This document shows, piece after piece, positions 1 to 64,000 of a stretch of DNA of 64,000 bases. Made by a program: the position numbers and the translations under genes. The DNA is taken from the IMG/VR virus record IMGVR_UViG_3300031949_000026. One strand, given 5' to 3'. The notes beneath the pieces are model-generated. The model was not told the DNA's origin. It made no database searches and saw nothing but the letters and a program-made list of their open reading frames with translations. This DNA comes from an uncultured virus (IMG/VR IMGVR_UViG_3300031949_000026) (lineage: Duplodnaviria > Heunggongvirae > Uroviricota > Caudoviricetes). The number at the start of each line of letters is the position of its first letter. The stretch's first letter is position 1.

Positions 1-177
1 GTGTTTGATGAATCCCCGGAACATGTGGAGCAGGCAGTAGATGTGAATCGTCCCGTTTTTACAGGGAGTCGCGATGCAGAAGTGGGGGTCGATCTTCTTC
101 GAGCCGAAGGTCATCCCGGTCAAGGGGCAGATGGCCTTGACGTGGGTTAGCTCTTTCTTCTTCTCCGCGATCGCCAT
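1..177 (-). CDS. Cys/His-rich hypothetical protein, partial (runs off window start)
   Basis: ATG at 177 on minus strand; MAIAEKKKELTHVKAICPLTG...FC...PC...HIYC stays open to the edge; divergent from the promoter at 228. Confidence 0.45.
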   Translation of the reverse strand, partial: MAIAEKKKELTHVKAICPLTGMTFGSKKIDPHFCIATPCKNGTIHIYCLLHMFRGFIKH

Positions 178-227
178 ACTCTACTAGTAAGTAGCCGATT
201 AACCGTCCGGACACAAGCGAATTCCGC

Positions 228-255
228 TTGACAGGGGTCCCCTACGGGGTATACT
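228..255 (+). promoter_or_regulatory. sigma70-type promoter for replication genes
   Basis: TTGACA(228-233)-16 nt-TATACT(250-255). Confidence 0.7.
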
Positions 256-455
256 CAGGTCGTGAACACCGGGCGTCCGAATAGGGTCTCTGAGCCTCCA
301 CCGCCATCACTCCGCTTTGTGTCCGGTGTTCACGCCTCGGCGCGCAAAGCGCAGGGGAAAGTGGCGGTGGAGGATCAGCGACTCTAGGGACGCACGCCGC
401 GCGGGACGGGAGGAGGACCCGGCCCACGCGGTCGAGAGAAGAAGAAGGAGGAGTC

Positions 456-2519
456 GTGGTCGCAAGTACCGTCATCGACGCCGCTCGCGCGCTCGTCGCC
501 GCGAACGGGGGAACGATCGCCCCAAAGGACGCGCCGTTCATCCATAGCGTCCTCTCCCAGAACTTCGTCACACCCAAGCAGGCCGCCGTCGTCGCCCGCA
601 TCCTCTCGAACTACCGCGAGCAGCTTTCCGGGCTCGGGTTCGAGTACACGGCGCTCGTCGTCCCGGCCGGGATCGTCCGCTACGGGAAGCCCGGCGAGGA
701 ACCCAAACGCGCCAAGGTCGAGGACATCCGGCGCGACGTGGAGGCGGCACGGCCGAAGCTCCCGCCGCTCGTCGCGAACGCGCCGCTTTCCGCATGGCCG
801 ATCACGACCGAGCAGGCGCTCTCCTGGTTCCCCGCAGGCTTCACCCCGCGCCCGCAACAGCAGTACGCGATCGAGAAGATCAACGAGGCTTTCGCCGCGG
901 GGAAACGGGTCGTCGTCCTGGAGTCCCCGACCGGCGCTGGAAAATCGTTCAACTGCATGACCTTCGCGCGCGCGGTCAAGGCGTCCGGAGGCGCGACCCA
1001 CTTCCTCACGATCCAGAAGACCCTCCAGGACCAGTACACGCGCGACTTCCCGGCCCCCGAAGTCGAAGTCTTGAAAGGCCGCGCGAACTACGCCTGCACG
1101 CATCCCGACTCGGACGGAGCGGACGCCGCAAACGGCGTCTGCAAACGGAACAAGAAGGGCATTCTCGGAGAATGCGTCACGGACGAGGCGAAAAGCTACG
1201 CGCAAGACCTCGGCATTTCCCCGGTCCGCGCAGCGATCGCCCTCGCGCTTCCGGCAGCCTGCCACCTCTGCCCCTACTGGAACCAACTCCAGAAGTGCCA
1301 CGACTCCGCGATCACGCTCTTCAACTTCTCCAGCTTCCTCTTCCAGGTCCGGATGGGCCGCTTCTCGAAACGGAACCTCATGGTCGTGGACGAGGGGCAC
1401 AACATCGAAGCGCAACTCATGAACTTCGTCTCGATGGAACTGACGGAGTGGGCGCTTTCGCTCGTCGGCGTCCGGATCACGGGCGACATCCGCACGAAGG
1501 AACAGTTCGTCGAGTGGCTCCGCGGAACCGATATCGTCCAGCGCATCCAAAAGAAGCTCAGGGGCGACGAAGACGAGGATACGGACGAGGGCAACACGGA
1601 CCTCCAGAAGACCGAGCAGGACGCCCTCGAAGACCTCCTCATGAAGATCGAAAACTTCCTCCGCTATCTGGAGCGGACCGACTGGATTCTGGAGACCGTC
1701 GAATACGAGGACCGGCGCGGAGCGCCCACGAAGAAGATCGTGGCCCGCCCGCTCTATGTCCGCGACTTCGCGGACGACCTCCTCTTCCGGCACGCCCAGC
1801 GCGTCCTCGTGATGAGCGCGACGATCCTCGACGTGGGCGTGTGGGCCGACAACCTCGGCATCCCGCGCGAGCAGATCGCGCATGTCGAGACGCCCTGCGA
1901 TTTCCCCGTGGAGCATCGCCCGATCTACAAGGACTATGCGGGTAATATGGGCCGGAAGTATTTCGCCCGGAAGGAAAACCCGAAGGACCCCACCGAGCCG
2001 AAATTCGTCGCGAAGATCCAGACGATCCTCGAACGTCACGAGGGGCAGCGCGGGATCATCCATTGCCACTCCTTCCAGCTTTCCGAGGTGCTCGCGCACC
2101 ACGTCGCCTCGAAAAGGTTCCTCTTCCAGGACGGCTTCAAGGACAAGGCGGAGATGCTGGCCGCCCACGCGAAACGCGAGGACTCCGTGATCGTCGCTCC
2201 CGCGATGCACGAAGGCTTGGACCTGAAAGACGGCCTCTCGCGTTTCCAGGTGATCGCGAAGATTCCCTGGCCCTCGCTCGGAGATCGCGTCGTCAAGGAA
2301 CGCCAGTCCAGGGACGACCGTTGGTACGGCTGGCTCACCGCGCTCAAGCTCGTCCAGTCCTACGGGCGCTCGGTTCGTTCCGTGAAGGATTGGGCGATGA
2401 CCTACATCCTGGACACCGGATTCGAGGCGTTCTACCACACTCACGGGATGATGCTGCCGGAGTGGTTCCGAAGCGCCCTTCGTCGGGGTGCTCCGCTGGA
2501 AAGTCAGGTGCTCCGATGA
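456..2519 (+). CDS. DinG/XPD(Rad3)-family SF2 helicase
   Basis: Q-motif PRPQQ, Walker A SPTGAGKS, KGRANYAC plus Cys cluster (FeS-like), DEGH, MSAT, EGLD, QSYGRSVRS; AGGAGG RBS. Confidence 0.9.
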   Translation: MVASTVIDAARALVAANGGTIAPKDAPFIHSVLSQNFVTPKQAAVVARILSNYREQLSGLGFEYTALVVPAGIVRYGKPGEEPKRAKVEDIRRDVEAARPKLPPLVANAPLSAWPITTEQALSWFPAGFTPRPQQQYAIEKINEAFAAGKRVVVLESPTGAGKSFNCMTFARAVKASGGATHFLTIQKTLQDQYTRDFPAPEVEVLKGRANYACTHPDSDGADAANGVCKRNKKGILGECVTDEAKSYAQDLGISPVRAAIALALPAACHLCPYWNQLQKCHDSAITLFNFSSFLFQVRMGRFSKRNLMVVDEGHNIEAQLMNFVSMELTEWALSLVGVRITGDIRTKEQFVEWLRGTDIVQRIQKKLRGDEDEDTDEGNTDLQKTEQDALEDLLMKIENFLRYLERTDWILETVEYEDRRGAPTKKIVARPLYVRDFADDLLFRHAQRVLVMSATILDVGVWADNLGIPREQIAHVETPCDFPVEHRPIYKDYAGNMGRKYFARKENPKDPTEPKFVAKIQTILERHEGQRGIIHCHSFQLSEVLAHHVASKRFLFQDGFKDKAEMLAAHAKREDSVIVAPAMHEGLDLKDGLSRFQVIAKIPWPSLGDRVVKERQSRDDRWYGWLTALKLVQSYGRSVRSVKDWAMTYILDTGFEAFYHTHGMMLPEWFRSALRRGAPLESQVLR

Positions 2520-3121
2520 CGGTCCGCGGAGAGTGCCTCTACTGCAAGGCCGACACGGGACCCAAGCCCGGGGAACCCTACGTCATGGACGACGGCACGA
2601 TCTTCGACAAGACCTCGGATGTCTGCGAAAAATGCAAGCCGACCATCGAGCGGCAGATCCAGGAGGTGAAGGCCGGAGGGGACGTCATCGTCGGAAGTCC
2701 GCCACCTGCAAACTCGATGGTGGAGAACAATCGGGAACTCCTCGAAAAATTCTGCGGTCCCTTGATCGACCCGAGCCAGCCGGAAGCGACGGTCGAGGAT
2801 TTGAAGGTCCTCTTCGTGCGCGCGTCAAAGATCATCTGGCCGGACAAGAAGGCCGGATGCCGGAGTACGTTCTGCAAGAACGTCGCCCACAGCCACCCCA
2901 AGTTCACGTCGGCGGATGGGAAGGCGTACATCAAGGGAATGTATCGGATCGAAAGCACCAAAGAGCTTCGCAGGCCGCAAGTCGGATTCGTGCTGGCAGA
3001 GTTCGGCAAGGTGCTCTCCAGCGCCGCCTACTTCGAGCGGGATGAGAAAGGGATTCCGTACATCGTCGTTATGAGCGGTGTGAGTCTAAAGAAAATCGAA
3101 GGAGAGAAACAGAAACCGTAA
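2516..3121 (+). CDS. hypothetical protein with N-terminal CxxC pairs
   Basis: ATGA overlap with helicase; CLYC...CEKC. Confidence 0.6.
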   Translation: MTVRGECLYCKADTGPKPGEPYVMDDGTIFDKTSDVCEKCKPTIERQIQEVKAGGDVIVGSPPPANSMVENNRELLEKFCGPLIDPSQPEATVEDLKVLFVRASKIIWPDKKAGCRSTFCKNVAHSHPKFTSADGKAYIKGMYRIESTKELRRPQVGFVLAEFGKVLSSAAYFERDEKGIPYIVVMSGVSLKKIEGEKQKP

Positions 3122-3207
3122 TACAAGCTGGCTCTGGGGAAGGTGTTAGGGGGAAACCCTGTTACCGTATCGGGAACCCGTTTTGTTTTAAGGAAGGAGA
3201 AGCGACT

Positions 3208-3744
3208 ATGGCACCCGAGAACGTCTTCGGAGACTTCGAGAGCGACTTCAAAAAATCGGACAAGGCCCCGCCCGGCTCCGCGCCCGGCCGCGTCCCGCCC
3301 TCGACATACAAGTTCGTCTTGACGACGAACGAACCCGAGGAAGGGCAGCCCCCCGTCGATCACGAGATCATCACCGGCAAGCAGAAGGGTACGAAAGGCT
3401 TCAAGCTCTTCTGCGAAATCGTCGAGCCCGAAAGCGTTCCGAACGTCAAGACCGGCACCCCCGAAGAGACGAAGGGGAAGGTACTCGATCACGTCTTCTG
3501 GATCACCAAGGACAACCTGCCCTTCGTCAAACGCGATATCTCGACCATCCTCGGCCGCGACCTGGAGAGCCTGGAGGAACTGACGAAATTGACGTGGGCC
3601 GGGCGCACGTTCGAGGGCGTGGTGAAGGACGACGAGTACCAAGGTATCATCCGGAGTCGTGTCGCCTTCATCAACTCGTGGACCTCCGTCGAAGGCGAAA
3701 GCGGGGAGCCCGCCGCCGGAGAGAAGGAGGGGGTGCCCTTCTAG
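3208..3744 (+). CDS. phage single-stranded DNA-binding-like protein (DUF669-like)
   Basis: PPSTYKF, beta-rich core, acidic tail ending EGVPF; sits between helicase and primase; AAGGAG RBS. Confidence 0.65.
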   Translation: MAPENVFGDFESDFKKSDKAPPGSAPGRVPPSTYKFVLTTNEPEEGQPPVDHEIITGKQKGTKGFKLFCEIVEPESVPNVKTGTPEETKGKVLDHVFWITKDNLPFVKRDISTILGRDLESLEELTKLTWAGRTFEGVVKDDEYQGIIRSRVAFINSWTSVEGESGEPAAGEKEGVPF

Positions 3745-3755
3745 GCGAGTTCCCC

Positions 3756-3785
3756 GAGGGGAGGACCTCCTCCCCTCTTCTCTCA
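3756..3785 (+). terminator. hairpin after SSB gene
   Basis: GAGGGGAGG-acct-CCTCCCCTC followed by a pyrimidine run. Confidence 0.4.
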
Positions 3786-3873
3786 ATAGGGCGCACCTGC
3801 CTTCCTCCACAACTCAGGGCGGGTGCGCCCCGGTGGGGAGAATCCGTCTTCGTTCGCATAAGAGGGGAAACCT

Positions 3874-6288
3874 GTGCCTGACGCCGCGCCGGAGATTATT
3901 GCTCCGGAGAGATTCTTGAAGGAACTCTGGGGAGTAGTCCCTTCAGACTGGCTGGCGGAATTCGCCCTCATTCAGTATCGACCCACCCAGGAAGACCCCG
4001 GTAAGAAAAGGGTTCGTCCGTTCTTCTATAGAATCGGACAGATTCTCTCAGACTGGGAAACGATCTCAAGGCACCTCGACCGCTGCAACCGGACCCAGGT
4101 CGAAAATATCCACCACGGCGTCAACCCCCGCTTTCGGACACCTAGACGCGGCCACGGAACGAACGCTGACGTGCAAGCCTATGTCGCACTTTGGGTGGAC
4201 GTGGACTTTGAGGGAAATGAGCATGGCATCCGAAAACAGTTCAACGAAATCATCGCAGACCTCCGCGCGCGCGGACTCGGACCATCCTGCATCGTAGAGA
4301 GCGGCCGGGGCCTACACGCCTACTGGCTCCTCGACAAACTGTATCCCGTCGCGGAGGCTCGACCCTACTGCGCCGGGATCATGGACTACTTTAAGATCAG
4401 CGATCCTGTCCACGACCCGCGACGAGTCCTTCGGGTTCCGGGGTTCCTTAATCTAAAAAACCCGAAAGACCCGAAGTGGTGCTCCGTGACCGAGGCAACA
4501 TGGCAGAGGTTCCCGCTCTCGGCCTTCAAGGATTACAGAGTTGAGCCGACGAAGAGCGACCATGATAAGGAAATGGAGGAAGTCGAAAGGTCGAAGGTGA
4601 AGACGACCTCTAGGGACCCGAAAATTGAAGAGATCAAGGGCGGCGTAGACGAAAGCGGCGGTCCCTACGGAGGTCGGAATCAATCCGCTGTCGCACTCGC
4701 TGGACATTACTGTGCCCGCCGAAAGCTAACAAAGAAGGCGATCCTCTACACGATGCTGGAGTGGAACCGACTCAACAAGCCCCCCCTCGGTGATCCTGAA
4801 ATCGAAGCGATCGTTGAACGTGTCTGGACCATGGAGCAGGTCAAGCGTGCCGAGGAGGACGAAGCCGAGCCGAAGAAGAAGGGCGGAAAGTCCGGCGGTG
4901 GACCGGAAGACGGGCCGCCTTGGTTCGACGAGAACGGAAAATGGATTCCCGCGCCGCTCGTGGACTACCTCATGCAGCAGGAAAGGTTCCTCTCGACGCC
5001 GATCGGCCGCGACGGGAAGGGGATCACGCTATTTCGCTACTTGGGCGGGGTCTACAAAGCGGACGGATTCGACTTCACGCGCCGGGAGACCATGCGTATT
5101 CTCGCCCGAGACGCCCGCAAGAGCCGGATCGAGGAGGTCGTCGAACTCTTAAACGAGAAGGCGAAACGAGCCTACGACGAGATCGACGCCCACGCCCACA
5201 CGCTCGTCAACGTGAAGAACGGGATGCTCCGCTGGAAGACCGGGGAGTTCCTGCCGCACGACCCGAAGTACCTCTCGCTCATCCAGGTTCCGGTCGCGTG
5301 GCAGCCGGACGCAAAGAGCGAGAAGCTCGACGAGTTCCTCCGCACGGTGCTCCCGGGAGACGCGCTCTCCGTGGCGGAGGAATTCATCGGGCTCCTCCTT
5401 CTTCCCGACACATCGTTCGCGAAGTGCCTCGTCCTCGTGGGCGAAGGAGGAAACGGAAAGAGCGCCTTCCTCAAACTGATCGAGGCGCTCGTCGGGAAGG
5501 AGAACATTTCCTACTACTCCCTCCACTCGATCGTCGAGGACCGCTTCACGGCCGCCGGGCTTCTGGGGAAGCTCGCCAACTTTCACGACGAGCTTGAGCA
5601 GCGCGCGCTCGAAAACACCGGAGCTTTCAAGCAGATCGTCGCGGGCGATCCGATCAAAGCCGAGGAGAAGAACAAGGCTCCCTTCTCGTTCCGCCCCTTC
5701 TGCCGCCTCGTCTTCGCGACGAACCAGATGCCCCGCGCGACGGACCGCTCGCAAGCGTACTTCGACCGGCTCCTCTTCCTGGAGTTCAAGAACCGGATCA
5801 GGTCCACGACCGAGGAGATTCTCGACTACGGGCGCGTGCTGTCGGAGACGCCGGGGGTCCTGGAGGCGCTGCTCGTGCGCGCCGTCGCCGGGCTCCAGCG
5901 GCTCATCACCCGGTCGAGGTTCATCCCCCCCACATCGTCGGTCGAAGCGATCGAGGACTACCGGCGCGACTGCAACTCGGCCTACGACTTCCTCCGCGAG
6001 TCCTGCCGCCTCGACGACCCGAACGGTTGGCTCGCGAAGAACATCCTCTACGACCGCTACCGGGCGTGGTCGGAGGATCAGGGGCGCAAGCCGATGTCGG
6101 CCCGGGAGTTCGCCCGGACGGTCCAGCAGATGCCGAATGTTAGGGATGTGAGGCACGGGGCCGGGCGTGGATGGGGTGGCCTCTCCTGGACGAACGGGCA
6201 GCCTCCGGCGGTGTCTGGAGACGAGGTGGCCGACTTCGGGAAGCCGAAGGACGTCCGTAGCTCGAAACAGCTTGACCTTGAATTTTAA
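3874..6288 (+). CDS. primase-helicase (RepB/AEP-like primase + PriCT + D5_N + SF3 helicase, P4/D5 type)
   Basis: LWVDVD, SGRGLHAYW, DPRRVLRVPG; GRNQSA...PPLGDPEI; VNVKNGML; Walker A GEGGNGKS; FATNQMP. Confidence 0.92.
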   Translation: MPDAAPEIIAPERFLKELWGVVPSDWLAEFALIQYRPTQEDPGKKRVRPFFYRIGQILSDWETISRHLDRCNRTQVENIHHGVNPRFRTPRRGHGTNADVQAYVALWVDVDFEGNEHGIRKQFNEIIADLRARGLGPSCIVESGRGLHAYWLLDKLYPVAEARPYCAGIMDYFKISDPVHDPRRVLRVPGFLNLKNPKDPKWCSVTEATWQRFPLSAFKDYRVEPTKSDHDKEMEEVERSKVKTTSRDPKIEEIKGGVDESGGPYGGRNQSAVALAGHYCARRKLTKKAILYTMLEWNRLNKPPLGDPEIEAIVERVWTMEQVKRAEEDEAEPKKKGGKSGGGPEDGPPWFDENGKWIPAPLVDYLMQQERFLSTPIGRDGKGITLFRYLGGVYKADGFDFTRRETMRILARDARKSRIEEVVELLNEKAKRAYDEIDAHAHTLVNVKNGMLRWKTGEFLPHDPKYLSLIQVPVAWQPDAKSEKLDEFLRTVLPGDALSVAEEFIGLLLLPDTSFAKCLVLVGEGGNGKSAFLKLIEALVGKENISYYSLHSIVEDRFTAAGLLGKLANFHDELEQRALENTGAFKQIVAGDPIKAEEKNKAPFSFRPFCRLVFATNQMPRATDRSQAYFDRLLFLEFKNRIRSTTEEILDYGRVLSETPGVLEALLVRAVAGLQRLITRSRFIPPTSSVEAIEDYRRDCNSAYDFLRESCRLDDPNGWLAKNILYDRYRAWSEDQGRKPMSAREFARTVQQMPNVRDVRHGAGRGWGGLSWTNGQPPAVSGDEVADFGKPKDVRSSKQLDLEF

Positions 6289-6306
6289 GCGGATTTTGCA
6301 TGTTAC

Positions 6307-6452
6307 GTGACGGTTTAGTGACGCTAGTGACGCTCGAACCCTATTTGGCGAACTTTTTCAAAGAATATATGATAACGGTCGTTACTAAGATATATATCTG
6401 CGAAAAACAGGCGGGAATAGGTCTGGAGCGTCACTAGCGTCACTAAAGTCAC
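6307..6452. repeat. candidate replication origin: 22-bp perfect inverted repeat with TAGTGACGC iterons around an AT-rich core
   Basis: TTTAGTGACGCTAGTGACGCTC (6314-6335) and its reverse complement (6426-6447); outer GTGAC/GTCAC copies; directly after primase-helicase. Confidence 0.75.
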
Positions 6453-6506
6453 CCGTGGAAACAAGGCGAAAAAGACCGAATGTTAGGTACCTACGGAGGC
6501 CCTGCG

Positions 6507-6938
6507 GTGGACATCCAGGAGATCATTAAAACGAAGCAGCGGGCCATGCTCCCCACCCGGCTCCTTCGTGGGGCCGAGATCCTGGGGAACCTCTGGCGCT
6601 CCGGCGTTCGCTGCTCCGGCGGGTGGGGCTCCGCCTGCTCGTGCCCGCAGGCGACGGATTTTTGTACGACGAAAGATCGGTGGGTTGCGCTCTACGTCGA
6701 GTACGTCGGGACCAAAAACCAGGGACCCATCGACGTGCTCCAGGCGATGAGCGTCCGGCAGTTCGAGGCGACCGGGCTCACCGTGCTCGTCTTGGTGCCG
6801 GGCTCCGAGATTCCGATCCGGGTCGGGAAAAACGGGACCCTCTGGCAGACGATTTCGGACCTCGGCGCGCTCGAAGGGACGACCGACTACGGTCCGGCGC
6901 TCCAGGCGGTCCTCAACATCCAGAAGGTGATGCGGTGA
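6507..6938 (+). CDS. hypothetical protein
   Basis: GGAGG RBS then GTG; GTGA overlap with next gene. Confidence 0.55.
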   Translation: MDIQEIIKTKQRAMLPTRLLRGAEILGNLWRSGVRCSGGWGSACSCPQATDFCTTKDRWVALYVEYVGTKNQGPIDVLQAMSVRQFEATGLTVLVLVPGSEIPIRVGKNGTLWQTISDLGALEGTTDYGPALQAVLNIQKVMR

Positions 6939-7156
6939 CGAATCCGTTCGGAGACATCGAGCGCGAGGCCCAGGAGCAGCGGCAGAAGCACCTCGCGATG
7001 GCCGAGGCGCTCGACTTCCTGGACGAGGAAGTGACCTCGTGGGAGGCGGAGTTTCTCGATACGGTCCTCAAGCAGCTTCACGAGGGGAAGCGCGCGCTCA
7101 CCCAGAAGCAGATCGACGTGCTTAATCGGATGTGCGACGAGTACGGTGTGGGATAA
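6935..7156 (+). CDS. small hypothetical protein
   Basis: coupled start; TSWEAEFL...LTQKQ helical protein. Confidence 0.6.
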   Translation: MTNPFGDIEREAQEQRQKHLAMAEALDFLDEEVTSWEAEFLDTVLKQLHEGKRALTQKQIDVLNRMCDEYGVG

Positions 7157-7188
7157 CTGGCCGTGTACACGGATACTTTGAAAGGGAC

Positions 7189-7698
7189 ATGATGAGCCTG
7201 GACGACAAACCGAGCGAGGGAGAGCCCGAAGAGGGTCCCTGGAATCCGGACGACGAAAAGTTGGAGCGGCGCTACCTCAAGAAGGTGATCGAGATGATGG
7301 AGCGCGCGATGCGGCGCGAGGACGAGTCCGATCAAGGCCGGGCTCTCCGAGAGGCGGCGCTCCGGTCTCGGATGGATCAGGCGGCGCGCGGCGCGGCGCG
7401 CGGGGTCGCGGCGCGCGTCCCGTCGCCTCACGATCCCGCGGGAACCCCTCCTCTTGTCGTCGTGCGGCCGATCGAGAACGGGTTCATCATCTCTTTCCTG
7501 GAGATCGTCAAGTCGGGCACGCCGCCCGGCCCCCTCCTCGGTCCTCCGGAGATCGAACTCCCGCCGAACATGGAGGTCGTCGCGTCGGTCCTGTCGTTCA
7601 AGCGCGTCGAGGCGTTCGTCCAGGAGGCGGCGGGCGTGATTCCTTACATGGAGCGCGCGATGAAGTCGCTCCGGGAGATGGAGAAGGCGGAGGCGTAG
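7189..7698 (+). CDS. hypothetical protein (IENGF family, paralogue of 32719-33048)
   Basis: VRPIENGFIISF motif shared with 32719-33048. Confidence 0.6.
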   Translation: MMSLDDKPSEGEPEEGPWNPDDEKLERRYLKKVIEMMERAMRREDESDQGRALREAALRSRMDQAARGAARGVAARVPSPHDPAGTPPLVVVRPIENGFIISFLEIVKSGTPPGPLLGPPEIELPPNMEVVASVLSFKRVEAFVQEAAGVIPYMERAMKSLREMEKAEA

Positions 7699-7700
7699 CC

Positions 7701-7925
7701 GTGCCGGAGCAGGGCGAACTTCCCGGGATGCCGAAGAAGCGTCGGAAGGATCGAGCTTGGAGCGATCTCGATCGAGCCCGCGGCCGGGTCGAGCGCCTGG
7801 AGCGCCGGTACTCGGACGGGAGCGCCTCGGTGAAGGAGATGGAGGAGCTACCGATCGCCAAGGAGAAGTTGAAGCGGCTCGAAGAAGAGGTGAGGGACAA
7901 GTGGAAGAAATGCTTCGGGAGCTAG
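7701..7925 (+). CDS. small coiled-coil hypothetical protein
   Basis: fits operon spacing. Confidence 0.5.
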   Translation: MPEQGELPGMPKKRRKDRAWSDLDRARGRVERLERRYSDGSASVKEMEELPIAKEKLKRLEEEVRDKWKKCFGS

Positions 7926-8220
7926 GGCAGTCGGCCGCGCTCCGATACTTCCTCCGGGGCCGGGTTCCGAAGGACGACGATTCGCCCGGCTGCGCGCCGT
8001 GCTGCAAGTGGATTCTGGAGGACCTGGAGCAGAACGGAAAGCTGACCGGCTACCCGAAGGACTTCAACGGAGCCTCGATCTATCCGGTCGGCTCGAAGAT
8101 CATGCATCTCCACCTCGAACTCGTGGGCGGGTTCCCGGAGATCGTGGAGGATGGGGTAGAGCTTCTTCCGGCGGTCGTGACGAAGCTCCGGTCGATGGTT
8201 CCGAGAAACTAGGAGGGGTT

Positions 8221-8835
8221 ATGCCGTTCGTCTGTGCCTTCTGCCAGGGAGAGATCGTGGTCGGGGACAAGATGGTCTCCGACGACAGGATGGACGTCGC
8301 GCACGAGCGATGCGCGGCGAGACTCGCGGAGCAGTCCGCGGCCCATCTTCCTTCCGTGACGCTCGTTGCCCCTCCTCCCTCTGCACTCCCTCTTCCCCGC
8401 GTTGTCTACCCCGACCCCTGCGCCCGGTGCGGGGAGCCTACGGGGATGCCGCAACGCTCCTGCTCGCGCTGCTACCTCGACCTCTGCCCGAAGTGCATCG
8501 CGGCCGGATGCTGCGGCGACCGGCCCGCCCACCTCGGGGAGAAGACCTACTGCGCCCAATGCAAGAAGCCCTGCCGGTCGGTGTGCCCGTACTGCAAGCG
8601 GTACGTCCACGGCGGCTACGGGCTCTCCGGCACTTGCGGGCTCCAACACGAGGCGACCTGCGAGGGCGCGCGGCGATCGAGGGAACCGGAGTCGAAGTTG
8701 CAGGTCGTCCCTACCCCCCCTTGTACGCCGCCTCCGGTGATCTGCGACACGGCGAAAATATACTCGGCCAGGAAGAAGCCCCGTATGAAGCGCGGCAAGA
8801 CTTCCGGGAAGAAAAAGGAGCGTGCGCGCCGATGA
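8221..8835 (+). CDS. Cys-rich multi-zinc-finger protein with basic tail
   Basis: many CxxC pairs; AGGAGG RBS. Confidence 0.6.
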   Translation: MPFVCAFCQGEIVVGDKMVSDDRMDVAHERCAARLAEQSAAHLPSVTLVAPPPSALPLPRVVYPDPCARCGEPTGMPQRSCSRCYLDLCPKCIAAGCCGDRPAHLGEKTYCAQCKKPCRSVCPYCKRYVHGGYGLSGTCGLQHEATCEGARRSREPESKLQVVPTPPCTPPPVICDTAKIYSARKKPRMKRGKTSGKKKERARR

Positions 8836-10565
8836 TCGTCGTCACGTTCAAGGTGAAGGGCCTGAGCAGGCCCGTCGTGATCTGCGGCCGAGATCGCGAT
8901 GTGTCCAGGATCGGAATCGTGGCGGTGGAGAAGCGCACCTCGTCCGTCGCGGATGCCCTCCTCCCCGTCATGGATCGGTGCCGGAGCAGTCGGGAGTTCC
9001 TCTTTGTCGAGCCCGGCGCGACCCTCCATGTTCCGCTGCGGCTTTTCGAGACGGGCGGATTCGACGTGGCCGCCTACGTCGAGCGCCTCGGCCCGCCTGC
9101 GAAGCAGGGACCCTTCGACGGGATCGGCCGGATCGACTTGAAGACGCTCTTCTTCCGGAATTCCGAGTCTGCCCGCCGGGTCATCGCCCGCTGGATGGAG
9201 CGGAGCCGGGTCCACGGGAAGCCGGATGCGGAGAGTCTCCTGATCGCGCTTTCGGAGATCAAAGACGCGGGCTTTCTCCACCTCCCTCCGGAGTATTGCT
9301 GGATCGAAGCATCCATGCGCGCGTTCCATCCGGCCGCCGAGCCGAAGATCCAGCATGGGATTCGGGAAGCTCCACGGACCCCGGCGGCCGTCAAGACCGC
9401 CCCTCCGAAAAAACACGATTCGCCCGCGGCGCTTCGCGGCCGGTCCCCGGAGGTTCTTTGGGCCGGGCACCTCTACGACTATTCCGGGTACGGGAAGATC
9501 AACCGGGAGGCTCTCTTCCGGGTCGCAAACACGCTCGCGGTCCGGCTCGACACGACCCACCAAGAGCCTGTTGCGGTGGACGAGTACACGCGCTCGCGTC
9601 TTGATGCTTTCAAGGAGACGCTGATCGGTCCTCGTGCGCCGCTCTTGCGGTTCTTCGGGCCGGACTTCACGACGGGAAAGGCCCGGCACCGGATCGTCTG
9701 GACGATGATGGAGACCTACAAAGCCCATCCCGACATGGTGCGTCGGATCAACGAGGATTTCGACGAACTCTGGACGCCGACCGAATGGAACCGGAAGGTT
9801 TTTGTGGACTCTGGAGTTAAGGTCTTGACCCGAACCGTCCCGCTCGGCGTGAACCCCCTCATCTATCGTCTTCAGAAGCGGGTGAAGCTTCCGATCTGCC
9901 GCCTGCTTTCAACCTCGAAGGCGGGGCTCGTCGGGGTTCCGGAGGGCTTCATCTTTTTATCGCTCGGATTGCCTTCCTTTCGGAAGGGTTTCGACGCGAT
10001 CGCGGACGCGATGGAGAAGGCTTTCCCCAGGAAGCCCGACGTCCACTTCGTCATCGCGCTCACGCATTCCCTTCCGGACTGGAACCGGCAGGTCTACCGG
10101 CAGTTCGCCCGCTACAAGTCCCGCATTTGGGCGCTCGAAGGCCGCTTCGACGAACACGCGCTCGCCAAGGTCTACGCCGGAGCCGACTGCTACGTCTCGG
10201 CTTCCCGCGGGGAGGGCTGGAACCTGCCGATCTGCGAGGCGGCGGCCTGCGGGCTCCCGGTCATCTGCCCGGACAACACCTCCCACCCGGAGGTCGTCGG
10301 CGGGAATGCTTTCACGTTCTGGACCGATCCGCCCGCGCGCTGTCCGGAAGTCGAGGCCGTTTCCGGCTGGTACGAGGGGATGCCGTTCTCGGTCGTCGGA
10401 AAGAGATCCGTCCGGGAACTCTCGGACCTCATGGGGCTCGTCCACTTCGGAGGCTCCGGCGTTCACGCGAAGGCTGCCGCGCTCCGAAATCGGATGTTGA
10501 AGGAGTGGACCTGGGAAAAGGCTGCGGGGATCGCGGCTTCCCGATTGATGGAGGTTCAGCCGTGA
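8832..10565 (+). CDS. glycosyltransferase (degenerate GT-A-like N-terminus + GT4/GT-B C-terminus)
   Basis: LPPEYCWI; SGYGK; RKGFD; YVSASRGEGWNLPICEAAACGLPVI. Confidence 0.85.
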   Translation: MIVVTFKVKGLSRPVVICGRDRDVSRIGIVAVEKRTSSVADALLPVMDRCRSSREFLFVEPGATLHVPLRLFETGGFDVAAYVERLGPPAKQGPFDGIGRIDLKTLFFRNSESARRVIARWMERSRVHGKPDAESLLIALSEIKDAGFLHLPPEYCWIEASMRAFHPAAEPKIQHGIREAPRTPAAVKTAPPKKHDSPAALRGRSPEVLWAGHLYDYSGYGKINREALFRVANTLAVRLDTTHQEPVAVDEYTRSRLDAFKETLIGPRAPLLRFFGPDFTTGKARHRIVWTMMETYKAHPDMVRRINEDFDELWTPTEWNRKVFVDSGVKVLTRTVPLGVNPLIYRLQKRVKLPICRLLSTSKAGLVGVPEGFIFLSLGLPSFRKGFDAIADAMEKAFPRKPDVHFVIALTHSLPDWNRQVYRQFARYKSRIWALEGRFDEHALAKVYAGADCYVSASRGEGWNLPICEAAACGLPVICPDNTSHPEVVGGNAFTFWTDPPARCPEVEAVSGWYEGMPFSVVGKRSVRELSDLMGLVHFGGSGVHAKAAALRNRMLKEWTWEKAAGIAASRLMEVQP

Positions 10566-11416
10566 GGGGGAACATTCGGAAGCTCATCGAGTCCGCGGGC
10601 GTCTACGCGGAGTATGTTGGCGGTCTCGGAGACGCGATTCTTCGGATGTACTTCTCCGGGAAGGCATGGTACGAGCAGCTTGAGACCCTCTCGCCGCGCG
10701 AGCGCGGGGTCGTCGTGCTCATGTCCCATAGTCCGTATCTCAAAGAAGTTTTTCGATGGCATCCGAAACGGAAACGGATTCATGTTCTGGACCTCGGGTT
10801 CACGACGGACTTTCATCCGTGGGAGAACCGGGAATGGCGGCTCGCGCACGGCCTCCCCGAGGCGGCCCCGTGCCCGCCCTACGCGCCGTCCCGGACGCTC
10901 ACCTTTTATCCGAGCCCTTCCGACAAGGCGCTGCTCCGGCGCGCACGTCGTCGCGGTCCCTACATCGTGCTCGCCGCCGTCGCCGGGAAGCCGGAAAAGA
11001 CGATCCCTCCGCACATCTGCGAAGAGATCGTCTGGAGCACCTCCCTGTCCGGCCACAGAGTCATCACGGTGGGCCGCAGCCGGTACTTCCGGCGGGAGGA
11101 TCTCGTCTGGAGCAAGAATCCCCGTTTCCGCGATCTCATCGAAACGGTCGATCGGCTGTCCGTCCCCGGCATGATGGAACTCGTGAAGGGAGCGGCCGGG
11201 GTCGTCTCGGCCGACACGTCGGTCCTGCACGCGGCATGGCAGGAGCACAAGCCGGTCTTCCTACTTTATAATCGCTGGACCGCGGAGAACCTCGTCCCGC
11301 GCGGGCCGGTCGGCTACATGCAGGGGATCGACCGCGGGGAGACGGACCACATGGAGTTCTCGAACTACACGAACGATCGGCTCCGGCGCTGGCTGTCGAA
11401 CAGGATCACGACATGA
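10562..11416 (+). CDS. GT9-like glycosyltransferase
   Basis: GGLGDAI at N-terminus; VVSADTSVLHAA...PVFLL. Confidence 0.7.
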   Translation: MRGNIRKLIESAGVYAEYVGGLGDAILRMYFSGKAWYEQLETLSPRERGVVVLMSHSPYLKEVFRWHPKRKRIHVLDLGFTTDFHPWENREWRLAHGLPEAAPCPPYAPSRTLTFYPSPSDKALLRRARRRGPYIVLAAVAGKPEKTIPPHICEEIVWSTSLSGHRVITVGRSRYFRREDLVWSKNPRFRDLIETVDRLSVPGMMELVKGAAGVVSADTSVLHAAWQEHKPVFLLYNRWTAENLVPRGPVGYMQGIDRGETDHMEFSNYTNDRLRRWLSNRITT

Positions 11417-12045
11417 AGGCGCTCGTCGCGATTCCTACGATCACCCGAGCGGACCTGCTGGTCAGGAACAAGAGCTTCCTGGAGACGCTCCAGTCGCCCG
11501 ACGTGGCGCTCATCATCGACAACGGGAACCAGGAGATCGGCGTCGAAGCCCGGATCGAGCGGCCGGGCCGGAACCTCGGGGTTGCCGGGTCCTGGAACCG
11601 AGCCCTCCGTGCCGCCTTCAAGGAGGACAGGTTCGATCTCCTCGTCCTCCTCCAGGACGATATTATCTGGGATGCCGCCCGGCTCGATGCTGCGAAGCGG
11701 CTTCTGGTCGAGCATCCGGACGTGGACCTCCTTCTCTCGCCGTTTCAGTTCTCCGTCCAGGTCCACCGGCCGGGGAACGTTCGAACGATCGGCTTCTACG
11801 ACGAGCGGTACTACCCGGCGTGGTGCGAGGACGACGACTACGCGCTTACCATGATCGAGCGCGGGCGCATCTACGAACGTTTCGTCGCGCTCGACCCCCT
11901 TTCGGGGAGCATCGCGAACGGGACCCAGAAGAGCGTTCCCTGGCCCGAGCAGAAGAAGAAGCTTCTGGAGAAGTGGGGTCGGGATTTCGGAGTCAACGAT
12001 CCGTCCGCGCCGTACTACTGGACGAATCGAGGGTTTTCCCTGTGA
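11413..12045 (+). CDS. GT2-family glycosyltransferase
   Basis: IIDNG, NLGVAGSWN, LLQDD, GFYDERYYPAWCEDDDY. Confidence 0.85.
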   Translation: MKALVAIPTITRADLLVRNKSFLETLQSPDVALIIDNGNQEIGVEARIERPGRNLGVAGSWNRALRAAFKEDRFDLLVLLQDDIIWDAARLDAAKRLLVEHPDVDLLLSPFQFSVQVHRPGNVRTIGFYDERYYPAWCEDDDYALTMIERGRIYERFVALDPLSGSIANGTQKSVPWPEQKKKLLEKWGRDFGVNDPSAPYYWTNRGFSL

Positions 12046-12067
12046 GGGTATGTCGATGGGGTGATGC

Positions 12068-12826
12068 ATGGGAAAAATAACCTTCTTCACGGTCTGCGGA
12101 GGAGGAGAGGAGTACGAGTTTCTGCTTGGCTCGATCGGGCACCACGCCGCGATCGGGAACCATGTCGTGCTTGACGTATCACCGGAGCCCCAGAGATTCC
12201 GCGGGCTCCCCGGGACCGTCCAATGGGTTCCCGCGCAGGACCCCGGAGCATACGAGTCCGGAGACTGGAGGAAGTTTCGGCTCGCCTCTGCCCTTGAGCA
12301 CGCGCGGTTCCTCGCGCTCAACAGGTTTCCGGACAGTCAGTTTCTTGTCCACCTCGACTCCGACGAATACTACGACGTGGAGCGTCTGCTTCCGCTCCTC
12401 ACCCGGTACGAGCGGCCTCCGATCGAGACGCCGCGGGTCTTCGTCTTTTCGACGATCCATTGGCGGGACGGCCGTGCGCTTCGTTTCGGTCCGAGCGAGC
12501 GGCATCTGCGGGCCTGGGACGTGCGGGCGGGCGTCAAGGTGAAGCGGAACCTGTCCTGGCCGGTCTCGCCGCATTACAACGGGAATCCGGAGCACCACCC
12601 GATCCTCTCGCCGGAGGGGAACATCCAGATCGTGAACGTCCAGGAGCCGGTCCATTATCACGTCCACTACGCGGTCGGCCGGAAACGGTTCTTCACCGAG
12701 ACCGCGGAGGCGACGATCGACGGCTGGCCGAACGGGACGCCGGTCGCGGACCCCTGCCCCTGGCCGGAGCCGCTCCAGCGGTGGGTCGAAGCCGGAGAGC
12801 TTCCTTCCGTTCGCTTTTTATATTGA
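12068..12826 (+). CDS. GT-A-fold glycosyltransferase-like protein
   Basis: LVHLDSDEYY DxD motif; last gene of the GT cluster. Confidence 0.6.
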   Translation: MGKITFFTVCGGGEEYEFLLGSIGHHAAIGNHVVLDVSPEPQRFRGLPGTVQWVPAQDPGAYESGDWRKFRLASALEHARFLALNRFPDSQFLVHLDSDEYYDVERLLPLLTRYERPPIETPRVFVFSTIHWRDGRALRFGPSERHLRAWDVRAGVKVKRNLSWPVSPHYNGNPEHHPILSPEGNIQIVNVQEPVHYHVHYAVGRKRFFTETAEATIDGWPNGTPVADPCPWPEPLQRWVEAGELPSVRFLY

Positions 12827-12850
12827 CAAAAGCGGGGATAGGTTTACTAT
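12823..12850 (+). promoter_or_regulatory. sigma70-type promoter
   Basis: TTGACA(12823-12828)-16 nt-TACTAT(12845-12850); ATG follows at 12860. Confidence 0.65.
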
Positions 12851-12859
12851 CATCATAGT

Positions 12860-13042
12860 ATGAAGAGGATTTCAGTCCCGGTGTGGAAGTGCCAGAAGTG
12901 CCTCCACGAGTGGGTCTCCCGGAAGAAGAACGGGAAACCCGCGGAGTGCCCGAACTGCAAACGCCGCGATTGGAACAAGCGGAATCTCGCGGGGTCAAAG
13001 AGGGTCACGGTCAAAGTTCCGCCGCTTTACCGCCGAAATTAG
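12860..13042 (+). CDS. small zinc-ribbon protein
   Basis: CQKCLHEW...PAECPNCK..DW. Confidence 0.7.
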   Translation: MKRISVPVWKCQKCLHEWVSRKKNGKPAECPNCKRRDWNKRNLAGSKRVTVKVPPLYRRN

Positions 13043-13051
13043 GAGGCCGCC

Positions 13052-13852
13052 ATGAAGACGCTTGTCGCGCTCGTCGTCCTGCTCATCCCGTTCCCGCTCC
13101 TGGGGGACGAGATCGTGCTCAAGGACGGCCGCCGGATCGAGTGGAAGTCCCTGGAGGATGTCGGGGAGACCTATACGATCGTCACTCCCGAAGGCGGAAG
13201 GGTCGTCGTCAAGCGGTCCGAGGTCGAGTCCTTCGCGAAGACCGAGCCGTCCGTTCCTCTCGCCGGAGCGACCATGACCTTCGACAAGAAGGCGAAGGTC
13301 GAGTCCGTGGATCTTCTCAAGCGGATCGAGACGGAGAAGGACTTCCTCTCCGGGAACTGGAAGTTTCAGTCGGGTGTGCTCGTAGGCTCTTCACCGGCCG
13401 ATGGCGTGGCGATCGGCCGGGTCCAGGTCCGCTACGTCCCGCCGGTCGAGGAGTACAACCTGACGGTCGTCGTCGAGCGGACGGAGGGAGCCGACAACAT
13501 CGGCTTCGGTCTTGTTGCCGGAGCCGGTCGCTTCATGTACCATTTCGACGTAGACGGCGGCGTGTACCACGGCATCCTCGCGCCGGATGGCGCAGGCGGG
13601 CACCGGAAGGCGTCTTCGACGCCGGGGAAGCTCCTCCAGGCCGGGAAGCAGAAGACGATTGTCTTCATGGTCCGGCGGGCCGGGCTCGTCGTCCAGGTGG
13701 ACGGGAAGGACGTCTGCACGACCCGGCAGGACTGGGCGAAGCTCGCGATCCTCTCCCAATGCGCCCCCACGGATCGGGACTCGTTCGTGGTGTCCTCGCT
13801 CAAGTCGAGCGTCCGCGTGTCGAAGATGTTCGTGACGTTCCCTTCCAAGTAG
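13052..13852 (+). CDS. secreted beta-sandwich protein (DUF1080/lectin-like)
   Basis: signal peptide, then DEIVLKDGRRIE; VDLLK...GNWKF...EEYNLTVVVER. Confidence 0.6.
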   Translation: MKTLVALVVLLIPFPLLGDEIVLKDGRRIEWKSLEDVGETYTIVTPEGGRVVVKRSEVESFAKTEPSVPLAGATMTFDKKAKVESVDLLKRIETEKDFLSGNWKFQSGVLVGSSPADGVAIGRVQVRYVPPVEEYNLTVVVERTEGADNIGFGLVAGAGRFMYHFDVDGGVYHGILAPDGAGGHRKASSTPGKLLQAGKQKTIVFMVRRAGLVVQVDGKDVCTTRQDWAKLAILSQCAPTDRDSFVVSSLKSSVRVSKMFVTFPSK

Positions 13853-13863
13853 ACGGAGAGCCA

Positions 13864-14187
13864 ATGCCGCAGAAAAAGGAAAAGCCGGGGATCATCCGGC
13901 CGTTCGTCGTCTCGCCCATGCCGGTGCCGCATGACCCGCGCGCCGCGCTCATCCGCGAGGCCGGGCGTCATACGGCGAACGTCTTGCAGGCGGCTTACGG
14001 AACGATGATCTGGGACAGCTTCGCGGCGCACGCGCTCCAGGGCATCCTTGCGGCCGGGGTCAAGGGCGACATGGACAGGATCGCCAAGGACGCGGCGCTT
14101 GCGGCCGACGCGATGATGGAGGAGCGTCAACGCCGCGTCGAGAACGGGCGGCTCCGCGCCCGGAAAACGAGGGGAGGAAAGAGGTGA
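13864..14187 (+). CDS. hypothetical phage protein
   Basis: DSFAAHALQGILA...ADAMMEER motif typical of small phage proteins. Confidence 0.6.
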   Translation: MPQKKEKPGIIRPFVVSPMPVPHDPRAALIREAGRHTANVLQAAYGTMIWDSFAAHALQGILAAGVKGDMDRIAKDAALAADAMMEERQRRVENGRLRARKTRGGKR

Positions 14188-14450
14188 ACACGTTCCTAGC
14201 CGTGACGGTCGCCTGGAGCTTCGCGTTCGCGCTCTTCGTCCTCCACCGGCTCTTCCGGTGCAAGCACGATTGGGAGCCGCTCGTCGAGCGCGAGCTTCCG
14301 TCGAAGGCGGAAATCCTCAAGCAGGCGGGGCAGGATATGGCGTCCTGGGTCCACTATAAGCCGATGCTCGAAGCAGCCTCGAAGGTTTTCTTTGCGATCA
14401 TCGGTTGCAAGAAGTGTGGAGCCACGAGGGAGTTCCGGCAGGAGACCTAG
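14184..14450 (+). CDS. small membrane protein with Cys/His motif
   Basis: N-terminal TM; CKHDW...CKKCG. Confidence 0.6.
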   Translation: MNTFLAVTVAWSFAFALFVLHRLFRCKHDWEPLVERELPSKAEILKQAGQDMASWVHYKPMLEAASKVFFAIIGCKKCGATREFRQET

Positions 14451-14768
14451 ATGACCCAGAAGAAGAAGTCCCGGCCGAAGAAAAAGCCCGACGTCGAGGT
14501 CCAGGAGTGGATCATCTCCCGGAATCAGGCGAACCCGGCCGCGACGATGAAGGCGGCGGCGCACCACATCCAGGTCGCGTCGAAGGACACGCTTTCGGGC
14601 TTCGTCGTCGTCCCGGACATGATCCAGGTCGCGGGCGTCCTTCTCATTCATCGCGGGAAGACGCCAACGGGCCTCGATTATTTTTCACTCAACCTCGGGA
14701 ACGCGGTGACGTTCTCGCTCGTCGGCAGGATCGAGTACCGGGGGGATTGGGCCGGGATTCCGGCTTGA
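14451..14768 (+). CDS. hypothetical protein
   Basis: abuts previous stop; AGGAG RBS. Confidence 0.55.
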   Translation: MTQKKKSRPKKKPDVEVQEWIISRNQANPAATMKAAAHHIQVASKDTLSGFVVVPDMIQVAGVLLIHRGKTPTGLDYFSLNLGNAVTFSLVGRIEYRGDWAGIPA

Positions 14769-14894
14769 GCTAGATAAATATCCGGAGCCCCGGGGCACAG
14801 TCGTAAGGCTGGCGTCCCCGGGTGCTCCGGACGCGCGCATAACGAAGACGGAAAAACAAAAAGCCGGAAAGCCAGGAAGAGAGAAGGAGAAGAC

Positions 14895-15533
14895 ATGGGA
14901 CTCACGTCGGAACAGGCCAAGATGCTCAACCTGGAGTCGATCATCGACGCCTTGAAGGGAAAACTCATCGAGACCGAAAAGGACCTCAGAAGCCTCCAGG
15001 TCGCCCACAGCTTGAAGGGGCAGAAGATGATCTCCCTCGAAGCCGAGATCGTTCGCCTGCGGATGCTCCGGACCGACGAGCAGCTTCGCGCCGAGGTGGA
15101 CGGGCTCCGCTGCGCCGTCTCGAAGAAGGATCAGGAAGTCTCCCGGCTTTCCCAGGAGATTTCCAAGATGCAGGGCCGGGAAAAGGACCTGCTATCCAAG
15201 GCGAGAGAAGCCGAGCGTCGTAGCGGCGAGATCGAAACCCGGCTGGAGGCGTTTAAGGAGACTTGCGCCGTCATGGAGCGGAATCGGGACGTGGCGAACG
15301 CCGTCGCGTCCGAGGAGAAGAAGGCCGCCGCCACGTCGAAGGCCGAGGCGGAGAAGGCCAAGGAACAGGTTCGCGAGGCCCTCGCGACGAGTGTGCTTGC
15401 GTCCAGGATCGTCTCGTCGGCCGAGCGGGTGATCGCGCTGCTCCCCTCCGGTGTCCGCGGGCTCAAGGAGGTGCAGGGGTTTGCGGCTCTTCTTCCGAAA
15501 AAGAAGAAGCTCGAAAAGGGGGATGGGAAGTGA
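14895..15533 (+). CDS. coiled-coil protein
   Basis: heptad-rich; AAGGAG RBS. Confidence 0.65.
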   Translation: MGLTSEQAKMLNLESIIDALKGKLIETEKDLRSLQVAHSLKGQKMISLEAEIVRLRMLRTDEQLRAEVDGLRCAVSKKDQEVSRLSQEISKMQGREKDLLSKAREAERRSGEIETRLEAFKETCAVMERNRDVANAVASEEKKAAATSKAEAEKAKEQVREALATSVLASRIVSSAERVIALLPSGVRGLKEVQGFAALLPKKKKLEKGDGK

Positions 15534-15889
15534 AGCTCTCCGAACTCCGCCCTTGCGTCTCGTGTGGCAAGCCCCTGGTCGGCCAGGGGAAGCCGCCGGT
15601 CTTCTACGTCCTGCGGGTGAGTCTTGCGATGGTGGACCCGGAGGCGGCCTCCGGCGTCCTGGGCCTCACCCAGATCATGAGCGCCGGTCGGCCGCCCTCG
15701 CCTGCGGCGCTCCACATCGCGGAGGCGCTCGCGCCGGACGCCGAGGGCTTCGTCAGGATCATGGGTGACGAGTCTCCGGATCTCATGACGCATCTGGTCG
15801 TCTGCCAGGACTGTTTCCTCATGAAGGGCGAGATCGCGATGTGGGTCGAGAAGGAGAACGGAAGGGAGGCGAAGAGAAATGGATCGTGA
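15530..15889 (+). CDS. zinc-binding hypothetical protein
   Basis: CVSC...CQDC; GTGA coupling. Confidence 0.55.
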   Translation: MKLSELRPCVSCGKPLVGQGKPPVFYVLRVSLAMVDPEAASGVLGLTQIMSAGRPPSPAALHIAEALAPDAEGFVRIMGDESPDLMTHLVVCQDCFLMKGEIAMWVEKENGREAKRNGS

Positions 15890-16520
15890 CATGAAGTGGT
15901 ACACGGACGTTTTTCCGGACCTCTGCAAGGTCTACCCGAAGAAGCGGATCTCGATCGGCTCCGCCGCCGTCGAGCATTTCAAGATCGACCGGCACGGAGC
16001 AACGATGTGGCTCATCCAGCATCGTGAGCGTGTCTTCGAGGGAAGCTATGTTCGACTCACGATTAACAATGAGACCGTGATGAGCGACACCTATATGGAG
16101 CGAGCGTCGAACCTCGGCTTCGCGCGCCGGGCCAACGGCCGTGTTCTCGTCGCCGGACTCGGCCTCGGGATGGTTCTCTTTCCGCTTATGAAGAAGAAGG
16201 AGGTCTCCGAGGTCGATGTCCTGGAGTCGAACATGGATGTGATCCGGCTCGTCGGTCCCTACGTCCAACACAAGAAGATCCATATCCTCCATGAGGACAC
16301 GCTGGAATTTAAGCCGCCGCGTTCGACGAAGTGGGACACGATCTGGTTCGACATCTGGCCCGGCCGATCCACCGACAATTTGAAAGACGTCGCGAAACTC
16401 CACCATCGGTTCAAGTACCACGTCAACCGAGCGAACCCTGCCGCGTCGATGGACTCGTGGTACGCGCGCCAGCTTCGGGCGGAGCGGAAGTCGGAGATGG
16501 CGAGGGGAGGGCTCTGGTAA
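15879..16520 (+). CDS. class I SAM-dependent methyltransferase / spermidine-synthase-like protein
   Basis: RVLVAGLGLGM, VDVLE, WDTIWFDIW. Confidence 0.8.
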   Translation: MDRDMKWYTDVFPDLCKVYPKKRISIGSAAVEHFKIDRHGATMWLIQHRERVFEGSYVRLTINNETVMSDTYMERASNLGFARRANGRVLVAGLGLGMVLFPLMKKKEVSEVDVLESNMDVIRLVGPYVQHKKIHILHEDTLEFKPPRSTKWDTIWFDIWPGRSTDNLKDVAKLHHRFKYHVNRANPAASMDSWYARQLRAERKSEMARGGLW

Positions 16521-16744
16521 TGCCTACACCACTGACGAATCGAAAGGGCAAGGCTTGGCTCGACGTGAAGAAGGTCGGGACCGGTGAGGTCGTTCACACG
16601 GTCCCGACCGAAGCATACAAGGCCGATCGCGTCTGCGCCGGGATGCTCATCAACATGGACCGCGAGAACTACTTTGTGGACGAGCGGTACGAGTTCCCCG
16701 AGGTCGGGGAGAAGGACGAGGGCGGCGAGGTCCGCAAGAAGTGA
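16520..16744 (+). CDS. small hypothetical protein
   Basis: TAATG coupling. Confidence 0.55.
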   Translation: MPTPLTNRKGKAWLDVKKVGTGEVVHTVPTEAYKADRVCAGMLINMDRENYFVDERYEFPEVGEKDEGGEVRKK

Positions 16745-16751
16745 TCCACAA

Positions 16752-16821
16752 GGGCCTGCCTTGGGAGGAACCGGATGGATTTGGACCTTCCGGTCTGAGG
16801 GTTCAATCCCCTCCAGGTCCA
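16752..16821 (+). tRNA. atypical tRNA-Gln(UUG)-like gene
   Basis: acceptor GGGCCTG/CAGGTCC; T-arm GAGGG-TTCAATC-CCCTC; anticodon loop ATTTGGA; short or degenerate D-arm; no encoded CCA. Confidence 0.6.
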
Positions 16822-16838
16822 CTACAAAGGAGGCGGTC

Positions 16839-17174
16839 GTGAATCTGGGGATCGCGCTCGGAGTCGCGGGGCTTGTCTTTGCCGTAGGTCTCGTCGTAAC
16901 GATCATCCGGGAATCCGCGCGAACGAATCCGTGTTTCTGGGGCCACGAGAAGAAGTACGTCTCGATGCGGGACCTCATCTCCTGCGGGCATTACGTCCAT
17001 TGGACTCGGAGCCAAAGCCACTTGCAGGACGCCCGGTGGGTCTGTGAAAAATGTCCGGTGATGGGCGAGGAGTGTATCGACCTTCCCGGTGTCTGGATGG
17101 TGGAACACGGGAAGCTCGTCCGTGACGAGAAGCGATGGGCCTCGTGGAAAGATCGGATGGATATTAGGAGGTAG
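16839..17174 (+). CDS. membrane-anchored hypothetical protein
   Basis: AGGAGG RBS; N-terminal TM; CFWGH...CEKC. Confidence 0.55.
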   Translation: MNLGIALGVAGLVFAVGLVVTIIRESARTNPCFWGHEKKYVSMRDLISCGHYVHWTRSQSHLQDARWVCEKCPVMGEECIDLPGVWMVEHGKLVRDEKRWASWKDRMDIRR

Positions 17175-17207
17175 AATCCTCTCGAAAGTCGAAAGAGAGG
17201 TGAGCTT

Positions 17208-17744
17208 ATGCCGACCTGGAACTACTCCGAGTCCTGGATGTGGTACGTCGCCTGGAACGCGATCGCGTTCGGGGCCTCCTTCATTCCCCACTCGTTCGTC
17301 GAGTGGCTCGCGCATCGCTTCGTCCTTCACTCGAAGGCGATCGTCTCCTTCGCTTACGAGGAGCACGATCGGCGGCATCACGTCGAGTACGGGCCGGACC
17401 ACACCTTCCACGTCCAGGACGGGAAACCCGCCTACGGGACGGACTTCACGCTTCGGGATTTCGCGCTCTTCCTCGCGGTGATGCTGCCCTTCTGGGTCGG
17501 CGTCGAGTTCGCGATGAAACGGCCGGTCGTGATCGGCGGGCTCGTGTCGGTTCTGCTCTGGCTCAACATGTTCAACTACCTCCACCGGCTCTACCACGAG
17601 CCCAAAGGCGGTTGGATCGAGCGGACATGGTACTTCGGCTACTTGAAGCGCCACCACCGCGGGCACCACGCGGTTCCGTCCAGGAATCTCAATGTGAGTT
17701 TTTTCCCGATCGCGGACTGGATGCTGAGGACGCTCCGGCGGTGA
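17208..17744 (+). CDS. fatty acid hydroxylase / sterol desaturase family membrane protein
   Basis: His boxes HRFVLH, HDRRHH, HRLYH, HHRGHH with TM segments. Confidence 0.85.
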   Translation: MPTWNYSESWMWYVAWNAIAFGASFIPHSFVEWLAHRFVLHSKAIVSFAYEEHDRRHHVEYGPDHTFHVQDGKPAYGTDFTLRDFALFLAVMLPFWVGVEFAMKRPVVIGGLVSVLLWLNMFNYLHRLYHEPKGGWIERTWYFGYLKRHHRGHHAVPSRNLNVSFFPIADWMLRTLRR

Positions 17745-17749
17745 AGGCC

Positions 17750-19678
17750 ATGAGCGAAATCGTCCCGCGCAAGGGTGCCGAGCCCGAACGCCTGCCCGGG
17801 GACGGTCCGTTCGTCGATATCGGACAATGGTACTGGCTCAAAATGTACAAGCGAGACGAGGAGGAGCGGGTCGCCTGCGTCACGCTCATCGGCTCGAACT
17901 TCGTCGAACTGGAGGACGCCTACGGGCATGGAAGCCGCGTCCACCTGGACGAGTTCGAGAAGAGGTGCCGCCGGGAGATGAACCCGGAGGCCGTGATCCG
18001 GGAGCGGATGGAGCACTATCGCGGCGTCGTCCGGGAGAAGCTGGGCGAGATCAAGGCGCTCACCGCGCGGCTTGGCGTGACGTCCCGCTTCAAGCTCGAA
18101 GAACATCCGGCCGCCGAGTCGTCCCGGTCCCTTTCGGTGCTTTCCGGAACGCCGGACCTCAAGAAGTACAAAAAGAGCCTGATCCATGCGAAGGACAAGG
18201 AGCTTCCGGCGCTTTTCAAGGAAGTCGAGGAGGCCCACGAGGGCCTCGTCGTCTGGATGAAGGCTCAGACGCTTTCGATGCAGGGCGCGGTGAACGGCAT
18301 GAAGGGCTGCATCGCGGAGATCGAGGGTCGGGTCTTCAACGTGTCGCTCTACGCCGGGCTCTCCGAGGAGGTCGTCCGGGTCGCCAAAGGCGCTCCGGCC
18401 GACATCGGGGAGAAGCTCCGGCTCATGCAGCGGCTCCTCTACATGGACGAGGAGTGCCTGCTCAACTACCAACACGGCGGGATGAAGTTCAAGCACATCG
18501 AGGAGTTCGATCGCTGGCTCGCGAAGCCCGAGAACGTGGCCCGCATCTTCCACTTTCCGCGCTCGATCGTGGCCTTCCGGGTGCGCCGGGAGAAAGTCGA
18601 GCACGACGATTGGGACGGGACGATCGAGCAGATCATGGTCCACTTCGGCGAGGAGGAGTTGAACAAGCTGACCTTCCTCTACATCCGGAACGGCCAGAAT
18701 ATCTATCGGCTCAACTGCGACCTGGAGTTCGACGATCTGATCTTCCCCGGAAAGGACGAACTCAACCTCGACGAGCCGATGCTGGCGAAGATGTTCTGCT
18801 CCCGGGTCGAGGAGGTCATTACGAAGCGGCACTACGAGGACCTCGTGAAGGAGCACGAAAAGGAGGAAAAGGAGCAGGAGGATTGGATCAAGGCCAATCC
18901 AGGGAAGCACACGATCCACGCGCCTCACGGAATCTTCGGGCCGGACTCCGGTCTGGATCGCTACGAGCCCTTCAACAAGTCGAGCGTCTACTACGACGAG
19001 ATCAAGGGGACGATCGAGAAGCGGATCAAGTATTACAACCGGATCGCGCTTATCATCCAGGGCCTCTTCGACCGGAGCGAGGTCCTTCATCCGCATCCTC
19101 CGGTCCGGCTCTGGAGTCCGGAGGGATTCGCCGCCGCCGTCGAACTCGTCTACGACGGATCGAACCTGCTCCACTACGGGGAAGCCCCGGACTTCGAGGC
19201 GTACCGGCGTGCGCGCAACGAATCTCTCAAGGAGGGTTCGGTCACGGTCGGGCAGGATAATTTCTGGTCGATCTGCGAGGCGAAGAAGGAATCGAACCGG
19301 ATGGACCGGGACTGGCGTGTCAAGGGCTACTGGCGGCCGAGCCAGTTTCGGCCCTACGGGAACCCCGGGCCGGGCTATCTTGCGAAGATCGTCCGCTGGA
19401 CGCCGAGGTCCAGGAAGGCGGTCTTTCGCTGGACGCGAAAGCGCCGCGCGCCGGACTATTGGAAAGATCAGAAGTACGGGGACCCGATTCCCGCATCGGT
19501 CGAGGTGCCGGACATGGAACTTTTCAACGTGTCGGCCTACAAGCCGGGCGACTTCAAGCGGTTCTTTGCGGACCCGCGGACCCGCGCGCAGTACATGAAG
19601 TGGGCTCCGCTTCTTTTGGCGGCCGAGGAGTACCACGCGGGCAACATGAAGGTCGGGTCGTCGGTGGAGGATGAGTAA
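17750..19678 (+). CDS. large hypothetical phage protein
   Basis: 642-aa ORF with coding-like composition; LMQRLLYMDEE, QGLFDRS. Confidence 0.75.
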   Translation: MSEIVPRKGAEPERLPGDGPFVDIGQWYWLKMYKRDEEERVACVTLIGSNFVELEDAYGHGSRVHLDEFEKRCRREMNPEAVIRERMEHYRGVVREKLGEIKALTARLGVTSRFKLEEHPAAESSRSLSVLSGTPDLKKYKKSLIHAKDKELPALFKEVEEAHEGLVVWMKAQTLSMQGAVNGMKGCIAEIEGRVFNVSLYAGLSEEVVRVAKGAPADIGEKLRLMQRLLYMDEECLLNYQHGGMKFKHIEEFDRWLAKPENVARIFHFPRSIVAFRVRREKVEHDDWDGTIEQIMVHFGEEELNKLTFLYIRNGQNIYRLNCDLEFDDLIFPGKDELNLDEPMLAKMFCSRVEEVITKRHYEDLVKEHEKEEKEQEDWIKANPGKHTIHAPHGIFGPDSGLDRYEPFNKSSVYYDEIKGTIEKRIKYYNRIALIIQGLFDRSEVLHPHPPVRLWSPEGFAAAVELVYDGSNLLHYGEAPDFEAYRRARNESLKEGSVTVGQDNFWSICEAKKESNRMDRDWRVKGYWRPSQFRPYGNPGPGYLAKIVRWTPRSRKAVFRWTRKRRAPDYWKDQKYGDPIPASVEVPDMELFNVSAYKPGDFKRFFADPRTRAQYMKWAPLLLAAEEYHAGNMKVGSSVEDE

Positions 19679-19913
19679 GGTGCCTGAAGAAATCTGCGAG
19701 AAATGCAAGCGTCCGCATCCGTCCCATTGGGCGGTCCCCTTCACGCTGCCGCCGCAGTTCCCCGGCCTTCGCGCGATGCACAAGGCCGGGTACATCTGCG
19801 ATTGGTGCTGGCGGGACTACAAGGGCCGGAGGCGGCCGATGGCCGACGAGTGGAAGGCGGGGCGGTTCCTTCATTCCTTCGCGGGGATTCCGGCGCTCAC
19901 GAAAAGGAGGTGA
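19671..19913 (+). CDS. small zinc-finger protein
   Basis: CEKC...CDWC. Confidence 0.5.
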   Translation: MSKVPEEICEKCKRPHPSHWAVPFTLPPQFPGLRAMHKAGYICDWCWRDYKGRRRPMADEWKAGRFLHSFAGIPALTKRR

Positions 19914-19916
19914 ACG

Positions 19917-20669
19917 ATGGGAGCCTGGGGCTACGATCACTTTGACAGCGACTCGGCGCTTGACTGGATCGGATTCAAGATCGAGCGGCCGATCGTTCGC
20001 GCGATCGAGCATGAGATCATACATTTCCTCAAGAGGAAGGTCCGTCCGATCGAGGTTCGCGTGCTCGATCCCGAGAAGAAAAAGGAGTACGAGGTCTGGA
20101 GCAAGAGGAACCGCCCCCGGCGTCTCCGCAGGCCGAGGAAATTCCGCTACAGCCCCGAGGCAAAATCTTGGATGAAGGAGTGGAGGTCTTTCCAGAAGAC
20201 CGTCAAGCGCCCCGGTCGTTCGCGAGGGCACCACGAAGCGGAAGCGGCGGTGGCGCTCCTGGACCAACTGACCCCGTACAGAAACAGCTACTACCTCTTC
20301 GTGTGGACGAAGAAGTTCAAGGGGTTCCGCGGTCTTCTGGGTGGACGCAGGAAGCGCGTCACCGCAAAGACGCCCGGCGCGAAGCAGCGGCGCGGAGACT
20401 CCCCGGTGGACGTCTCCCTCCACTACGCGGCCGAGCAGCGGAGGCTCTACACGCTCGCGGCGCGCGCGGTCCAGGCGCTTATCGACGACGAATGCTGGAT
20501 CGGTTCGTGGAGGAATCCCGAGGGGAAGCGCAAATCGCTTCTGGTCCTTCTTGGCTCCCTCTTGAAGAAGCGAAGGAACGAAACGACGAACAAGGAGCGA
20601 GCGGCCCTCGCGAGCCTCGGCCTTCGTCGTCGTGGCCGGTCAAGAAAGCTCACGAGCACAAGGAGCTAG
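19917..20669 (+). CDS. DUF4259-like basic protein
   Basis: N-terminus MGAWGYDHFDSDSALDW; AGGAGG RBS. Confidence 0.6.
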   Translation: MGAWGYDHFDSDSALDWIGFKIERPIVRAIEHEIIHFLKRKVRPIEVRVLDPEKKKEYEVWSKRNRPRRLRRPRKFRYSPEAKSWMKEWRSFQKTVKRPGRSRGHHEAEAAVALLDQLTPYRNSYYLFVWTKKFKGFRGLLGGRRKRVTAKTPGAKQRRGDSPVDVSLHYAAEQRRLYTLAARAVQALIDDECWIGSWRNPEGKRKSLLVLLGSLLKKRRNETTNKERAALASLGLRRRGRSRKLTSTRS

Positions 20670-20672
20670 AAG

Positions 20673-21143
20673 ATGCCGCGCCCGAGAGCCCCGCTTGACC
20701 TCCCCCGGGAATTTCCGATCTCGCTCGACGAGTCCCTCAAGAGGCTCTTCCAGGAGAACGGGCTTGAGTTCGCCAACGCGATCAAGCAATCGAAAGTCCA
20801 GATGCGGGTGATGTTTCAGATGTCAAACGGCTCCTACTGGCACATCGAGGCGGAGGTTCCTCTCTCCTGGAAGTCCATCGTCGAGCACGACGACATTTTT
20901 TACGATGCGATCGTTCGTTCGCTCAAGGAGTGGCTCATGATGCGCCGGGAGCGTGGATTCATGCTCATGGCCCGGAGCATGGCGGCGCTCATCCCGAAAG
21001 ACGCGACGACGGTCTCTTCAGACTACGACCGGGCGGCCGGAGGTGCGGTTTGCTCGAAGTGTGGTTTGGAGTTCGTCGAGCATCCGACCGGAATGTTGGA
21101 GTTTCTCCATCTTATTTGCGACGGAAAGCAGGTAAAGCTCTAA
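20673..21143 (+). CDS. hypothetical protein
   Basis: C-terminal RAAGGAVCSKCG...LHLICDG..VKL. Confidence 0.6.
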   Translation: MPRPRAPLDLPREFPISLDESLKRLFQENGLEFANAIKQSKVQMRVMFQMSNGSYWHIEAEVPLSWKSIVEHDDIFYDAIVRSLKEWLMMRRERGFMLMARSMAALIPKDATTVSSDYDRAAGGAVCSKCGLEFVEHPTGMLEFLHLICDGKQVKL

Positions 21144-21646
21144 TGAAGCTCGTCCTTCGCAACGGGGAAACCGGCACGGCCATGCTATCGGCTGACGGGA
21201 AGTACCGCTACCGGCTCACGCGCCGTTGGGATGGCGGCCAGGGAAAGCGGGTCCTCTGGATCATGCTCAACCCCTCGACGGCCGACCACGAGACGAACGA
21301 TCCGACGATCACCCGTTGCATCGGGTTCTCGAAGCGTCTCGGAGCCTCCTCCCTCGTCGTCGTCAACCTCTTCGCGTACCGCGCCACGAATCCGAAGGAG
21401 CTTCTCTGCGTAGACGATCCGATCGGACCCGAGAACATTTCGATCCTCAAGACCGCCGTGCTCGGATGCGATACGGCGATCGCCGCCTGGGGTGCGCTCT
21501 CGAACGAACTCTGGATGAAGGCGGAAGGGTCGCGTGCGATCGCGAAGCAGTGGAGCGGTCTTTCTTGCCTCGGGAAAACGAAGTCGGGCGCTCCCCGCCA
21601 TCCTCTTTATTTGCCCTCCAGTCAAGGATTGGAGTGCTGGCCGTGA
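21143..21646 (+). CDS. DUF1643-family protein
   Basis: YRYRLTRRW, IMLNPSTAD, DPTI, NLFAYRAT, AAWG, PRHPLY. Confidence 0.88.
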   Translation: MKLVLRNGETGTAMLSADGKYRYRLTRRWDGGQGKRVLWIMLNPSTADHETNDPTITRCIGFSKRLGASSLVVVNLFAYRATNPKELLCVDDPIGPENISILKTAVLGCDTAIAAWGALSNELWMKAEGSRAIAKQWSGLSCLGKTKSGAPRHPLYLPSSQGLECWP

Positions 21647-22002
21647 TGCGCGGGCACAAGCTCGTCAAGGTCGGGTTTTGGAAGGACATCCGGAGCCTTC
21701 TTTCTATCCTGGATTTCCGGCCGGACCCTCGGCGGCTCGTCGGAGACGTGTTCAGCGACGAGACCTTGGAAACGATCGCGCGCTACCTCGATCATGGGCG
21801 AAAGATCGAGTCGTGCCTGGGCTTCTCGTACTGCCGCTTCGGATGCGGCGTTCCGGACACGGAGATGGGGGCCGCGGACCTCTCGGACGGGGCTTTCGTG
21901 TGGCCGGAGGGTCTCTCGCATTACGTCCGGGTCCACCACGTCGCGCTCCCGAACGAGTTTCTGAAACACATCCTTCTCATGATCCAGAGAGAAAGTCGGT
22001 GA
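21646..22002 (+). CDS. conserved hypothetical protein
   Basis: GFSYCRFGC...DGAFVWPEGLSHYVRVH. Confidence 0.7.
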   Translation: MRGHKLVKVGFWKDIRSLLSILDFRPDPRRLVGDVFSDETLETIARYLDHGRKIESCLGFSYCRFGCGVPDTEMGAADLSDGAFVWPEGLSHYVRVHHVALPNEFLKHILLMIQRESR

Positions 22003-22949
22003 GCGAATGCTATGTGAAGGATGCGGAAATCCGGTGATCGACGGGACTTGCGCCTGCCCCGGGATCGCGCCTGACCTGAAGGCCGAGGTCGCCAAGCTCC
22101 GGCCGAGGTGGAGAGCATCGCTAAGGTATCCAAAACACCAAGTACGGTCGAGCTTGCCCGTCTTGCTCTTGATGGGAGATGGACCGAAAAGCGGAAGTGC
22201 GCCTCCATGATGGGCGATGGGTCGGAATGCGGGTACGACCTTCCATGCCCGATTGTCACGCACGGCGTCGCTGAAATCGGAAGGTCTTGAGAGCTATTCG
22301 ATGAAGGACGCGAAGAGATTCCTGGCGGCGTTTCTGATGGTCAACCTAATGTTCGGCGTCGGGGCGCTCATGGGTTTCTTGCTGAGGTGTAATGACCCAT
22401 CTCGCGTTGGACTGATCTCGGCGCTAGTGCTGGTGATGTACGAGGCGCTCGATAAGGAGCGCAAATCGTGAAGACGAAGACGCGGCGGTTGAGGTTCAAG
22501 TACCGCATGAGCCGGGAGTGCGCCGCGTTTCTTCGCTTGGTGGCGGCCTTCCAGAAGGAGTCGAGGAGGAGCCCGATTCGGGTTCACTAACCATGACGCA
22601 CGAGCATCGGTGGAGCCGATGGGCCTGGGGGCCTTTACAGGGCGTCTATTCGCGGTTCTGTCTCGAGTGCGGCCATAAGGAAGAGGCGAAGGAGCTTCGT
22701 ACTACATGACCATCCAGAAGCTAACCAAGAGGCAAATCCGCCGTAGACTGAGGGCCGGATGGTCCGCTTGGACGGCCATGAGCAAACCTTTACGGAAGCG
22801 CAGATCATGAGGTTTGGGACTGACGAGATGTACCTCTGGAACCAAGCCATTTTGGAGGTTGCCAGAAAGGATATCAAGGCTGAGGAATTGGCCTTCTACC
22901 TATGTTGGCTGGAATGCCTATGGGACCCGGAGATGTGGGAGCGTGAATC

Positions 22950-23360
22950 ATGACAACGACGCCTCGCATGTACTACTTCGGCCCCTGGGACCAGCCGGGC
23001 CATTACCTGCATGACGAATCGGGCCGAGTCCTCTGGCGGGAAGAGGAGATCGGCCTCCCGTGGACAGGCGGTCAGATTGACGGCCGCCTCCAACCCGGCT
23101 GCGTGCCGGGGGGATCATCTTACGCAAGACGGGGTCCAGAGGTTGAAGGGGACGCCCTCCTTCACCGCAAGGCGGGTTGGACCGCCATCTCCTTCTGGGA
23201 TCGTAGCGTCGATACTCGGGGCGCGTGCAACAGCACCTACATGGCCGAGGGGGAGTTCACCTTCGAGCAGATGGTCGAGATGGCGAAGGCACGTTTCGCT
23301 GTGCGCTGGAACCGGATGAAGTTCGAAGTACGTGAATCCCAAGAAATGGATTTGAGATGA
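22950..23360 (+). CDS. hypothetical phage protein
   Basis: YYFG..GHYL, GWTAISFWDRSVDTRGACNS. Confidence 0.65.
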   Translation: MTTTPRMYYFGPWDQPGHYLHDESGRVLWREEEIGLPWTGGQIDGRLQPGCVPGGSSYARRGPEVEGDALLHRKAGWTAISFWDRSVDTRGACNSTYMAEGEFTFEQMVEMAKARFAVRWNRMKFEVRESQEMDLR

Positions 23361-23731
23361 GAGTGTGTAAGACCTGCGGCGGGAACGCCGATTCTGGTTG
23401 CGGACCGACGAGTAGCGGCGACGAGCACTACGCAAAAGGCGACTGCCTCGGTGTCCTCTTGAAAGAGAGAACCTTGCTGCGGGACGCCATCGACAAGAGC
23501 AACGCGGCGCTGGCGGAGGCGGTGAAGGTCAAAGAAGAGCGTGGCCGCTTGAAGTCTCAGGTCGATGAACTGCGCGGGGCTCTGTACGCCCTTCTTCATC
23601 ATGCGACGAAGCCTCAACCCAGAGACGAGGAGGAGCAGGAGCAGGTCATAGCAAAAGTAGCCAAGGCCCTCAAGAGCGCCGGGAAGCTGGCAGAAGAGGG
23701 AGCTTCCGGTTCGGAGGAACATAAGCCGTGA
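23357..23731 (+). CDS. hypothetical coiled-coil protein
   Basis: ATGA coupling. Confidence 0.55.
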   Translation: MRVCKTCGGNADSGCGPTSSGDEHYAKGDCLGVLLKERTLLRDAIDKSNAALAEAVKVKEERGRLKSQVDELRGALYALLHHATKPQPRDEEEQEQVIAKVAKALKSAGKLAEEGASGSEEHKP

Positions 23732-24000
23732 AGAAGAACGACTTCCTCAAGAAGTGGGCCAAACGCGCCTCCGGCGAGAAGTCCGTCGAGGAGTTCGAGC
23801 GGGACGTGGAATCGGTTCTCGCGACGACGATCCGCGCGGCGATCCGCGGGGTGGCCCGCGGGATCGACGAGGCCGCCGGACACCTCAACTGGAAAGATGC
23901 GGCGCTTCTTCGTGGGGTTGCGAACTCGGTCGCGCCCGCCGTCGAACGCGCGATCATGAAGCTGAACGGGATCGAAGAAGAAGGGGAAAAGAAGCCATGA
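23728..24000 (+). CDS. hypothetical protein
   Basis: GTGA coupling; GGAGG RBS. Confidence 0.55.
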   Translation: MKKNDFLKKWAKRASGEKSVEEFERDVESVLATTIRAAIRGVARGIDEAAGHLNWKDAALLRGVANSVAPAVERAIMKLNGIEEEGEKKP

Positions 24001-24314
24001 TGACGATCGCGGAGATCCAGGAGCATGTTCGTCTTGCCTGGACGAACGAAACCTACTCGAAGGAGTTCAACGGGTCCGGGATCTCCCACAAGGACTTCGG
24101 GCACGCTCTCCTTCACGTCATGAAGGCGGCCGGGAAGCTCGCCGCGATTGTCGATGACGCGGACCACGGAAAGACGAACACGGATCAGGCGGGAAAGCTC
24201 CTTGCCGATCTCGTCATCTGTGCGGCCCGAGCCGCGAACTGCTCCGGCTACGCTCTGGGGGTGTGTGTCGATCAAAGACTCAAGGAAAAGCTGCCCCTTC
24301 CGGGAAAGTCCTGA
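23997..24314 (+). CDS. MazG-like all-alpha protein (degenerate)
   Basis: MTIAEIQ...ALLHVMKAAGKLA...LADLVICA pattern, but catalytic Glu residues are not evident. Confidence 0.45.
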   Translation: MMTIAEIQEHVRLAWTNETYSKEFNGSGISHKDFGHALLHVMKAAGKLAAIVDDADHGKTNTDQAGKLLADLVICAARAANCSGYALGVCVDQRLKEKLPLPGKS

Positions 24315-24365
24315 CTAAGCCGTACCTGTGTCCTGGGCAAGAAAAAGAAGAAGAAGGAGAAGATC

Positions 24366-25178
24366 ATGCGCCGCGTCGAGCCGAGCATCTATCTGGTCGG
24401 TGAATCCCAACTCCACGAGGCCGAGGTAGAGAGGTATCTCTCGGAAGCCTACGGCAAGGAAGGGGAGGGCTGGTTCAAGGACAATATCGGTGAGGGTCGT
24501 GACCCCAACAACCCTTCTGGCTCGGAACTCATCACCGAGATCATGGGCCGCCTTTGCTACCGTTCCTTCGCGCCGGGCCTGAATAAGAACGTCACGAAGA
24601 TCCGCGATGGAAACCTGGAGTACATCGGCAACATCTTGAAACAAAAGCATGGCTCCGTCATCGAGCACGGCTCGACGAACTGGATCATCCGGGACGTGTC
24701 GAGGGTCTTCACCCACGAACTCGTCCGGCACCGGGCCGGGGTCGCCGTGAGCCAGGAGTCGCTCCGCTACGTCCGCGGGGACGACCTGGGGCTCTGGCTT
24801 CCGAAGGACCCGGCGATCACGCCGGAGATCGAGGCGCTCTGTGAAAAGAAATTCCTGTCCGACGAGGAGTTCTACCGGCTGCTTTCCGGGAAGCTCGGCA
24901 TGGACGATCCCGGCTGCGGCTTCGAGTACAAGAAGAAGTGGACGAGCTTCCTCCGGCGTTTCCTCCCGCAGGGCATGGCGACCACGATCGGGATCACGAT
25001 CAACTTCCGGGCGCTCCGGCACGTCCTGGAGATGCGGACGGCCGCAGGCGCGGAAGTCGAGATCCGGGTCGTCTTCGACGCGATCGCCGTCGTCGCGAAG
25101 GAACGCTGGCCTGCGTTCATGCAGGACTTCGACAAGTCTGAAAAAGGCGAGTGGGTCCCCAAGCACTCGAAGGTCTAG
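24366..25178 (+). CDS. thyX: flavin-dependent thymidylate synthase
   Basis: HGSVIEH, SRVFTHELVRHR, SQESLRYV, NFRALRH, AEVEIR. Confidence 0.95.
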   Translation: MRRVEPSIYLVGESQLHEAEVERYLSEAYGKEGEGWFKDNIGEGRDPNNPSGSELITEIMGRLCYRSFAPGLNKNVTKIRDGNLEYIGNILKQKHGSVIEHGSTNWIIRDVSRVFTHELVRHRAGVAVSQESLRYVRGDDLGLWLPKDPAITPEIEALCEKKFLSDEEFYRLLSGKLGMDDPGCGFEYKKKWTSFLRRFLPQGMATTIGITINFRALRHVLEMRTAAGAEVEIRVVFDAIAVVAKERWPAFMQDFDKSEKGEWVPKHSKV

Positions 25179-25591
25179 GGAGGAAGGGATGGACCCGAAG
25201 AAGCTGGAGCGGCTCCTGAACGCCGTCAAGCGGGCGCTCGTCGAGCGGGGGAAGAAGACCTGCCCGATCGGGGAGGGCACGCATGAGGCGCTGCTCGACG
25301 AGTTTGTACGAGCAGCCGTCGAGCAGGTCAAGAAGTGAACGTGTATACGTCGAGTTCAGAGCGACGGGAAGTGCTTGCTCTGGCTCCGATCGTCCGCTAG
25401 GCTAGGGAACGAATTGTGCCTAAGAAAAAACGGCTTCGCCGCGTGATCTGCCGGGTTCACTCCTGGCGGGAGCTTCCGATCCGGATTCCGGCCCGCGTGA
25501 AGGGGGAGGACGGGTACAGGCTCCTTCGTCGGTGTCTGCTCTGCAAGATGAACCGGCCGGGACGTTTCGTGAGGATCGAGGCGGCGGTCGT

Positions 25592-26095
25592 ATGAGCGTG
25601 ACGCCGGGGTGCCAGAGGTGCGGGCAGGTCCACTATCCGATGAAGTTCAAGATCGGGGACCGGGTGCGTGCGCTTTCGATGATGCCGCACATCCTCGAAT
25701 GCAATCCGTATGGATGCGACAAGGTGGATCACACCGGGGACGCGGGGATCGTCGTCCGTGCCGCCTTCTGGGATTCGATCTTGAGCGGCGGCTACATCGT
25801 GAATTTCGAGCCTGATCCCGAGAAGTCCTGGGAACAGGCTCCGTTTGACGAGTGCATGTTGGAGGGAGCGTCGATGCCGATCGAAGGGAAGTACGGCCGG
25901 GTCACGACCGAACGCAAAACGATCCCCGAGGACGAGCCGGTCTTCCTGCTCCGGGCGCAGGACAAGCTCGCGTCTCCCGCGGTCCGGATGTACGCGGCGA
26001 TGCGCCGTGCCTCCGGGGACGAGGAGGGGGCGGCCCAATGCGAAGCGATCGCCCGGCTCATGGAATCCTGGCCGGTCAAGAAGCAGCCGGACTAG
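25592..26095 (+). CDS. hypothetical protein
   Basis: FKIGDRV N-part; DEPVFLLRAQD C-part; may have an internal start. Confidence 0.55.
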   Translation: MSVTPGCQRCGQVHYPMKFKIGDRVRALSMMPHILECNPYGCDKVDHTGDAGIVVRAAFWDSILSGGYIVNFEPDPEKSWEQAPFDECMLEGASMPIEGKYGRVTTERKTIPEDEPVFLLRAQDKLASPAVRMYAAMRRASGDEEGAAQCEAIARLMESWPVKKQPD

Positions 26096-26098
26096 GCC

Positions 26099-26710
26099 AT
26101 GAAAATCTTCCTCGACTTCGAGTTCATGGAGGACGGCCGGACGATCGAGCCGATTTCGATCGGCCTCGTCGCGGAGGGGCGGGTAGAGATCGGCCGGGAG
26201 TATTACGCCGAGTTCGCCGGAGCGGACCTCGCGAAGGCGAACCCCTTCGTCCGGGAGCACGTCATCCCGAAGCTGAAAGGCGGCGATGCGGTCAAGACGC
26301 TGGGGGAGATCCGCGGGGACATCCTCGGCTTCGTCGGCGTCTCGAAGCCGGAGTTCTGGGGGTACTACGCGGACTACGATTGGGTCGCCTTCTGCCAGAT
26401 TTTCGGGAAGATGATCGACCTTCCGAAGGACTGGCCGATGTACTGCCGCGACCTCAAGCAGTTCGCCGTGGACCTCGGCAATCCGAAGCTTCTGACCGGA
26501 GGAAAGAACGAGCACAACGCGCTTGCGGACGCGCGCTGGAATGCGAAGACCTGGGGATTCCTCGACGCGCTCCGGCAGGCCCGCGAGGACGAGACCCGCT
26601 GGAAGGGGCTCGTCCGGGCCGTCGTCTTCAAAGACAAGGGCAGCGGGAACTACGGCATCACCGCCAACCCCGCGGCCCTGGAAGCCCTCTACAAGCTCGT
26701 CCATCTATAG
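26099..26710 (+). CDS. DEDDh 3'-5' exoribonuclease (RNase AS/DUF5051-like)
   Basis: IFLDFEF, ISIGLV, YADYDW, HNALADARWN. Confidence 0.88.
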   Translation: MKIFLDFEFMEDGRTIEPISIGLVAEGRVEIGREYYAEFAGADLAKANPFVREHVIPKLKGGDAVKTLGEIRGDILGFVGVSKPEFWGYYADYDWVAFCQIFGKMIDLPKDWPMYCRDLKQFAVDLGNPKLLTGGKNEHNALADARWNAKTWGFLDALRQAREDETRWKGLVRAVVFKDKGSGNYGITANPAALEALYKLVHL

Positions 26711-26731
26711 GAATTTGTAGAAGAGGATGCC

Positions 26732-26947
26732 GTGGAGGACAACATCAAGGTCGCCTGGAGCAAGGGAGGAACCTGCTTCAAGTGCGAGAAGGCGATCCGT
26801 GACGGGGAAAAGGTGATCCGGTTCTCGTTCAACGTGAGCATCCCGATCCTCGGGAAGCACCGGATGAGCGAGGAGGCTCACGTTGACTGCGCCGGGCAGT
26901 TCTACATGCTGCTCGGGCAGCGGGTTATGGAAGCGCACCGGAAATAG
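26732..26947 (+). CDS. small zinc-binding protein
   Basis: CFKC...HVDC. Confidence 0.55.
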   Translation: MEDNIKVAWSKGGTCFKCEKAIRDGEKVIRFSFNVSIPILGKHRMSEEAHVDCAGQFYMLLGQRVMEAHRK

Positions 26948-26966
26948 AGGGAAGGAGACCGCTACG

Positions 26967-27578
26967 ATGGACGCCGACAGACATGCGATCCCGCTCCCAC
27001 AGCAGAAGTGGTACAAGGGCATTCTGTTCGATACGCTGCGGATTCGTCCCTTCGGCACCGTCAAGGAAAACCTGTTCGAGGACATTCAGAAATTTCCAGA
27101 CGGAGAACCGAAGACGGCGGGACTTCACACGAACCTCTCCCAATACGGGTGCCTCGGAGCACCGAGAGCTTTCCAAGTCTTCCATTGGGGGGTCGCCTTC
27201 GAGGGATGGCAGAGCAGCCGGGATATCCGGAGTGTGCTCGGTAATCTCAGGCTGCGGCTTGTCTTCGGCGGCGACACGACGATGGAGGAGAGCGCGTTGT
27301 CCGCGTTCCCCCCGGCGCTGTTTGTTACGGATGGGATCGCTTCCCGGCAGATCGAGGATGAGCAGGCGATCGCCTGTCTCAAAGTGATTAGCGAGGGAGG
27401 CATCTGGACGAACTACCTTCGATGCATTTCCAGCGTGAAGGGTACGTCGCTTTTCATCGACTCGACGACATCTTTTAGGGTGGAGGCGCAGATGCTTCCG
27501 TGGGACCTCGACGGCCCTGTCTCGTTGAAGGTGATGTTGACGGGATTGGATTTGAAGTACGGGTCGCCGCCCTGGTAG
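26967..27578 (+). CDS. paralogue of the capsid-candidate protein at 54805-55443
   Basis: colinear motif matches by eye (see findings); AAGGAG RBS. Confidence 0.65.
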   Translation: MDADRHAIPLPQQKWYKGILFDTLRIRPFGTVKENLFEDIQKFPDGEPKTAGLHTNLSQYGCLGAPRAFQVFHWGVAFEGWQSSRDIRSVLGNLRLRLVFGGDTTMEESALSAFPPALFVTDGIASRQIEDEQAIACLKVISEGGIWTNYLRCISSVKGTSLFIDSTTSFRVEAQMLPWDLDGPVSLKVMLTGLDLKYGSPPW

Positions 27579-27606
27579 TGGTGGCACAAAGGAGCTAGAG
27601 AGTCTC

Positions 27607-27816
27607 ATGCCGATTGAGCTTCGAGGGAAGTATTGGACGGTTCACGAAGTCGCCCGAAAGATCGGCAGGGCGGCGCAAACCGTTAGGAACATGATCCGCG
27701 ACGGAAGGATTCCTTGGGTCGTGAAGTTCGATTTGAACGACAATAAGATGGTGTACCTGATCCACGACCGTTCCGTCAGGCGGTTGGTGCAACTCATTCG
27801 CGGGAGGCGCAAGTGA
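27607..27816 (+). CDS. helix-turn-helix DNA-binding protein (excisionase/MerR-like)
   Basis: WTVHEVARKIGRAAQTVRNMIRDGRIP. Confidence 0.8.
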   Translation: MPIELRGKYWTVHEVARKIGRAAQTVRNMIRDGRIPWVVKFDLNDNKMVYLIHDRSVRRLVQLIRGRRK

Positions 27817-27934
27817 GACCTGAATGCGAGTGGTACGGACGCGGACACCGATACGAAAAAGTCGGGAAGAAGGTGGTCTGCATCTATTGTGGCAAGCCGA
27901 AGAAAAAAGCGCGGAAGTGATTCTTCAAGGGGAA

Positions 27935-28324
27935 ATGGAAGACTCGATGAAGGGCGACCACATCTACGTCGATCGCGGTCTTTACACCCACCACGGGATC
28001 GAACTCATGGAGGGAAAGGTCATCCACTATTCCGGCGAACCCGGCTCGAAGGAGCCCGGCCGGATCGTCGCCTCGACGCTCGGGGAGTTCCTGCGCGGCG
28101 GGAAACGCCGGGTGTGCCGGTCCAGGAAGTCCTTCTCCCGCGAAGAGGTCGTCCGGAGGGCTCTATCGAGGCTCGGGGAAGAAAAGTACAACCTCGTCAC
28201 GAACAACTGCGAGCACTTCGCGACATGGTGCCGGACCGGGCGCATCGAAAGCGGGCAAGTGAGCGGAGCGGTCCGTACAATTTTCCGGACGCTGTTCCGC
28301 CCGTTCCGGAGGGCTCGCTCGTGA
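27935..28324 (+). CDS. LRAT-like (permuted NlpC/P60) acyltransferase/hydrolase
   Basis: GDHI, YTHHGI, VIHY, YNLVTNNCEHFATWCRTG. Confidence 0.9.
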   Translation: MEDSMKGDHIYVDRGLYTHHGIELMEGKVIHYSGEPGSKEPGRIVASTLGEFLRGGKRRVCRSRKSFSREEVVRRALSRLGEEKYNLVTNNCEHFATWCRTGRIESGQVSGAVRTIFRTLFRPFRRARS

Positions 28325-28692
28325 GCTTGAAGAAGACGAAGTTCCAGGAGAAGTTCTGTATCGCCTGCGAGACCCGCATCCTTTCCGAGCGCGAAGAGTT
28401 CGGGCCGATCTGCCCCGGCTGCTACAAGAAGACCCGGCGGAAAGACCCGCTCATGAAGGCGGCGCTCCAGCGCCGTCTCGTCGCTCTGGTTCCGTCGCTT
28501 TGTCCGCACGAGGAAAGCTGCAAGTTCGACCGGATGCCGCCGCGCTACTTCAACATCATCGTCTTCGACGAGAAGCTGGAGGCGGTCAAGGTCGAGGGTC
28601 CGTACCCCAAGCGGATTGCGGAGCAGGAAGCTAGGCTCATCCAGGAGAAGATCAACCGACGCAAGGGAAGGGGAAGAGGGAGGGGCGCATGA
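28321..28692 (+). CDS. hypothetical zinc-binding protein
   Basis: CIAC...CPGC; coupled to neighbours. Confidence 0.55.
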   Translation: MSLKKTKFQEKFCIACETRILSEREEFGPICPGCYKKTRRKDPLMKAALQRRLVALVPSLCPHEESCKFDRMPPRYFNIIVFDEKLEAVKVEGPYPKRIAEQEARLIQEKINRRKGRGRGRGA

Positions 28693-30182
28693 ATCCCGTG
28701 GACATGAAAGCGGTCGCGGACAAGGCGACGAAGGCTCTCGAATCCTTGGCGCTCCAGGTCTTCGAGTTCAAGGCGGAGTTCGATCGACTCCTGTCGGAGC
28801 TTTCCAAGTATCAAGCGATCAACTTCCAGGAGGTCCAGAACTTCCTCAAGGAGCCGTGGTGCATCCTGCCCAAGAGCCGCGAGGAGTGGTGGATCGTGAT
28901 CCCGAGGTGGGTTGGGACGCAAGTCGGCTGGCTCGAACGCTCGACCGAGACCTACAACATCTTCGTCGTCAACCGTTACTCCCACATGCTCGGCGGAATT
29001 CCCGATGAACTTCGGGAGAAGCTCCAGCTTCCGGAGCCGATCAAGGCGACCGTCGAGAACGGGGAGCTTCTGACGACGGCCAAGATCACCCGGGCGATGC
29101 AGGATCACCTCGGGAAGCAGGTCGAACCCGGCCGTTGGACGGTGAAGACGGGGCATGAGTTCGAGTTGATCGCGGAACTGATTCGGCTCGGCTCCTTCCC
29201 CTTCGCGATGCGGCCGGTGAAGGAGGGCGACATCGCGCTCTCGCCCCATCTCGGCGGCCCTCTCACGGACCTGCGTGACTACGAGTACGCGGCGTGGAAG
29301 GAGTTCATGAAGCGCGGAGCCGTTTGTATCACATGGCCTTTCGGCGTCGGGAAGAGCACGTTCGGGGTCTACGCGGTCGCCTCCGTGAAAGGGAAACGTC
29401 TCGTGGTGGTCCCGAGCCGGACCCTCGTCGAACAATGGGAGAACCGACTTCGGGAGTGGTGCAACATCACGACGGGATCGCCGCTCTCTCCGGTTCGCGT
29501 GGTCACTTACCATTCGTGGGAGACGATCCGGAAGGAGGATTGGGACCTTGTGGTCTTCGATGAAGCGCATCGACTCCCGGCGAACACCTTCTCCCGCTTC
29601 GCGACCCTGCGGACGAAGTACCGCATCGGCCTCTCCGGGTCGCCCTATCGGGAGGACGGCCGGACGAATCACATTTTCGCGCTCACCGGCTATCCGATCC
29701 CGGTTGACTGGACCGAGTTCATCCGGAGGGGCATCATCGCGAAGCCCCAGGTCGAGGTCCGGATCGTCGCAAGCTGGAACGAGAAGGTCCGGATCACCGA
29801 GGAGGAGGTGAAGGCCGAGAAGGGCCGGACGATCGTCTTCTGTGACGCGGTGGAGTCCGGGCGCTCGCTCGCCTCGCGTCTGCGCTGCCCTCATGTCTAC
29901 GGCGGCACGAAGAACCGCCTGGACATCCTGAACGGAACGCGGATTGCCGTCGTCTCTCGTGTGGGCGACGAGGGGCTCTCGCTTCCGGACCTCCGGAAGG
30001 TCGTCGAGGTGGACTTCCACGGCTCGTCCCGTCGCCAGGAGGCGCAACGGGTCGGCCGCCTCTTCCACGCCAACGGGAAAGGCCAGCACATCGTCCTCAT
30101 GACCCGCGACGAATACGATCGCTTCGAGGGCCGCTTCCTCGCGCTCGAAGAGAAGGGAATCAAAGTCGAGGTGCGGACGTGA
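28689..30182 (+). CDS. XPB/Rad25-like SF2 helicase
   Basis: LRDYE, PFGVGKS, FDEAHRL, GLSGSPYREDG, GDEGLSLPD, SRRQEAQRVGR. Confidence 0.88.
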   Translation: MNPVDMKAVADKATKALESLALQVFEFKAEFDRLLSELSKYQAINFQEVQNFLKEPWCILPKSREEWWIVIPRWVGTQVGWLERSTETYNIFVVNRYSHMLGGIPDELREKLQLPEPIKATVENGELLTTAKITRAMQDHLGKQVEPGRWTVKTGHEFELIAELIRLGSFPFAMRPVKEGDIALSPHLGGPLTDLRDYEYAAWKEFMKRGAVCITWPFGVGKSTFGVYAVASVKGKRLVVVPSRTLVEQWENRLREWCNITTGSPLSPVRVVTYHSWETIRKEDWDLVVFDEAHRLPANTFSRFATLRTKYRIGLSGSPYREDGRTNHIFALTGYPIPVDWTEFIRRGIIAKPQVEVRIVASWNEKVRITEEEVKAEKGRTIVFCDAVESGRSLASRLRCPHVYGGTKNRLDILNGTRIAVVSRVGDEGLSLPDLRKVVEVDFHGSSRRQEAQRVGRLFHANGKGQHIVLMTRDEYDRFEGRFLALEEKGIKVEVRT

Positions 30183-30475
30183 CGAAAAAACCCTATAAGC
30201 TCAAGAAGGTAAAGGTCGATATCGGGCGCGGCCGGAAGGCGGTCCTGGAGGAGGCGTACTCCCTGGACGGCCGCTATATCGGATCTCTCAAGGACGCCGA
30301 ACGCTTCTGGAAGGAGTACGGGATCGAGAAGTTCGAGCTTCGCAGGCCGAGCGCCCTCGTCTGCTCGGTCGGCTACAGCCCTCGGGATAAGCTTTGGTAC
30401 GGCTGGTCGCATCGCGCGATCGCGGGCTTCAAGACGAGGCGGCAGGCGGCGAAGTTCGCGGGGGAAGTGTCGTGA
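30179..30475 (+). CDS. hypothetical phage protein
   Basis: CSVGYS....WYGWSHRAIAGF motif. Confidence 0.65.
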   Translation: MTKKPYKLKKVKVDIGRGRKAVLEEAYSLDGRYIGSLKDAERFWKEYGIEKFELRRPSALVCSVGYSPRDKLWYGWSHRAIAGFKTRRQAAKFAGEVS

Positions 30476-30714
30476 TCGACTTCAAGAAGTCGGAGAACCC
30501 GCATTTCCCGGGGAAGGCGGAGTGGGTCCGTCGCGTGCAGGACGGGCAGGCCACGGCCGAGATCGGCTGTCCGTGGTGCGGGCATTTCGGGTCGCTCCAA
30601 CATCACGCGATCGCTTCGGATGGAACCGTGACGCCGAGCCTCGTCTGTCCGTGGGCGAAGGAGAACGGCTGCACGTTTCACGACAACGGGAGGCTGGCCG
30701 GATGGGCGGGATGA
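30472..30714 (+). CDS. small zinc-binding protein
   Basis: CPWCG...TVTPSLVC...CTFH. Confidence 0.6.
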   Translation: MIDFKKSENPHFPGKAEWVRRVQDGQATAEIGCPWCGHFGSLQHHAIASDGTVTPSLVCPWAKENGCTFHDNGRLAGWAG

Positions 30715-30970
30715 AAGATCCCCTTGGTAGCGGGTCTGGGCTCGTTCTCGCGTCCGGCGCACGGGCGCGCGAAGGAGCCAGGACACCGCTTCGAGGTTTT
30801 ACCCTTGGAGGCATCCTGACCCTGGAGAGAGGGGGAAACAGAGGAAGGCGCTCCCCTTCGCTTAATACCCTCGCGAAAGAGGAGCGCCGGAACCCCGTCG
30901 CCGCCGCTTCTAAAAGAACCGCTAAGATGGTAAGTGTAGGACATAGAGGAATCAAAATCAAGGAGGAACG

Positions 30971-31306
30971 ATGGACGGCAAAGTGACGATGCTCGTGAAC
31001 GCGCTCCCGGGGCTTCGCCTCCTCGGGGAGGAGAAGACCGAGGAGGGGTCGATCATCGCGCTTCGGCGCGAGGGCGACGAGTGTCTTTACGTCCCGCGGA
31101 CGGAAAACGAGAAGGGGATGTGCTGGATTCCGGTCGGGGAGTTCTCGGTGGACCCCGAGGCCGTGACGCCGGTCGAGTTCCTGGACGAGACGACGGGCGG
31201 CGAGGGGGAGCAGCCGGTGGAAGGCGAAGAGCCCGCCGAGATCCCGTCCCGCAAGACGCCTTTTGGCGGCCGTCAACTCAAGCGCCGCGAGACGACGGGA
31301 GGTTAG
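30971..31306 (+). CDS. hypothetical protein
   Basis: AAGGAGG RBS. Confidence 0.6.
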   Translation: MDGKVTMLVNALPGLRLLGEEKTEEGSIIALRREGDECLYVPRTENEKGMCWIPVGEFSVDPEAVTPVEFLDETTGGEGEQPVEGEEPAEIPSRKTPFGGRQLKRRETTGG

Positions 31307-31311
31307 GCTGG

Positions 31312-31764
31312 ATGGGGAAGAAGCGGAAGGAAGACGGCGGCCAGGAGACCTACGAGGTCTGGATCTACAAGGATAGCGGCGAGTGGGCGCAGGCGGCCGA
31401 GCGCGGGAACCAGGGCATCTTCGGGCAGAAGCCGCGCGCGCTCCTCATCGCGCAGTCGAAGTCCAACGAGGAGGGGGTCGTCGAGACCCTCGTCATCGAG
31501 CGCCGCCCGATTGCGAGCTTCAACGGTCCGTCGATCTCCCTCAAGGGACGGCTGGCGGCGGCCGTCGCGAAGGCGAATCAAAACGGTGAAACGACCCCGC
31601 CCGCTTCGGGTGAGGGCGAGGCGGAGAAGAAGAAGGAGGAGACCCATGCAGACGGTGTACACGGCGATCGTGCAGAAGAAGGTCAAGTCGTCGATTCCGG
31701 TCCTCAACGGGAAGGGGAAGCCGGTGCTCCTGGACCCCAGCGGGAAGCCGCTTCCGGTCGATGA
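31312..31764 (+). CDS. hypothetical protein
   Basis: starts just after previous stop; 3' end overlaps next gene. Confidence 0.5.
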   Translation: MGKKRKEDGGQETYEVWIYKDSGEWAQAAERGNQGIFGQKPRALLIAQSKSNEEGVVETLVIERRPIASFNGPSISLKGRLAAAVAKANQNGETTPPASGEGEAEKKKEETHADGVHGDRAEEGQVVDSGPQREGEAGAPGPQREAASGR

Positions 31765-32008
31765 GGCGACCGGCGATCAGATCGGGACCGGCACCCCGAA
31801 GATGGAGATGATCGAGACCGACACGGCCGACAACCCGCTCACCGACGAGGCCGGGAACGTGGTCGAGGCCGGGACCCCGGAGGCGCTCCTGCGCCGGGTG
31901 AAGGAGCACTTCGCGGATGCCGAGGACACGACGGTCGTCCACGTCGCCGTCCGGAAGACCGAGACCGTGGAGGAGGTCTCCGGCGAGGAACTCGCGGCGG
32001 TGAAGTAG
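31646..32008 (+). CDS. hypothetical protein
   Basis: AGAAGAAGGAGGAG leader before ATG. Confidence 0.6.
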   Translation: MQTVYTAIVQKKVKSSIPVLNGKGKPVLLDPSGKPLPVDEATGDQIGTGTPKMEMIETDTADNPLTDEAGNVVEAGTPEALLRRVKEHFADAEDTTVVHVAVRKTETVEEVSGEELAAVK

Positions 32009-32017
32009 GGAGCGACG

Positions 32018-32458
32018 ATGCCGTACTACCAGCACGACGGCTTCGGACAGATCGTGATGATCTGCCAAGTCTGCAAGACGAAGTGCCACGAGGCAGGCCC
32101 GAAGGAGGTCTTCGTCCGTGACGAGAAGACCGGAGCCTATCGGAAGGCGACGTGCCCGATGTGCGTCTGCCACGACTGCGTTCAGCTTGCCGACGATCCG
32201 ATCCGCGCCGGGCTTGCGCCTCAGATGCTCGGTCAGACGGCCAAAAAGCCTTTCAACATCGAGCAGGCGATGAACGACATGAAGGGGGCGCTCGGGCTCG
32301 TGTTCGACCCTCCCAAGCAGCACGCGCTCCCCCGGTCGGCCTCCTGCGAGTGCGGCGAGCCCGCGAGGTCCCGCTGCATCTCGTGTGACGAGGCGCTTTG
32401 TTCCAGGTGTGTCAAGGCCCACAAGTGCCAGAAACTACAAAAAGAAGGAGAAGGATGA
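32018..32458 (+). CDS. multi-zinc-finger protein (B-box-like C-terminus)
   Basis: CQVC, CPMCVC, CEC...CISC...CSRC..AH. Confidence 0.6.
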   Translation: MPYYQHDGFGQIVMICQVCKTKCHEAGPKEVFVRDEKTGAYRKATCPMCVCHDCVQLADDPIRAGLAPQMLGQTAKKPFNIEQAMNDMKGALGLVFDPPKQHALPRSASCECGEPARSRCISCDEALCSRCVKAHKCQKLQKEGEG

Positions 32459-32718
32459 TGAGCTTTCCCGCCCCTGGATCGGATGTCCTCGTGACCTGCA
32501 CGAAGAGCGGCTGCATCCTGGTTCTGGATATAGTCCTCCGCGAAGGGGACTGGCAGATGGTCATGCACCGTCTGGATGTGGACGGGATCAAGGCGCGCTT
32601 CAATGGGAAGTGCTGTCCAGGGTGCCACGGGCCTTCCTGCGAGTACCGGCCGCTCGTGGGACCGCTTTTCATCCCCAGGCCGCTGTCGGCCAATCCGGAA
32701 GAGAGATAAGGAGATTTC

Positions 32719-33048
32719 ATGAACCAGAACCAGATCAGCCATTACGTTCGGCCGATGCCGAATCGGAACGTCGCGCAGGTCGAGGCGATCGAGAACGGCT
32801 TCCTCGTCCGGTTCCACGAGGCGATCGAGCGTCAACCCAAACGGGGTCTCGCGGGGAAAATCGAAAGCGAGGTCCATCGGGAGTTGGAGACGTCGCTTCC
32901 CACCTGGACGACCCGGGAGGTCGCGCTCTACTGTGCCGGGGTCGAGGAGGTCAAGGAGGCCGTCGAGCGGGCTTCCGGCGAGTACGGGAAGCTCTCCGAA
33001 CTGGCTGCGAAGGGCGACCTCGACCACGCGGGCGGCTCTCCTTTCTAG
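32719..33048 (+). CDS. hypothetical protein (IENGF family)
   Basis: VEAIENGFLVRF; TAAGGAG RBS. Confidence 0.6.
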   Translation: MNQNQISHYVRPMPNRNVAQVEAIENGFLVRFHEAIERQPKRGLAGKIESEVHRELETSLPTWTTREVALYCAGVEEVKEAVERASGEYGKLSELAAKGDLDHAGGSPF

Positions 33049-33066
33049 CCTTTTCCTCCCTCTCTC

Positions 33067-33111
33067 GATGCCGGAGGGGATGGGGCACCCCATCCCCTCC
33101 GGCGTCTTTTC
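33067..33111 (+). terminator. intrinsic terminator
   Basis: GCCGGAGGGGATGGG-gcac-CCCATCCCCTCCGGC followed by gtcTTTT. Confidence 0.75.
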
Positions 33112-33315
33112 CCCCCTGGACCATGAGTTCGGAGGCCGGGAAGGGCCTTTTGCGGGGCTCTAAGGCTGCGGGACGGCCCGGGAGCCCTCCGGCGCTCACC
33201 GGAGGGCGGGAGGCCCTGAAAGGGCCTTCCGGGGCTTTCTGACCCTCCCCTCCCTGACCGCATCCACCTATCTACTCCCGGTACAGCTTTCTTTGATGAC
33301 GGATCACGATTTTAT

Positions 33316-33343
33316 TTGACATTGTACCTAGGTATGATATCAT
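33316..33343 (+). promoter_or_regulatory. strong sigma70-type promoter
   Basis: AT-rich upstream; TTGACA-16 nt-TATCAT with extended TG at 33335. Confidence 0.75.
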
Positions 33344-33369
33344 ATGACGGTAGGTTGAGGAGGATAGCG

Positions 33370-33957
33370 ATGTCCAAGAGGCCCAAGGTGAGCAAGGTGA
33401 ACCGGGAAGCATGGCTCCGGGCGGCCTACGCGCTCGTCCGGCGCGATCTCCTGCCCCAGGCCCCGGCGACCGTGGCGATCTCCTGGAGCTTCCCGTCGAA
33501 GGGCGGCACGAAGTCCAGCCGTCGCACCATCGGGGAGTGCCACTACAAGGGCGGCTCGGCCGTCAAGGTGGAAGGCGATCGGGTGATCCTCGTCTCCCCC
33601 ACCCTCCAGGAGCCCTACGCCCTCGTCGAGGTCCTCGTACACGAGATGGTCCACGCGGCGCTCCCGATGGGCTCCGGGCACCGCGCACCCTTCTCCCGCC
33701 TTGCCAAGTCGATCGGCCTCGTCAAGCCCTGGACGGCGACGACGGCCGGACCGGAACTCAAGGCCAAGATCGAAGGCTACCTCAAGCGGCTTCCCGCGTG
33801 GCCCGGCGGCTACCTGCGGATCGTCTCCACCCAGAAGAACCGGCAACTGAAAGCGGTCTGTGGTTGCGACCGTATCCTCCGCGGGTCGAAGGCGACTTTT
33901 GAGGCCGGACCGATCCTCTGCGGGCTCTGCGACGAGGCTTTTGAACTCGACGTGTAA
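33370..33957 (+). CDS. SprT-like zinc metalloprotease
   Basis: IGEC, ILVSP, VLVHEMVHAA...GHRAPF, C-terminal CGC/CGLC; GAGGAGG RBS. Confidence 0.8.
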   Translation: MSKRPKVSKVNREAWLRAAYALVRRDLLPQAPATVAISWSFPSKGGTKSSRRTIGECHYKGGSAVKVEGDRVILVSPTLQEPYALVEVLVHEMVHAALPMGSGHRAPFSRLAKSIGLVKPWTATTAGPELKAKIEGYLKRLPAWPGGYLRIVSTQKNRQLKAVCGCDRILRGSKATFEAGPILCGLCDEAFELDV

Positions 33958-34053
33958 ACGGGCAGTTCCCTACGGTCCCCGGGGGAAGAGGGGGCCTCTC
34001 GCGGGCGGCCCGAGTGGACCGCCCACGGGACAGAGAAGAAGAAGGAGGTCGGC

Positions 34054-34479
34054 ATGATGGCGACGATGAGGGATGTGGTCGCGAAGCTCTTTAACGGCCG
34101 CTACACGATCGAGTCCACGCGGACGGGCGAACATCGGACCTTCTGGGTCCAGACGGAGATCTACGAGGAGGGGACCTGCCGGACGGTTTCCCTCCTCACG
34201 GGCACGGAGAACGACAATCCCGCCCACTACACGCTCTTCGGGTTCGTCTCCGACGCTGGGATCGAGGTCAACGCTTCCAAGCGCGGCGGCGACAAGCTCT
34301 TCGAGCAGTACGCCGACATGCTCTGGACGCTGGCCTTAGATGCCGGGTTCTCGCCGTGGGCCGAGAAGGGCTACCTGATCCACATCGAGGGCCGCTGCCT
34401 GCGCTGCAACCGCGCCCTCACGACGCCCGAGAGCATCCGTCGCGGCATCGGCCCCGTCTGCGCGGAAGGGGGGCTGTGA
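34054..34479 (+). CDS. DUF6011-like protein
   Basis: CLRCNRALTTPESIRRGIGPVC. Confidence 0.75.
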   Translation: MMATMRDVVAKLFNGRYTIESTRTGEHRTFWVQTEIYEEGTCRTVSLLTGTENDNPAHYTLFGFVSDAGIEVNASKRGGDKLFEQYADMLWTLALDAGFSPWAEKGYLIHIEGRCLRCNRALTTPESIRRGIGPVCAEGGL

Positions 34480-34796
34480 TGCGGCCCTCCGACATCGACC
34501 CCGTGAAGTGCCCCACGCTCTTCCGGAAGGCCCAGGAGATGCAGGGTCGCCGGGGGGAGGGGTGGGGGCGCGTCGTCGCTCTTCGCGCGGCCGGGGAGCA
34601 GGACGCGGCCGAGCGCCTCGTCCGGAAGCTCCTCGGCGTCCAGGGGCCGCCCATGAGTGAGGAAACCAAGGAGAAGCTGAGAGAGTACAACGAGACTCAC
34701 AAGGAGGAGATCAAGGCCCGGCGCGAGCAGGAGCGGGAGGTCCGGCGGCGCACGCTTGCGCTGCTGCGGACCGGCGGGAAAGGAAGGAAGAAGTAG
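34479..34796 (+). CDS. hypothetical protein
   Basis: coupled ORF. Confidence 0.55.
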   Translation: MRPSDIDPVKCPTLFRKAQEMQGRRGEGWGRVVALRAAGEQDAAERLVRKLLGVQGPPMSEETKEKLREYNETHKEEIKARREQEREVRRRTLALLRTGGKGRKK

Positions 34797-35285
34797 ATGG
34801 GTATGGAATTTCGGATGGAACAGCGGGCGGTCCTTCTCTGCTCGGCTTGCGGAGAGAACATGCAGGATCACGCCTCCGACTGCCCGCAGGGGCGCTTGGA
34901 GGCGCTCTGGGACTCGGCGGTCCGCGGCCGGTGTCCGGCTTGCCGGAAGGGGGAGGTCTTCAAGAACTCGGCCGACTACATGGAGTGCCGGAAGTGCCGC
35001 GTACAGTTCTCTCTTAGCCTCATCTGCGGCGGAGAGGACCCCGATACCCTGGAGACGGTCATGATCGACCTCTGCCCCGGGGACCTCACCACGGCGAAGC
35101 GTTTCAAGACGCTCGGCACCGGGGACTTTCCGATCCTGCGGATGATGGGTCGACTGCGCGCGGAGGCGCAGGCGTGTATCGTCGCGCGCCGCCGGTCGGA
35201 GGCGGTCTACAAGAAGGTCTACGAGAGCACGCTCAAGCGCGAACTCGCGAAGATCGAGAAGAAGAAGGAAGGAGACACGCGATGA
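34797..35285 (+). CDS. zinc-binding hypothetical protein
   Basis: CSAC, CPAC, CRKC. Confidence 0.55.
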   Translation: MGMEFRMEQRAVLLCSACGENMQDHASDCPQGRLEALWDSAVRGRCPACRKGEVFKNSADYMECRKCRVQFSLSLICGGEDPDTLETVMIDLCPGDLTTAKRFKTLGTGDFPILRMMGRLRAEAQACIVARRRSEAVYKKVYESTLKRELAKIEKKKEGDTR

Positions 35286-35470
35286 ATCGGAAGAAGGTCA
35301 CGCTCGTCCTGCGGCAGGTCGAGGCGATCGGAACGGGGAAAATCGCTTTCACCGTCGTCGAGATGACGAACACGGTCGAATGGGCGGTCGGGCAGATCCT
35401 CAAGAAGGAGGATGTGGAACGGGTCGTGGAGCGGCATCAGTTTCCGGTCGAAGTCCGGATCAAGGGGTAA
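35282..35470 (+). CDS. small protein, NTVEW family copy 1
   Basis: NTVEWAVGQILKK...VEVRIKG. Confidence 0.6.
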   Translation: MNRKKVTLVLRQVEAIGTGKIAFTVVEMTNTVEWAVGQILKKEDVERVVERHQFPVEVRIKG

Positions 35471-35557
35471 CGCGCCCGACGTGCGGGCCTCCTGGAAACG
35501 GGAGGCCCGCCAGCGACGGGCTCGGGTTGCCCGGGACAGAGAAGAAGGAGATCAGGG

Positions 35558-35764
35558 ATGCCGATGCGAGGTCACGAGGGGCGGTTCATGAAGGACCGCC
35601 GAGTCACGCTGTACGTCGATCAGTCGCCGCGGGACCGCAGCCGGTTCCGGATCGTGAAGGCGGTCAACTCGATCAACTTCCCGATGGGCCGGAAGGTCGG
35701 GAAGGCCCAACTCCAGGAGTTCATCCGGTCCGGCGTCGAGGTCGTGGTCTTGCTGCGGAAGTAG
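35558..35764 (+). CDS. small protein, possible divergent NTVEW family copy
   Basis: RVTL...FRIVKAVNSINFPMGRKVGK...VEVVV. Confidence 0.5.
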   Translation: MPMRGHEGRFMKDRRVTLYVDQSPRDRSRFRIVKAVNSINFPMGRKVGKAQLQEFIRSGVEVVVLLRK

Positions 35765-35767
35765 GGT

Positions 35768-35950
35768 ATGAAGATCGAACTGACGGAAGCTCAAGCGAAC
35801 CTGCTGCGCTATGCGGCGGAGTACAAGCTGGAGCAGGACGAGAGCGGCGACGGGATGCCGAACCCGCAACAGCGCGCCACGCTCATCCGCGCCGTCAACA
35901 AGCTTCGTGAGGCGCTCGGCCTGGAGCCGAGCCGGTTCACCCACAGATAG
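35768..35950 (+). CDS. small hypothetical protein
   Basis: fits operon spacing. Confidence 0.5.
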   Translation: MKIELTEAQANLLRYAAEYKLEQDESGDGMPNPQQRATLIRAVNKLREALGLEPSRFTHR

Positions 35951-35963
35951 GAAGGAGAAGGCG

Positions 35964-36347
35964 ATGAGCTACATATCGAGGATCTCACAGGAGGCGTTCA
36001 AGGACTCGACGCTGGAGATGGTCGAGGCCGGGAAGCTGGTTCGGGTCTACAAGCTGACGCCGCCGAAGCGGTTCCATTGGTGCTACCTCATGTTCACGCC
36101 GCTGGGGGTCGTGATCGGCGGGGATCAGCGTTTCGGGGACCGGGAGAACGGGGCGGCGCACAGCGTCCCCGGCATGGAGGAGTCCGGGTTCCTCGGGGAC
36201 CACGACGAGGAGTATCTCGGCTCGAAGTTCTTCGGGCGCAAGCCTTCCGGCCGCGTGGCCCTGGATCGTTGGGCGAACGACGTCGGCTGGCTCTGCGCGC
36301 TCCAGCAAGAGTTCCGGCGGCTCGTCGAACTGGCGGGGAGGTCCTAG
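35964..36347 (+). CDS. hypothetical protein
   Basis: AAGGAG RBS. Confidence 0.55.
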   Translation: MSYISRISQEAFKDSTLEMVEAGKLVRVYKLTPPKRFHWCYLMFTPLGVVIGGDQRFGDRENGAAHSVPGMEESGFLGDHDEEYLGSKFFGRKPSGRVALDRWANDVGWLCALQQEFRRLVELAGRS

Positions 36348-36350
36348 CCC

Positions 36351-37094
36351 ATGACTCCCTGCATCACCTGTAGCGGCCGGGTGGGGCGGCTTTCGATCTG
36401 CTCCCCCTGTGCCGAGCGCGCCGAGTCGATGCTGCACGCGCCGCTCAAGTGGACGGATTTCAAGGAGGTGAAGATCCATCCCGACCTCGTGCAGGAGGGC
36501 TTCGAGGACTGCTGGATCAATTCCAGGTATACCGTCCTCATCCGGCGGGTGAAGAGCGATGTGGGCGATCTTCAGCACCTTTCGATCAAGCGCAACGACA
36601 AGAACCCGCTCCACGACTGGCGGGACCTCCAGCGGATCAAGAACGAGATCCTCGGTGAAGAGGAAGAGGCGATGGAACTCTACCCGGCGGAAAGCCGCCT
36701 CGTGGACGGCGCGAACCAGTACCACCTTTGGTGCTTCGTGGGACAGCGCGCGCCCTTCGGCTACGAGTCCCAGAGGTGTGTCATGCTGCCCGGCGGCATG
36801 GACGGCTCCAAGCAACGGCCCTTCGAGGAGCCGCCCAAGGACGCGCTCACCGAGGAGCAGTTCCAGGAGAAGCTCAAGGATCACAACGCTCGCAAGACTG
36901 CGCGTGCCGGGCTCTCCGGGCAGATCAAGTCGATCCTGGACGGCGCGATTTCCGGAGGGTGCCAGAACCCTTTCCGCTACACGGACGAACGCAAGTGCGA
37001 AGCGGTGAAGCCCGAGAATCCGGAGATGTGGTGCGGTCATTGCATGGCGAAGCTCCTCCGGAAGCTCTCTCTCGAACTGGATCAAGTGGTCTAA
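36351..37094 (+). CDS. conserved phage protein
   Basis: HLSIKR...DWRDLQRIKNE...ELYPAESRLVDGANQYHLW. Confidence 0.7.
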   Translation: MTPCITCSGRVGRLSICSPCAERAESMLHAPLKWTDFKEVKIHPDLVQEGFEDCWINSRYTVLIRRVKSDVGDLQHLSIKRNDKNPLHDWRDLQRIKNEILGEEEEAMELYPAESRLVDGANQYHLWCFVGQRAPFGYESQRCVMLPGGMDGSKQRPFEEPPKDALTEEQFQEKLKDHNARKTARAGLSGQIKSILDGAISGGCQNPFRYTDERKCEAVKPENPEMWCGHCMAKLLRKLSLELDQVV

Positions 37095-37179
37095 TACCTT
37101 CTCTGTTCGGGGCTCCGGCAAGGTTTCCCGCCGGAGCCCCTCTTCGGGGGCCGCGAGCGCGACCTCCGAAGAGGGAAAC

Positions 37180-37602
37180 ATGGGACGAAGGCGCAAGACG
37201 ACCATCGGGAGCGGCGGAGCCGCCGAATGCGTCAACACGACGGACCATTGGATTTTCCGGGGAGACCCGCGCGAGGCGGCGAAGACCTGGAAGCCGGGCC
37301 CGCCGGGCTCGGATCGGGAGACGTGGTTCTCGATGGACTACGACGACCGTCTACGCTTCTCCGTGCTGGTCGATCCGTGGGCCTTGACCCGCATGAGGGG
37401 GCGCGCGAAGCCGGGCGTTGCTCATGTCGGCAGGTCCCCCTTCCCGTGGTGGATGATCGCCCTCATCACGGGGCACTCAAAAGGCTGCTTGGAGCGTCGG
37501 CCCTGCCGCCTGATCCTGCTTTGCCGGATCAAAAAGGAATGGTACGACCTGAATCGGGAGGTCCTGGGAAAGGTCGAAGAGGAAGGAGCGGATGCCGAAT
37601 GA
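37180..37602 (+). CDS. hypothetical protein
   Basis: ORF following a GC hairpin at about 37108-37140. Confidence 0.45.
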   Translation: MGRRRKTTIGSGGAAECVNTTDHWIFRGDPREAAKTWKPGPPGSDRETWFSMDYDDRLRFSVLVDPWALTRMRGRAKPGVAHVGRSPFPWWMIALITGHSKGCLERRPCRLILLCRIKKEWYDLNREVLGKVEEEGADAE

Positions 37603-37831
37603 GAAGGGAGAGGAAAACCCTGCGGCAGAAGCTCAAGAGCGCCCACGAGTGGCTCTTCGAGATCGACGCTCTCGTGGAAATGGTCGAGGAGGAGCAGAAG
37701 GCTCCATCGTTCCATCCGAGACGCTGGGATGAAGTGGCATACGACATCCGGCTCGCTCGGCAGGTCCTCGGGAGGGCGCAGAGCCACGCCCGCGCGCTCG
37801 CCCGTGAAGGGTTGAAGAAGAAGGGGCTGCG

Positions 37832-38059
37832 GTGATGGCTCTCTTCTGGAAGTCCTGCTCGGTCTGCCGCCGGGACATTGACTGGCACAAGGTCGAGAAG
37901 GTCAGGCTTCTTGCGGAGTTCTTCGGGCAGGTCGCTTATGGGATTTGCGTCTGCGGGATGGAAGTCGAGAATCCGAAGGACCCGAACTACCGGCGGCGCG
38001 TGAGAAGGTGGAAAAAGGCCCAAAACGAGGCCCGGAAGAGGGCTAATTCCGCCCTGTAA
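37832..38059 (+). CDS. small zinc-binding protein
   Basis: CSVC...CVCG. Confidence 0.5.
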   Translation: MMALFWKSCSVCRRDIDWHKVEKVRLLAEFFGQVAYGICVCGMEVENPKDPNYRRRVRRWKKAQNEARKRANSAL

Positions 38060-38106
38060 CCAGGGGTATTTCGAGGAAACAAGGGTCCAATTAGGAGCCA
38101 AAAGCC

Positions 38107-38331
38107 ATGAGCCAGAGGAAACAGGCTGGGATCGTGGTTCTGGAGTATATCCAGGTCAAGTCCGGCGGCAGCCAGGGGGACGCGCCGGTCTACAAGGTCT
38201 CGCAACTCAAGAACACCGTCGAATGGTCGATCGGTCAGGTCCTCTCGAAGCCGGAGGTCGTCGCGATCATCAAGCGGCCGGACCCGCGCTCGGTCGAGGT
38301 CATCATCAAGGGCCTGGAGTTCGAGGGCTAG
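38107..38331 (+). CDS. small protein, NTVEW family copy 2
   Basis: NTVEWSIGQVLSK...VEVIIKG. Confidence 0.6.
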   Translation: MSQRKQAGIVVLEYIQVKSGGSQGDAPVYKVSQLKNTVEWSIGQVLSKPEVVAIIKRPDPRSVEVIIKGLEFEG

Positions 38332-38336
38332 AAGGG

Positions 38337-38828
38337 ATGAGGTGCTCGCAGAGAGACCGGGAACGCTTCTGGGGCAAGGTCAAGGTCGATCGCGCGACCG
38401 GCTGCTGGGTCTGGACCGCCTCGGCCCGAACCTGGAGCCGCGAGCCCTGGGACGGCGGCTATGGAGCCTTCTGGTTAAACGGGAAGGTTGTCCGCGCCCA
38501 CGTCTTCGCCTATCGGCTTCTCTTCGGCACGGTGCCGCGGGGGAAGGTCCTGCTTCACGGCTGCGACCATCGGCGCTGTGTCAACGTTCTTGAGCACGTC
38601 CGGCCCGGAACCCAGATTGAAAACGTTCGTGAAATGATCGCGCGCGGAAGGCACAATCAACAAAGGAGACGGCATGGGAAGGTACAACGAAACGACGGCC
38701 CGGGTCCTGGAGTTCCTGTCGGAGAGACCGGCGACAACGGACGAGATCGCGAGAAAGCTCGGGTGCTCCCGCTCGAATGCGACGGCGATTCTCCTCAAGC
38801 TCCAGAAGTTCGGACGGATCGACCGTAA
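38337..38828 (+). CDS. HNH homing-type endonuclease
   Basis: RFWGKV..GCWVW, GYG, RAHVFAY, HGCDHRRCVN..H..GT..EN. Confidence 0.85.
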   Translation: MRCSQRDRERFWGKVKVDRATGCWVWTASARTWSREPWDGGYGAFWLNGKVVRAHVFAYRLLFGTVPRGKVLLHGCDHRRCVNVLEHVRPGTQIENVREMIARGRHNQQRRRHGKVQRNDGPGPGVPVGETGDNGRDREKARVLPLECDGDSPQAPEVRTDRP

Positions 38829-38970
38829 GCAGGCCAAGCGAGGGGAGGTCGTCATCCGCGCGACGAACCCCCCGGTTGTGCGCGCGAATCTCGTCTACGT
38901 CTATTCGATCACGGCCTCCGGAAGGGACCGGCTGGGTAGAATCTCTGTGGAGAAAGTGGAGGAGGAGTAG
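38674..38970 (+). CDS. winged helix-turn-helix protein
   Basis: VLEFL...TTDEIARKLGCSRSNATAILLKL...YSITASG. Confidence 0.75.
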   Translation: MGRYNETTARVLEFLSERPATTDEIARKLGCSRSNATAILLKLQKFGRIDRKQAKRGEVVIRATNPPVVRANLVYVYSITASGRDRLGRISVEKVEEE

Positions 38971-40125
38971 ATGCCGATCAAAGCGTTCAAGGAGGAGAAC
39001 CCCGCGGTCCAGAAGATCGCGGACATGCTGGCCGGTGCCTTCAACAAGGTCGAGGCGAAGATCCACGGAGACCTCCAAGCCGCCTACCGCAGGTACGCCC
39101 TCCTCCAGCACAAGGCGCTCATGAAGGCCGCCGAGGACCCGCAAAACAAAGGCCGGATCGTCCAGTACGTCGGCATCGTTCCTCGCTGGCATGACTGGCA
39201 TGAATCGACGGTGCTCGATCAGAAGGCGTTGGTTCGTCACGGGGGAGCCCCTCCCGCGCACATCAACACCTGGGAGCAGCTTCGGGAGTGGGCTTACTTC
39301 ATGAAAGTGGACTACTACATCGCGGACAAGAAGGCGAAGGACGCCTTCGAGAGCGCCCGCGACTCCTTCATCCACAAGAACGTCGCCAAGATGAGGAACG
39401 TCCTCGGCGCTCGCCGGGAGATCAAGCAGGCGGTCGTCTTCTTCGAGTTCAAGGGAAACGGGGTCTTCGAGGGAAATCTCCAGGTCTACTTTCCCAACGG
39501 CGACTACTTCCGGGCCGAGGTCGGTCTCAAGTACGTCGTCCGGACGATTCCGCGGATCACGCCCTACCTCCAGTACCCGCTTGTCTTCACGGAGGCCGAG
39601 GTCGGCAGGAAGCACCACCTCCACCCGAGCGAAGAGGAGCTTCGGATGCTCATGGGGGCGACGAAGAGCCGGGCGGCGGAGAAGGCGGAGATAGAGGCCG
39701 CCGCCGGGGTCTGTCCCATGAGCGGCCAGCCGGTCCCCGAGGCGCTCTGGCGTCCGGTCGCAAGCCGGATGTCCCCCTACGTCAGGTGCCCGGCGTGCGG
39801 AGTGGGCGTGAGCGCCTCGCGCGGGACCTTCCGGAAGCACAAGACCCCGGCGGCGGAGCGGGCAGGGGCGGCCCGGAAGCTTGAAACCGCCGGATACTGC
39901 CCCAGGAGCCGGGAGAGGGTTCCGCAGCCGATCATCGACAAGATGGGTCCGGTTGAGCCTTACAAGGACCCGAAAGCTCTCTGCGAAACCTGCGGACAGA
40001 TGGTAAGGCTTGACGCCCGGAGAGACTGGATTCCGGAGCCCGGCGGCGGCTACCCGAAGCTCATGAAGGTCAAGTCCGCGATATATTATAAGCACAAGCT
40101 CCAGAGCGCCGGAGGCCGCGGCTAG
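38971..40125 (+). CDS. hypothetical protein with two C-terminal Cys-rich repeats
   Basis: GVCPMSGQPVP..CPAC and GYCPRSRERVP..CETC; last + strand gene. Confidence 0.7.
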   Translation: MPIKAFKEENPAVQKIADMLAGAFNKVEAKIHGDLQAAYRRYALLQHKALMKAAEDPQNKGRIVQYVGIVPRWHDWHESTVLDQKALVRHGGAPPAHINTWEQLREWAYFMKVDYYIADKKAKDAFESARDSFIHKNVAKMRNVLGARREIKQAVVFFEFKGNGVFEGNLQVYFPNGDYFRAEVGLKYVVRTIPRITPYLQYPLVFTEAEVGRKHHLHPSEEELRMLMGATKSRAAEKAEIEAAAGVCPMSGQPVPEALWRPVASRMSPYVRCPACGVGVSASRGTFRKHKTPAAERAGAARKLETAGYCPRSRERVPQPIIDKMGPVEPYKDPKALCETCGQMVRLDARRDWIPEPGGGYPKLMKVKSAIYYKHKLQSAGGRG

Positions 40126-40144
40126 ACCGCATCTGCGCGAAGCT

Positions 40145-40705
40145 TCACGGCTTGAGCTTGAGCTTAATCTCTTCGAGCGTCCGGAGATTGTACTTGAGCC
40201 CGCGGAACCCCAGGACGCGCCGGGCGATCCGGTTCGCCTCTTCCTCGACGTGTGGATGCCACGTCAGGTGGAACTCGTGTTCGGGGAAACGCGCTTGGAT
40301 CGCGACGATGTGACCGAGTTCGTGCGCGGAGATGCCGAGGACTTCCCCGTCCGTCAATTCGTCGTCGGAAGCTTCCGTAAAACAGACCGTGTACACGCCC
40401 AGATGTCCCGAGTGCGCGAAGTAGCGCCACTTCTGCTTGTGGTAGACGTCCGCGAGGGTGCAGAAGACCGGCTTTACTTCCGAGAGCCACGGGACTTTGA
40501 GCGCCGCGTAGTCCCGCGCGATCCGGAAGAGGGTTCCGGTCCGGGAACGCCTTGGAATCGGGCTGTGCTCACGGCTCGCCACGGCTTCGTCGCGACGAAG
40601 ACGGCCACTTCCCGCTGCAACTCCTCGGCCAGCGAAAGCGCCGCTCCCTCGGCCTCCTTCTGATCGTCGTACCGGATCGGTTCTCCCGGAGGCCCGTAGG
40701 CCCAC
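40145..40705 (-). CDS. HExxH zinc metallopeptidase-like protein (start uncertain)
   Basis: GISAHELGHI...VEEEANRIA; 5' part overlaps 40474-40782. Confidence 0.55.
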   Translation of the reverse strand: MGLRASGRTDPVRRSEGGRGSGAFAGRGVAAGSGRLRRDEAVASREHSPIPRRSRTGTLFRIARDYAALKVPWLSEVKPVFCTLADVYHKQKWRYFAHSGHLGVYTVCFTEASDDELTDGEVLGISAHELGHIVAIQARFPEHEFHLTWHPHVEEEANRIARRVLGFRGLKYNLRTLEEIKLKLKP

Positions 40706-40782
40706 ATCTCGCCCCCCTGCGTGTCCGGCCCGACGAGGACGAGGTGGAACCCGGGAGAGGGGGTCTTCTCTTTAGGAGGCAT
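40474..40782 (-). CDS. hypothetical protein
   Basis: overlaps stop of upstream gene. Confidence 0.5.
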   Translation of the reverse strand: MPPKEKTPSPGFHLVLVGPDTQGGEMWAYGPPGEPIRYDDQKEAEGAALSLAEELQREVAVFVATKPWRAVSTARFQGVPGPEPSSGSRGTTRRSKSRGSRK

Positions 40783-41332
40783 CGCCCTGGACGCTCCTCG
40801 CCTTGGGCTTGAGCGGGGACGCTCCGCGTTCGACGGACTCCCGGATCGCCTTCATGTGGCTTTCGATCTTCTCCAGGTAGCCGTCCTGGACCTGCCGGTT
40901 GGCGACCTCGACGACCGGCTTCATCTGGTCCACGAGGTCTTTGAGGTCCTTCACGACCGGCACGAACTCTTCCTTGAGGTCGATCATCGCGTTCGCCGTC
41001 TGGGTCCCGAGTTCGAGGCTTTCGCGGCCCATGTCGATCGACAAGATGAAGTTGGCCCGCTGCTCCAGGAAGAGCGGCGTCGTGAAGCCGGTCGCGAACA
41101 TGCCGATCACGATCTGAAAGATGATCGTCGTCCAGCCGACGATCTTGTGGACGTCGTTGTCCACGATGAGGAGCGCGACGGTCCCGCCGATCGAAACGAG
41201 GACAAAAAGCGCGATGAAGCTGCACGCGATCCAGATTCGCCGTGTCCGGCGCTCGTGCTCCTCGGGGGTGGGGATGTGCCGGGTCTGCCTCACCGGGCGA
41301 ATCTTCCCCGACTGGTCGAGCGGGTCGCTCAT
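40772..41332 (-). CDS. two-TM membrane protein with coiled-coil tail
   Basis: two hydrophobic helices; ATGA coupling. Confidence 0.7.
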   Translation of the reverse strand: MSDPLDQSGKIRPVRQTRHIPTPEEHERRTRRIWIACSFIALFVLVSIGGTVALLIVDNDVHKIVGWTTIIFQIVIGMFATGFTTPLFLEQRANFILSIDMGRESLELGTQTANAMIDLKEEFVPVVKDLKDLVDQMKPVVEVANRQVQDGYLEKIESHMKAIRESVERGASPLKPKARSVQGDAS

Positions 41333-41676
41333 TCGACTTCTTCCTCTTTCTCGACGTTCTCCTGCTCCCAGGTCTCCAGGAAGTCTCCCCACAAGCCGAT
41401 GAGGAACTCGCCCTTCTGGGTGTCGTACATGATCGTCGTGACGTAGGGGTCCCCCATGTTGACGTAATCAAGGATGTTGTTGTACCAGTAGCGGTCCACC
41501 CAAGCCCCTTCCGGCTGGAGGGCCTCGACGCCGAAGCCGCCGATAATCCGGCTCGCCTCTTCGAGAGCAGAACTTACATCCTCTGGACGATCGACCGCCG
41601 CGAGGATGGAGGCGATCTTCCTCGCGTCCTCGCCCGAGACCTTCGGGAAAGCTTCGAGAATCTCCGGCACCTTCAT
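41329..41676 (-). CDS. conserved phage protein
   Basis: GFGVE...YVNMGDPYVTTIMYD; AGGAGG RBS. Confidence 0.65.
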   Translation of the reverse strand: MKVPEILEAFPKVSGEDARKIASILAAVDRPEDVSSALEEASRIIGGFGVEALQPEGAWVDRYWYNNILDYVNMGDPYVTTIMYDTQKGEFLIGLWGDFLETWEQENVEKEEEVE

Positions 41677-41689
41677 GGGCGGCCTCCTG

Positions 41690-42004
41690 CTACGCGCGGC
41701 TCGTGTAGTTCCCGTAAGGCTCGTAGTGGTCCTCGAAGCCAAACTCCATCTTGACCTCGGGAGCCCCCGGCGGCTGAAACGGATGCTCCGCGCCGCCCTT
41801 GTTGAAGGGCATGTTGAGTTCCCGGCCGATCTGCGGATCGAAGATCACGACCCGAAGCTGGTTGCGGTCCACATCGTTGAGCACGCGCCGGATCTCGACG
41901 ACGTTCCCGGTCTCCTTGTGCTTCCAGTAGCGGACGATCCGGATCGACTGCTTGTAGGTCTGCCCCGGGCGATTCTTGACGAAGACGTAGGGTGCGTCGG
42001 CCAT
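41690..42004 (-). CDS. hypothetical protein
   Basis: AAGGAGG RBS. Confidence 0.55.
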   Translation of the reverse strand: MADAPYVFVKNRPGQTYKQSIRIVRYWKHKETGNVVEIRRVLNDVDRNQLRVVIFDPQIGRELNMPFNKGGAEHPFQPPGAPEVKMEFGFEDHYEPYGNYTSRA

Positions 42005-42005
42005 G

Positions 42006-42332
42006 TCATGCCTCCTTCTTCTTCTCTTCGACCTCTTCAGGTAGCGGCCCCTTCTGCGGAAAGTCCAGGTATCCCGGGGACCCGGGGAACCCGAACGGCG
42101 GATCGTGCCGGACGCCCGCATAGGTGCTCGAAATGACAATGCGGCACATCTGGCAGTAGTGGAGACCCATGTACTCGGCGTCTCCCTCCACCTCTCCGCA
42201 ACGATAGCATGGATAATGGACCGGCGCAAGACCCTGGCGGAAAGCCCTGCCGATCAGGAGGGCCACGACGAGGGCGGCGAGACCACCCGCGATGACGGAA
42301 ACGACGACGGCCAGAACGATCGGCACGTTCAT
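42006..42332 (-). CDS. membrane-anchored zinc-finger protein
   Basis: N-terminal TM; CYRC...CQMC. Confidence 0.6.
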   Translation of the reverse strand: MNVPIVLAVVVSVIAGGLAALVVALLIGRAFRQGLAPVHYPCYRCGEVEGDAEYMGLHYCQMCRIVISSTYAGVRHDPPFGFPGSPGYLDFPQKGPLPEEVEEKKKEA

Positions 42333-42361
42333 TTCACGTTCATTTTGTGTTTATTTCGTGT

Positions 42362-42676
42362 TTATTTAAAGAAGAAGTTCTTGACGAAGCTCGCGATGGA
42401 GAGCACCCAGAGCCAAGGGGAGATCGCTTCTCGGACCGCTTTGACCGGCGCGGCTTCTCCGGCCGCCTTCATGCTCGCGAAGGCTCCCTCGTCCTGCCCC
42501 ATCCCGGAGGCGGCACGGGCGATCCGCGGGCGGCGAGGTCCCTTCCAGCGGACGACCGCTCCCCAGACGATCCGGCAGGCGGCCTCTCGGGAATGCCCCG
42601 CGCGCAGGAGGGTCTCGATCTTGCGACGAACGACTTCCGCCTCTTCGCGGGACAGGGGGATGCCTGGAGCGGACAT
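42362..42676 (-). CDS. small membrane protein with SGMGQ motif
   Basis: ASGMGQD; C-terminal SPWLWVLSIASF. Confidence 0.6.
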   Translation of the reverse strand: MSAPGIPLSREEAEVVRRKIETLLRAGHSREAACRIVWGAVVRWKGPRRPRIARAASGMGQDEGAFASMKAAGEAAPVKAVREAISPWLWVLSIASFVKNFFFK

Positions 42677-43131
42677 TAGAACTTCTCCTTCACGTAGAAG
42701 GGCGCTCCCCACGGCTCGGACTGGAGGACCTGAGTCTGCGCCTCCATCGGAACCTGCCCCGGCGGGCAGGCCCAGAAGACGCGGACCGAGGGGAAGCCTT
42801 TCGTCTTTTCGACCTCCATGACGTTCCAACCCCGGTTCCGGTAGTCCTCAAGCTGCTGATAAAGCACGGTCTCGTTCCCGGGGATCTCTTGGATGCGGAT
42901 GCAGCGCTCCCCCGAGACCTGAAGCCGGGGCGGAATCGTCGGATCAAGATCACGCCGAAGGCTTCGGGTTTGGTGGACCTTCCCGAGCCCGGACTCCTTC
43001 GCGGAGAAGACCCGATCGGCCGCGCGCCGCACGAGCTTCCCGGCGATCGCCGGATGCCAGCCGACCCAGACGAGGGCGCGCTGCATGTCGATCAGAGCCC
43101 GGTGTTCGGACTTGGTGAGCGGTCTCGGCAC
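42676..43131 (-). CDS. hypothetical protein with SGLG motif
   Basis: ESGLGK. Confidence 0.6.
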   Translation of the reverse strand: MPRPLTKSEHRALIDMQRALVWVGWHPAIAGKLVRRAADRVFSAKESGLGKVHQTRSLRRDLDPTIPPRLQVSGERCIRIQEIPGNETVLYQQLEDYRNRGWNVMEVEKTKGFPSVRVFWACPPGQVPMEAQTQVLQSEPWGAPFYVKEKF

Positions 43132-43134
43132 GGG

Positions 43135-43584
43135 CTACTTTCCCCCCTCCTCCTTGACGGGCTCCTCTTCCTCGTCGCCTTCCTCTTCTTCTTCTTCTTC
43201 CTCGTCCTCTTCTTCCTCTTCCCCTTCCTCGTCCTCCCCGGAAACCTGTGCTTCCAGTTCGTCGAGGTCCTTCTCGTACTCCTCCTGGTCGTCGTAAAAA
43301 TCCACAGCAACGAAGCCCTGGTCGTTCTCGGTGACGATCGCGCCGTGGGATTCCTTGATGAGATCGCACTCCTCCGGGGTGAGTTCGTCCCCGTCTTCCT
43401 TCGCGACCCGCTCGATCTCAGGGAGCGCCTCGGGTCCCAGAGGGATGCCCTCGGCGGCGAAGCCGACCTCGCTCACGTCCCCGATCGTCCCTTCGCCCAT
43501 GCCCTCCATCGTGAGGTCGTAGACGTAGCTGTCGATGATCGTGTTGAACTTCCCAGGGCCGTAGCGCCTGATTCCCCTCGACAT
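43135..43584 (-). CDS. highly acidic protein with poly-Glu tail
   Basis: PGKF N-terminus; long E/D tract. Confidence 0.7.
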   Translation of the reverse strand: MSRGIRRYGPGKFNTIIDSYVYDLTMEGMGEGTIGDVSEVGFAAEGIPLGPEALPEIERVAKEDGDELTPEECDLIKESHGAIVTENDQGFVAVDFYDDQEEYEKDLDELEAQVSGEDEEGEEEEEDEEEEEEEEGDEEEEPVKEEGGK

Positions 43585-43585
43585 G

Positions 43586-43804
43586 CTACCTCCGCTTCTT
43601 GACCGTGTTGAGGACCGCCCGCGCACCGACCTGGATCGCGCGCGGCTTGGGCATCTTATCGTCCTTGTGCAGGTGGACCGCGTACTCCGCGGCGACCCGG
43701 ATCGCGCGGTGAAGGCCCTTGCCGATCGAGCGGGCGGCCTTTTTTCCCGCGTTGAGGACCTGCTGTTGGGCGCTCTTGATGCGTCCGGGAGGAATCTTCT
43801 TCAT
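43586..43804 (-). CDS. small basic protein
   Basis: K/R-rich; AAGGAG RBS; ATGA coupling. Confidence 0.55.
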   Translation of the reverse strand: MKKIPPGRIKSAQQQVLNAGKKAARSIGKGLHRAIRVAAEYAVHLHKDDKMPKPRAIQVGARAVLNTVKKRR

Positions 43805-45132
43805 GGTACGGCTCCTTCCTTGGCCTTGACCTTCCTCGTCAGGTCGAAGACGACATCGGCCCACGCCGAGGCGTTCGTGGAGCCCATGCAGCGATTCTTG
43901 CAGACCCACGCGATCGACGCCTTGCCGATCGCATCACGCTCCTCCCGGGTCTTCAAGATCATGCGTTCGAGCGCGCCCTCCCACTCGTCGTCCCGGACGA
44001 GTTCGGCGGGCAACCCGGCCTCGACGACCGCAGAGTATTCGCCCACGGGAGAAAGAAGCATCGGGTATCCCGCGGAGGCGTACTCGATCGCCTTGATCGC
44101 GCTCTTTGATGCGTTGAAGGGATTCTCTTCGAGAGGCGCAATCGCGAAGTCGGCGGCGATCCCGGCGAGCTTGTCGTGGTACGCCTCGAAGTCCACCGGG
44201 TCCTGGAGGTCGATCCAGTCGTAGCAGCCCGAAAGCGCCTCGGGCAGCCGCTCCCCGAAGCAGGTGAAGCGGACCTTCCCGGGACGCCTCTGGAGGACCC
44301 GCTGGAGCGCCGGGGCGACGATCGCGAGGTCCCGCTTGTGGGTCGGGCTTCCGGCCCAGAGGATTCTCGTGAAGGCCGGATTCGGAGGATGACGGCGCGG
44401 AGCGACGTTCGCCGTCATCATGTTCGGCAGAACCCGGACGGCTCCCCCGCCGACCTTGTAGTTCTTCGCGATGAAGTTCGCCAGGGGAGCCGTCGAGACC
44501 GTCACGAGATCCGCGAGTCCGATCATCTCCCTGATCTCGGTCTGCTTCTCCGGAGTCCCGTAGACCGAGATCGCTTGGTTCTCCAGGGGGATCGCGTCGA
44601 GCCGGTCGTCGATGTCGTAGACGATCTTGAGGCCCTGTTCCTTCGCCTTCCGGACGATCTCGATCAGGACTGGGGCGGTGATAAGCTGAATCCAGAGGAT
44701 GTCGTAGCGGACGGCCTTGTAGAGGTCCAGATTCATCGTGAAATGCGCGACGACTTTCCCGGTCTCGCGCATGAGGTCCGAGGGGATCATCGCCCGGTAG
44801 AATCCGCTCGCCGCCGCGCCCGCAGGGACGAAGAGGACTTTGGGGATCTCGGTTCGCCCGAAGATCATCTGCGTGAAGATGTCCTCTGCATCATGGCGAA
44901 TTTCCAGAACGTCTTGCACGGACCGGAGCATCCTGGGTCTGATAGAGAGGATCTTCGCGACTTCTTCGGCCTGCTTGAAGACGTCGAACGGGAAGACGGA
45001 GGATCTCTTCTCATAGGTGATCCGAATCCCATCGTCCGTCTCCTGAACCTTGAGATCGTCCGCGTGCTTCCCGCACCACAGACGAACCGCGGCTTCCGGA
45101 ACGCTCCGGATCATGTCAACGATCGTCGTCAT
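43801..45132 (-). CDS. GT-B glycosyltransferase
   Basis: ASGFYR, VYDIDD, ADLVTVST, WAGSPTH, IAPLEENPFNASKSAIKAIEY. Confidence 0.85.
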   Translation of the reverse strand: MTTIVDMIRSVPEAAVRLWCGKHADDLKVQETDDGIRITYEKRSSVFPFDVFKQAEEVAKILSIRPRMLRSVQDVLEIRHDAEDIFTQMIFGRTEIPKVLFVPAGAAASGFYRAMIPSDLMRETGKVVAHFTMNLDLYKAVRYDILWIQLITAPVLIEIVRKAKEQGLKIVYDIDDRLDAIPLENQAISVYGTPEKQTEIREMIGLADLVTVSTAPLANFIAKNYKVGGGAVRVLPNMMTANVAPRRHPPNPAFTRILWAGSPTHKRDLAIVAPALQRVLQRRPGKVRFTCFGERLPEALSGCYDWIDLQDPVDFEAYHDKLAGIAADFAIAPLEENPFNASKSAIKAIEYASAGYPMLLSPVGEYSAVVEAGLPAELVRDDEWEGALERMILKTREERDAIGKASIAWVCKNRCMGSTNASAWADVVFDLTRKVKAKEGAVP

Positions 45133-45184
45133 CTTCGTTCTCCCCTTTCGGCCTCAAAAGGCCCCTTCGAGAGCTATTCCTTCC

Positions 45185-45580
45185 TTACAACGGAAACCCG
45201 TGAATCATCCCGTCGTCGCCCACGAGAAGATCGAAGGACCCGTAGACGTGCGCGGCATCCGAGAGTCGGCCCCCGGCGGGCTCCGGCCAGTCGCCGTCCC
45301 AGAAGCCCGCGCCGTGGCCGTTCCGGGTGAGCCAGAAGTCGTGACCGGCGCGACCGGGGTCGCTCTTGATGTCGTCCCAATGCGCGCCCTGAAACGCCTT
45401 CGCGTCCGCGACCATCTTCTCCAGGGTTTCGGGCGCGATGTCGGAGACGTCGTAGTGGTCGTCGAGGGGACGGCCGCCGCTCTCGTCGGACTCGTCCATC
45501 GACGACCACAGGGCCGTCTCGATGTACTGTTGGGTGAACTCGTCGAGCTTGTGCTTGTGCTTGTGAATGTTAACGGGCAT
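45185..45580 (-). CDS. conserved phage protein
   Basis: YIETALWS...AGHDFWLTRNGHGAGFWD. Confidence 0.7.
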   Translation of the reverse strand: MPVNIHKHKHKLDEFTQQYIETALWSSMDESDESGGRPLDDHYDVSDIAPETLEKMVADAKAFQGAHWDDIKSDPGRAGHDFWLTRNGHGAGFWDGDWPEPAGGRLSDAAHVYGSFDLLVGDDGMIHGFPL

Positions 45581-46662
45581 TAGATCACCCCCGCCGCTTT
45601 CCCGATCCCGAGCGCCGCGAGGACGGCGATCGGAATCGCGAAGGCCCCGAACGGACTCTTGGGCTCCGGAATGTCCTTCACGCCTGCCTCCGCGTCGGCG
45701 TCGATCGACTTCTTCGCGGCGTCGATCTCCCCCTGCGACCGGCCTTCGGAACGCATCTGGAGTTCAATCTGCTTTTTCCGTTCCGCGGCTTCCAGAAGAA
45801 GCTCCCGGGCCGTCGCTGCCTTCGAGTTCTGGTCCGGGATAAGCCGGGAGACCGCCTGCGCCGCAACGACGGCCGCCGCAACGATCCCGACGATCCAAAT
45901 GATGATCGCGGCGAGGACGGGCATCGGATTTCCGAGTCCGGCTCCGGCGGGAGGGGCTTCCTGCGGAATCGGAACGACCTCCTGCGCCGCCTGGATGTAG
46001 AACCCGAGCCACAGAGGGTTGTCGGTCGCGTTGCTCGCGATCCCCGCGGCGGCGTACTTCTTCTCCGCGAGCGAAAGGATCGTCCGCTTCGTGTCCATGT
46101 AGTCCGGCGTGAGCGGGAAGACCGCGTTGTCGGTGTCCGTGATGAAGCGCCGGACCTGCGCGAGGGTCATGTCGATCGCGTTCGCGTCGTTCGAGGCTCC
46201 GGCCTTCGTGAGTTCGACCGAAATCGCCGTGAAAACCCGATCGAGCATACCGAGCGTCTGGACCTGCCGGGCGAGGATCTGAACGCCCTTCCGGGCCGTC
46301 GCCATCGCCATGTACGCCGGAAGGACCTTGGGGTTCGGGATCGAGCCCGCAAAGGGAATCGAGAGAGTCGGCGGCCCGAACTGCTTCACCGCGTCGTCAA
46401 GAAGGGCTTTCGCCTCCTTGTAGCCGGAGACGATCGAATTCCGGTCGCTGATCCCGCGGACCACCTCGTCGTTGAGCTTGTGAACGGCCGAGGTGAGTTG
46501 ATCGAGTTCCTTTCCCGCGATGAGACCGACGACGGCCTGCCGGAAGTCCCCGAGCCCACGGTAGCCTCTCATGCCGGAGGGGATGATGAGCGCCTCCTTC
46601 ACGCCGTGGACGAAGATACCCCGATAGATGGGTCTCCGCGCGACGAGGACGTGTTTGGGCAT
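45580..46662 (-). CDS. virion membrane protein candidate
   Basis: GMRGYRGLGD and GAGLGNP motifs; internal and C-terminal TM; AAGGAGG RBS. Confidence 0.65.
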   Translation of the reverse strand: MPKHVLVARRPIYRGIFVHGVKEALIIPSGMRGYRGLGDFRQAVVGLIAGKELDQLTSAVHKLNDEVVRGISDRNSIVSGYKEAKALLDDAVKQFGPPTLSIPFAGSIPNPKVLPAYMAMATARKGVQILARQVQTLGMLDRVFTAISVELTKAGASNDANAIDMTLAQVRRFITDTDNAVFPLTPDYMDTKRTILSLAEKKYAAAGIASNATDNPLWLGFYIQAAQEVVPIPQEAPPAGAGLGNPMPVLAAIIIWIVGIVAAAVVAAQAVSRLIPDQNSKAATARELLLEAAERKKQIELQMRSEGRSQGEIDAAKKSIDADAEAGVKDIPEPKSPFGAFAIPIAVLAALGIGKAAGVI

Positions 46663-46682
46663 GGCGCTCCTCCTTTCTTCCT

Positions 46683-47243
46683 CTACCGGCGGGGCCTTCT
46701 CTTCAGGAGAAGATACCCGATCGTTCCGGCCGCCGCAACGCCGAGGGCGGCTCCCCACCACGGAACGCCGAGGATGGAAGGGGTGGGTCCTCCCGCCGCT
46801 TCCTCCGCCCGCCGGACGGCCGCCTCCGCGTTGGAATACTGGAGTTGCGCCGCTTTCGCCTGGAGTTCGGCCGCCGCCGCTGCCGTCTGCTGCCGCTGGA
46901 TGTCGAGCTTCGCGATCGACTCGGCGGTTTTCGCTTCGACCTTGGCCGTGTAGGTCTTCGTGGCGACGTTCGCGGCCGTCGAGACGAGGGAGCCGATGAG
47001 TTCCGCCCATTGGCCCATGCCGGACGGAGCGATCTCCAGCTTCGCGGCCTCCTTGACGATCCTCCGGAGATTCGGGAAGAGATTCTGCCTCCCGGAAAGG
47101 CTCCGGTACGCGACGTTCGCGAGCCCCCGCGCGTCGAGCTTCTTCGTGATGAGCGACTGCTTGAGCGTCGGAGACCGCTCGATATCCGCGACGAAGGCGG
47201 CTGAGAACGCCTTCGCGTATTCCTGCTTGGCTTTGATGTCCAC
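46683..47243 (-). CDS. virion membrane protein candidate
   Basis: SGMGQW; Ala-rich coil; VPWW-TM-KRRPRR tail. Confidence 0.65.
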   Translation of the reverse strand: MDIKAKQEYAKAFSAAFVADIERSPTLKQSLITKKLDARGLANVAYRSLSGRQNLFPNLRRIVKEAAKLEIAPSGMGQWAELIGSLVSTAANVATKTYTAKVEAKTAESIAKLDIQRQQTAAAAAELQAKAAQLQYSNAEAAVRRAEEAAGGPTPSILGVPWWGAALGVAAAGTIGYLLLKRRPRR

Positions 47244-47253
47244 GATCTTCTCC

Positions 47254-48594
47254 TTACGCCGCCGCCGCGATCGCCGCCGCCGCGCCGCCCGCGATGAGCC
47301 ACCACGGAACGCCGCCTCCGGCTTCCTCCGCCTTCCCTTCTCCCTTGGCCGCCGCCGCCGCGCGCGCGACCATCGAACGAACCTCGCCGAGGGACATCGA
47401 ACGGACCTTCTCTTCGGATTCCTTCGGAACGGAGATGACGCCTGCCGCGGTCCGCAGCTTGAGGCCGAGCGACTTCCCGTTCAGGAAGACCTCGAAGCGG
47501 TCCCCCTCTTTCGTCTTCTGGCCGATCGTATCGAAAAGTTCGTTCGAGTCCTCGGTCTCGAAGACCTTCTCGCCCTCGACGACGAGTTCGTAGCGTCCGG
47601 AAGGAGCCTCTCCCTCGGGAGCGGGAGCGCCGCCGGAGGGGGGAGGGGCGCTCGGGGCTTCTCCCGGAGCGGACGGGTAGACCGGCGGCGAGGTGTACGC
47701 GGAGGCGAGCGCCTGCCGGTAGATGGACGCCGACTGGATCGCGCTCATCCAGTCCGGAGAGACCGGAGCGGAGGACGGAGCAATCCCCTGCTCCTCGGCC
47801 TGCTCGTTGACCGCCGCCTGCGAAGCGGGCATCTCTCCCTTATTGATCTTCTCGATCACCGCGAGCTTCTGATCGACCGTGAGCCCCGCCCATGCCGAGT
47901 CTGTGATCCCGGCCGCCGCGAAGACCGGCTTGTTCTCGTTGTAAAGCTTGTCGAGTTCGGCCTTGAGCTTCGCCTCTTCTTCCAGGACCTCGGCGTTGAG
48001 GCGGGCCGACTCCCGCTCGTTGACCTTCTTGATCTGGTCGGCCTGCCGCTTCTTCTGGTACATCGTGTTCGCGGCCGTAAGAACGGAGGCGGCGATGAGA
48101 GACGCGCCGCCCGTGAAGGGAGCCAGGACCGCTCCGACCACGGTGATGATGACGTTGCCGTACTTCTTCCAGACTTTTTTCGCCCCGGCCTGGACTTTCT
48201 CTTTTATCTTCGCGTGGACTTCCTTGACCTTCTCCTTCACCTTGAGGATGGCCTTCGGGACGATGGCCTTCTCGATCTTCTTGTGGACTTCCTTGACCTT
48301 CTTGACGATCTTCTTGAACTTCTTCTTGAGACTCCCGAGTCCCTGGTAGTAGACCTCCTCGTCATAGCCGCTGAGACCCACGCTCCGGGTGTACCGGATG
48401 GCATGGACCGCCTTCGTGACTTCGGTCGCGATCTGATTGGCGAGCGCGCGCTCGGGGTCCCGGGAGAGCAGGATGTTTCGGATCGTCGCGCGGGAACCGG
48501 GCTCCGAGAGTTCCTGGATGATCTCGGTGCGGGCGCTGGGAGAAAGACGGCGGAGGGCCTCCACCTCCCGCGTACTCAGTTTCGCCATCCGCAT
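47254..48594 (-). CDS. virion membrane protein candidate
   Basis: GLSG and QGLGSLKKK; Lys-rich helix; hydrophobic hairpin; C-terminal VPWW-TM. Confidence 0.7.
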   Translation of the reverse strand: MRMAKLSTREVEALRRLSPSARTEIIQELSEPGSRATIRNILLSRDPERALANQIATEVTKAVHAIRYTRSVGLSGYDEEVYYQGLGSLKKKFKKIVKKVKEVHKKIEKAIVPKAILKVKEKVKEVHAKIKEKVQAGAKKVWKKYGNVIITVVGAVLAPFTGGASLIAASVLTAANTMYQKKRQADQIKKVNERESARLNAEVLEEEAKLKAELDKLYNENKPVFAAAGITDSAWAGLTVDQKLAVIEKINKGEMPASQAAVNEQAEEQGIAPSSAPVSPDWMSAIQSASIYRQALASAYTSPPVYPSAPGEAPSAPPPSGGAPAPEGEAPSGRYELVVEGEKVFETEDSNELFDTIGQKTKEGDRFEVFLNGKSLGLKLRTAAGVISVPKESEEKVRSMSLGEVRSMVARAAAAAKGEGKAEEAGGGVPWWLIAGGAAAAIAAAA

Positions 48595-48606
48595 GATTCT
48601 TTCTCC

Positions 48607-48939
48607 CTAGAGAAGCGCGATGATCGACGGCAGCGCCTTCTCCGCGAACTCGAAAATGGTTCCGAGGACCTCCTTGAAAGTCGCACGCGCCTCCCGCTCG
48701 GCGTCGAGCGCGATCCCGGCGACCTCGTTTTCGGCAGCCTGCCGCGCGATCTGAAGTTCCCGCTTGACCGCCTCTTCCTCCTGCTCGTCCCCGGCCTGGG
48801 ACATCATGACGACGAGGCGGGCGATGTCCTTCGCGCGCTCTTCCAGAAACGCGCGGGCCTCGGCGCTCTCTTCGAGGAGCTTCTTCGCGCGGCCCTTGAC
48901 GGTCTCGATGATTCCGTTCCTGATCGCTTCCAGATCCAT
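48607..48939 (-). CDS. helical hypothetical protein
   Basis: GGAGG RBS; abuts neighbour. Confidence 0.6.
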   Translation of the reverse strand: MDLEAIRNGIIETVKGRAKKLLEESAEARAFLEERAKDIARLVVMMSQAGDEQEEEAVKRELQIARQAAENEVAGIALDAEREARATFKEVLGTIFEFAEKALPSIIALL

Positions 48940-49188
48940 CTATTCCTCCAGGGCCTTTCGGAGCTTCCCAACAAGCCGCTCCAGGGACTCGACAAGGGCC
49001 TTCCGGCGGGCCTTCTTGTCCGCGTCGAGCGAGGCGTCCTTCTCGACGTAGCTCTTGTACTCCGGCAGGACGATCTTCTGGGTGTCCTCGATCTCCGCCG
49101 CCGCCTGCCGCGCAGCCGGGGAGCAGGTGCAGGACACCACCGAGCAGGACAGGATCGCGACAACTGCCAGAATTGAGAGCTTCCTCAC
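48940..49188 (-). CDS. small lipoprotein-like protein
   Basis: signal peptide with Cys (ILSC, VVSC). Confidence 0.55.
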   Translation of the reverse strand: MRKLSILAVVAILSCSVVSCTCSPAARQAAAEIEDTQKIVLPEYKSYVEKDASLDADKKARRKALVESLERLVGKLRKALEE

Positions 49189-49589
49189 GGGCTTCCTCCT
49201 TCTTTGGGCGGCGACGGAGCCTTGCCTTCCTCTTCGGGTGCTGCGCCGCCCGTAAGCTTCCCCATGAGAGGGTTCATGATCTTGTCGTGGAACTGCTGCG
49301 CGCCGACCGCGGCGAAAAGAAGGATGACCTCATGAAGCCCCCACGCCTGGACGGTGTTCGCGCCGTAGACGCCCGGCATGGTGAGCTTCGCAAGCGTGCC
49401 GAGAACGAAGGTGAGCCCGATCGCCCAGAAAGGCTCGCGTCCCTCGACAAGCTTCTTCATGGCCCACTTGAATCCGGAGACGAGAAACGCCACGCCCGCG
49501 ACGATGCCGAGGTAGCTCGCGAGGAATTGGAGCACGAGTTCCTTGATCGGGTCGGCCTTGTCTTCCAGGACGAACGAGAGGATCGCCAT
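49185..49589 (-). CDS. three-TM holin-like membrane protein
   Basis: three hydrophobic helices and a charged tail. Confidence 0.55.
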   Translation of the reverse strand: MAILSFVLEDKADPIKELVLQFLASYLGIVAGVAFLVSGFKWAMKKLVEGREPFWAIGLTFVLGTLAKLTMPGVYGANTVQAWGLHEVILLFAAVGAQQFHDKIMNPLMGKLTGGAAPEEEGKAPSPPKEGGSP

Positions 49590-49597
49590 GGAACCTC

Positions 49598-49861
49598 CTA
49601 CTTGAACTCCGCTTTGTGCTTCTTCGTGAGCGCGTCGAAGAACTTCTGCATCTCGTCGGGCTTCGAGACGAGGGGGATCGACTGGTCCGGCACGTCGAGC
49701 AGCCCGACGTTCCGGTGCGGCTTCCCCTCGACCGCGTGCGAGGGCATCGTGTTCACGACCCGGCGCTTCCCCCCGACGACATAGGTCCTCTGGGGCGCGA
49801 GAGCCCCGGCCGCGATCACGACCTTGCAGTCCCGGCAGTAGGCGACTTTCATCTGGCTCAT
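49598..49861 (-). CDS. hypothetical protein
   Basis: YCRDC; coupled. Confidence 0.55.
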   Translation of the reverse strand: MSQMKVAYCRDCKVVIAAGALAPQRTYVVGGKRRVVNTMPSHAVEGKPHRNVGLLDVPDQSIPLVSKPDEMQKFFDALTKKHKAEFK

Positions 49862-50079
49862 TTCACCCTCGCCGTGGCCTCGCGCTTCTTGGTCTCCATC
49901 GCGTCCCGGGCGGTCTTGAGCGCCTGTTCCAGGTGCAAATTCACTTCCGGGAGCGCCTCGTCGGGCACCCGGTCAAGCGCCGCACGGATGTCCGCGATGA
50001 GGAAACGGGCCTTCATGTCGGCCTCTTCCATCTGCTTTTCGGACCCTTCCACCTTGGGTTTCTCGATCTTCGTCGTCAT
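49858..50079 (-). CDS. small hypothetical protein
   Basis: coupled. Confidence 0.55.
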   Translation of the reverse strand: MTTKIEKPKVEGSEKQMEEADMKARFLIADIRAALDRVPDEALPEVNLHLEQALKTARDAMETKKREATARVK

Positions 50080-50285
50080 GACTTCTGCCTCTTTTCCTCG
50101 ACCATCTTCTGAAACGCTTCGAGTTCCTCGATCCTCCTCTTGTGGAGCGCGAGGACCTCCGCCTTCGCCTTGTCCGCTTCCCTACGCTCCTCCGCGACCT
50201 TACTCCAAAGAATCTTGATCGTCGTCACGAGAGCCGCGACGATGCCCCCGGCGATCCCGAGGATCTTCCAGCATGTCGAATCCAC
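50076..50285 (-). CDS. single-TM small protein
   Basis: N-terminal TM then coiled coil. Confidence 0.6.
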   Translation of the reverse strand: MDSTCWKILGIAGGIVAALVTTIKILWSKVAEERREADKAKAEVLALHKRRIEELEAFQKMVEEKRQKS

Positions 50286-50303
50286 GATGCACTTTGCCTC
50301 CCC

Positions 50304-50603
50304 TTAGACCCGAATCGCGATGACCTTCCCGGTGTCGTCCACAGAGAGTGCCCATTCCGTTCCGTCCGGACTCGAAAGGAAAACCTGCTCCGGAAATCTC
50401 CTGGCCGGAACGTCCACGAATGCCCGAACGACGGAAGCGGGGTCCTTCGTTTCCGCATCGTCGAGGACGACCCGCGTGTAGGCCGCCCCCTTTTTGTTCT
50501 CGTCGGAGTCGATCCGCACGACGAGGAAGTTCGCCGCCAAAAGAGCCTGCTGGAGGCCCGCGAGATCGCGGATCGCCCGGCCCGAGACGTCTACGTTTTT
50601 CAT
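50304..50603 (-). CDS. hypothetical virion-associated protein
   Basis: C-terminal LSSPDGTEWALSVDDTG, a motif common in fibre proteins. Confidence 0.55.
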   Translation of the reverse strand: MKNVDVSGRAIRDLAGLQQALLAANFLVVRIDSDENKKGAAYTRVVLDDAETKDPASVVRAFVDVPARRFPEQVFLSSPDGTEWALSVDDTGKVIAIRV

Positions 50604-50606
50604 ATC

Positions 50607-51305
50607 TTATGTATGCATACAGATCGCGCGAAGCGGCGCGTTGGCTGCCCGCTGAACCTGCCCCGTCGAAGCGCCGCCCCCCGAAAGATGCAGGGTGAGC
50701 GTGTGGGCTCCGATCGCGACTGCCGGAAACCGGACAACGCCGCCGAGATTTGCGCCTCGGCCGTCCCCGAGGCCCTGATTGGTCGTTCCTTCGACCACCG
50801 AAGGCGTCCCGCTCGCGTCAAGATCGACCCCAAGAGTGGACGCATCCACGAAGCCGCCCGACGTGATGGACATTCCGTTCACGAAAACGAGGATGTCTCC
50901 GGCGACGACCTGCGTGAAAGGAAGGGAGGCCCCGGGGATGGCCGCGAAAGTCGGAAACACGACCGACGTCACAAAGGTTCCCGAGGCGATGTCCGAGAAC
51001 TCGTCGAACGTATAGCCGCCCGAGGAGATGTCGGTGAGATTCGCGACGGCCCTCGCTGCCCCTCCGACGAACTGCTGGAGGCGGCCGGTCACGACGTCCA
51101 TCCCGACTTCCCCGAGCACGGCCGGGACGCCGGAGCCGCTCCAGCGAATCAGGTTTGCGGGATCGAGCGTGATCGTGTTCTTCCCGAACTTCATCGACCC
51201 GCAAGGGCAGACGAAGATCGGGATGCCGCGCCGAAGCGGGACCATCCGCTTCCCGCACTTGCAGGCGGGGCGCGGCCCGAACAGTTTTTCGAGCAAAGCC
51301 TTCAC
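50607..51305 (-). CDS. spike/receptor-binding candidate
   Basis: N-terminal CKC..CPC; Gly/Thr beta-rich C-terminus. Confidence 0.5.
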   Translation of the reverse strand: MKALLEKLFGPRPACKCGKRMVPLRRGIPIFVCPCGSMKFGKNTITLDPANLIRWSGSGVPAVLGEVGMDVVTGRLQQFVGGAARAVANLTDISSGGYTFDEFSDIASGTFVTSVVFPTFAAIPGASLPFTQVVAGDILVFVNGMSITSGGFVDASTLGVDLDASGTPSVVEGTTNQGLGDGRGANLGGVVRFPAVAIGAHTLTLHLSGGGASTGQVQRAANAPLRAICMHT

Positions 51306-51308
51306 GTC

Positions 51309-51605
51309 CTACCCGTTCGGAGCTTCCTGGGGTCCGCTGAAGGTGGCGATGGCCGGGACCTTGGCCTTGAGCACGTCGAGGCGTGCCTGGATCTCGGCCT
51401 TGACCTTCGTCTCGGCGTCGATCATCCGGGCGGTCGGGTCCGCGCCCACGGCGGGGCCGGGCATCATGCCCCGGAACTCCGCCGTGAAGTTGTGGCCGCC
51501 CGTGATCTGCTCGTCGGTCGCCCCGGAGTAGGCGAAGACTTCCCCGACGACGCCCGTGCGTCGGTCGCGGGCGAGCGTGATGTTGACGTGGAGCCGTTCG
51601 GCCAC
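51309..51605 (-). CDS. hypothetical protein
   Basis: GAGGAG RBS; follows fibre gene. Confidence 0.6.
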   Translation of the reverse strand: MAERLHVNITLARDRRTGVVGEVFAYSGATDEQITGGHNFTAEFRGMMPGPAVGADPTARMIDAETKVKAEIQARLDVLKAKVPAIATFSGPQEAPNG

Positions 51606-51617
51606 AGTATCCTCCTC

Positions 51618-52538
51618 TTATGCCACAAGAGCCAGCGGAGACTTTTTCTCGAAGGAGAGCGACGTCACCCTCTTCCCCATAATGTACAGGCCGCTCTCTC
51701 TGACCGCAAACATCTCTCGCCCCATGCGATTCTTGAGGACCATCCCGTCATCCTCATAGTCCTCGGTGAAGCGCCAGCCGTTCTCGAACGACAAGTCGCC
51801 CGCGGTGATCGTGACGGCGCGAACGAGAGTGAGCCGGAGCGCCGCCGTCCCCAGAGACCAATCATTGTCCACCACCGGAGCCATCGTGAAATCGCCCTGG
51901 AGGGCGATGTTCCCGTTGAAGCGGCTGGCCGCGTTGCATCGAAAGTCTTCTCCGGCCACGGCCCCGATGAGCCCGTTGGTGCTGCCCGTCACGATCACGC
52001 AGCCGTCGTCTCCGAGCACGAGGACTTCGACCTGGGTCGTGCTCCCGTTCGGTGTCGTCTTGAGGACCTGACGAGTGCCGTGATTGGCCGCCGTCCACGC
52101 ACCCGCCGCCTCGAAAAGGATGGCGGCCTGCTGACCGGAGAAGGCCACGCCGTCGTAGCCGCGTGCCGAGAACTCCCACATGTCGTCGTCGTCCACGAGG
52201 GCGGTCGGAGCGGCCTTGGTGCCTTCCGACTTTCGACCGACGAACTCGAAATTCTCCCCGGATGTTCCGTAATGGTCGATGATCCAAAGCGGCCCCGTGC
52301 CCTGGTATTCCGCGTGCAGCGGGAATCCCGGCGCGAAGATTCCCTGAGCGTCGATCCCCTCGATCCCGAGCCGCCGGTTCGTCGTATCCACGACGAGAAA
52401 ATCGTCCGGAGTCGCGTCCCGGACCGTGAACGCGCGGGTCGAGGTCCGGCGAATCTGAGGATCGGCCGAGACGATGATCGGATCGACGCTCGCCGCGAGG
52501 TCGAGCGACGTGACCTGATCGACGATCGAAAGCGGCAT
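51618..52538 (-). CDS. fibre/spike-like protein
   Basis: VDTTNRRLGI, RKSEGT..APTA, ARGYDG, TTPNGST, DNDWSLGTAALR: beta-repeat fibre motifs. Confidence 0.65.
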   Translation of the reverse strand: MPLSIVDQVTSLDLAASVDPIIVSADPQIRRTSTRAFTVRDATPDDFLVVDTTNRRLGIEGIDAQGIFAPGFPLHAEYQGTGPLWIIDHYGTSGENFEFVGRKSEGTKAAPTALVDDDDMWEFSARGYDGVAFSGQQAAILFEAAGAWTAANHGTRQVLKTTPNGSTTQVEVLVLGDDGCVIVTGSTNGLIGAVAGEDFRCNAASRFNGNIALQGDFTMAPVVDNDWSLGTAALRLTLVRAVTITAGDLSFENGWRFTEDYEDDGMVLKNRMGREMFAVRESGLYIMGKRVTSLSFEKKSPLALVA

Positions 52539-52541
52539 GGT

Positions 52542-52946
52542 CTAATCCACCTCGAACTGAATGGAGGCCGAGGTCGCGATCCCGGCGACCTCTTCCACTT
52601 CGACGGCCGCGATCGACCCGCCGATTCCGCCGTAGCTGATCGACGAGAAACGCCCGAGGATGATCCCCGCGCCCGCCGGGCCGCCGACTTCCCGGACCCG
52701 GATGAGCGAGCCCGCGGGTCCCGTGTTCTGGATCGTCATCCGGTTCGTGTTCGCGGGCGGAACGGTGAGCGGAACCGTCGCACCGATCCCGACCGCGACG
52801 TCCGCGGAGGTGTCGATGACCGTCCCCGGCGAGATGTTCGAGATCACGCCCGAGACGACGAGGGGGTTCGCGGCCGTCCCTTGCACGACCGCGTTCTCGT
52901 CGTGCAGGACCACCGGGAACAGGTGGGGCTTGAGCGGAGCAGGCAT
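52542..52946 (-). CDS. small beta-rich virion protein (penton/vertex candidate)
   Basis: RMTIQNTG...GIILG; beta-sandwich pattern. Confidence 0.5.
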   Translation of the reverse strand: MPAPLKPHLFPVVLHDENAVVQGTAANPLVVSGVISNISPGTVIDTSADVAVGIGATVPLTVPPANTNRMTIQNTGPAGSLIRVREVGGPAGAGIILGRFSSISYGGIGGSIAAVEVEEVAGIATSASIQFEVD

Positions 52947-52958
52947 CCATCGTCTCCG

Positions 52959-53741
52959 TTAGAGTTGGAGGTCTCCCGTGGCCCATTCCGCGGCTCCCTG
53001 CGGCGCGGAAGCCCAATACTGGTAGAAGGCCAGGACCCCGCGGATCGTGACCGTGACGCCGCTTTTGTTCTCGACGAGCATCTGGAGCCGCGAGCGTCCG
53101 CGGACGCCGAACTGGAGCCCGTTAGAGAGCAAGCACCACGGGATTTCGACCGAGGCGGGAAGAACCGTCGTCCGGCCGGACTGGACCGGCGTCGAGCCGC
53201 CGTAAGCCGTGGGCGTCTGGTCATCGAAGATCGGGATGATGTCGGCCCGGCCCGCGACGTTGTTGCGGGCGTTGGCCGCCTGGAGCCAGAATTCCAGTTG
53301 GCAGTTCATGAGCGGCGCGAGCGGCGCGAGATCCAGACCGAAGCCCGTCACGATCGCGCGCTGGCGGTCTTCGATCAGCCGGTCGAAGATGACGGCCGTC
53401 GCGCCGGGCGCAACCTGGAGGCCGCACTTCGACTTGATGAGCGGCTTCGAGAAGAAAGGCGGCTCGTTGAACGCGGGCTTCTTGACGAAGAAAATGAGCG
53501 GCTTCTTGAGTTCCGACGCGAAGCGGCAGAAGAGGTCGTCCATCTTCTGCTGATCGGCGGGGTCCTTCGTGTTCGGCCCGCAATTGGGATCGAACACGAC
53601 GTCCTTCGGGCGAGGTTCGCCCTGTCCGTAGTCCCGCCAGCCCTCGAAGAAGTATTCCTCTTCGTGAGGGTTTCCCATGCCGCCGCGACCCGGCGGGCGC
53701 GGAGGCGGCCCTCCTCGACGGGGAGGCTGTTTAGGAGACAT
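52959..53741 (-). CDS. beta-rich minor capsid protein candidate
   Basis: Pro/Arg/Gly leader ending GGMGNP, then alternating beta strands. Confidence 0.5.
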   Translation of the reverse strand: MSPKQPPRRGGPPPRPPGRGGMGNPHEEEYFFEGWRDYGQGEPRPKDVVFDPNCGPNTKDPADQQKMDDLFCRFASELKKPLIFFVKKPAFNEPPFFSKPLIKSKCGLQVAPGATAVIFDRLIEDRQRAIVTGFGLDLAPLAPLMNCQLEFWLQAANARNNVAGRADIIPIFDDQTPTAYGGSTPVQSGRTTVLPASVEIPWCLLSNGLQFGVRGRSRLQMLVENKSGVTVTIRGVLAFYQYWASAPQGAAEWATGDLQL

Positions 53742-54654
53742 AGCTGACCTTGCGGCCTCCGAAGATGGGCTTCACCGTGTTCGGATTCACCGTGTCGAGG
53801 TTGTCGATGTCGAGTTGCACCTTGAGCGACCGGCGGATCATCCAGGAGGTCGCCCACCGCGCCGGGAAGATGCCGCCCGAACCGCCGACGCCGCCGCCCG
53901 CGACGGTCGGCTGGTGCGCGCCGAAGAGAAGGGACGAATGGAGCTTGTCGCCCGTGAGCGCGCGGTCGTTCTGGCCGTCGCGGATGCGGCAGCGGAACGC
54001 GGCCGAGGACTGCGCCGTGAGCTTGAAACACTCGAAGTCCGCGTTGTCCGGAATCGTCATGAAGTTCGGATCGTCCGTCGCGCCCGCCGGGAGGACGATC
54101 TCTTCGTCGGTCGTGAGGAGGTAGGCGTAGGTCCGTTCGCGGCGCTCGATGTACTCCCAGACCTCCTTCTTGATCTGCCCCGGGGCCTGATTCGGGTAGA
54201 ACTTGATCCCGCCCAGGACGAGTTCGACCTTCCGCTCGTTCACGAGGTCCTGATTCCGGAACGTGATGTTGAGCGACTGGACCGGCGGGATGAAGATCGT
54301 CTCCGGGAGGACGTAGGGGCGGCCCGCGTCCCCGGAGCAGGCGAGAAGGGGGATGGGGCGCGGGGAGAACTGGATGCGCTTCCCCGGGTGCTCCAGAAGG
54401 AAGTCGATGTCGTAGGTCGTGACCGGCACATCCGCGTCGTCGTAGACGACGGTCTTGATGTAGAAGACCTCGATCGGACCGTCGTACTGCGCGGTGAGCG
54501 GAAACGGGCCGCGCCGCTCGCCCGGCGCGAGCGTGACGACCTGATTCGGCTTCGACACCGACAACTCGAACGGCTGGACCCAATCCTTCGCCGGATTGAG
54601 GTAGGTGCGACCCTGCTTGTCGCGAAGGAACGTCGGAACCTGCGCCCAACTCAT
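53731..54654 (-). CDS. tandem two-domain beta-rich capsid protein candidate (double jelly-roll-like)
   Basis: two similar halves ending RNQDLVNERKVELVLGGIKF and DNLDTVNPNTVKPIFGGRKV. Confidence 0.55.
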   Translation of the reverse strand: MSWAQVPTFLRDKQGRTYLNPAKDWVQPFELSVSKPNQVVTLAPGERRGPFPLTAQYDGPIEVFYIKTVVYDDADVPVTTYDIDFLLEHPGKRIQFSPRPIPLLACSGDAGRPYVLPETIFIPPVQSLNITFRNQDLVNERKVELVLGGIKFYPNQAPGQIKKEVWEYIERRERTYAYLLTTDEEIVLPAGATDDPNFMTIPDNADFECFKLTAQSSAAFRCRIRDGQNDRALTGDKLHSSLLFGAHQPTVAGGGVGGSGGIFPARWATSWMIRRSLKVQLDIDNLDTVNPNTVKPIFGGRKVSYVS

Positions 54655-54804
54655 CGTATCTCCCTTCCTGAACCGCCTTGGTAGAGGAAGGCGTGCGGCC
54701 GACTGTGGCCGCCTGCCGTCCGGGACCTACTCTTTCAGGTGCATCAGGGGGCGGCCCCAACAAGAGGGGCCGCCCGGAGTTGCGCCTGGACCGGCGAAGG
54801 ACGA

Positions 54805-55443
54805 CTAGACGCCCTTGTACCGGATGCCCCGGATGAACCACCGGAAGAGGAGGTTTCCCGTGATGCCCGCGAGCCCCGAGGGGAAGCTGATCTTCACCTG
54901 ATAGGGCTCGGTCGAGTTGATGTGGAGCGCCCTGCCGCCCACGTCGAAGCGGTAGAGGTTGTCGGAGATGCCCCACCCGATGTGCGGCGCGTCGGTCGCG
55001 CCCAGGCCCTCGGTGTCCACGCCGGAGGGCACGTCCTCGACCGGGATCGTGAGGAACTTCGTGTCCTGGCCGAAGATGATCTCCGAGAGCGCGGCGGCCA
55101 TGACGAGCGTGAAGTTCCCGACCGAGACGGTCTTGGACGTGAGGCTGCCCCAGAGCCGGGCGTTGAAGCCGTAGACGTCGAAGCTCAGGGGGGTGCCGAG
55201 CGATCCCGCCTGGGTCTGGTTCGAGTGGATGAACGTCTTCGACGTCGCGCCGTCGTTGAGGTTCTGGCCCACCGGCTTCGAGTACAGGGTGAACTCCCTG
55301 TTCGGGGTCGCCGCCAGGATGACTTCCGAGTCGTACAGCGGCTCCTTGTACGACCGGACGATCGCGGCGGGCACCCCCTTCGTGATCTTGTAGTAGGGGT
55401 GGACCACCTGGATCGGCTGCTGCGAGCCGTTCGGCGGAGGCAT
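54805..55443 (-). CDS. major capsid protein candidate (single jelly-roll-like)
   Basis: beta-rich; EPLYDS...SKT..HSN.TQAGSL..P.SFDV; strong AAAGGAG RBS; flanked by structured spacers. Confidence 0.55.
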   Translation of the reverse strand: MPPPNGSQQPIQVVHPYYKITKGVPAAIVRSYKEPLYDSEVILAATPNREFTLYSKPVGQNLNDGATSKTFIHSNQTQAGSLGTPLSFDVYGFNARLWGSLTSKTVSVGNFTLVMAAALSEIIFGQDTKFLTIPVEDVPSGVDTEGLGATDAPHIGWGISDNLYRFDVGGRALHINSTEPYQVKISFPSGLAGITGNLLFRWFIRGIRYKGV

Positions 55444-55628
55444 CGCATTCTCCTTTCACCACGCCATTTCCGGGTCGAGGTCAACTAGACCTCAAGGGGG
55501 CTCTCGCCCGCCTGTCATATTTCCCGTGGGACGGACTGGCGTACTTGTCCGACTCCCTTTCGGGGCTCGACGCACGAGCCGCGGAAGGGAGGCCCTGGAG
55601 GGTTTCCCCTCCAGGGCTCCCGGGATCG

Positions 55629-56735
55629 CTAGAACCGCTCCGGCATCGACGACCGGGCGAACTCGTCGAAGGCTTCTCCGATCCCCGAGGGCTGCATCTC
55701 GACCCGATCCGTCTGGGTTTCGGTGAGATACGCGCCCATCGTGGCGTCTTCGCCTTCGCGAGCCGTCAGGAACGTCTCCGCCCCCGCGGGCGTGAGGTAC
55801 GTCTCCATGATTCCCGCGGGCTGGATGTACTCGATCATCCCCTCGGCTCCGGCGGCCGGGAGATACTCCTGCACACCTCCGCCGCCGCGGAGTTCCTTGA
55901 GGACTTCCTTCTCGATCGCCTTGCGGAACTCCTCCGTCTCGGGCGCTTCGCCCAGAGTCGGGATGAACTCCTTCGCGCTATCGGGGAGCGCCTCGGAGAG
56001 CACCTGCCAGAGGGTCGCGAGCAAGCCGCCCGCCAGGAACCGGGTCGTCATGTTCCGGTTCTTGGTGGCGATGCCCATGAACGCCGTTCCGAGGATCGTC
56101 GAGCCGAGCATCGTCCCGACGCGGCCGATGCCCGATTCCCCGAGCGACGGGATCACCTTCTTGTAGAGCAGACGGCCGCCCACGGCGACCCCGCCGAAGC
56201 CCAGACCCGTGTGGAACAGGGCTTCGAGCGTGTCCATCGAGAAGGCGTCCTGGAGCGCCGCCTTGATCGCGCCGATCGGATCGGCCGACAGACGGACCGC
56301 CCTCGCCGGGTTCCGCCGGTAGTACCGGCGGCGCGGGTTGTGCCGGGCGTAGCGGCGGCGACGGCGCGGCGCGTTGCCCGGGTTGTGCCGGACCCGCCGC
56401 CGACGCCGGTAGCTCCGCGGGAAGCGGTAGCCCCTGATCTGTCCGCGACGGCGGCCCTTCCTGCGGCGCTTGGCGTACTTCGTGATCTTCCTCCAGCGGC
56501 GGCCGACCTTGACGAAGCCGCTCGGATTCCGGCTCCGGCGACGACGCCGGACCGTGCCCTTGGACCGCCGCGAAACAAACCGGCCGCTCGCGGAGCGGGC
56601 GGTCCGACGCCGCCTGACGCGACGGCGCGTGATGGTTTTCGCCATCTTGATCCTCCTTGCCCGTCGTGCGGGCGACTTGCGAACCGACCGGGGAACATCC
56701 CCGACCGGGTTTGCGAAAATCAATGCTCCGATCAT
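55629..56735 (-). CDS. Arg-rich core/DNA-condensing membrane protein candidate
   Basis: protamine-like N-half with five NP motifs; hydrophobic helices; acidic repeats; second start at 56645 with AAGGAGG. Confidence 0.7.
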   Translation of the reverse strand: MIGALIFANPVGDVPRSVRKSPARRARRIKMAKTITRRRVRRRRTARSASGRFVSRRSKGTVRRRRRSRNPSGFVKVGRRWRKITKYAKRRRKGRRRGQIRGYRFPRSYRRRRRVRHNPGNAPRRRRRYARHNPRRRYYRRNPARAVRLSADPIGAIKAALQDAFSMDTLEALFHTGLGFGGVAVGGRLLYKKVIPSLGESGIGRVGTMLGSTILGTAFMGIATKNRNMTTRFLAGGLLATLWQVLSEALPDSAKEFIPTLGEAPETEEFRKAIEKEVLKELRGGGGVQEYLPAAGAEGMIEYIQPAGIMETYLTPAGAETFLTAREGEDATMGAYLTETQTDRVEMQPSGIGEAFDEFARSSMPERF

Positions 56736-56738
56736 TTG

Positions 56739-59432
56739 CTACCCCCGCATCCAGTCCCCGGTCTTCTGACCGGGACCCATGACCTTGACGATCACCTTCC
56801 CGCCGCTCGCGGCGAGGACCGGAACCGGGCGGGGACGGCCGGAGCCGTCGCCCCACTCGTGCCGGTACATATGCCGCCCCTTCCGGGAGCCCTTCGGCGG
56901 CTTGTACATCGTCTCGGGACTGTCGCCGTAGTGGGCGAACGAGGTCAACATCTCGATCTTCTTCGCGGAGCCGATCGGCAGCGTCTTCCAGATGACGAAA
57001 TGGGGCTTCTTGTTCGCCTTCGTCTGGAGCCGCTCGGCCTCCTCGAACTGCCGCAGAAGTTCCGGGTTCCCGAGCTTCCGCACCCAGGCGCGGGCGCGCT
57101 CGATCGGAATCTTCTGGCCCTCGCGGAACGGGATGCGGACCGAGCCGGGATTCCCGACGACCCGCTTGGTCTGCTTCGTGACGGTCTCCGTGACCCGGAC
57201 CGGCTTCCCGGCGCGGCGCGGATTCGAGCGGGAATGGTTCTCCTGCCACGAACGCATGAGCGCGCCCCGCGCGGAGTCGGTGAGACCCGCCCACGACGGG
57301 GCCGCCGCGAGCGCCCAGGCGTAGTCGTCCGGAAACCCGGCGAACTCAAGCGCCGCGTGCCGCTGACGGCGCGTGAGCGAGGGCCACTTCCGGTCGATCG
57401 GCGGGTTTGCGAGGAGCACGGTCTGGAGGAGCGGGTTCGGCCGGACGGATTCCGGTCCATACTTGCGGATCACGTCCTCGGCCATCGCCGCGCGTCCCGT
57501 GTAGAAGCCTCGACGCTCTCCACGGAAACTCCGAGCACGATAAGCGTCGTTCGCGGCATCGGTCGCAAGCTGACCGCTTTCCCCGCGTGTAAGAGGGTTC
57601 CCGCGGGTCCATCCTCCTCCGCCCTTCTGGATATGAGAGATGGCCCTCTTCACGATCGCAGGCTTCGCGATGGTGAGCACTTCCCCGTCCCTCGCCTGCG
57701 CCCAGACGAAGGCGTTCCGAAGCAGCGAGGCGACCTTTCCTTCCAGGCCGCCCGGAACCTTGTAGGCGCGGACCGATCCATTCGGAATCGGCTGTCCGTA
57801 TTCGCCGCGCTTGGGCTTGTAGATACCGACCTCTCCGAGAATTTTCGTCTTCTTCGTGAGAAGGGTCGAAGAACCCATCGCACGGACCGACGACATGAGG
57901 AGGAAGACCGGCCGCCAGCCGGTCGTCACCGAGACCGTGCCGCTCGCGACGTGACCGAAGTCGTCCACCCAGATTCGCTTCCCGTTTTCGTAGTAGGGAA
58001 TGAAGCGTGGATCGAGTTCGGAGTCGTCGAACTTCGATCCGTGCTGCGCCTTCGCGCGCGCGAGGAGATCCTGATACGATCGACGCTCCCGGCCGGAGGC
58101 ATAAGGATTGTCGCAGGTCGAAGGGTTCGAGCAGCAATTCTCCCGCGCCGGAACCCGGTAGCCCGCCTTGCGCGCCATCGAGTAGGCGATCGCGATCGCC
58201 TGCTGCTGCGGGTAGCCCTCACGAACGAGCATCCCGATCTTCCCGGAGATGAAGCTCTGCGCGTCGGCGCTCGCCGGGTTCCCGCGCGCGCCGGTCTTGC
58301 TCGCGGCGTACCCGCGGACGAAGCACCACGCCTCCTTGAGGCCGCGCGCGGTGTAGATGCCGTCGCCCCCGTGGTAGTCGGTCGGCTTCGTGAAGAAGCG
58401 GTAGCGCGTCATGCCGTCGCCGGGAGCCCAGGTCTCGATGTGGAGCCCGAGCGACTTCGCAAACTCGTCGAGCCCCCTACGACCCTCGCCGGGAGCGTTG
58501 CGGAACACCGCGGCTTCCGCCCGCTTGATCGTCGCCCCCTGGCGCATATCGAGAGGTCCGAACTCGGCCACCCCATCGGCGTAGCCGTAGGCGCGTCCTT
58601 TATAGTGGGCGGCGAGCCGACCGCTACGCTGTTGACCGGCGGAGACCATCGAGCCCAGCGCCATCGTGAGCGCCCGATCCGCCTCACGGCGCGTGAGCGG
58701 ATTCGAGACCGGGCCGATCAGCCGGTCGTAGTTCCCGAGTTCCGCTTCGGCCTCGAAGCTGTCGCGGAACATTCTGGCTGCGACCTCCCGGGTCGCCCTG
58801 TTGAACATGGTGTCGATCCGGGGAATGTCGTGGGGACGCTCCGAGGAGACGACGTACTCTTTGATGTACTTCTTCGCTCCGCTCTCCATGAGGTACATGA
58901 AGAGCGTGACGGCCTTCTCCCGATCGTAAACGCCCTTGCGCCGCTTGAGCATGAGGTTCTTGACGATCGGAATGAACTGCTGACGATAGAGATCCGCGTC
59001 GTTCTCGATGAAGATTGCAAGCTCCCGAGCGGCGTCGGCGTCGGCCGGACCGGAGGGCGCGTTGTTGAAGGCGAAGACGTTCTTACGCGCCTTACCGTTC
59101 GGCCATGCGAAATCCGCGTTCGGCTCGGGGCTGCCTTCGTTGTTGAAGGCGAAAATGTTCCGGCGCGCGCCGTTCGGCTTCGCGATCAGGCCCATTTCCT
59201 CGGCATAGCCGATGACGGACCGCTTCAACTCCACACCACGCTTGAAGAATCCATCCCCGAACATCTGACGGGCGTCGTCGTCCCACCACTCCGCGATCGT
59301 CCTCTGACCTCTCTTTTTGTCGCTGATACGGATGTGCAGCCGATCGCGCTCCTCCCAGACATTGACATCGACCTCCGCCCGAGTGAGGAGACGGCGCGGG
59401 TTATTGAAGGCGAAGACGTTTTTCCGGCTCAT
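56739..59432 (-). CDS. large mosaic NP-punctuated protein (polyprotein candidate)
   Basis: ATGA overlap at 59432; three R[KR]N[VI]FAFNN repeats; 11 NP dipeptides between modules. Confidence 0.75.
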   Translation of the reverse strand: MSRKNVFAFNNPRRLLTRAEVDVNVWEERDRLHIRISDKKRGQRTIAEWWDDDARQMFGDGFFKRGVELKRSVIGYAEEMGLIAKPNGARRNIFAFNNEGSPEPNADFAWPNGKARKNVFAFNNAPSGPADADAARELAIFIENDADLYRQQFIPIVKNLMLKRRKGVYDREKAVTLFMYLMESGAKKYIKEYVVSSERPHDIPRIDTMFNRATREVAARMFRDSFEAEAELGNYDRLIGPVSNPLTRREADRALTMALGSMVSAGQQRSGRLAAHYKGRAYGYADGVAEFGPLDMRQGATIKRAEAAVFRNAPGEGRRGLDEFAKSLGLHIETWAPGDGMTRYRFFTKPTDYHGGDGIYTARGLKEAWCFVRGYAASKTGARGNPASADAQSFISGKIGMLVREGYPQQQAIAIAYSMARKAGYRVPARENCCSNPSTCDNPYASGRERRSYQDLLARAKAQHGSKFDDSELDPRFIPYYENGKRIWVDDFGHVASGTVSVTTGWRPVFLLMSSVRAMGSSTLLTKKTKILGEVGIYKPKRGEYGQPIPNGSVRAYKVPGGLEGKVASLLRNAFVWAQARDGEVLTIAKPAIVKRAISHIQKGGGGWTRGNPLTRGESGQLATDAANDAYRARSFRGERRGFYTGRAAMAEDVIRKYGPESVRPNPLLQTVLLANPPIDRKWPSLTRRQRHAALEFAGFPDDYAWALAAAPSWAGLTDSARGALMRSWQENHSRSNPRRAGKPVRVTETVTKQTKRVVGNPGSVRIPFREGQKIPIERARAWVRKLGNPELLRQFEEAERLQTKANKKPHFVIWKTLPIGSAKKIEMLTSFAHYGDSPETMYKPPKGSRKGRHMYRHEWGDGSGRPRPVPVLAASGGKVIVKVMGPGQKTGDWMRG

Positions 59433-59737
59433 GCCGCGACCCTCCGACGCATCGGGACATAGGGCCAACCCGCCGGGTTCCGGCGCGCGCCGCGGGACGC
59501 GAAGTGCGAGCCGATCGCGGCGGCGACCGCCGCGCCCGCGACGAGGGCCAGGACGACCGCCAGCCCGAACTTCGGGAGCACGTCTTCGACCATGACTTTC
59601 CTGATCGTCGGCTCCGCCGCTTCCGAGGCCGACGCCACGATCTCCTTCATGCGGGGCAGGAGCGCCGCGGTGATCTTGTCCGCGATCGGCATGATCGCGG
59701 CCGAGAGCGCATCCTGTCCCATGCCGTAGTGCTGCAC
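59429..59737 (-). CDS. small membrane protein with GMGQ and RRNP motifs
   Basis: GTG start; HYGMGQD...TM...ARRNP. Confidence 0.65.
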   Translation of the reverse strand: MQHYGMGQDALSAAIMPIADKITAALLPRMKEIVASASEAAEPTIRKVMVEDVLPKFGLAVVLALVAGAAVAAAIGSHFASRGARRNPAGWPYVPMRRRVAA

Positions 59738-59739
59738 GT

Positions 59740-61251
59740 CTATCTCCGGCCCCTGCTCCTGCTCCTGGACTTGAAGAGGACGTAGCCCGCGGCGAGGGCC
59801 GTCACACCCGAGCCGAGCCAGAACCAGGGACTCGACAGGATCGACTTCGACGAGACGGGCATCATCTGGACCTGTGCGACCGGAGCGCCCGCGACCTTGT
59901 TCGTGGCGTTGGCGACGGCCGCCGCGTACTTCGCCTCGACCTTCGCCGTCACGACGGCTCCGGCGACCTTCGCCGCCTCCGCGAGCGCCCCCGTCACCGT
60001 GTTGAGGACGGAGTTCCCGGCGTCGGTCGCCGCCTTCGCGGGCTCCGAATCGAGGCTCGTGACGAGCGTGGACTTCCACTCCTCGCCTTCCGCCCCCATC
60101 CCCGCGGGGACCCGCGTCGGGTTCTGCATGACGACCACCGCGCGGCGGCGGATTCCCATCGGCTGTTCCATCACGATCCTCACTTGTCTCTCGGGGGTCC
60201 CGGGCTGCTGCTCCTGGACGGTGGGACCGGCCTTCCAGAACCGGCGCACGTCGCGTCCGAGGTTCCCGTTCCAGGGAGAGCCCGGCGGATACGGCTGGTT
60301 TTCGATCTTGGTGTAGGGCTGGTCCCCTCTCCTGTAGTAGGGAGGGCCGTGATCGTCCGGCTGCCCCTTGAGGTGGACGATCCGGCGCGACGGGTTTTTC
60401 CCCTTCGACGCCTTGATGTACTTGAGACCCGGCTGGAGATCCGACTCGGGAATCTCCGTGTCGTGCGGCGGGAGAAGCTGCATGTTCGCCGCGTCGGAGA
60501 CGGGGATGAGTCCCTCGGCCCCGTCCGGCCCGAACGACTTGGGGATGCCGTAGCCGTACTCCTCGGACGGATAGAACTCTTCCTGTGGATTGGACGTGAC
60601 GACATCCTCGACCTCCTGGCCGAGGCCGTTCCGGTGGAAGCCGTTGAGCCCGCTCATGCCCTTCCCTCCGACCACATCTTCGATCGGTCCCTCGGGCCAA
60701 CGCGCGAAAAGTTCCGGAGCGACAGGCGGCCTCCAACCGGGCTTCGCGCTGGCCGTCGAAGGATCGAGCGCGTACCAGTCGCCGTTGACTCGGGCCGCGA
60801 CCCAGACGTGGGAAAACTCGTCGGGGCGCTGGAGATCGACCTTGGCCGTCTCCCACGCATACTGAAATCCGAGAATGCCCAGGAGCGCCGCCGTGTAGAC
60901 GCCCGCGATCGTATCGCAGTCCCCCACGAAAAGACCGGGGCCTTTGTACTTCTTCGCCACCCGAGCTTCGATGATCGGCTGCATCGCGGCGATCGGATGC
61001 TCGATCTTCTCGATCTGGAACGGATCACGCTGGAAGATGCCGTGTTTCTTGATCCACCAAAAGATCGCGTCGAGGACGGCCGTCGTGGACGCGCGCCGGT
61101 CGCTCGGAACCTGTAGCCTGATCCAGGTCGCGATCCGCTGCATCGTCTTGTCGAGCTTCCCGAGCGCGACGAGCCGGTGCATCTTATCCAGGGTCTTTTT
61201 CGTCCCCCGGACGCCGCGCTCAAGACCTTCGATCGTGGACTGTTCGCGCAC
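59740..61251 (-). CDS. transglutaminase-like (Cys-His-Asp) protease with C-terminal membrane anchor
   Basis: GDCD, FSHVW, WYALDPS triad; GMSGLNG, NGLGQ and AGMGA; SPWFW-TM-basic tail. Confidence 0.8.
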   Translation of the reverse strand: MREQSTIEGLERGVRGTKKTLDKMHRLVALGKLDKTMQRIATWIRLQVPSDRRASTTAVLDAIFWWIKKHGIFQRDPFQIEKIEHPIAAMQPIIEARVAKKYKGPGLFVGDCDTIAGVYTAALLGILGFQYAWETAKVDLQRPDEFSHVWVAARVNGDWYALDPSTASAKPGWRPPVAPELFARWPEGPIEDVVGGKGMSGLNGFHRNGLGQEVEDVVTSNPQEEFYPSEEYGYGIPKSFGPDGAEGLIPVSDAANMQLLPPHDTEIPESDLQPGLKYIKASKGKNPSRRIVHLKGQPDDHGPPYYRRGDQPYTKIENQPYPPGSPWNGNLGRDVRRFWKAGPTVQEQQPGTPERQVRIVMEQPMGIRRRAVVVMQNPTRVPAGMGAEGEEWKSTLVTSLDSEPAKAATDAGNSVLNTVTGALAEAAKVAGAVVTAKVEAKYAAAVANATNKVAGAPVAQVQMMPVSSKSILSSPWFWLGSGVTALAAGYVLFKSRSRSRGRR

Positions 61252-61262
61252 ACGTTAGTCCG

Positions 61263-61301
61263 AAAAAAAAGAGGACCCCGTGCAATGAGCACGAGGCCCC
61301 C
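61263..61301 (-). terminator. intrinsic terminator immediately upstream of the protease gene
   Basis: minus strand GGGGGCCTCGTGC-tcatt-GCACGGGGTCCTC-T8. Confidence 0.75.
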
Positions 61302-61383
61302 AAGAAGAAGAAGTCGAGTGGCGATAGGACAGAGCCATACGGTTCCTCGTTGCAAGGCCGTACAGCCCCTTGAGCGGGCTCTT

Positions 61384-61587
61384 CTATGCCTTCCGGGTAT
61401 TGCCGATCACGCTGACGGTCGGGACGCTGCTCTTGAACCGAACCTCAAGGATCGCACCGCACTTTCCGGAGTCTCGGCGGTTTCCCTTGCAGTTCACTTG
61501 AGCCGTCCCCTCATACGCCCCGCGCATCACCCAACTCCCGCACATCGGGCACAGGATGACGACGCCTTCGACCGTCTCTTCGGCCAT
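61384..61587 (-). CDS. Com-like small zinc-finger regulator
   Basis: ILCPMCG...QVNCK...KCGAI. Confidence 0.55.
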   Translation of the reverse strand: MAEETVEGVVILCPMCGSWVMRGAYEGTAQVNCKGNRRDSGKCGAILEVRFKSSVPTVSVIGNTRKA

Positions 61588-61593
61588 TTAAGC

Positions 61594-61618
61594 AAAAAGC
61601 CGCGAGTTTCCTCGCGGC
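61594..61618 (-). terminator. terminator-like hairpin upstream of the zinc-finger gene
   Basis: minus strand GCCGCGAG-gaaa-CTCGCGGC-T5. Confidence 0.6.
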
Positions 61619-61660
61619 CCTTCCATCCCTGAACGGATGCTGCTGCCGTCTTCGATGCTA

Positions 61661-61692
61661 ACTATAACACAGAAACGACGATCAGGTGTCAA
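61661..61692 (-). promoter_or_regulatory. candidate promoter for the virion operon
   Basis: extended -10 TGtTATAGT (61669-61661); TTGACA lies 20 nt upstream (non-canonical spacing). Confidence 0.45.
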
Positions 61693-61742
61693 GTATTAAA
61701 TGATGATGGTGTCCTAGCTTGAATCCTACCGTTGAAAGATCC

Positions 61743-62021
61743 CTAGGGAGCTTTGTAGCGTTTCTTTACTTCGTCTAGGATGAAAGTCTTATTGGACCCT
61801 TCCGCATCGACCATATCGACGATCCCGTTTTCGTGAAGGGCATCGACCCAGGCTTTGTCGCGTTTCTCGATTACTTCTTTACTGTTCTTAGAGATCGCTT
61901 CAAGGGCACCGTCCAGCGCCTTCCTCGCCTTCCACATCTCTACGCTGGCGTGGATGGCGCAAGCTGACGGAGGGTGGGGAACATCGTCCTTGTACTCCAT
62001 GTCGCAAGTCGGACAGTTCAT
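61743..62021 (-). CDS. hypothetical protein (cassette 3)
   Basis: CPTC..H...C; between repeats. Confidence 0.6.
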   Translation of the reverse strand: MNCPTCDMEYKDDVPHPPSACAIHASVEMWKARKALDGALEAISKNSKEVIEKRDKAWVDALHENGIVDMVDAEGSNKTFILDEVKKRYKAP

Positions 62022-62028
62022 GGCAATC

Positions 62029-62217
62029 CTACCGTTGGAAGAGTTTTGCTGAAAGCGCCTTCGCGCCAGCCTGCGTGATCCTCACTGGACCAAAGATCCA
62101 CCAGCGCCGACGGGCCCACCCACGACGAACAAGCTCCTCGGCAACCGTCACGAACCTTTCGCAAGGAGAGTCCCAAGTCCCCTTCTGCACGAGGTAGAGG
62201 AGGTAGGTCATCATCAT
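62029..62217 (-). CDS. small hypothetical protein (cassette 2)
   Basis: between repeats. Confidence 0.55.
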   Translation of the reverse strand: MMMTYLLYLVQKGTWDSPCERFVTVAEELVRRGWARRRWWIFGPVRITQAGAKALSAKLFQR

Positions 62218-62241
62218 GCCGTTAATCGTACCGTTGATAGA

Positions 62242-62496
62242 TTAGCTGGGAACAGCCAGCGTCGCCTGAAGATCCATCCAGACCTTCACGCAACGCCACC
62301 TCCCAAACTCTTCGGGTTTCTCGTCGTACAGGGCGTCGATGGCTTTCTTTAGCGCGGCCTTAGCATTGAAGACGATGCCGTGCCATCTCCACGACGTCCC
62401 ATCGATCGGACGCCCTTGTTCGTTGAACTTCATGAAGTCCACGACCCAGAAGGAGTCGGGCCAGTCCTCCGAGTCTGCCAGCGTCTCTTCCTTCAT
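62242..62496 (-). CDS. hypothetical protein (cassette 1)
   Basis: between repeats. Confidence 0.6.
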   Translation of the reverse strand: MKEETLADSEDWPDSFWVVDFMKFNEQGRPIDGTSWRWHGIVFNAKAALKKAIDALYDEKPEEFGRWRCVKVWMDLQATLAVPS

Positions 62497-62551
62497 CTCG
62501 ACCCTCTCAATCTTACGTTGGATAGATCCCTAGGGACTACTCCAATCACAA

Positions 62552-62851
62552 TCACGTTCCCGGCCTCCGGTAGAGCGATCCCGCCCGGATCGCCTGCGCG
62601 AACTTCGGGAGATCCTGCCGGAGCGCCTGCATCTCCATCTGGAGCGCCCCGTTGACTTCGATCGTATCGTCGAGCGCGGAGATGAGTCCCTCGTCCTTCC
62701 GCGTGATCGCGTCGAAGAGAAGCGCCGTCATCTCCGTCTGCTTCTGGACGGCCTCCGTAAGCTTGGAGACGGACTTCTGGAGACTGTCGAGGCACCTCAA
62801 AAACTGGCCGAAGCGTTCCTGCTGCTTCCGAGAGACCTCCTCTTCCGTCAT
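62552..62851 (-). CDS. coiled-coil protein
   Basis: ATGA coupling; heptads. Confidence 0.6.
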   Translation of the reverse strand: MTEEEVSRKQQERFGQFLRCLDSLQKSVSKLTEAVQKQTEMTALLFDAITRKDEGLISALDDTIEVNGALQMEMQALRQDLPKFAQAIRAGSLYRRPGT

Positions 62852-63555
62852 CGACAATGCCCCCTGTACAGGAACCCGAGTTCGTCGCCGCGGAAGCCGT
62901 CGAAGTACGCCACGCGGACACCGCTCGTGTCGGCGCAGTAATTGAAGGAGACCTGATCGCGCTTCGACCCGGAAGCAAGTTCCCGCCACCAATAGGCGTT
63001 GAACTCCGCCACCTTCGGCGTATGCCGTCGAAGGAGAATCCCGGTCTCCGCAAGACCGGCGTTCGCGGGGTAGCCGCGACCGCGATACTTTTCCAATTGG
63101 GAGCTAACGACCCCAGGATCGTCCTTCCCACAGTCGATCGCGAACTGGCCGCCTTCGTAGGTGCAGGAGAACATGAAGTGCCTGCACACGGCGATGTCGG
63201 CCTCCGCAAGATATTTTTTCACGAGACCCGGGACGTCCACCTTGTCGAGCGTGAACGCGGCATCGACCCAGAGGGAATACTCGTAACGGTGGACCGGGTT
63301 GCACGGGAGATGGGAATTCAGCTTCCAGAAGCGGGCGCGGCGCGTGTCGTCGAGGCTTCCCCACGAAACGTCGGGGGGAATGACCGCGGGCACGAAGCCG
63401 TTCGCCCGGCCGTGGAACCAGCGGGGCGGCCCCCCGGGGAAGTCCGTCGCCAGGAACACGTCGTAGTCTCCCGGCTTCGGACGGTCGTAATGATCGTGAG
63501 CGCCGAACAAGGCCGTGTACACGGCGATTTTATTTTTGAGGATGCCGTAGCTCAT
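62848..63555 (-). CDS. DUF616 / TOD1-MUCI70-like glycosyltransferase
   Basis: VYTALFG..D, RFWK, YSLWVDA, SKRDQVSFNY. Confidence 0.8.
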   Translation of the reverse strand: MSYGILKNKIAVYTALFGAHDHYDRPKPGDYDVFLATDFPGGPPRWFHGRANGFVPAVIPPDVSWGSLDDTRRARFWKLNSHLPCNPVHRYEYSLWVDAAFTLDKVDVPGLVKKYLAEADIAVCRHFMFSCTYEGGQFAIDCGKDDPGVVSSQLEKYRGRGYPANAGLAETGILLRRHTPKVAEFNAYWWRELASGSKRDQVSFNYCADTSGVRVAYFDGFRGDELGFLYRGHCR

Positions 63556-64000
63556 CGGACCGGCGCGACGTCGATCTTGGAGAGATCGACATCACCGAAC
63601 TCCTTCTCCTCGTTGAACTTCCGAGCCCGCAAGAGGACGCCGGGGAAGCCCGGCGCGTCCTCCCGAAGATCCTGGATTCTCATGTCGGCAAAGATCCGAA
63701 GAAAATCCGGAACCGTGAAACGCCAGTAGTCGTGCGGATACCCGTGGTACGGGAAGCCGGGACCCCGTGTGGTCACGACGAGCAGACCGCCCGGCGCGGT
63801 CATCTCCTTCATCACGCGAACAGCGGTGCGCCAGTCCTCGGCGTGCTCCAGCATCTCGGTTGAGATCACGACGTCGAAGGGCTCGGGAAAGGCTTCAGGA
63901 ATGCGCTCAACCGAGAGGACGACATCGACGCCCTTCCCCGGCGTCATATCAACGCCGGTCCAGGACGCGGGACCGTGGCCCGCGAGTGCATCCCGCGGAG
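63552..64000 (-). CDS. class I SAM-dependent methyltransferase, 5'-partial
   Basis: frame open to the edge; TGVD..GKGVD, FDVVISTEMLEH, HGYPHDYWRFT. Confidence 0.85.
   Translation of the reverse strand, partial: PRDALAGHGPASWTGVDMTPGKGVDVVLSVERIPEAFPEPFDVVISTEMLEHAEDWRTAVRVMKEMTAPGGLLVVTTRGPGFPYHGYPHDYWRFTVPDFLRIFADMRIQDLREDAPGFPGVLLRARKFNEEKEFGDVDLSKIDVAPVR

Follow-up and report, generated by a model that had tools for sequence, protein, structure and literature searches.

The window analysed here, a stretch of 64000 of the contig's 66867 bases, is best explained as most of the ~67-kb genome of a tailless bacterial virus. Related genomes measure ~67-73 kb and carry direct terminal repeats; the clade was found in no paper and in no GenBank phage record (50,697 GenBank phage records compared). 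A bacterial host, as initially annotated, agrees with Shine-Dalgarno-like 4-mers upstream of 48/65 genes (vs 26% of random 17-mers) and with a homologue of the anti-Thoeris protein Tad6. The genes of the particle lie on the minus strand (minus arm), and their features are collected in Table 1.

Table 1. Coordinates of the genes, domains and motif sites discussed in the text; an empty strand cell means that no strand is given.
Feature	Position	Strand	Remark
Candidate maturation protease, 503 aa	59740..61251	-	95 homologues; opens the particle-gene operon
Its catalytic domain, residues 10-195	60667..61224	-	transglutaminase-like model
Its catalytic residues	Cys112 60916-60918, His148 60808-60810, Asp163 60763-60765	-	motifs FVGDCD, SHVW, ALDPS
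Own site 1, G209-L-G211 (NGLGQ), after GMSGLNG (198-204)	60619..60627	-	adjoins end of catalytic domain
Own site 2, G384-M-G386 (AGMGA)	60094..60102	-	between conserved middle region and variable linker with anchor
C-terminal hydrophobic helix PWFWLGSGVTALAAGYVLFK, then SRSRSRGRR	59770..59829	-	putative membrane anchor; AF2 helix 475-494
Small membrane protein, 102 aa, leader MQHY-GMG-QD (YGMGQD)	59429..59737; GMG 59717-59725	-	TM-like segment 48-81
~900-aa protein, three NVFAFNN repeats, many x-N-P motifs	56739..59432	-	window copy without G[LM]G
Arg-rich protein, 368 aa: protamine-like N-half, hydrophobic middle, C-terminal sites	55629..56735	-	TLGE, TMGA, GIGE
Arg-rich protein, sites	TMGA 55731-55742; GIG 55677-55685	-	conserved
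212-aa protein, most conserved of the arm (68-83% identity)	54805..55443	-	probable capsid component
Double jelly-roll major capsid protein, 307 aa	53731..54654	-	AF2 pLDDT 83.7, pTM 0.81
260-aa protein, Pro/Arg/Gly-rich leader ending GGMG (GGMGNP)	52959..53741; GMG 53673-53681	-	capsid module
232-aa protein, QGLGD	50607..51305; 50766-50774	-	motif in window copy
446-aa protein, GLSG and QGLGS, GLG residues 85-87	47254..48594; 48334-48342	-	precedes Lys-rich helical region
186-aa protein, SGMGQW, hydrophobic C-terminus	46683..47243; GMG 47013-47021	-	kept in 4/5 genomes
~366-aa membrane protein, start uncertain	45580..46680	-	RGLGD 46549-46557; AGLGNP 45931-45939
Three small proteins with sites	42362..43584	-	motif positions in translations
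Small protein 1	43135-43584; GMG 43495-43503	-	site present
Small protein 2, SGLGK	42676-43131; GLG 42982-42990	-	site present
Small protein 3, SGMGQD	42362-42676; GMG 42497-42505	-	site present
HExxH protein, same arm	40145-40498		weak M48/M78 match
SprT-like gene	33316-33957		other protease-like candidate
LRAT/NlpC-like gene	27824-28324		other protease-like candidate

The major capsid protein contains two jelly rolls, as in the double jelly-roll capsid viruses (Varidnaviria, Bamfordvirae-like). VIA gave Z scores of 12.0 to GH172 (8ic8), 11.7 to the STIV MCP (2bbd, rmsd 4.2, 237 aligned), 10.5 to PRD1 P3 (7ook) and 9.0 to PM2 P2 (2vvf), with each of the three viral alignments covering ~220-245 residues and with concordant Foldseek results. 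Because its capsid protein is of this kind, the virus is a large tailless phage. It probably has an internal membrane, as suggested by TM-like segments in 9/32 arm proteins and several weaker hydrophobic C-termini. For the 212-aa protein Atlas pointed only weakly to the capsid families of PM2 P2 and PRD1 P3 (scores ≤ 0.84). When an FtsK/HerA-type packaging ATPase was sought, the sole Walker A motif in the window was located in a D5-like primase-helicase; one relative (G001) encodes a DUF87/HerA-like protein of 642 aa, which has weak matches in just 2/4 other relatives and no match within the window.

The 503-aa protein consists of an N-terminal transglutaminase-like domain, a disordered linker of ~210 residues, C-terminal helices, a hydrophobic helix and a basic tail. 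The intact triad proposed for it holds up well, with Cys112, His148 and Asp163 invariant in 27/27 aligned homologues. In the AF2 model residues 11-190 are predicted in blocks at pLDDT 71-96, whereas residues 196-406 fall below 50; Cys112 opens helix 112-126, His148 opens strand 148-155 and Asp163 directly follows strand 158-162, so that both the order and the placement of the three residues are those of the transglutaminase-like superfamily. Foldseek against the PDB yielded eight matches at E ≤ 0.001, all of transglutaminase fold (TglA 9crn at 4.2e-4, Rad4, TG2), followed by the putative Cys protease 3isr, the CPR-C4 protease 7ob6 and PNGase, with the LapG complex 4u65_E at E 6.1e-3. Normalisation to a 503-residue, half-disordered model keeps the TM-scores low. 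In Pfam the window enzyme matches no family even at E 0.1, but Transglut_core (PF01841) is matched by 8/27 members of the enzyme family (best 1.2e-5) and by 37/37 sampled remote relatives retrieved with the enzyme-family profile, and membership of the window enzyme in PF01841 therefore holds by transitive homology. Although proven or putative Cys proteases (3isr, CPR-C4, LapG) are present among the solved fold matches, the same fold also hosts cross-linking, deamidation, N-glycanase and acetyltransferase chemistry, and its identity as a protease is thus unproven by fold alone. The predicted membrane anchor can likewise be retained from the initial annotation: the hydrophobic helix and the basic tail are kept across the homologue alignment, although the helix stayed below the cutoff of a strict Kyte-Doolittle scan (1.6 over 19 aa).

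The initial annotation had further described a G-[LM]-G motif recurring in the proteins of this arm, and we found every quoted motif string in the translations. In 2000 within-protein shuffles the minus arm (30 proteins, 6604 aa) showed a ~2.7-fold excess of G[LM]G (13 vs 4.8 expected, p 0.0015) and an excess of G[LM][GS] (17 vs 7.8, p 0.004), while the plus arm (51 proteins, 11070 aa) showed none (5 vs 7.5, p 0.875), which bears out the proposed contrast between the arms. Shuffling in blocks of 15 or 30 residues, which keeps local composition, gave 14 vs 5.5-5.6 for a curated 32-protein set (p ≤ 0.0025), and this excess holds in all six genomes (p ≤ 0.05). In the arms of the five related complete genomes observed and expected counts were 19/6.8, 15/5.4, 10/4.4, 15/5.4 and 15/6.1, compared to 4/7.5, 8/7.9, 7/6.1, 9/7.9 and 5/6.6 outside the arm. 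Neither G[IV]G (6 vs 6.7) nor GAG (3 vs 5.5) was enriched in the minus arm, G[IVAFST]G was not enriched overall, and G[IVAF]G gave one nominal excess alone in the arms of the relatives (G002, 21 vs 14.0, p 0.033); Gly-richness therefore fails to explain the excess of G[LM]G. An unbiased tripeptide scan of the window minus arm alone ranks GLG 168th and GMG 595th of 3470, so the excess in a single genome would by itself fail multiple testing, and it gains its weight from being replicated and position-conserved in the relatives. Pooling the six genomes, which are related, raises GMG to 8th (31 vs 8.2) and GLG to 22nd (54 vs 25); in the control set from outside the arms, the best tripeptide has a comparable p (about 1e-8).

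Enzyme and motif also occur together in a second lineage. The 39-kb viral contig G006 carries a transglutaminase-like gene very distant from the window enzyme, and none of its 54 called proteins matched the window proteins by BLASTP. The locus around this gene (23749-39439, extending to the contig end) contains 13 G[LM]G vs 3.8 expected (p 0.001), compared to 6 vs 6.2 in the remainder, the link in this lineage being that of one contig.

The motif is conserved in position as well, in keeping with what had been expected of related contigs. Among all tripeptides of a reduced alphabet G-[LM]-G ranks 1/856 by the number of families with conserved aligned sites, with 8/25 families (those with at least 3 genomes) against 6 for the runner-up; in the full alphabet GLG is first with 7 families vs 4 for the next, and L and M interchange at one column in further loci. 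Sites follow short N-terminal leaders, lie at the edges of prodomains or fall within disordered linkers, with no N-terminal bias overall (13/88 within the first 30 residues vs 12.7% expected). There is weak support for the suggestion that composition changes at the motif: the Jensen-Shannon divergence between the 20 aa on each side is 0.104 at the 13 window sites vs a background of 0.077 (p 0.058), and 0.097 vs 0.075 over 75 sites of six genomes, which are not independent (p 0.002). The residue following the motif is most often Asp (21/84 contexts), and the sites in proteins other than the enzyme have no clear shared preference before it. Transglutaminases join Gln to Lys; as neither residue is consistent at the motif in the 84 contexts and the next residue is mostly Asp, cross-linking at the motif is unlikely.

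Leaders of 4-13 residues are found on the small membrane protein in 5/5 genomes, with VRYS-GMG-QD in the closest relative (L042). Its orthologues read YVKRP-GIG-D, YVRRP-GLG-D, YIRRP-GLG-D and IIRRR-GLG-D, with the site present in 5/5 genomes, and the YVRRP-GLG leader is common to proteins of two different families in the relatives. For the ~900-aa protein, whose PHROG matches are solely of unknown function, 4/6 genomes have TKRATG[VM]G. The Arg-rich protein contains 54 Arg and 9 Lys within its first 150 residues and has a G[VMI]G column in 6/6 genomes and GMGA[YF]LT in 4/6. Its copy GLGFGG at residue 177 is not plausible as a site, being located in a hydrophobic stretch where the closest relative reads ALG, and some other motif copies in hydrophobic or folded parts are probably structural; the choice of real sites proposed below is provisional. 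In the 260-aa protein the conserved domain begins ~8 residues after GGMG and follows a hypervariable leader of 5-45 residues; G[LM]G is found in 7/8 aligned orthologues and GVLG in 1/8. Among 46 database homologues of this family 22 have G-[MLIV]-G preceded by further residues (L, I or V in 10 of the 22), 20 have the motif Met as their first residue and 4 fit neither pattern, and because of these 20 records some of the leaders may be untranslated. The column of the 446-aa protein holds G[LM]G in 4/5 genomes (GMG in L037), L037, L040 and L041 have GLGQW in the 186-aa protein, and SGLG[KR] of small protein 2 is kept in 3/3 genomes holding this family. AGLGNP of the ~366-aa protein immediately precedes a TM-like segment, and the positional analogue family in the relatives has G[LM]G[DQ] in 5/5 genomes. 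No orthologue of the 232-aa protein was detectable among the five relatives.

The enzyme itself carries two conserved motifs, each present in 5/6 genomes with one Gly at least 90% conserved (G211 in site 1, where the column holds G[LM]G, and G384 in site 2, in a region of pLDDT < 50). Both fall in predicted disorder and bracket the linker, so the self-processing postulated in the initial annotation would fit this arrangement. Of 78 remote relatives, taken as separate 50%-identity clusters, 42 carry G[LM]G where the catalytic domain ends (6.0 expected), with a hydrophobic residue two before it in 34/42, giving (M/L/I/V/W)-x-G-[LM]-G. In sum, that interpretation stands for fold and triad of the enzyme, its terminal hydrophobic helix with basic tail, the conserved motif enriched only in the arm and the bacterial virus, whereas cross-linking looks unlikely.

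We propose, at about even probability, that the 503-aa enzyme is a self-processing maturation protease reading G-[LM]-G. The catalytic domain (~10-195), of transglutaminase/papain-like fold, would hang via the disordered linker from the hydrophobic helix and basic tail, with a presumed membrane topology, and would recognise the motif in particle assembly, the presumed timing of cleavage, its middle position accepting L, M, I or V in relatives, with Asp, Ala, Gln, Gly or Asn usually after it; the scissile bond is presumed to lie at the motif. It would cut itself at the two sites flanking its linker, and its putative substrates would be several: short N-terminal leaders would be stripped off the 102-aa membrane protein and the 260-aa capsid-module protein, N-terminal prodomains of 40-110 residues would be stripped off several proteins with hydrophobic C-termini, and the C-terminal part of the Arg-rich, possibly DNA-condensing protein would be trimmed.

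Conservation and enrichment show selection rather than cleavage, and the motif could be an uncleaved Gly-hinge tag, a short signal bringing proteins of the particle and the membrane to the capsid under assembly or to a membrane patch. It could also be bound but not cut by the transglutaminase-like protein, which would then be an assembly chaperone or an acyl- or amide-modifying enzyme. The YVRRP-GLG leader shared by unrelated proteins would suit such targeting. We consider this unlikely: the invariance of the triad across very wide divergence argues for catalysis, the ends of hypervariable leaders and disordered linkers at which the sites lie are typical of removable pieces, and the enzyme's own copy behind the domain is kept in more than half of the remote relatives. 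Trimming of capsid-protein leaders by a host protease has precedent in Staphylococcus phage 80alpha (host Prp), and the motifs might be cleaved by a host enzyme, by the HExxH protein, which is conserved in 5/5 relatives at 43-55% identity, or by another viral peptidase, leaving the transglutaminase-like protein a mere substrate with another job. This reading is quite unlikely, as the HExxH protein matches peptidase families (M48/M78) only at E about 0.1, the motif excess accompanies the transglutaminase-like gene into the unrelated contig G006, and in the wider family the motif is linked to the point where the catalytic domain ends.

It is improbable in our view that the transglutaminase-like protein serves in entry or lysis, as a peptidase or isopeptidase of the cell wall, or cross-links proteins, with the motifs as unrelated structural features of Gly-rich membrane proteins. 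In favour of this, the window shows no recognisable glycosidase-type lysin, and the weak viral fold matches include a phage pseudomurein endoisopeptidase (rank 28, E 0.38); yet G006 encodes its own GH25/PG-binding lysin besides the transglutaminase-like gene, the window holds the LRAT/NlpC-like candidate elsewhere, and the Gly control motifs were not enriched overall apart from the nominal exception in G002, while the inconsistency of Gln and Lys speaks against the cross-linker. Chance or a compositional artefact, inflated by counting related genomes, is very improbable and already largely refuted. The motif is unremarkable among all tripeptides in the window alone and the five relatives are not independent, but it ranks first by families with conserved sites, survives the block shuffles, is repeated in excess in a contig without detectable homology to the window, and recurs at the domain end far above expectation over separate clusters.

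The prohead proteases of tailed phages (T4 gp21, phiKZ gp175, HK97 gp4) trim numerous head proteins, removing targeting leaders, at a short consensus; the proposed system would resemble them in having one particle-borne protease, many substrates, a short consensus and removed leaders. They are serine proteases of herpesvirus-assemblin fold in HK97-fold viruses, and none of the 35 minus-arm ORFs matched a prohead-protease family in Pfam or PHROG. With PRD1, PM2 and STIV the window virus shares the double jelly-roll MCP (Z 9.0-11.7) and many small hydrophobic proteins of the particle module, whereas the genomes of these viruses are several-fold smaller than the ~67-73 kb of window-type genomes, which carry direct terminal repeats in the relatives. 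According to PMC4405056, what tectiviruses have in common with the eukaryotic members includes capsid proteins, ATPase and polymerase, but not the maturation protease.

PMC10990149 describes LapG as a transglutaminase-like Cys protease whose cleavage site is Ala-Ala, and DvhG as a relative of it with a predicted TM helix. Both are site-specific endopeptidases; they act between small residues and remove an N-terminal module. They belong to the same fold family (BTLCP) as the window enzyme and have a Cys-His-Asp triad; LapG differs as a non-viral periplasmic regulator of one adhesin, with an Ala-Ala motif and without many substrates. The likeness is at fold level only, no LapG-type Pfam family being listed for the 27 enzyme-family members at E ≤ 0.1. 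Adenain (AVP) is an Ulp1-like protease of clan CE with the catalytic order His...Asp/Glu...Cys. In the window enzyme the fold is transglutaminase-like and the order is Cys...His...Asp, and no sequence or fold match to adenain was found in Pfam, PHROG or Foldseek PDB searches; we therefore reject it as a member of the adenain type (adenovirus, ASFV, poxvirus) and regard it as a functional analogue at most. According to PMC3386624, adenain is a Cys protease associated with the virion of a double jelly-roll virus; it processes numerous precursors of capsid and Arg-rich core proteins, reading the short Gly-containing consensus (M/I/L)XGX-G and (M/I/L)XGG-X. A short Gly-containing consensus likewise recurs in several predicted virion proteins of the window virus, and the enzyme's own site and the remote relatives read hydrophobic-x-G-[LM]-G, whereas most sites in other proteins lack the hydrophobic residue two before the motif and the host is a bacterium. 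If the proposed reading is true, adenovirus-style precursor trimming would take place in a bacterial virus, carried out by an enzyme of the fold family that includes LapG rather than by the adenain family.

The initial annotation had described a G-[LM]-G motif as recurring on many proteins of the minus-strand particle operon. All motif strings quoted there were found in the window translations, including YGMGQD in the 102-aa membrane protein, and the excess proved to be confined to the minus arm, where 13 G[LM]G tripeptides were counted against 4.8 expected from within-protein shuffles (p 0.0015), while the plus arm holds 5 against 7.5 expected (p 0.875). In the minus arm the control patterns G[IV]G and GAG gave 6 vs 6.7 and 3 vs 5.5, and the excess was kept under block shuffles preserving local composition (14 vs 5.5). 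A general bias of the motif sites to N-termini was tested for and is absent. In a blind tripeptide scan of the window arm GLG ranked 168th and GMG 595th of 3470, so that the window by itself is insufficient for a motif claim.

Five related genomes (G001-G005), whose protease is 44-55% identical to that of the window, were compared whole, with genes called by codon-position G+C. The particle arms of G001 to G005 contain, in this order, 19, 15, 10, 15 and 15 G[LM]G sites against 6.8, 5.4, 4.4, 5.4 and 6.1 expected, and the remaining genomes 4, 8, 7, 9 and 5 against 7.5, 7.9, 6.1, 7.9 and 6.6. A G[IVAF]G control was flat in the arms of four of the five relatives and showed a nominal excess in G002 (21 vs 14.0, p 0.033). 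Because the compared genomes are related we also counted at the level of families: grouping the 173 arm proteins from six genomes gave 68 families, of which the 25 present in at least three genomes were used and 43 excluded, and a tripeptide was scored as conserved if it occupied one aligned position in ≥60% of genomes. G-[LM]-G is conserved in 8 of the 25 families and ranks first of 856 reduced-alphabet tripeptides (runner-up 6), and with the full alphabet GLG tops the list (7 families vs 4). Conservation in related contigs, one of the checks listed in the initial annotation, was found both as an arm excess in every relative and as the leading rank among families.

Conserved copies stand at both of the enzyme's own sites (5/6 genomes each) and in two leaders, that of the 102-aa protein (5/5) and that of the 260-aa protein (7 of 8 aligned orthologues; the eighth has GVLG). 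Others are at residue ~85 in the 446-aa protein (4/5), at residue ~75 in the 186-aa protein (4/5), in the family that is the positional analogue of the gene at 45580 (5/5) and in the family of the gene at 42676 (3/3). The Arg-rich protein has two, both C-terminal (4/6 and 6/6, with V or I tolerated). At additional loci L and M interchange at identical columns. Among 46 database homologues inspected for the 260-aa family, 22 carry G-[MLIV]-G behind a 5-45-residue leader rich in Pro, Arg and Gly; in 10 of these 22 the middle residue is L, I or V, and the leader must therefore be translated. Another 20 records begin at the motif Met, a gene-calling ambiguity that is a real caveat for leaders, and the remaining four read GVLG, read SLG, are truncated or have no motif (one each). 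In the relatives a YVRRP-GLG leader is common to proteins of two different families.

Features of the two arms
Feature	Coordinates	Strand	Remarks
Plus arm, replication and host-interaction genes	456-40125	+	DNA helicase; D5-type primase-helicase; second helicase; ThyX; Rv2179c-like exonuclease; several glycosyltransferases; LRAT/NlpC-like; SprT-like; HNH endonuclease; Tad6 anti-Thoeris homologue
Four glycosyltransferase-like genes	8310-10565, 11413-12045 (+); 43801-45132, 62848-63555 (-)	+ and -	one with TOD1/MUCI70 domain
Tad6 (Thoeris inhibitor) homologue	30179-30475	+	counter-defence gene; Pfam PF25188, E 3e-22
Minus arm	40145 to ~63950	-	particle genes; almost no database matches
HELGH-motif small protein	40145-40498	-	far end of particle arm; M48/M78 similarity weak, E about 0.1
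186-aa motif carrier	46683-47243	-	
446-aa motif carrier	47254-48594	-	
Candidate lysis cassette	48940-50285	-	inside particle arm; three small proteins
260-aa motif carrier	52959-53741	-	
307-aa protein	53731-54654	-	predicted double jelly-roll capsid protein
212-aa protein	54805-55443	-	probable capsid component
368-aa Arg-rich protein	55629-56735	-	candidate core protein
~900-aa protein	56739-59432	-	
102-aa membrane protein	59429-59737	-	
503-aa candidate protease	59740-61251	-	transglutaminase-like domain

The description of the 503-aa protein as a transglutaminase-fold enzyme with an intact triad was borne out. It has 95 homologues, many on 64-75-kb contigs, and an alignment of 27 of them shows no substitution at Cys112, His148 or Asp163. 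In the predicted model residues ~10-195 are confident (pLDDT 71-96 per block) and 196-406 disordered, and the C-terminus consists of two long helices, a hydrophobic helix (475-494) and a basic tail. Cys112 starts helix 112-126, His148 starts a strand and Asp163 lies just past the next strand, an arrangement which in the model is of the transglutaminase/papain type. Top Foldseek matches in the PDB were exclusively transglutaminase-fold (TglA, Rad4, TG2, the putative Cys protease 3isr, CPR-C4 protease, PNGase and a LapG complex). The Pfam Transglut_core model does not match the window enzyme; it matches 8 of 27 family members and all 37 remote relatives sampled. A profile search with the family's catalytic domain returned 1893 cluster representatives at E ≤1e-3, 480 at E ≤1e-10 and 46 at E ≤1e-30, and a PHROG scan of 36 remote relatives gave no match at 1e-5. 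In one remote relative (P0315) the transglutaminase-like domain is interrupted by an intein splicing domain (Pfam Intein_splicing, E 2.7e-8, under the gathering score).

Two results link enzyme and motif by more than gene neighbourhood. The profile search listed 109 remote relatives; the domain is present in 102, and in 78 it is complete and followed by at least 45 residues (the other 24 were dropped). A G[LM]G stands at the catalytic-domain end in 42 of the 78 (6.0 expected), and 34 of these 42 have a hydrophobic residue two positions ahead of it (M 15, L 6, I 5, W 4, V 4). Among the 81 remote relatives of at least 250 aa, 63 have G[LM]G anywhere and 42 a C-terminal TM-like segment. Single-protein locus searches with two remote relatives yielded a locus from one and none from the other. 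The former led to G006, a 39-kb uncultured viral fragment of an estimated 37% completeness and a single additional lineage for the link, none of whose 54 called proteins matches the window by BLASTP. Its locus around the transglutaminase-like gene (23749-39439, to the contig end) contains 13 G[LM]G against 3.8 (p 0.001), several of them in N-terminal leaders such as MLFHR-GLG, and the rest of the fragment 6 against 6.2. No capsid gene was recognised on G006; its transglutaminase-like gene product has an N-terminal hydrophobic segment, and a ribonucleotide reductase and two pectate-lyase-like proteins are also encoded.

Regarding the type of virus, the best-conserved minus-arm proteins are the 212-aa (68-83% identity to the relatives) and the 307-aa protein (59-72%). 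An AlphaFold2 model of the latter, built with 34 homologues, consists of two beta-sandwiches (pLDDT 83.7, pTM 0.81), and its best solved matches are double jelly rolls: GH172/DUF2961 enzymes (Z 11.7-12.0), the STIV major capsid protein (Z 11.7, rmsd 4.2, 237 residues aligned), PRD1 P3 (Z 10.5), phiCjT23 (Z 9.2) and PM2 P2 (Z 9.0). These matches of the predicted fold place the window virus among the tailless members of the double jelly-roll lineage. Phmmer found nothing significant for either protein among PDB sequences, and the protein Atlas gave weak leads only, among them those for the 212-aa protein, to the PM2 and PRD1 capsid families (named-cluster scores ≤0.84). TM-like segments in 9 of 32 arm proteins, with weaker hydrophobic C-termini in several others, suggest an internal membrane. 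A packaging ATPase was looked for in the window and not found; it may lie in the ~2.9 kb of the contig beyond the window, which covers 64000 of 66867 bases. All five relatives are complete, at 69-73 kb, and four have direct terminal repeats; the genomes of PRD1, PM2 and STIV are several-fold smaller than ~65-75 kb. With the protease and capsid protein as queries, tblastn gave zero matches in 50,697 GenBank phage records, and our literature search found no paper on such a tailless double jelly-roll clade and none joining 'double jelly-roll' with 'transglutaminase'. The clade of large (~65-75 kb) tailless double jelly-roll viruses is apparently undescribed until now.

The window has 63% G+C, is dense with genes and is split into two arms. 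Among 35 minus-arm ORFs, Pfam and PHROG recognised only glycosyltransferases, a methyltransferase and a few PHROGs of unknown function, with no match for the protease or capsid genes. Shine-Dalgarno-like 4-mers precede 48 of 65 genes, compared with 26% of random 17-mers, and the host is therefore prokaryotic; the Tad6 homologue points to a bacterium. A eukaryotic host was ruled out by the Shine-Dalgarno signal together with the PHROG matches, Tad6 and HNH. The single match in binned-genome contigs, a Thermoanaerobaculia MAG, is unreliable as host evidence, and metagenome contigs gave 5 loci only, each at ≤40% identity. Methyltransferases accompany the four glycosyltransferase-like genes, a sugar-modifying capacity unusual for a phage, and glycosylation of particle or DNA is possible. 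The possible lysis cassette encodes two TM proteins, one of 69 aa that resembles a holin (P21 holin, weak match, E 0.0014) and one of 134 aa, together with a protein of 82 aa whose signal peptide is lipoprotein-like.

The Arg-rich protein has 54 Arg and 9 Lys among residues 1-150 and four or five R-x-N-P repeats; its middle is hydrophobic, and YL-x-PAG-[AS]-E units recur after it. It is a candidate DNA-condensing core protein joined to a membrane segment. A second over-represented motif, x-N-P, was noted in this protein, the ~900-aa protein, the 102-aa protein and G001-G005. In the window arm [RHSG]NP occurs 14 times (2.8 expected), and over the six genomes RNP, SNP and NPL occur 27, 28 and 31 times (5.7, 5.6 and 6.5 expected), with x-N-P frequent in basic C-terminal tails behind hydrophobic segments, e.g. 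RRNP-x-x-R. The ~900-aa protein carries R-[KR]-N-[VI]-F-A-F-N-N three times within its first ~140 residues; the N-terminus of the Arg-rich protein, MIGALIFANP, resembles this repeat, and both may represent a common anchor or signal.

The most likely reading, to which we give an even chance, is a self-releasing tethered cysteine protease that trims particle-module proteins at G-[LM]-G. The enzyme would release itself at the two sites flanking its disordered linker and would then trim leaders and prodomains of at least ten particle-module proteins, the Arg-rich, protamine-like protein among them. Of the maturation system proposed in the initial annotation, the fold, triad, motif statistics, positional conservation and co-occurrence of enzyme and motif were observed; the processing step, including cleavage, scissile bond, timing and topology, we infer from these. 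A predicted complex of the catalytic domain (1-200) with the enzyme's own 358-402 segment scored 0.02 against a mark of 0.32, which counts neither way. Cross-linking at the motif, which the initial annotation had offered beside processing, was rejected as unlikely, as a consistent Gln or Lys is absent there.

The same conserved positions could serve as an uncleaved recruitment tag, which we consider unlikely. Reading of the motif by some other protease seems improbable; the HELGH protein, kept in 5/5 relatives at 43-55% identity, is the alternative protease candidate. That the transglutaminase-like protein acts in entry, lysis or cross-linking, the motif being unrelated, appears more improbable still, and a lysin role is weakened by the separate GH25 lysin of G006. 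Chance we regard as scarcely credible.

Adenoviruses, virophages, polintons and giant viruses are all marked by maturation through a particle-borne protease that reads a short cleavage code. Taken jointly, and with a little less than even confidence, the data may reflect a very large and as yet undescribed group of big tailless phages with their own family of transglutaminase-fold self-releasing cysteine proteases and a hydrophobic-x-G-[LM]-G code convergent with that of adenoviruses. The group would include the ~65-75-kb double jelly-roll viruses, a prokaryotic branch of the adenovirus capsid lineage thought to be without a maturation protease, and the Arg-rich protein would condense DNA in the core and be cleaved, by analogy with adenovirus protein VII. 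If true, this would define a viral protease family that is new and that, its site being predictable, could be used as a sequence-specific tool. It would likewise supply an annotation marker for a large environmental-phage clade (~65-75 kb, with direct terminal repeats) in which the particle genes have almost no matches.

If true, it would also place a maturation protease in the prokaryotic double jelly-roll branch; a review (PMC4405056) names capsid proteins, ATPase and polymerase, and not the maturation protease, as common to tectiviruses and the lineage's eukaryotic members. By fold the closest enzymes are the LapG-type bacterial transglutaminase-like proteases, which according to PMC10990149 cleave at Ala-Ala and one of which has a predicted membrane helix. 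Catalytic order and fold differ from those of the adenain family, to which the enzyme does not belong. By function the closest system is adenovirus AVP, which acts on capsid and core precursors through a Gly code given in PMC3386624 as (M/I/L)XGX-G, and the hydrophobic-x-G-[LM]-G of the remote relatives has the shape of this site. If the protease reading is right, two different folds would thus have strikingly similar Gly codes.

What the first reader, a model, noticed from the sequence alone, without database searches (positions are those of the whole stretch)
56739..59432. ~900-aa mosaic protein punctuated by N-P motifs: candidate virion-packaged polyprotein
Seen: 11 NP dipeptides (NNP, SNP, GNP, DNP, PNP, ANP) plus NG and NA variants separate short unrelated modules. 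There are three R[KR]N[VI]FAFNN repeats (about 59060-59430) and a duplicated module (NPLTRREA...YKGRA...FGP versus NPLTRGES...YTGRA...YGP). Several modules resemble stand-alone phage proteins (ELAIFIENDADLY...GVYD; TTGWRPVFLL; YPQQQAIAIAYS). Inference: NP is a cleavage or capsid-targeting signal that lets the virus string together cargo or effector domains, like polyvalent proteins but processed.
Basis: partly seen in the sequence, partly recalled or inferred. Interest (0 to 1): 0.85.

Follow-up and report, generated by a model that had tools for sequence, protein, structure and literature searches.

The report
Asn-Pro-punctuated mosaic phage protein
An uncultured virus encodes a roughly 900-residue protein built from about ten small interchangeable domains, with an asparagine-proline pair in nearly every flexible linker, which may mark where the chain is cut into separate virion proteins.

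Summary
ORF 56739-59432(-) encodes 897 aa with 11 NP against 2.1 expected; 0 of 20,000 shuffles reach 11. All 52 full-length homologues carry 8-21 NP against 1-3 expected.

An AlphaFold2 model shows about ten small domains. Nine of the 11 NP lie in low-confidence linkers and a tenth lies at a linker edge. The eleventh is a helix cap that relatives do not conserve.

BLAST homology blocks among relatives start and stop at NP, and the modules shuffle. Only the C-terminal module (762-897) is constant, and it is always terminal. Stand-alone homologues of modules exist and lack NP.

The same motif is invariant in the adjacent arginine-rich protein and recurs in three other genes of the block. A transglutaminase-like Cys-His-Asp protein is encoded directly upstream. 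A second virus lineage has the same pairing.

Cleavage at NP and virion packaging are inferred, not shown. No cultured relative or proteome exists.

Verdict: real, family-wide, and undescribed in the literature I searched.

The parts
56739..59432 (-). CDS of the mosaic protein: 897 aa from ATG 59432, stop at 56739-56741. The open frame extends upstream to TTG 59468.
   Evidence: GC3 0.84; ATGA overlap with the upstream gene's stop
59397..59426 (-). N-terminal leader MSRKNVFAFN-NP: repeat 1 of R[KR]N[VI]FAFNN plus NP11
   Evidence: The same kind of short leader ending in NP opens 25 of 53 family members.
59139..59165 (-). Repeat 2, RRNIFAFNN, followed by E rather than P
59061..59087 (-). Repeat 3, RKNVFAFNN, followed by A rather than P
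   Evidence: the family consensus at this place is NNP
59154..59396 (-). Module 1 (aa 13-93), beta/alpha, 10-residue-block pLDDT 74-88
   Evidence: it shuffles among relatives
58710..59057 (-). Module 2 (aa 126-241), helical, 10-residue-block pLDDT mostly 95-97. It is widespread as a stand-alone ORF of 100-160 aa.
58503..58691 (-). Module 3 (aa 248-310), NPLTRREA... helical hairpin, copy 1 (low confidence in the model)
58290..58487 (-). Module 4 (aa 316-381), alpha/beta, 10-residue-block pLDDT about 90
58149..58274 (-). Module 5 (aa 387-428), helical hairpin; phrog_2423 and, below cut-off, DUF6496
57837..58088 (-). Module 6 (aa 449-532), phrog_8217-like. A stand-alone homologue occurs in 22 Mycobacterium phage records.
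57618..57776 (-). Module 7 (aa 553-605), alpha/beta, 10-residue-block pLDDT about 90
57450..57596 (-). Module 8 (aa 613-661), NPLTRGES... helical hairpin, copy 2. This is the commonest module family: 119 segments in 71 proteins.
57405..57434 (-). Decapeptide PLLQTVLLAN flanked by NP666 and NP676, nearly invariant in the family
57234..57404 (-). Module 9 (aa 677-733), helical, 10-residue-block pLDDT about 94
56742..57149 (-). C-terminal conserved module (aa 762-897). It is the only part shared by all relatives and is always at the very C-terminus.
   Evidence: (93 of 183 proteins, none more than 10 aa from the end)
58698..58703 (-). NP244 codon pair in a linker. The other linker NP pairs are at 58275-58280, 58122-58127, 58104-58109, 57594-57599, 57432-57437, 57402-57407, 57219-57224 and 57147-57152. 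NP789, at 57063-57068, lies inside the C-terminal module.
   Evidence: Codons vary (AAC/AAT; CCG/CCT/CCC) and there is no longer DNA motif.
55629..56735 (-). Downstream neighbour, 368 aa. It opens with the leader MIGALIFA-NP. Residues 1-145 hold 53 R, 9 K and 1 acidic residue and are cut into segments by NP; the protein has 5 NP against 0.4 expected. The C-terminal half is acidic and Gly-rich.
   Evidence: (NP at 9, 70, 118 and 142 invariant in 10 of 10)
59429..59722 (-). Upstream 97-aa protein with one hydrophobic helix followed by RRNP...RRR
   Evidence: (homologue in 8 of 8 loci; basic-NP after the helix in 7 of 8)
59740..61251 (-). Upstream 503-aa protein with a transglutaminase-like core (C112, H148, D163). 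It is the candidate processing protease.
61271..61301 (-). Terminator-like hairpin (13 pairs, T-run) just upstream of the 503-aa gene; possible start of the transcription unit
   Evidence: the total number of terminator-like sites in the region is not above the shuffle expectation

Best explanation
The gene encodes a modular carrier protein of an uncultured virus of about 67 kb.

Anatomy (shown). About ten small, independently folding domains are joined by disordered linkers, and each linker carries an Asn-Pro pair. The N-terminal modules are interchangeable among relatives. The C-terminal module (762-897) is constant.

NP as a short linear motif (shown). The motif is specific to this virus group. 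It also occurs in the adjacent arginine-rich protein, the small membrane protein, and the 307-aa and 134-aa proteins of the same gene block.

Mechanism (inferred). NP is the scissile P1-P1' pair of a maturation cleavage. The cut would be made by the transglutaminase-like cysteine-protease-fold protein encoded directly upstream, or by asparagine cyclisation. Cleavage would remove short N-terminal leaders, separate the modules, and chop the arginine-rich protein into protamine-like peptides.

Further inference. The C-terminal module holds the precursor in the assembling particle, and the released modules act inside the particle or after ejection.
For: NP excess. This protein has 11 NP against 2.1 expected. 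The 52 homologues have 8-21 against 1-3. The 130 further representatives have 662 against 115.

NP in linkers. 9 of 11 NP lie in the 26% of residues with pLDDT below 50 (binomial 2e-4). Within the linker pool, NP is 9 observed against 2.0 expected.

Homology blocks end at NP. 52% of 5,506 internal HSP starts lie within 3 aa of an NP, against 10% of random positions. The mode is start = N and end = P.

NP-to-NP spacing is bimodal. 206 intervals are 17 aa or less, 19 are 18-40 aa, and 414 are 41-150 aa.

Stand-alone forms lack NP. The 7 stand-alone module-2 proteins printed with zero NP are. In 30 of 58 viral loci, module 2 sits in an ORF of 170 aa or less with no NP. Other multidomain carriers of the module have only 2-3 NP against 0.4-1.0 expected.

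NP is conserved where no fold can demand it.
- Four NP are invariant in 10 of 10 sequences inside the low-complexity Arg-rich region of the neighbour, together with its leader MIGALxFxNP.
- NP lies within 12 aa of the start in 25 of 53 family members.
- 5 of 8 genes of the block have an NP in their first 30 residues, against 3 of 67 other ORFs (Fisher 1.6e-4; the block was chosen post hoc).

Selection is on the peptide. Codons vary and there is no flanking DNA motif.

Candidate enzyme. The upstream gene is present in 8 of 8 related loci that reach that far. C112, H148 and D163 are invariant in 36 homologues. Pfam Transglut_core matches 12 of the 36, best E 2.9e-7.

A second lineage (L070-L072).
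- It has an NP-rich mosaic protein with a different C-terminal module (7, 7 and 5 NP against 0.7-1.0 expected).
- It has a basic NP-punctuated protein with a similar leader (6, 9 and 7 NP against 0.8-1.2 expected).
- One of the three loci also has a transglutaminase-like homologue (E 1.6e-15).

Chemical precedent. Asn|Pro scission is documented for RsgI (PMC10328401, passages read), EscU at NPTH (PMC3189125, abstract) and aquareovirus VP5 at Asn42-Pro43 (PMC9148132, listing and abstract start).
Against: No direct evidence of cleavage. There is no cultured relative: the 212-aa and 307-aa proteins have no match in 50,697 phage records.

Known Asn|Pro autocleavages sit in a turn of a folded domain (PMC10328401). 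Here the sites are disordered.

Pro at P1' is tolerated by few endopeptidases (recalled general knowledge, not from any call).

The candidate protease is weakly supported.
- The window's own 503-aa protein matches no Pfam family.
- Its AlphaFold2 model failed (pLDDT 34.5).
- A transglutaminase-like fold could equally be a cell-wall peptidase or something else.

Two of the three FAFNN repeats here lack the Pro, so modules 1 and 2 would stay joined.

Paired NP only 4-17 aa apart would release tiny peptides.

Module order is partly conserved, which would also fit a protein that works whole.

'Virion' is inferred only from position beside the two best-conserved, highest-GC3 genes and from a weak tail-fibre PHROG hit on the 306-aa ORF at 51618-52538, which lies downstream in the same gene block. 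No capsid, portal, terminase or prohead-protease family was found.
Confidence: 0.42

Rival explanations
1. The protein is an uncleaved beads-on-a-string polyvalent protein. NP is a linker motif with a role other than scission. It could be a hinge or stop signal between domains, or a short docking motif read by a partner such as a scaffold, a capsid interior, a chaperone or a membrane. The whole chain would be packaged or would act as one piece.
For: - NP lies in disordered linkers.
- Module order is partly conserved: the recurring pattern is 3-0-...-10mer-4-0-anchor.
- Tandem NP 4-17 aa apart (206 of 647 intervals) fits multivalent binding better than cutting.
- The nearly invariant NP-flanked decapeptide PLLQTVLLAN looks like a binding element.
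- Some large virion proteins of phages are packaged unprocessed; N4 virion RNA polymerase is the example discussed in PMC5512222 (passages read).
Against: - A pure hinge does not explain NP 3-12 residues after the start codon in 25 of 53 members.
- It does not explain invariant NP inside an Arg-rich low-complexity region.
- It does not explain strict use of one dipeptide where any Gly/Ser/Pro linker would do.
- The docking variant remains fully open.
Confidence: 0.35
2. NP is cut without any protease. The Asn side chain attacks its own carbonyl, forming a succinimide, as in reovirus mu1/VP5, FlhB/EscU and RsgI. This could be triggered by assembly or by packaged DNA. This is a sub-variant of the best explanation, listed separately because it predicts a different experiment.
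For: - The Asn-Pro pair is strictly required while the flanks are weakly conserved (position-by-position context table).
- This is the pair used by three unrelated autoproteolytic systems (PMC10328401, PMC3189125, PMC9148132).
- The motif NIFAF-NNP resembles a strand followed by NP, as in RsgI (PMC10328401). That comparison is mine, by eye.
Against: - Known cases need a folded catalytic environment. Here 9 of 11 sites are in low-pLDDT segments.
- NPTH occurs 0 times among 700 NP.
- No Pfam match to FlhB-like or RsgI domains.
Confidence: 0.12
3. The Asn of NP is a site of covalent modification rather than scission, for example a virus-specific glycosylation.
For: - The window encodes at least five glycosyltransferase-like proteins.
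- The transglutaminase-like superfamily includes peptide:N-glycanases (recalled, not from a call).
Against: - N-X-S/T sequons exclude Pro at X (recalled general knowledge).
- Nothing links these enzymes to the protein.
- This reading does not explain why NP sits at module borders.
Confidence: 0.04
4. The NP excess is a by-product of composition, a wrong reading frame, or chance.
For: The genome is 63% G+C and has many long spurious ORFs.
Against: - 0 of 20,000 shuffles reach the observed count.
- The excess persists within the linker pool.
- GC3 is 0.84 in this frame.
- There are 3,189 database relatives at E 1e-3 or better.
- Domains fold confidently: 296 residues have pLDDT of 90 or more.
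Confidence: 0.01

Closest known systems
Polyvalent proteins of phages and conjugative elements (Iyer, Burroughs, Anand, de Souza, Aravind 2017; PMC5512222, abstract and passages read)
   Same: - Many unrelated small domains in one polypeptide encoded by a virus.
- Mosaic architectures that differ between relatives.
- Proposed packaging with the DNA, and possible release of domains by proteolysis.
   Different: - None of the hub domains of that class (zincin-like peptidase and others) is detectable here.
- No embedded peptidase domain was found.
- The junctions obey a strict dipeptide rule. I found no such rule in the passages returned by a term search (cleav, processed, linker, autoproteoly, peptidase, DUF2958) of that paper.
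- A constant C-terminal module is present.
Head-internal proteins processed by a prohead protease: T4 internal proteins with a capsid-targeting leader cut by gp21, and phiKZ-type inner-body proteins cut at many sites. Recalled from the literature; the T4 head review PMC3012670 was seen only in a search listing.
   Same: - A short N-terminal leader.
- One short cleavage motif shared by several head proteins.
- Multi-site processing of internal proteins.
   Different: - The motif would be Asn|Pro rather than a site after Glu.
- No prohead-protease family was detected.
- Cleavage here is unproven.
Adenovirus core-protein precursors (pVII, pX/mu) trimmed by the packaged cysteine protease. Recalled; the review PMC3386624 was seen only in a search listing.
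   Same: An arginine-rich DNA-associated precursor encoded beside capsid genes, punctuated by a short conserved motif, with a cysteine-protease-fold gene nearby.
   Different: Different virus, motif and protease fold. The analogy concerns the 368-aa neighbour more than the mosaic protein.
Asn-Pro autoproteolysis: RsgI periplasmic domain (PMC10328401), FlhB/EscU NPTH (PMC3189125), reovirus mu1 and aquareovirus VP5 Asn42-Pro43 (PMC9148132)
   Same: The same dipeptide is the scissile bond. In reoviruses it is a capsid-maturation cut.
   Different: In those systems there is a single site in a folded turn. Here there are 8-21 sites per protein in disordered linkers, with no NPTH (0 of 700) and no sequence relationship.

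Membership tests
Polyvalent proteins (PMC5512222) | 2-15 distinct domains in one polypeptide of a phage or plasmid | tested here: met
   About ten predicted domains. Segment clustering shows shuffled module families.
Polyvalent proteins (PMC5512222) | Presence of the class's recurrent conflict or hub domains, such as the zincin-like peptidase | tested here: not met
   Pfam gives only a sub-threshold DUF6496 match for P0001. The 29 relatives scanned gave no family. DUF2958 appears in 2 of 7 other relatives, and that name does not occur in the paper's main text.
Polyvalent proteins (PMC5512222) | Delivered with the DNA (in the virion) | not testable with these tools
   No cultured relative.
Asn-Pro autoproteolytic domains (FlhB/EscU, RsgI-PD, mu1/VP5) | NP in a turn inside a folded domain; NPTH for the FlhB family | tested here: not met
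   9 of 11 NP lie in segments with pLDDT below 50. NPTH occurs 0 times among 700 NP. No Pfam match.
Asn-Pro autoproteolytic domains | Scission of the Asn-Pro bond | not testable with these tools
   Needs protein chemistry.
2A / StopGo peptides (D[VI]ExNPGP) | NPGP at the end of the motif; acts on eukaryotic ribosomes | tested here: not met
   NPGP occurs 2 times among 700 NP in the family. In this protein NP761 reads NPGS.
phrog_8217 | Profile match over most of the model | tested here: met
   E 2.1e-10; residues 451-532 against profile positions 7-91 of 106. tblastn finds stand-alone ORFs in 22 Mycobacterium phage records.
phrog_2423 / Pfam DUF6496 | Profile match | tested here: inconclusive
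   phrog_2423 E 2.1e-6 over residues 393-424. DUF6496 scores 16 bits against a cut-off of 24.
Transglutaminase-like superfamily (PF01841), for the upstream 503-aa protein | Cys-His-Asp triad in the core | tested here: met
   C112, H148 and D163 are invariant in 36 homologues. In the (unreliable) model the Cys is at the start of a helix and the His and Asp are at the start and just after the following strands.
Transglutaminase-like superfamily (PF01841), for the upstream 503-aa protein | Significant match to the family profile | tested here: inconclusive
   The window's own copy gives no match. 12 of 36 homologues match, best E 2.9e-7. 2 of 100 carry the precomputed family label. No PDB match by sequence.
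Prohead-protease substrates with a targeting leader (T4 type) | A recognisable prohead protease in the genome | tested here: not met
   No such PHROG or Pfam family among the 69 ORFs scanned.

The most novel reading that the evidence does not exclude
At least two lineages of uncultured prokaryotic viruses build their internal virion proteins as polyproteins. One two-residue signal, Asn|Pro, would be used throughout: to strip short leaders, to separate up to about 20 cargo modules, and to cut an arginine-rich precursor into protamine-like peptides. The cut would be made by a transglutaminase-fold protease or by Asn cyclisation. This would be a bacterial-virus counterpart of adenovirus core maturation and of RNA-virus polyproteins, with a cleavage rule simple enough to let modules be swapped freely.
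Probability: 0.35. Interest if true: 0.85.

Novelty: new variant of a known kind. Interest (0 to 1): 0.68.

Why it matters
If NP is a processing site, it would be a new, very short and portable maturation signal in prokaryotic viruses. It would explain how one gene can carry an ever-changing set of small proteins into the particle.

It would also give a handle on dozens of small phage protein families of unknown function. These include phrog_8217, phrog_2423/DUF6496, phrog_3207, DUF2958 and the widespread module 2, which are otherwise seen only as orphan ORFs.

The arginine-rich NP protein would be a candidate DNA-condensing system in a bacterial or archaeal virus.

Even if NP is not cut, the strict junction rule is a usable bioinformatic marker. 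The family has 3,189 database proteins at E 1e-3 or better. It belongs to a virus group whose capsid, portal and terminase are not recognised by current profile libraries.

Tried and rejected
Fold searches.
- Foldseek of the whole model against the PDB gave no match at E 1e-3 or better.
- BFVD gave four matches at E 1e-3 or better, all to uncharacterised viral proteins; three of them are small, about 100-115 aa.

Structure of the 503-aa protein. The model had mean pLDDT 34.5 and was unusable, so it was not searched.

Complex prediction. The C-terminal module was tested against the 307-aa protein, the 212-aa protein and the C-terminal half of the 368-aa protein. The answer was 'no answer' (score 0.00), which is neither support nor evidence against.

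Sequence searches of the PDB. The 503-aa family, the 307-aa and 212-aa families and the C-terminal module gave nothing meaningful.

Double jelly-roll lead. The ESM Atlas placed the 307-aa protein nearest, among Pfam-bearing clusters, to PM2 P2_N/P2_C at score 0.78. hhalign of the family against PM2 P2 gave probability 3%. The lead is not supported, and the capsid fold stays unknown.

Homology of the two kinds of C-terminal module. hhalign aligned the stretch I had picked by eye, but at probability 1%. Not supported.

DNA-level explanation of NP (a recombination or repeat motif). Rejected: codons vary and there is no flanking conservation.

Pfam and PHROG scans gave no known function for any module. 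This covered relatives, stand-alone forms and other multidomain carriers of module 2.

Genome collection. Only one hit, a 14-kb contig binned in a MAG, so there is no prophage context and no host.

Unavailable. Earlier findings and the whole genome were not available.

Literature. No paper describing NP-punctuated phage proteins turned up in searches. The library lacks most subscription journals.
Full report
THE GENE

On the minus strand an ORF runs 56739..59468 (909 aa from a TTG). This ATG overlaps the TGA stop of a conserved upstream 97-aa gene as ATGA, so I take it as the start. Third-position G+C is 0.84 in this frame, in a window of about 63% G+C.

The window looks like most of a virus genome. 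The plus strand from 1 to about 40 kb holds replication genes: a DinG-like helicase, a D5-type primase-helicase, a thymidylate synthase, RNase H, an XPB-like helicase and several glycosyltransferases. The minus strand from about 40 to 64 kb holds genes that mostly match nothing. The protein's own cluster sits on a contig of 66,987 bases.

There are 11 NP, at residues 11, 244, 385, 436, 442, 612, 666, 676, 737, 761 and 789. The expected count is 2.07, and none of 20,000 shuffles reaches 11.

The excess is a property of the family. The 52 full-length homologues found in metagenomes have 8-21 NP against 1.1-3.2 expected. A further 130 representatives from an exhaustive search have 662 NP against 115 expected.

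In the window, only this gene and its downstream neighbour stand out strongly (11 against 2.1, and 5 against 0.4). Four other ORFs show 3 NP against 0.3-1.1 expected.

The three R[KR]N[VI]FAFNN repeats and the duplicated NPLTR... module are there.

NP MARKS THE JUNCTIONS

An AlphaFold2 model built on the 53-sequence alignment has mean pLDDT 71 and 296 residues at 90 or above. It shows about ten compact domains separated by segments with pLDDT below 50.

- Nine of the 11 NP fall in those segments, which make up 26% of the chain (binomial 2e-4). A tenth, NP676, lies one residue beyond a segment.
- Within the pooled linker residues, NP is still 9 observed against 2.0 expected.
- The eleventh, NP789, caps a helix inside the C-terminal module. 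Relatives have GD[RK] there, so it is incidental.
- Only two or three of the sites are helix caps. For NP244, 385 and 612 the helix starts three to four residues later, at a Thr or Ser.

Among the 53 proteins, internal BLAST block ends cluster on NP. 52% of 5,506 starts and 41% of 3,398 ends lie within 3 residues of an NP, against 10% for random positions. Sharp modes fall at start = N and end = P. These HSPs are not independent, and a shared NP can itself attract block ends, so this is a strong pattern rather than a formal probability.

NP-to-NP spacing is bimodal. 206 intervals are 17 aa or less, 19 are 18-40 aa, 414 are 41-150 aa, and 8 are longer.

MODULES SHUFFLE; ONE PART IS CONSTANT

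Pairwise comparisons show blocks present, absent, duplicated or reordered among relatives. Cutting 183 proteins at NP and clustering the pieces of 25 aa or more gives 378 clusters. A partly conserved order recurs, ending in '10-mer, module 4, helical hairpin, C-terminal module'.

The C-terminal module (762-897) is present in 93 of the 183 proteins and is always at the very end. It has no relative in Pfam, PHROGs or the PDB by sequence.

The decapeptide PLLQTVLLAN, flanked by two NP, is nearly invariant.

STAND-ALONE HOMOLOGUES EXIST AND LACK NP

- Residues 451-532 match phrog_8217 (E 2.1e-10) and stand-alone ORFs in 22 Mycobacterium phage records.
- Residues 393-424 match phrog_2423 (E 2.1e-6), and DUF6496 below its cut-off.
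- Relatives carry phrog_3207, phrog_7247 and DUF2958 modules.
- Module 2 (126-241) is widespread. Many of the 150 best representatives match only this part, and BFVD holds viral proteins of about 100-115 aa with the same predicted fold.
- In 30 of 58 viral loci, module 2 lies in an ORF of 170 aa or less with no NP at all.
- In multidomain ORFs of other, low-G+C phages, NP is barely enriched and is not next to the module. Only the two loci of the present lineage are NP-rich: 16 against 2.8 and 13 against 2.0.

NP is therefore a feature of the concatenated form in this virus group, not of the modules themselves.

No module has a known function.

THE MOTIF IS SHARED BY NEIGHBOURING GENES

Nine related loci keep the same gene order: 503-aa protein, 97-aa protein, mosaic protein, 368-aa protein, 212-aa protein, 307-aa protein, 260-aa protein.

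- The 212-aa and 307-aa proteins are the best conserved (67-83% and 58-72% identity) and have the highest GC3 (0.98 and 0.91). I take them to be capsid components by inference only.
- The 368-aa protein opens with MIGALxFxNP, invariant in 10 of 10. Its first 145 residues hold 53 R, 9 K and one acidic residue. NP at 9, 70, 118 and 142 are invariant although the rest is low-complexity.
- The 97-aa protein has one hydrophobic helix followed by a basic-NP motif in 7 of 8 relatives.
- The 307-aa protein has an invariant [IV]Y[MI]NP-AKDW after a leader of 20-33 residues.
- The 134-aa protein's relatives open with MPAPLNP in 6 of 6.
- Five of the eight genes of this block have an NP within their first 30 residues, against 3 of 67 other ORFs (Fisher 1.6e-4). 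The block was chosen after looking.
- In the mosaic family itself, the first NP lies within 12 residues of the annotated start in 25 of 53 members, as MxRKNIFxxNNP, MxxRKNPPSF or MKNP.

An NP that is conserved a few residues after the start codon, and inside an arginine-rich disordered stretch, cannot be there for folding. It behaves as a short linear motif.

A CANDIDATE ENZYME

The 503-aa protein encoded directly upstream is present in all 8 related loci that extend that far.

In 36 homologues, C112, H148 and D163 are invariant. Twelve of the 36 match Pfam Transglut_core, best E 2.9e-7. Two of 100 carry that label in the precomputed table.

The window's own copy does not reach any Pfam threshold, and its AlphaFold2 model was unusable. 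The assignment therefore holds for the family, not independently for this sequence. What the enzyme does is not known.

A terminator-like hairpin lies just upstream of this gene, which fits the 503-aa gene and the genes that follow it in the block being one transcription unit.

A SECOND LINEAGE

Some NP-rich relatives end in a different conserved C-terminal module. Three viral contigs of 41-59 kb with 57-60% G+C carry it (L070-L072).

- Each has an NP-rich mosaic protein: 7, 7 and 5 NP against 0.7-1.0 expected.
- A few genes downstream, each has a basic protein with 6, 9 and 7 NP against 0.8-1.2 expected. It has a short hydrophobic leader ending in NP, an NP-flanked hydrophobic mini-segment, and a Gly-rich hydrophobic C-terminal half.
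- One locus also has a transglutaminase-like homologue (E 1.6e-15).
- The basic proteins are not detectably homologous to the window's. The architecture is shared; the sequence is not.

MECHANISM

What is shown:
- a string of autonomous domains;
- a junction rule that is strict, lineage-specific and selected at the peptide level (codons vary and there is no DNA motif);
- the same motif in several genes of one block;
- a conserved neighbour gene with a cysteine-protease-type fold.

What is inferred: that NP is cut, that the products are in the particle, and that the C-terminal module is the part that holds the precursor there.

I put cleavage at NP at about 0.4-0.45. A dedicated protease is more likely than self-cleavage, because the three documented Asn|Pro autocleavages all occur in folded turns (RsgI, PMC10328401, passages read; EscU, PMC3189125, abstract; VP5, PMC9148132, listing), whereas these sites are disordered.

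The main rival, at about 0.35, is an uncleaved polyvalent protein in which NP is a hinge or docking motif. Partly conserved module order and tandem NP a few residues apart fit that reading.

COMPARISON WITH WHAT IS KNOWN

The protein works like the polyvalent proteins of Iyer et al. (PMC5512222) and like multi-site processed head-internal proteins. It has none of the former's characteristic domains, and no recognisable prohead protease is present.

It is not a 2A-type signal (NPGP occurs 2 times among 700 NP) and not an NPTH site (0 of 700).

I found no description of an NP junction rule in phage proteins. The library lacks most subscription journals, so this is not proof of absence.

I rate it a new variant of a known kind. 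It is well worth a bench test, because the prediction (fragments starting with Pro) is simple and decisive.

Noticed in passing
window 1-64000: The virus itself is unusual. It is about 67 kb and 63% G+C. No terminase, portal, major capsid or prohead-protease family was detectable among the 69 ORFs scanned with PHROGs, 39 of which were also scanned with Pfam. There are no relatives of the 212-aa and 307-aa proteins in 50,697 phage records, and only one hit (a MAG contig) in 185,579 species genomes.
   Followed up: partly
window 53731-54654 (-) and 54805-55443 (-): The 307-aa and 212-aa proteins are the most conserved in the group and have the highest GC3 (0.91 and 0.98), so they are probably capsid proteins. 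The Atlas's nearest Pfam-bearing cluster for the 307-aa protein is PM2 coat protein P2 (score 0.78), but hhalign against PM2 P2 gives 3% probability. Whether the fold is HK97 or jelly roll is unresolved.
   Followed up: partly
window 55629-56735 (-): The 368-aa protein has a protamine-like N-terminal half (53 R in 145 residues) cut into segments by invariant NP. Its acidic C-terminal half carries three Y[LI]xPAG repeats. This suggests a DNA-condensing precursor.
   Followed up: partly
window 59740-61251 (-): The 503-aa protein has an invariant Cys-His-Asp transglutaminase-like core, a long disordered middle and a C-terminal hydrophobic stretch ending in RRRR. The hydrophobic stretch does not reach a Kyte-Doolittle mean of 1.6 over 19 residues.
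   Followed up: partly
L070 8372-10513 and 12512-13402; L071 5442-7418 and 10140-11123; L072 8696-10600 and 12963-13988: A second virus lineage (41-59 kb contigs) has its own NP-rich mosaic protein with a different C-terminal module, plus an NP-punctuated basic protein.
   Followed up: partly
window 8310-10565, 11413-12045 (+); 43801-45132, 62848-63555 (-): The window encodes at least four glycosyltransferase-like genes, plus methyltransferases at 15879-16520 and 63552-63947. Their targets are unknown.
   Followed up: no
P0001 residues 126-241; BFVD hits: Module 2 has predicted-structure matches to small proteins annotated from Klosneuvirus KNV1 (a giant virus of eukaryotes) as well as to uncultured phages.
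   Followed up: no
window 17240-19678 (+): An 812-aa ORF in the replication arm has no Pfam or PHROG match. No DNA polymerase was recognised in the window.
   Followed up: no
window 61271-61301 (-): A strong terminator-like hairpin (13 pairs, 8 T) lies between the small upstream genes and the 503-aa gene.
   Followed up: no
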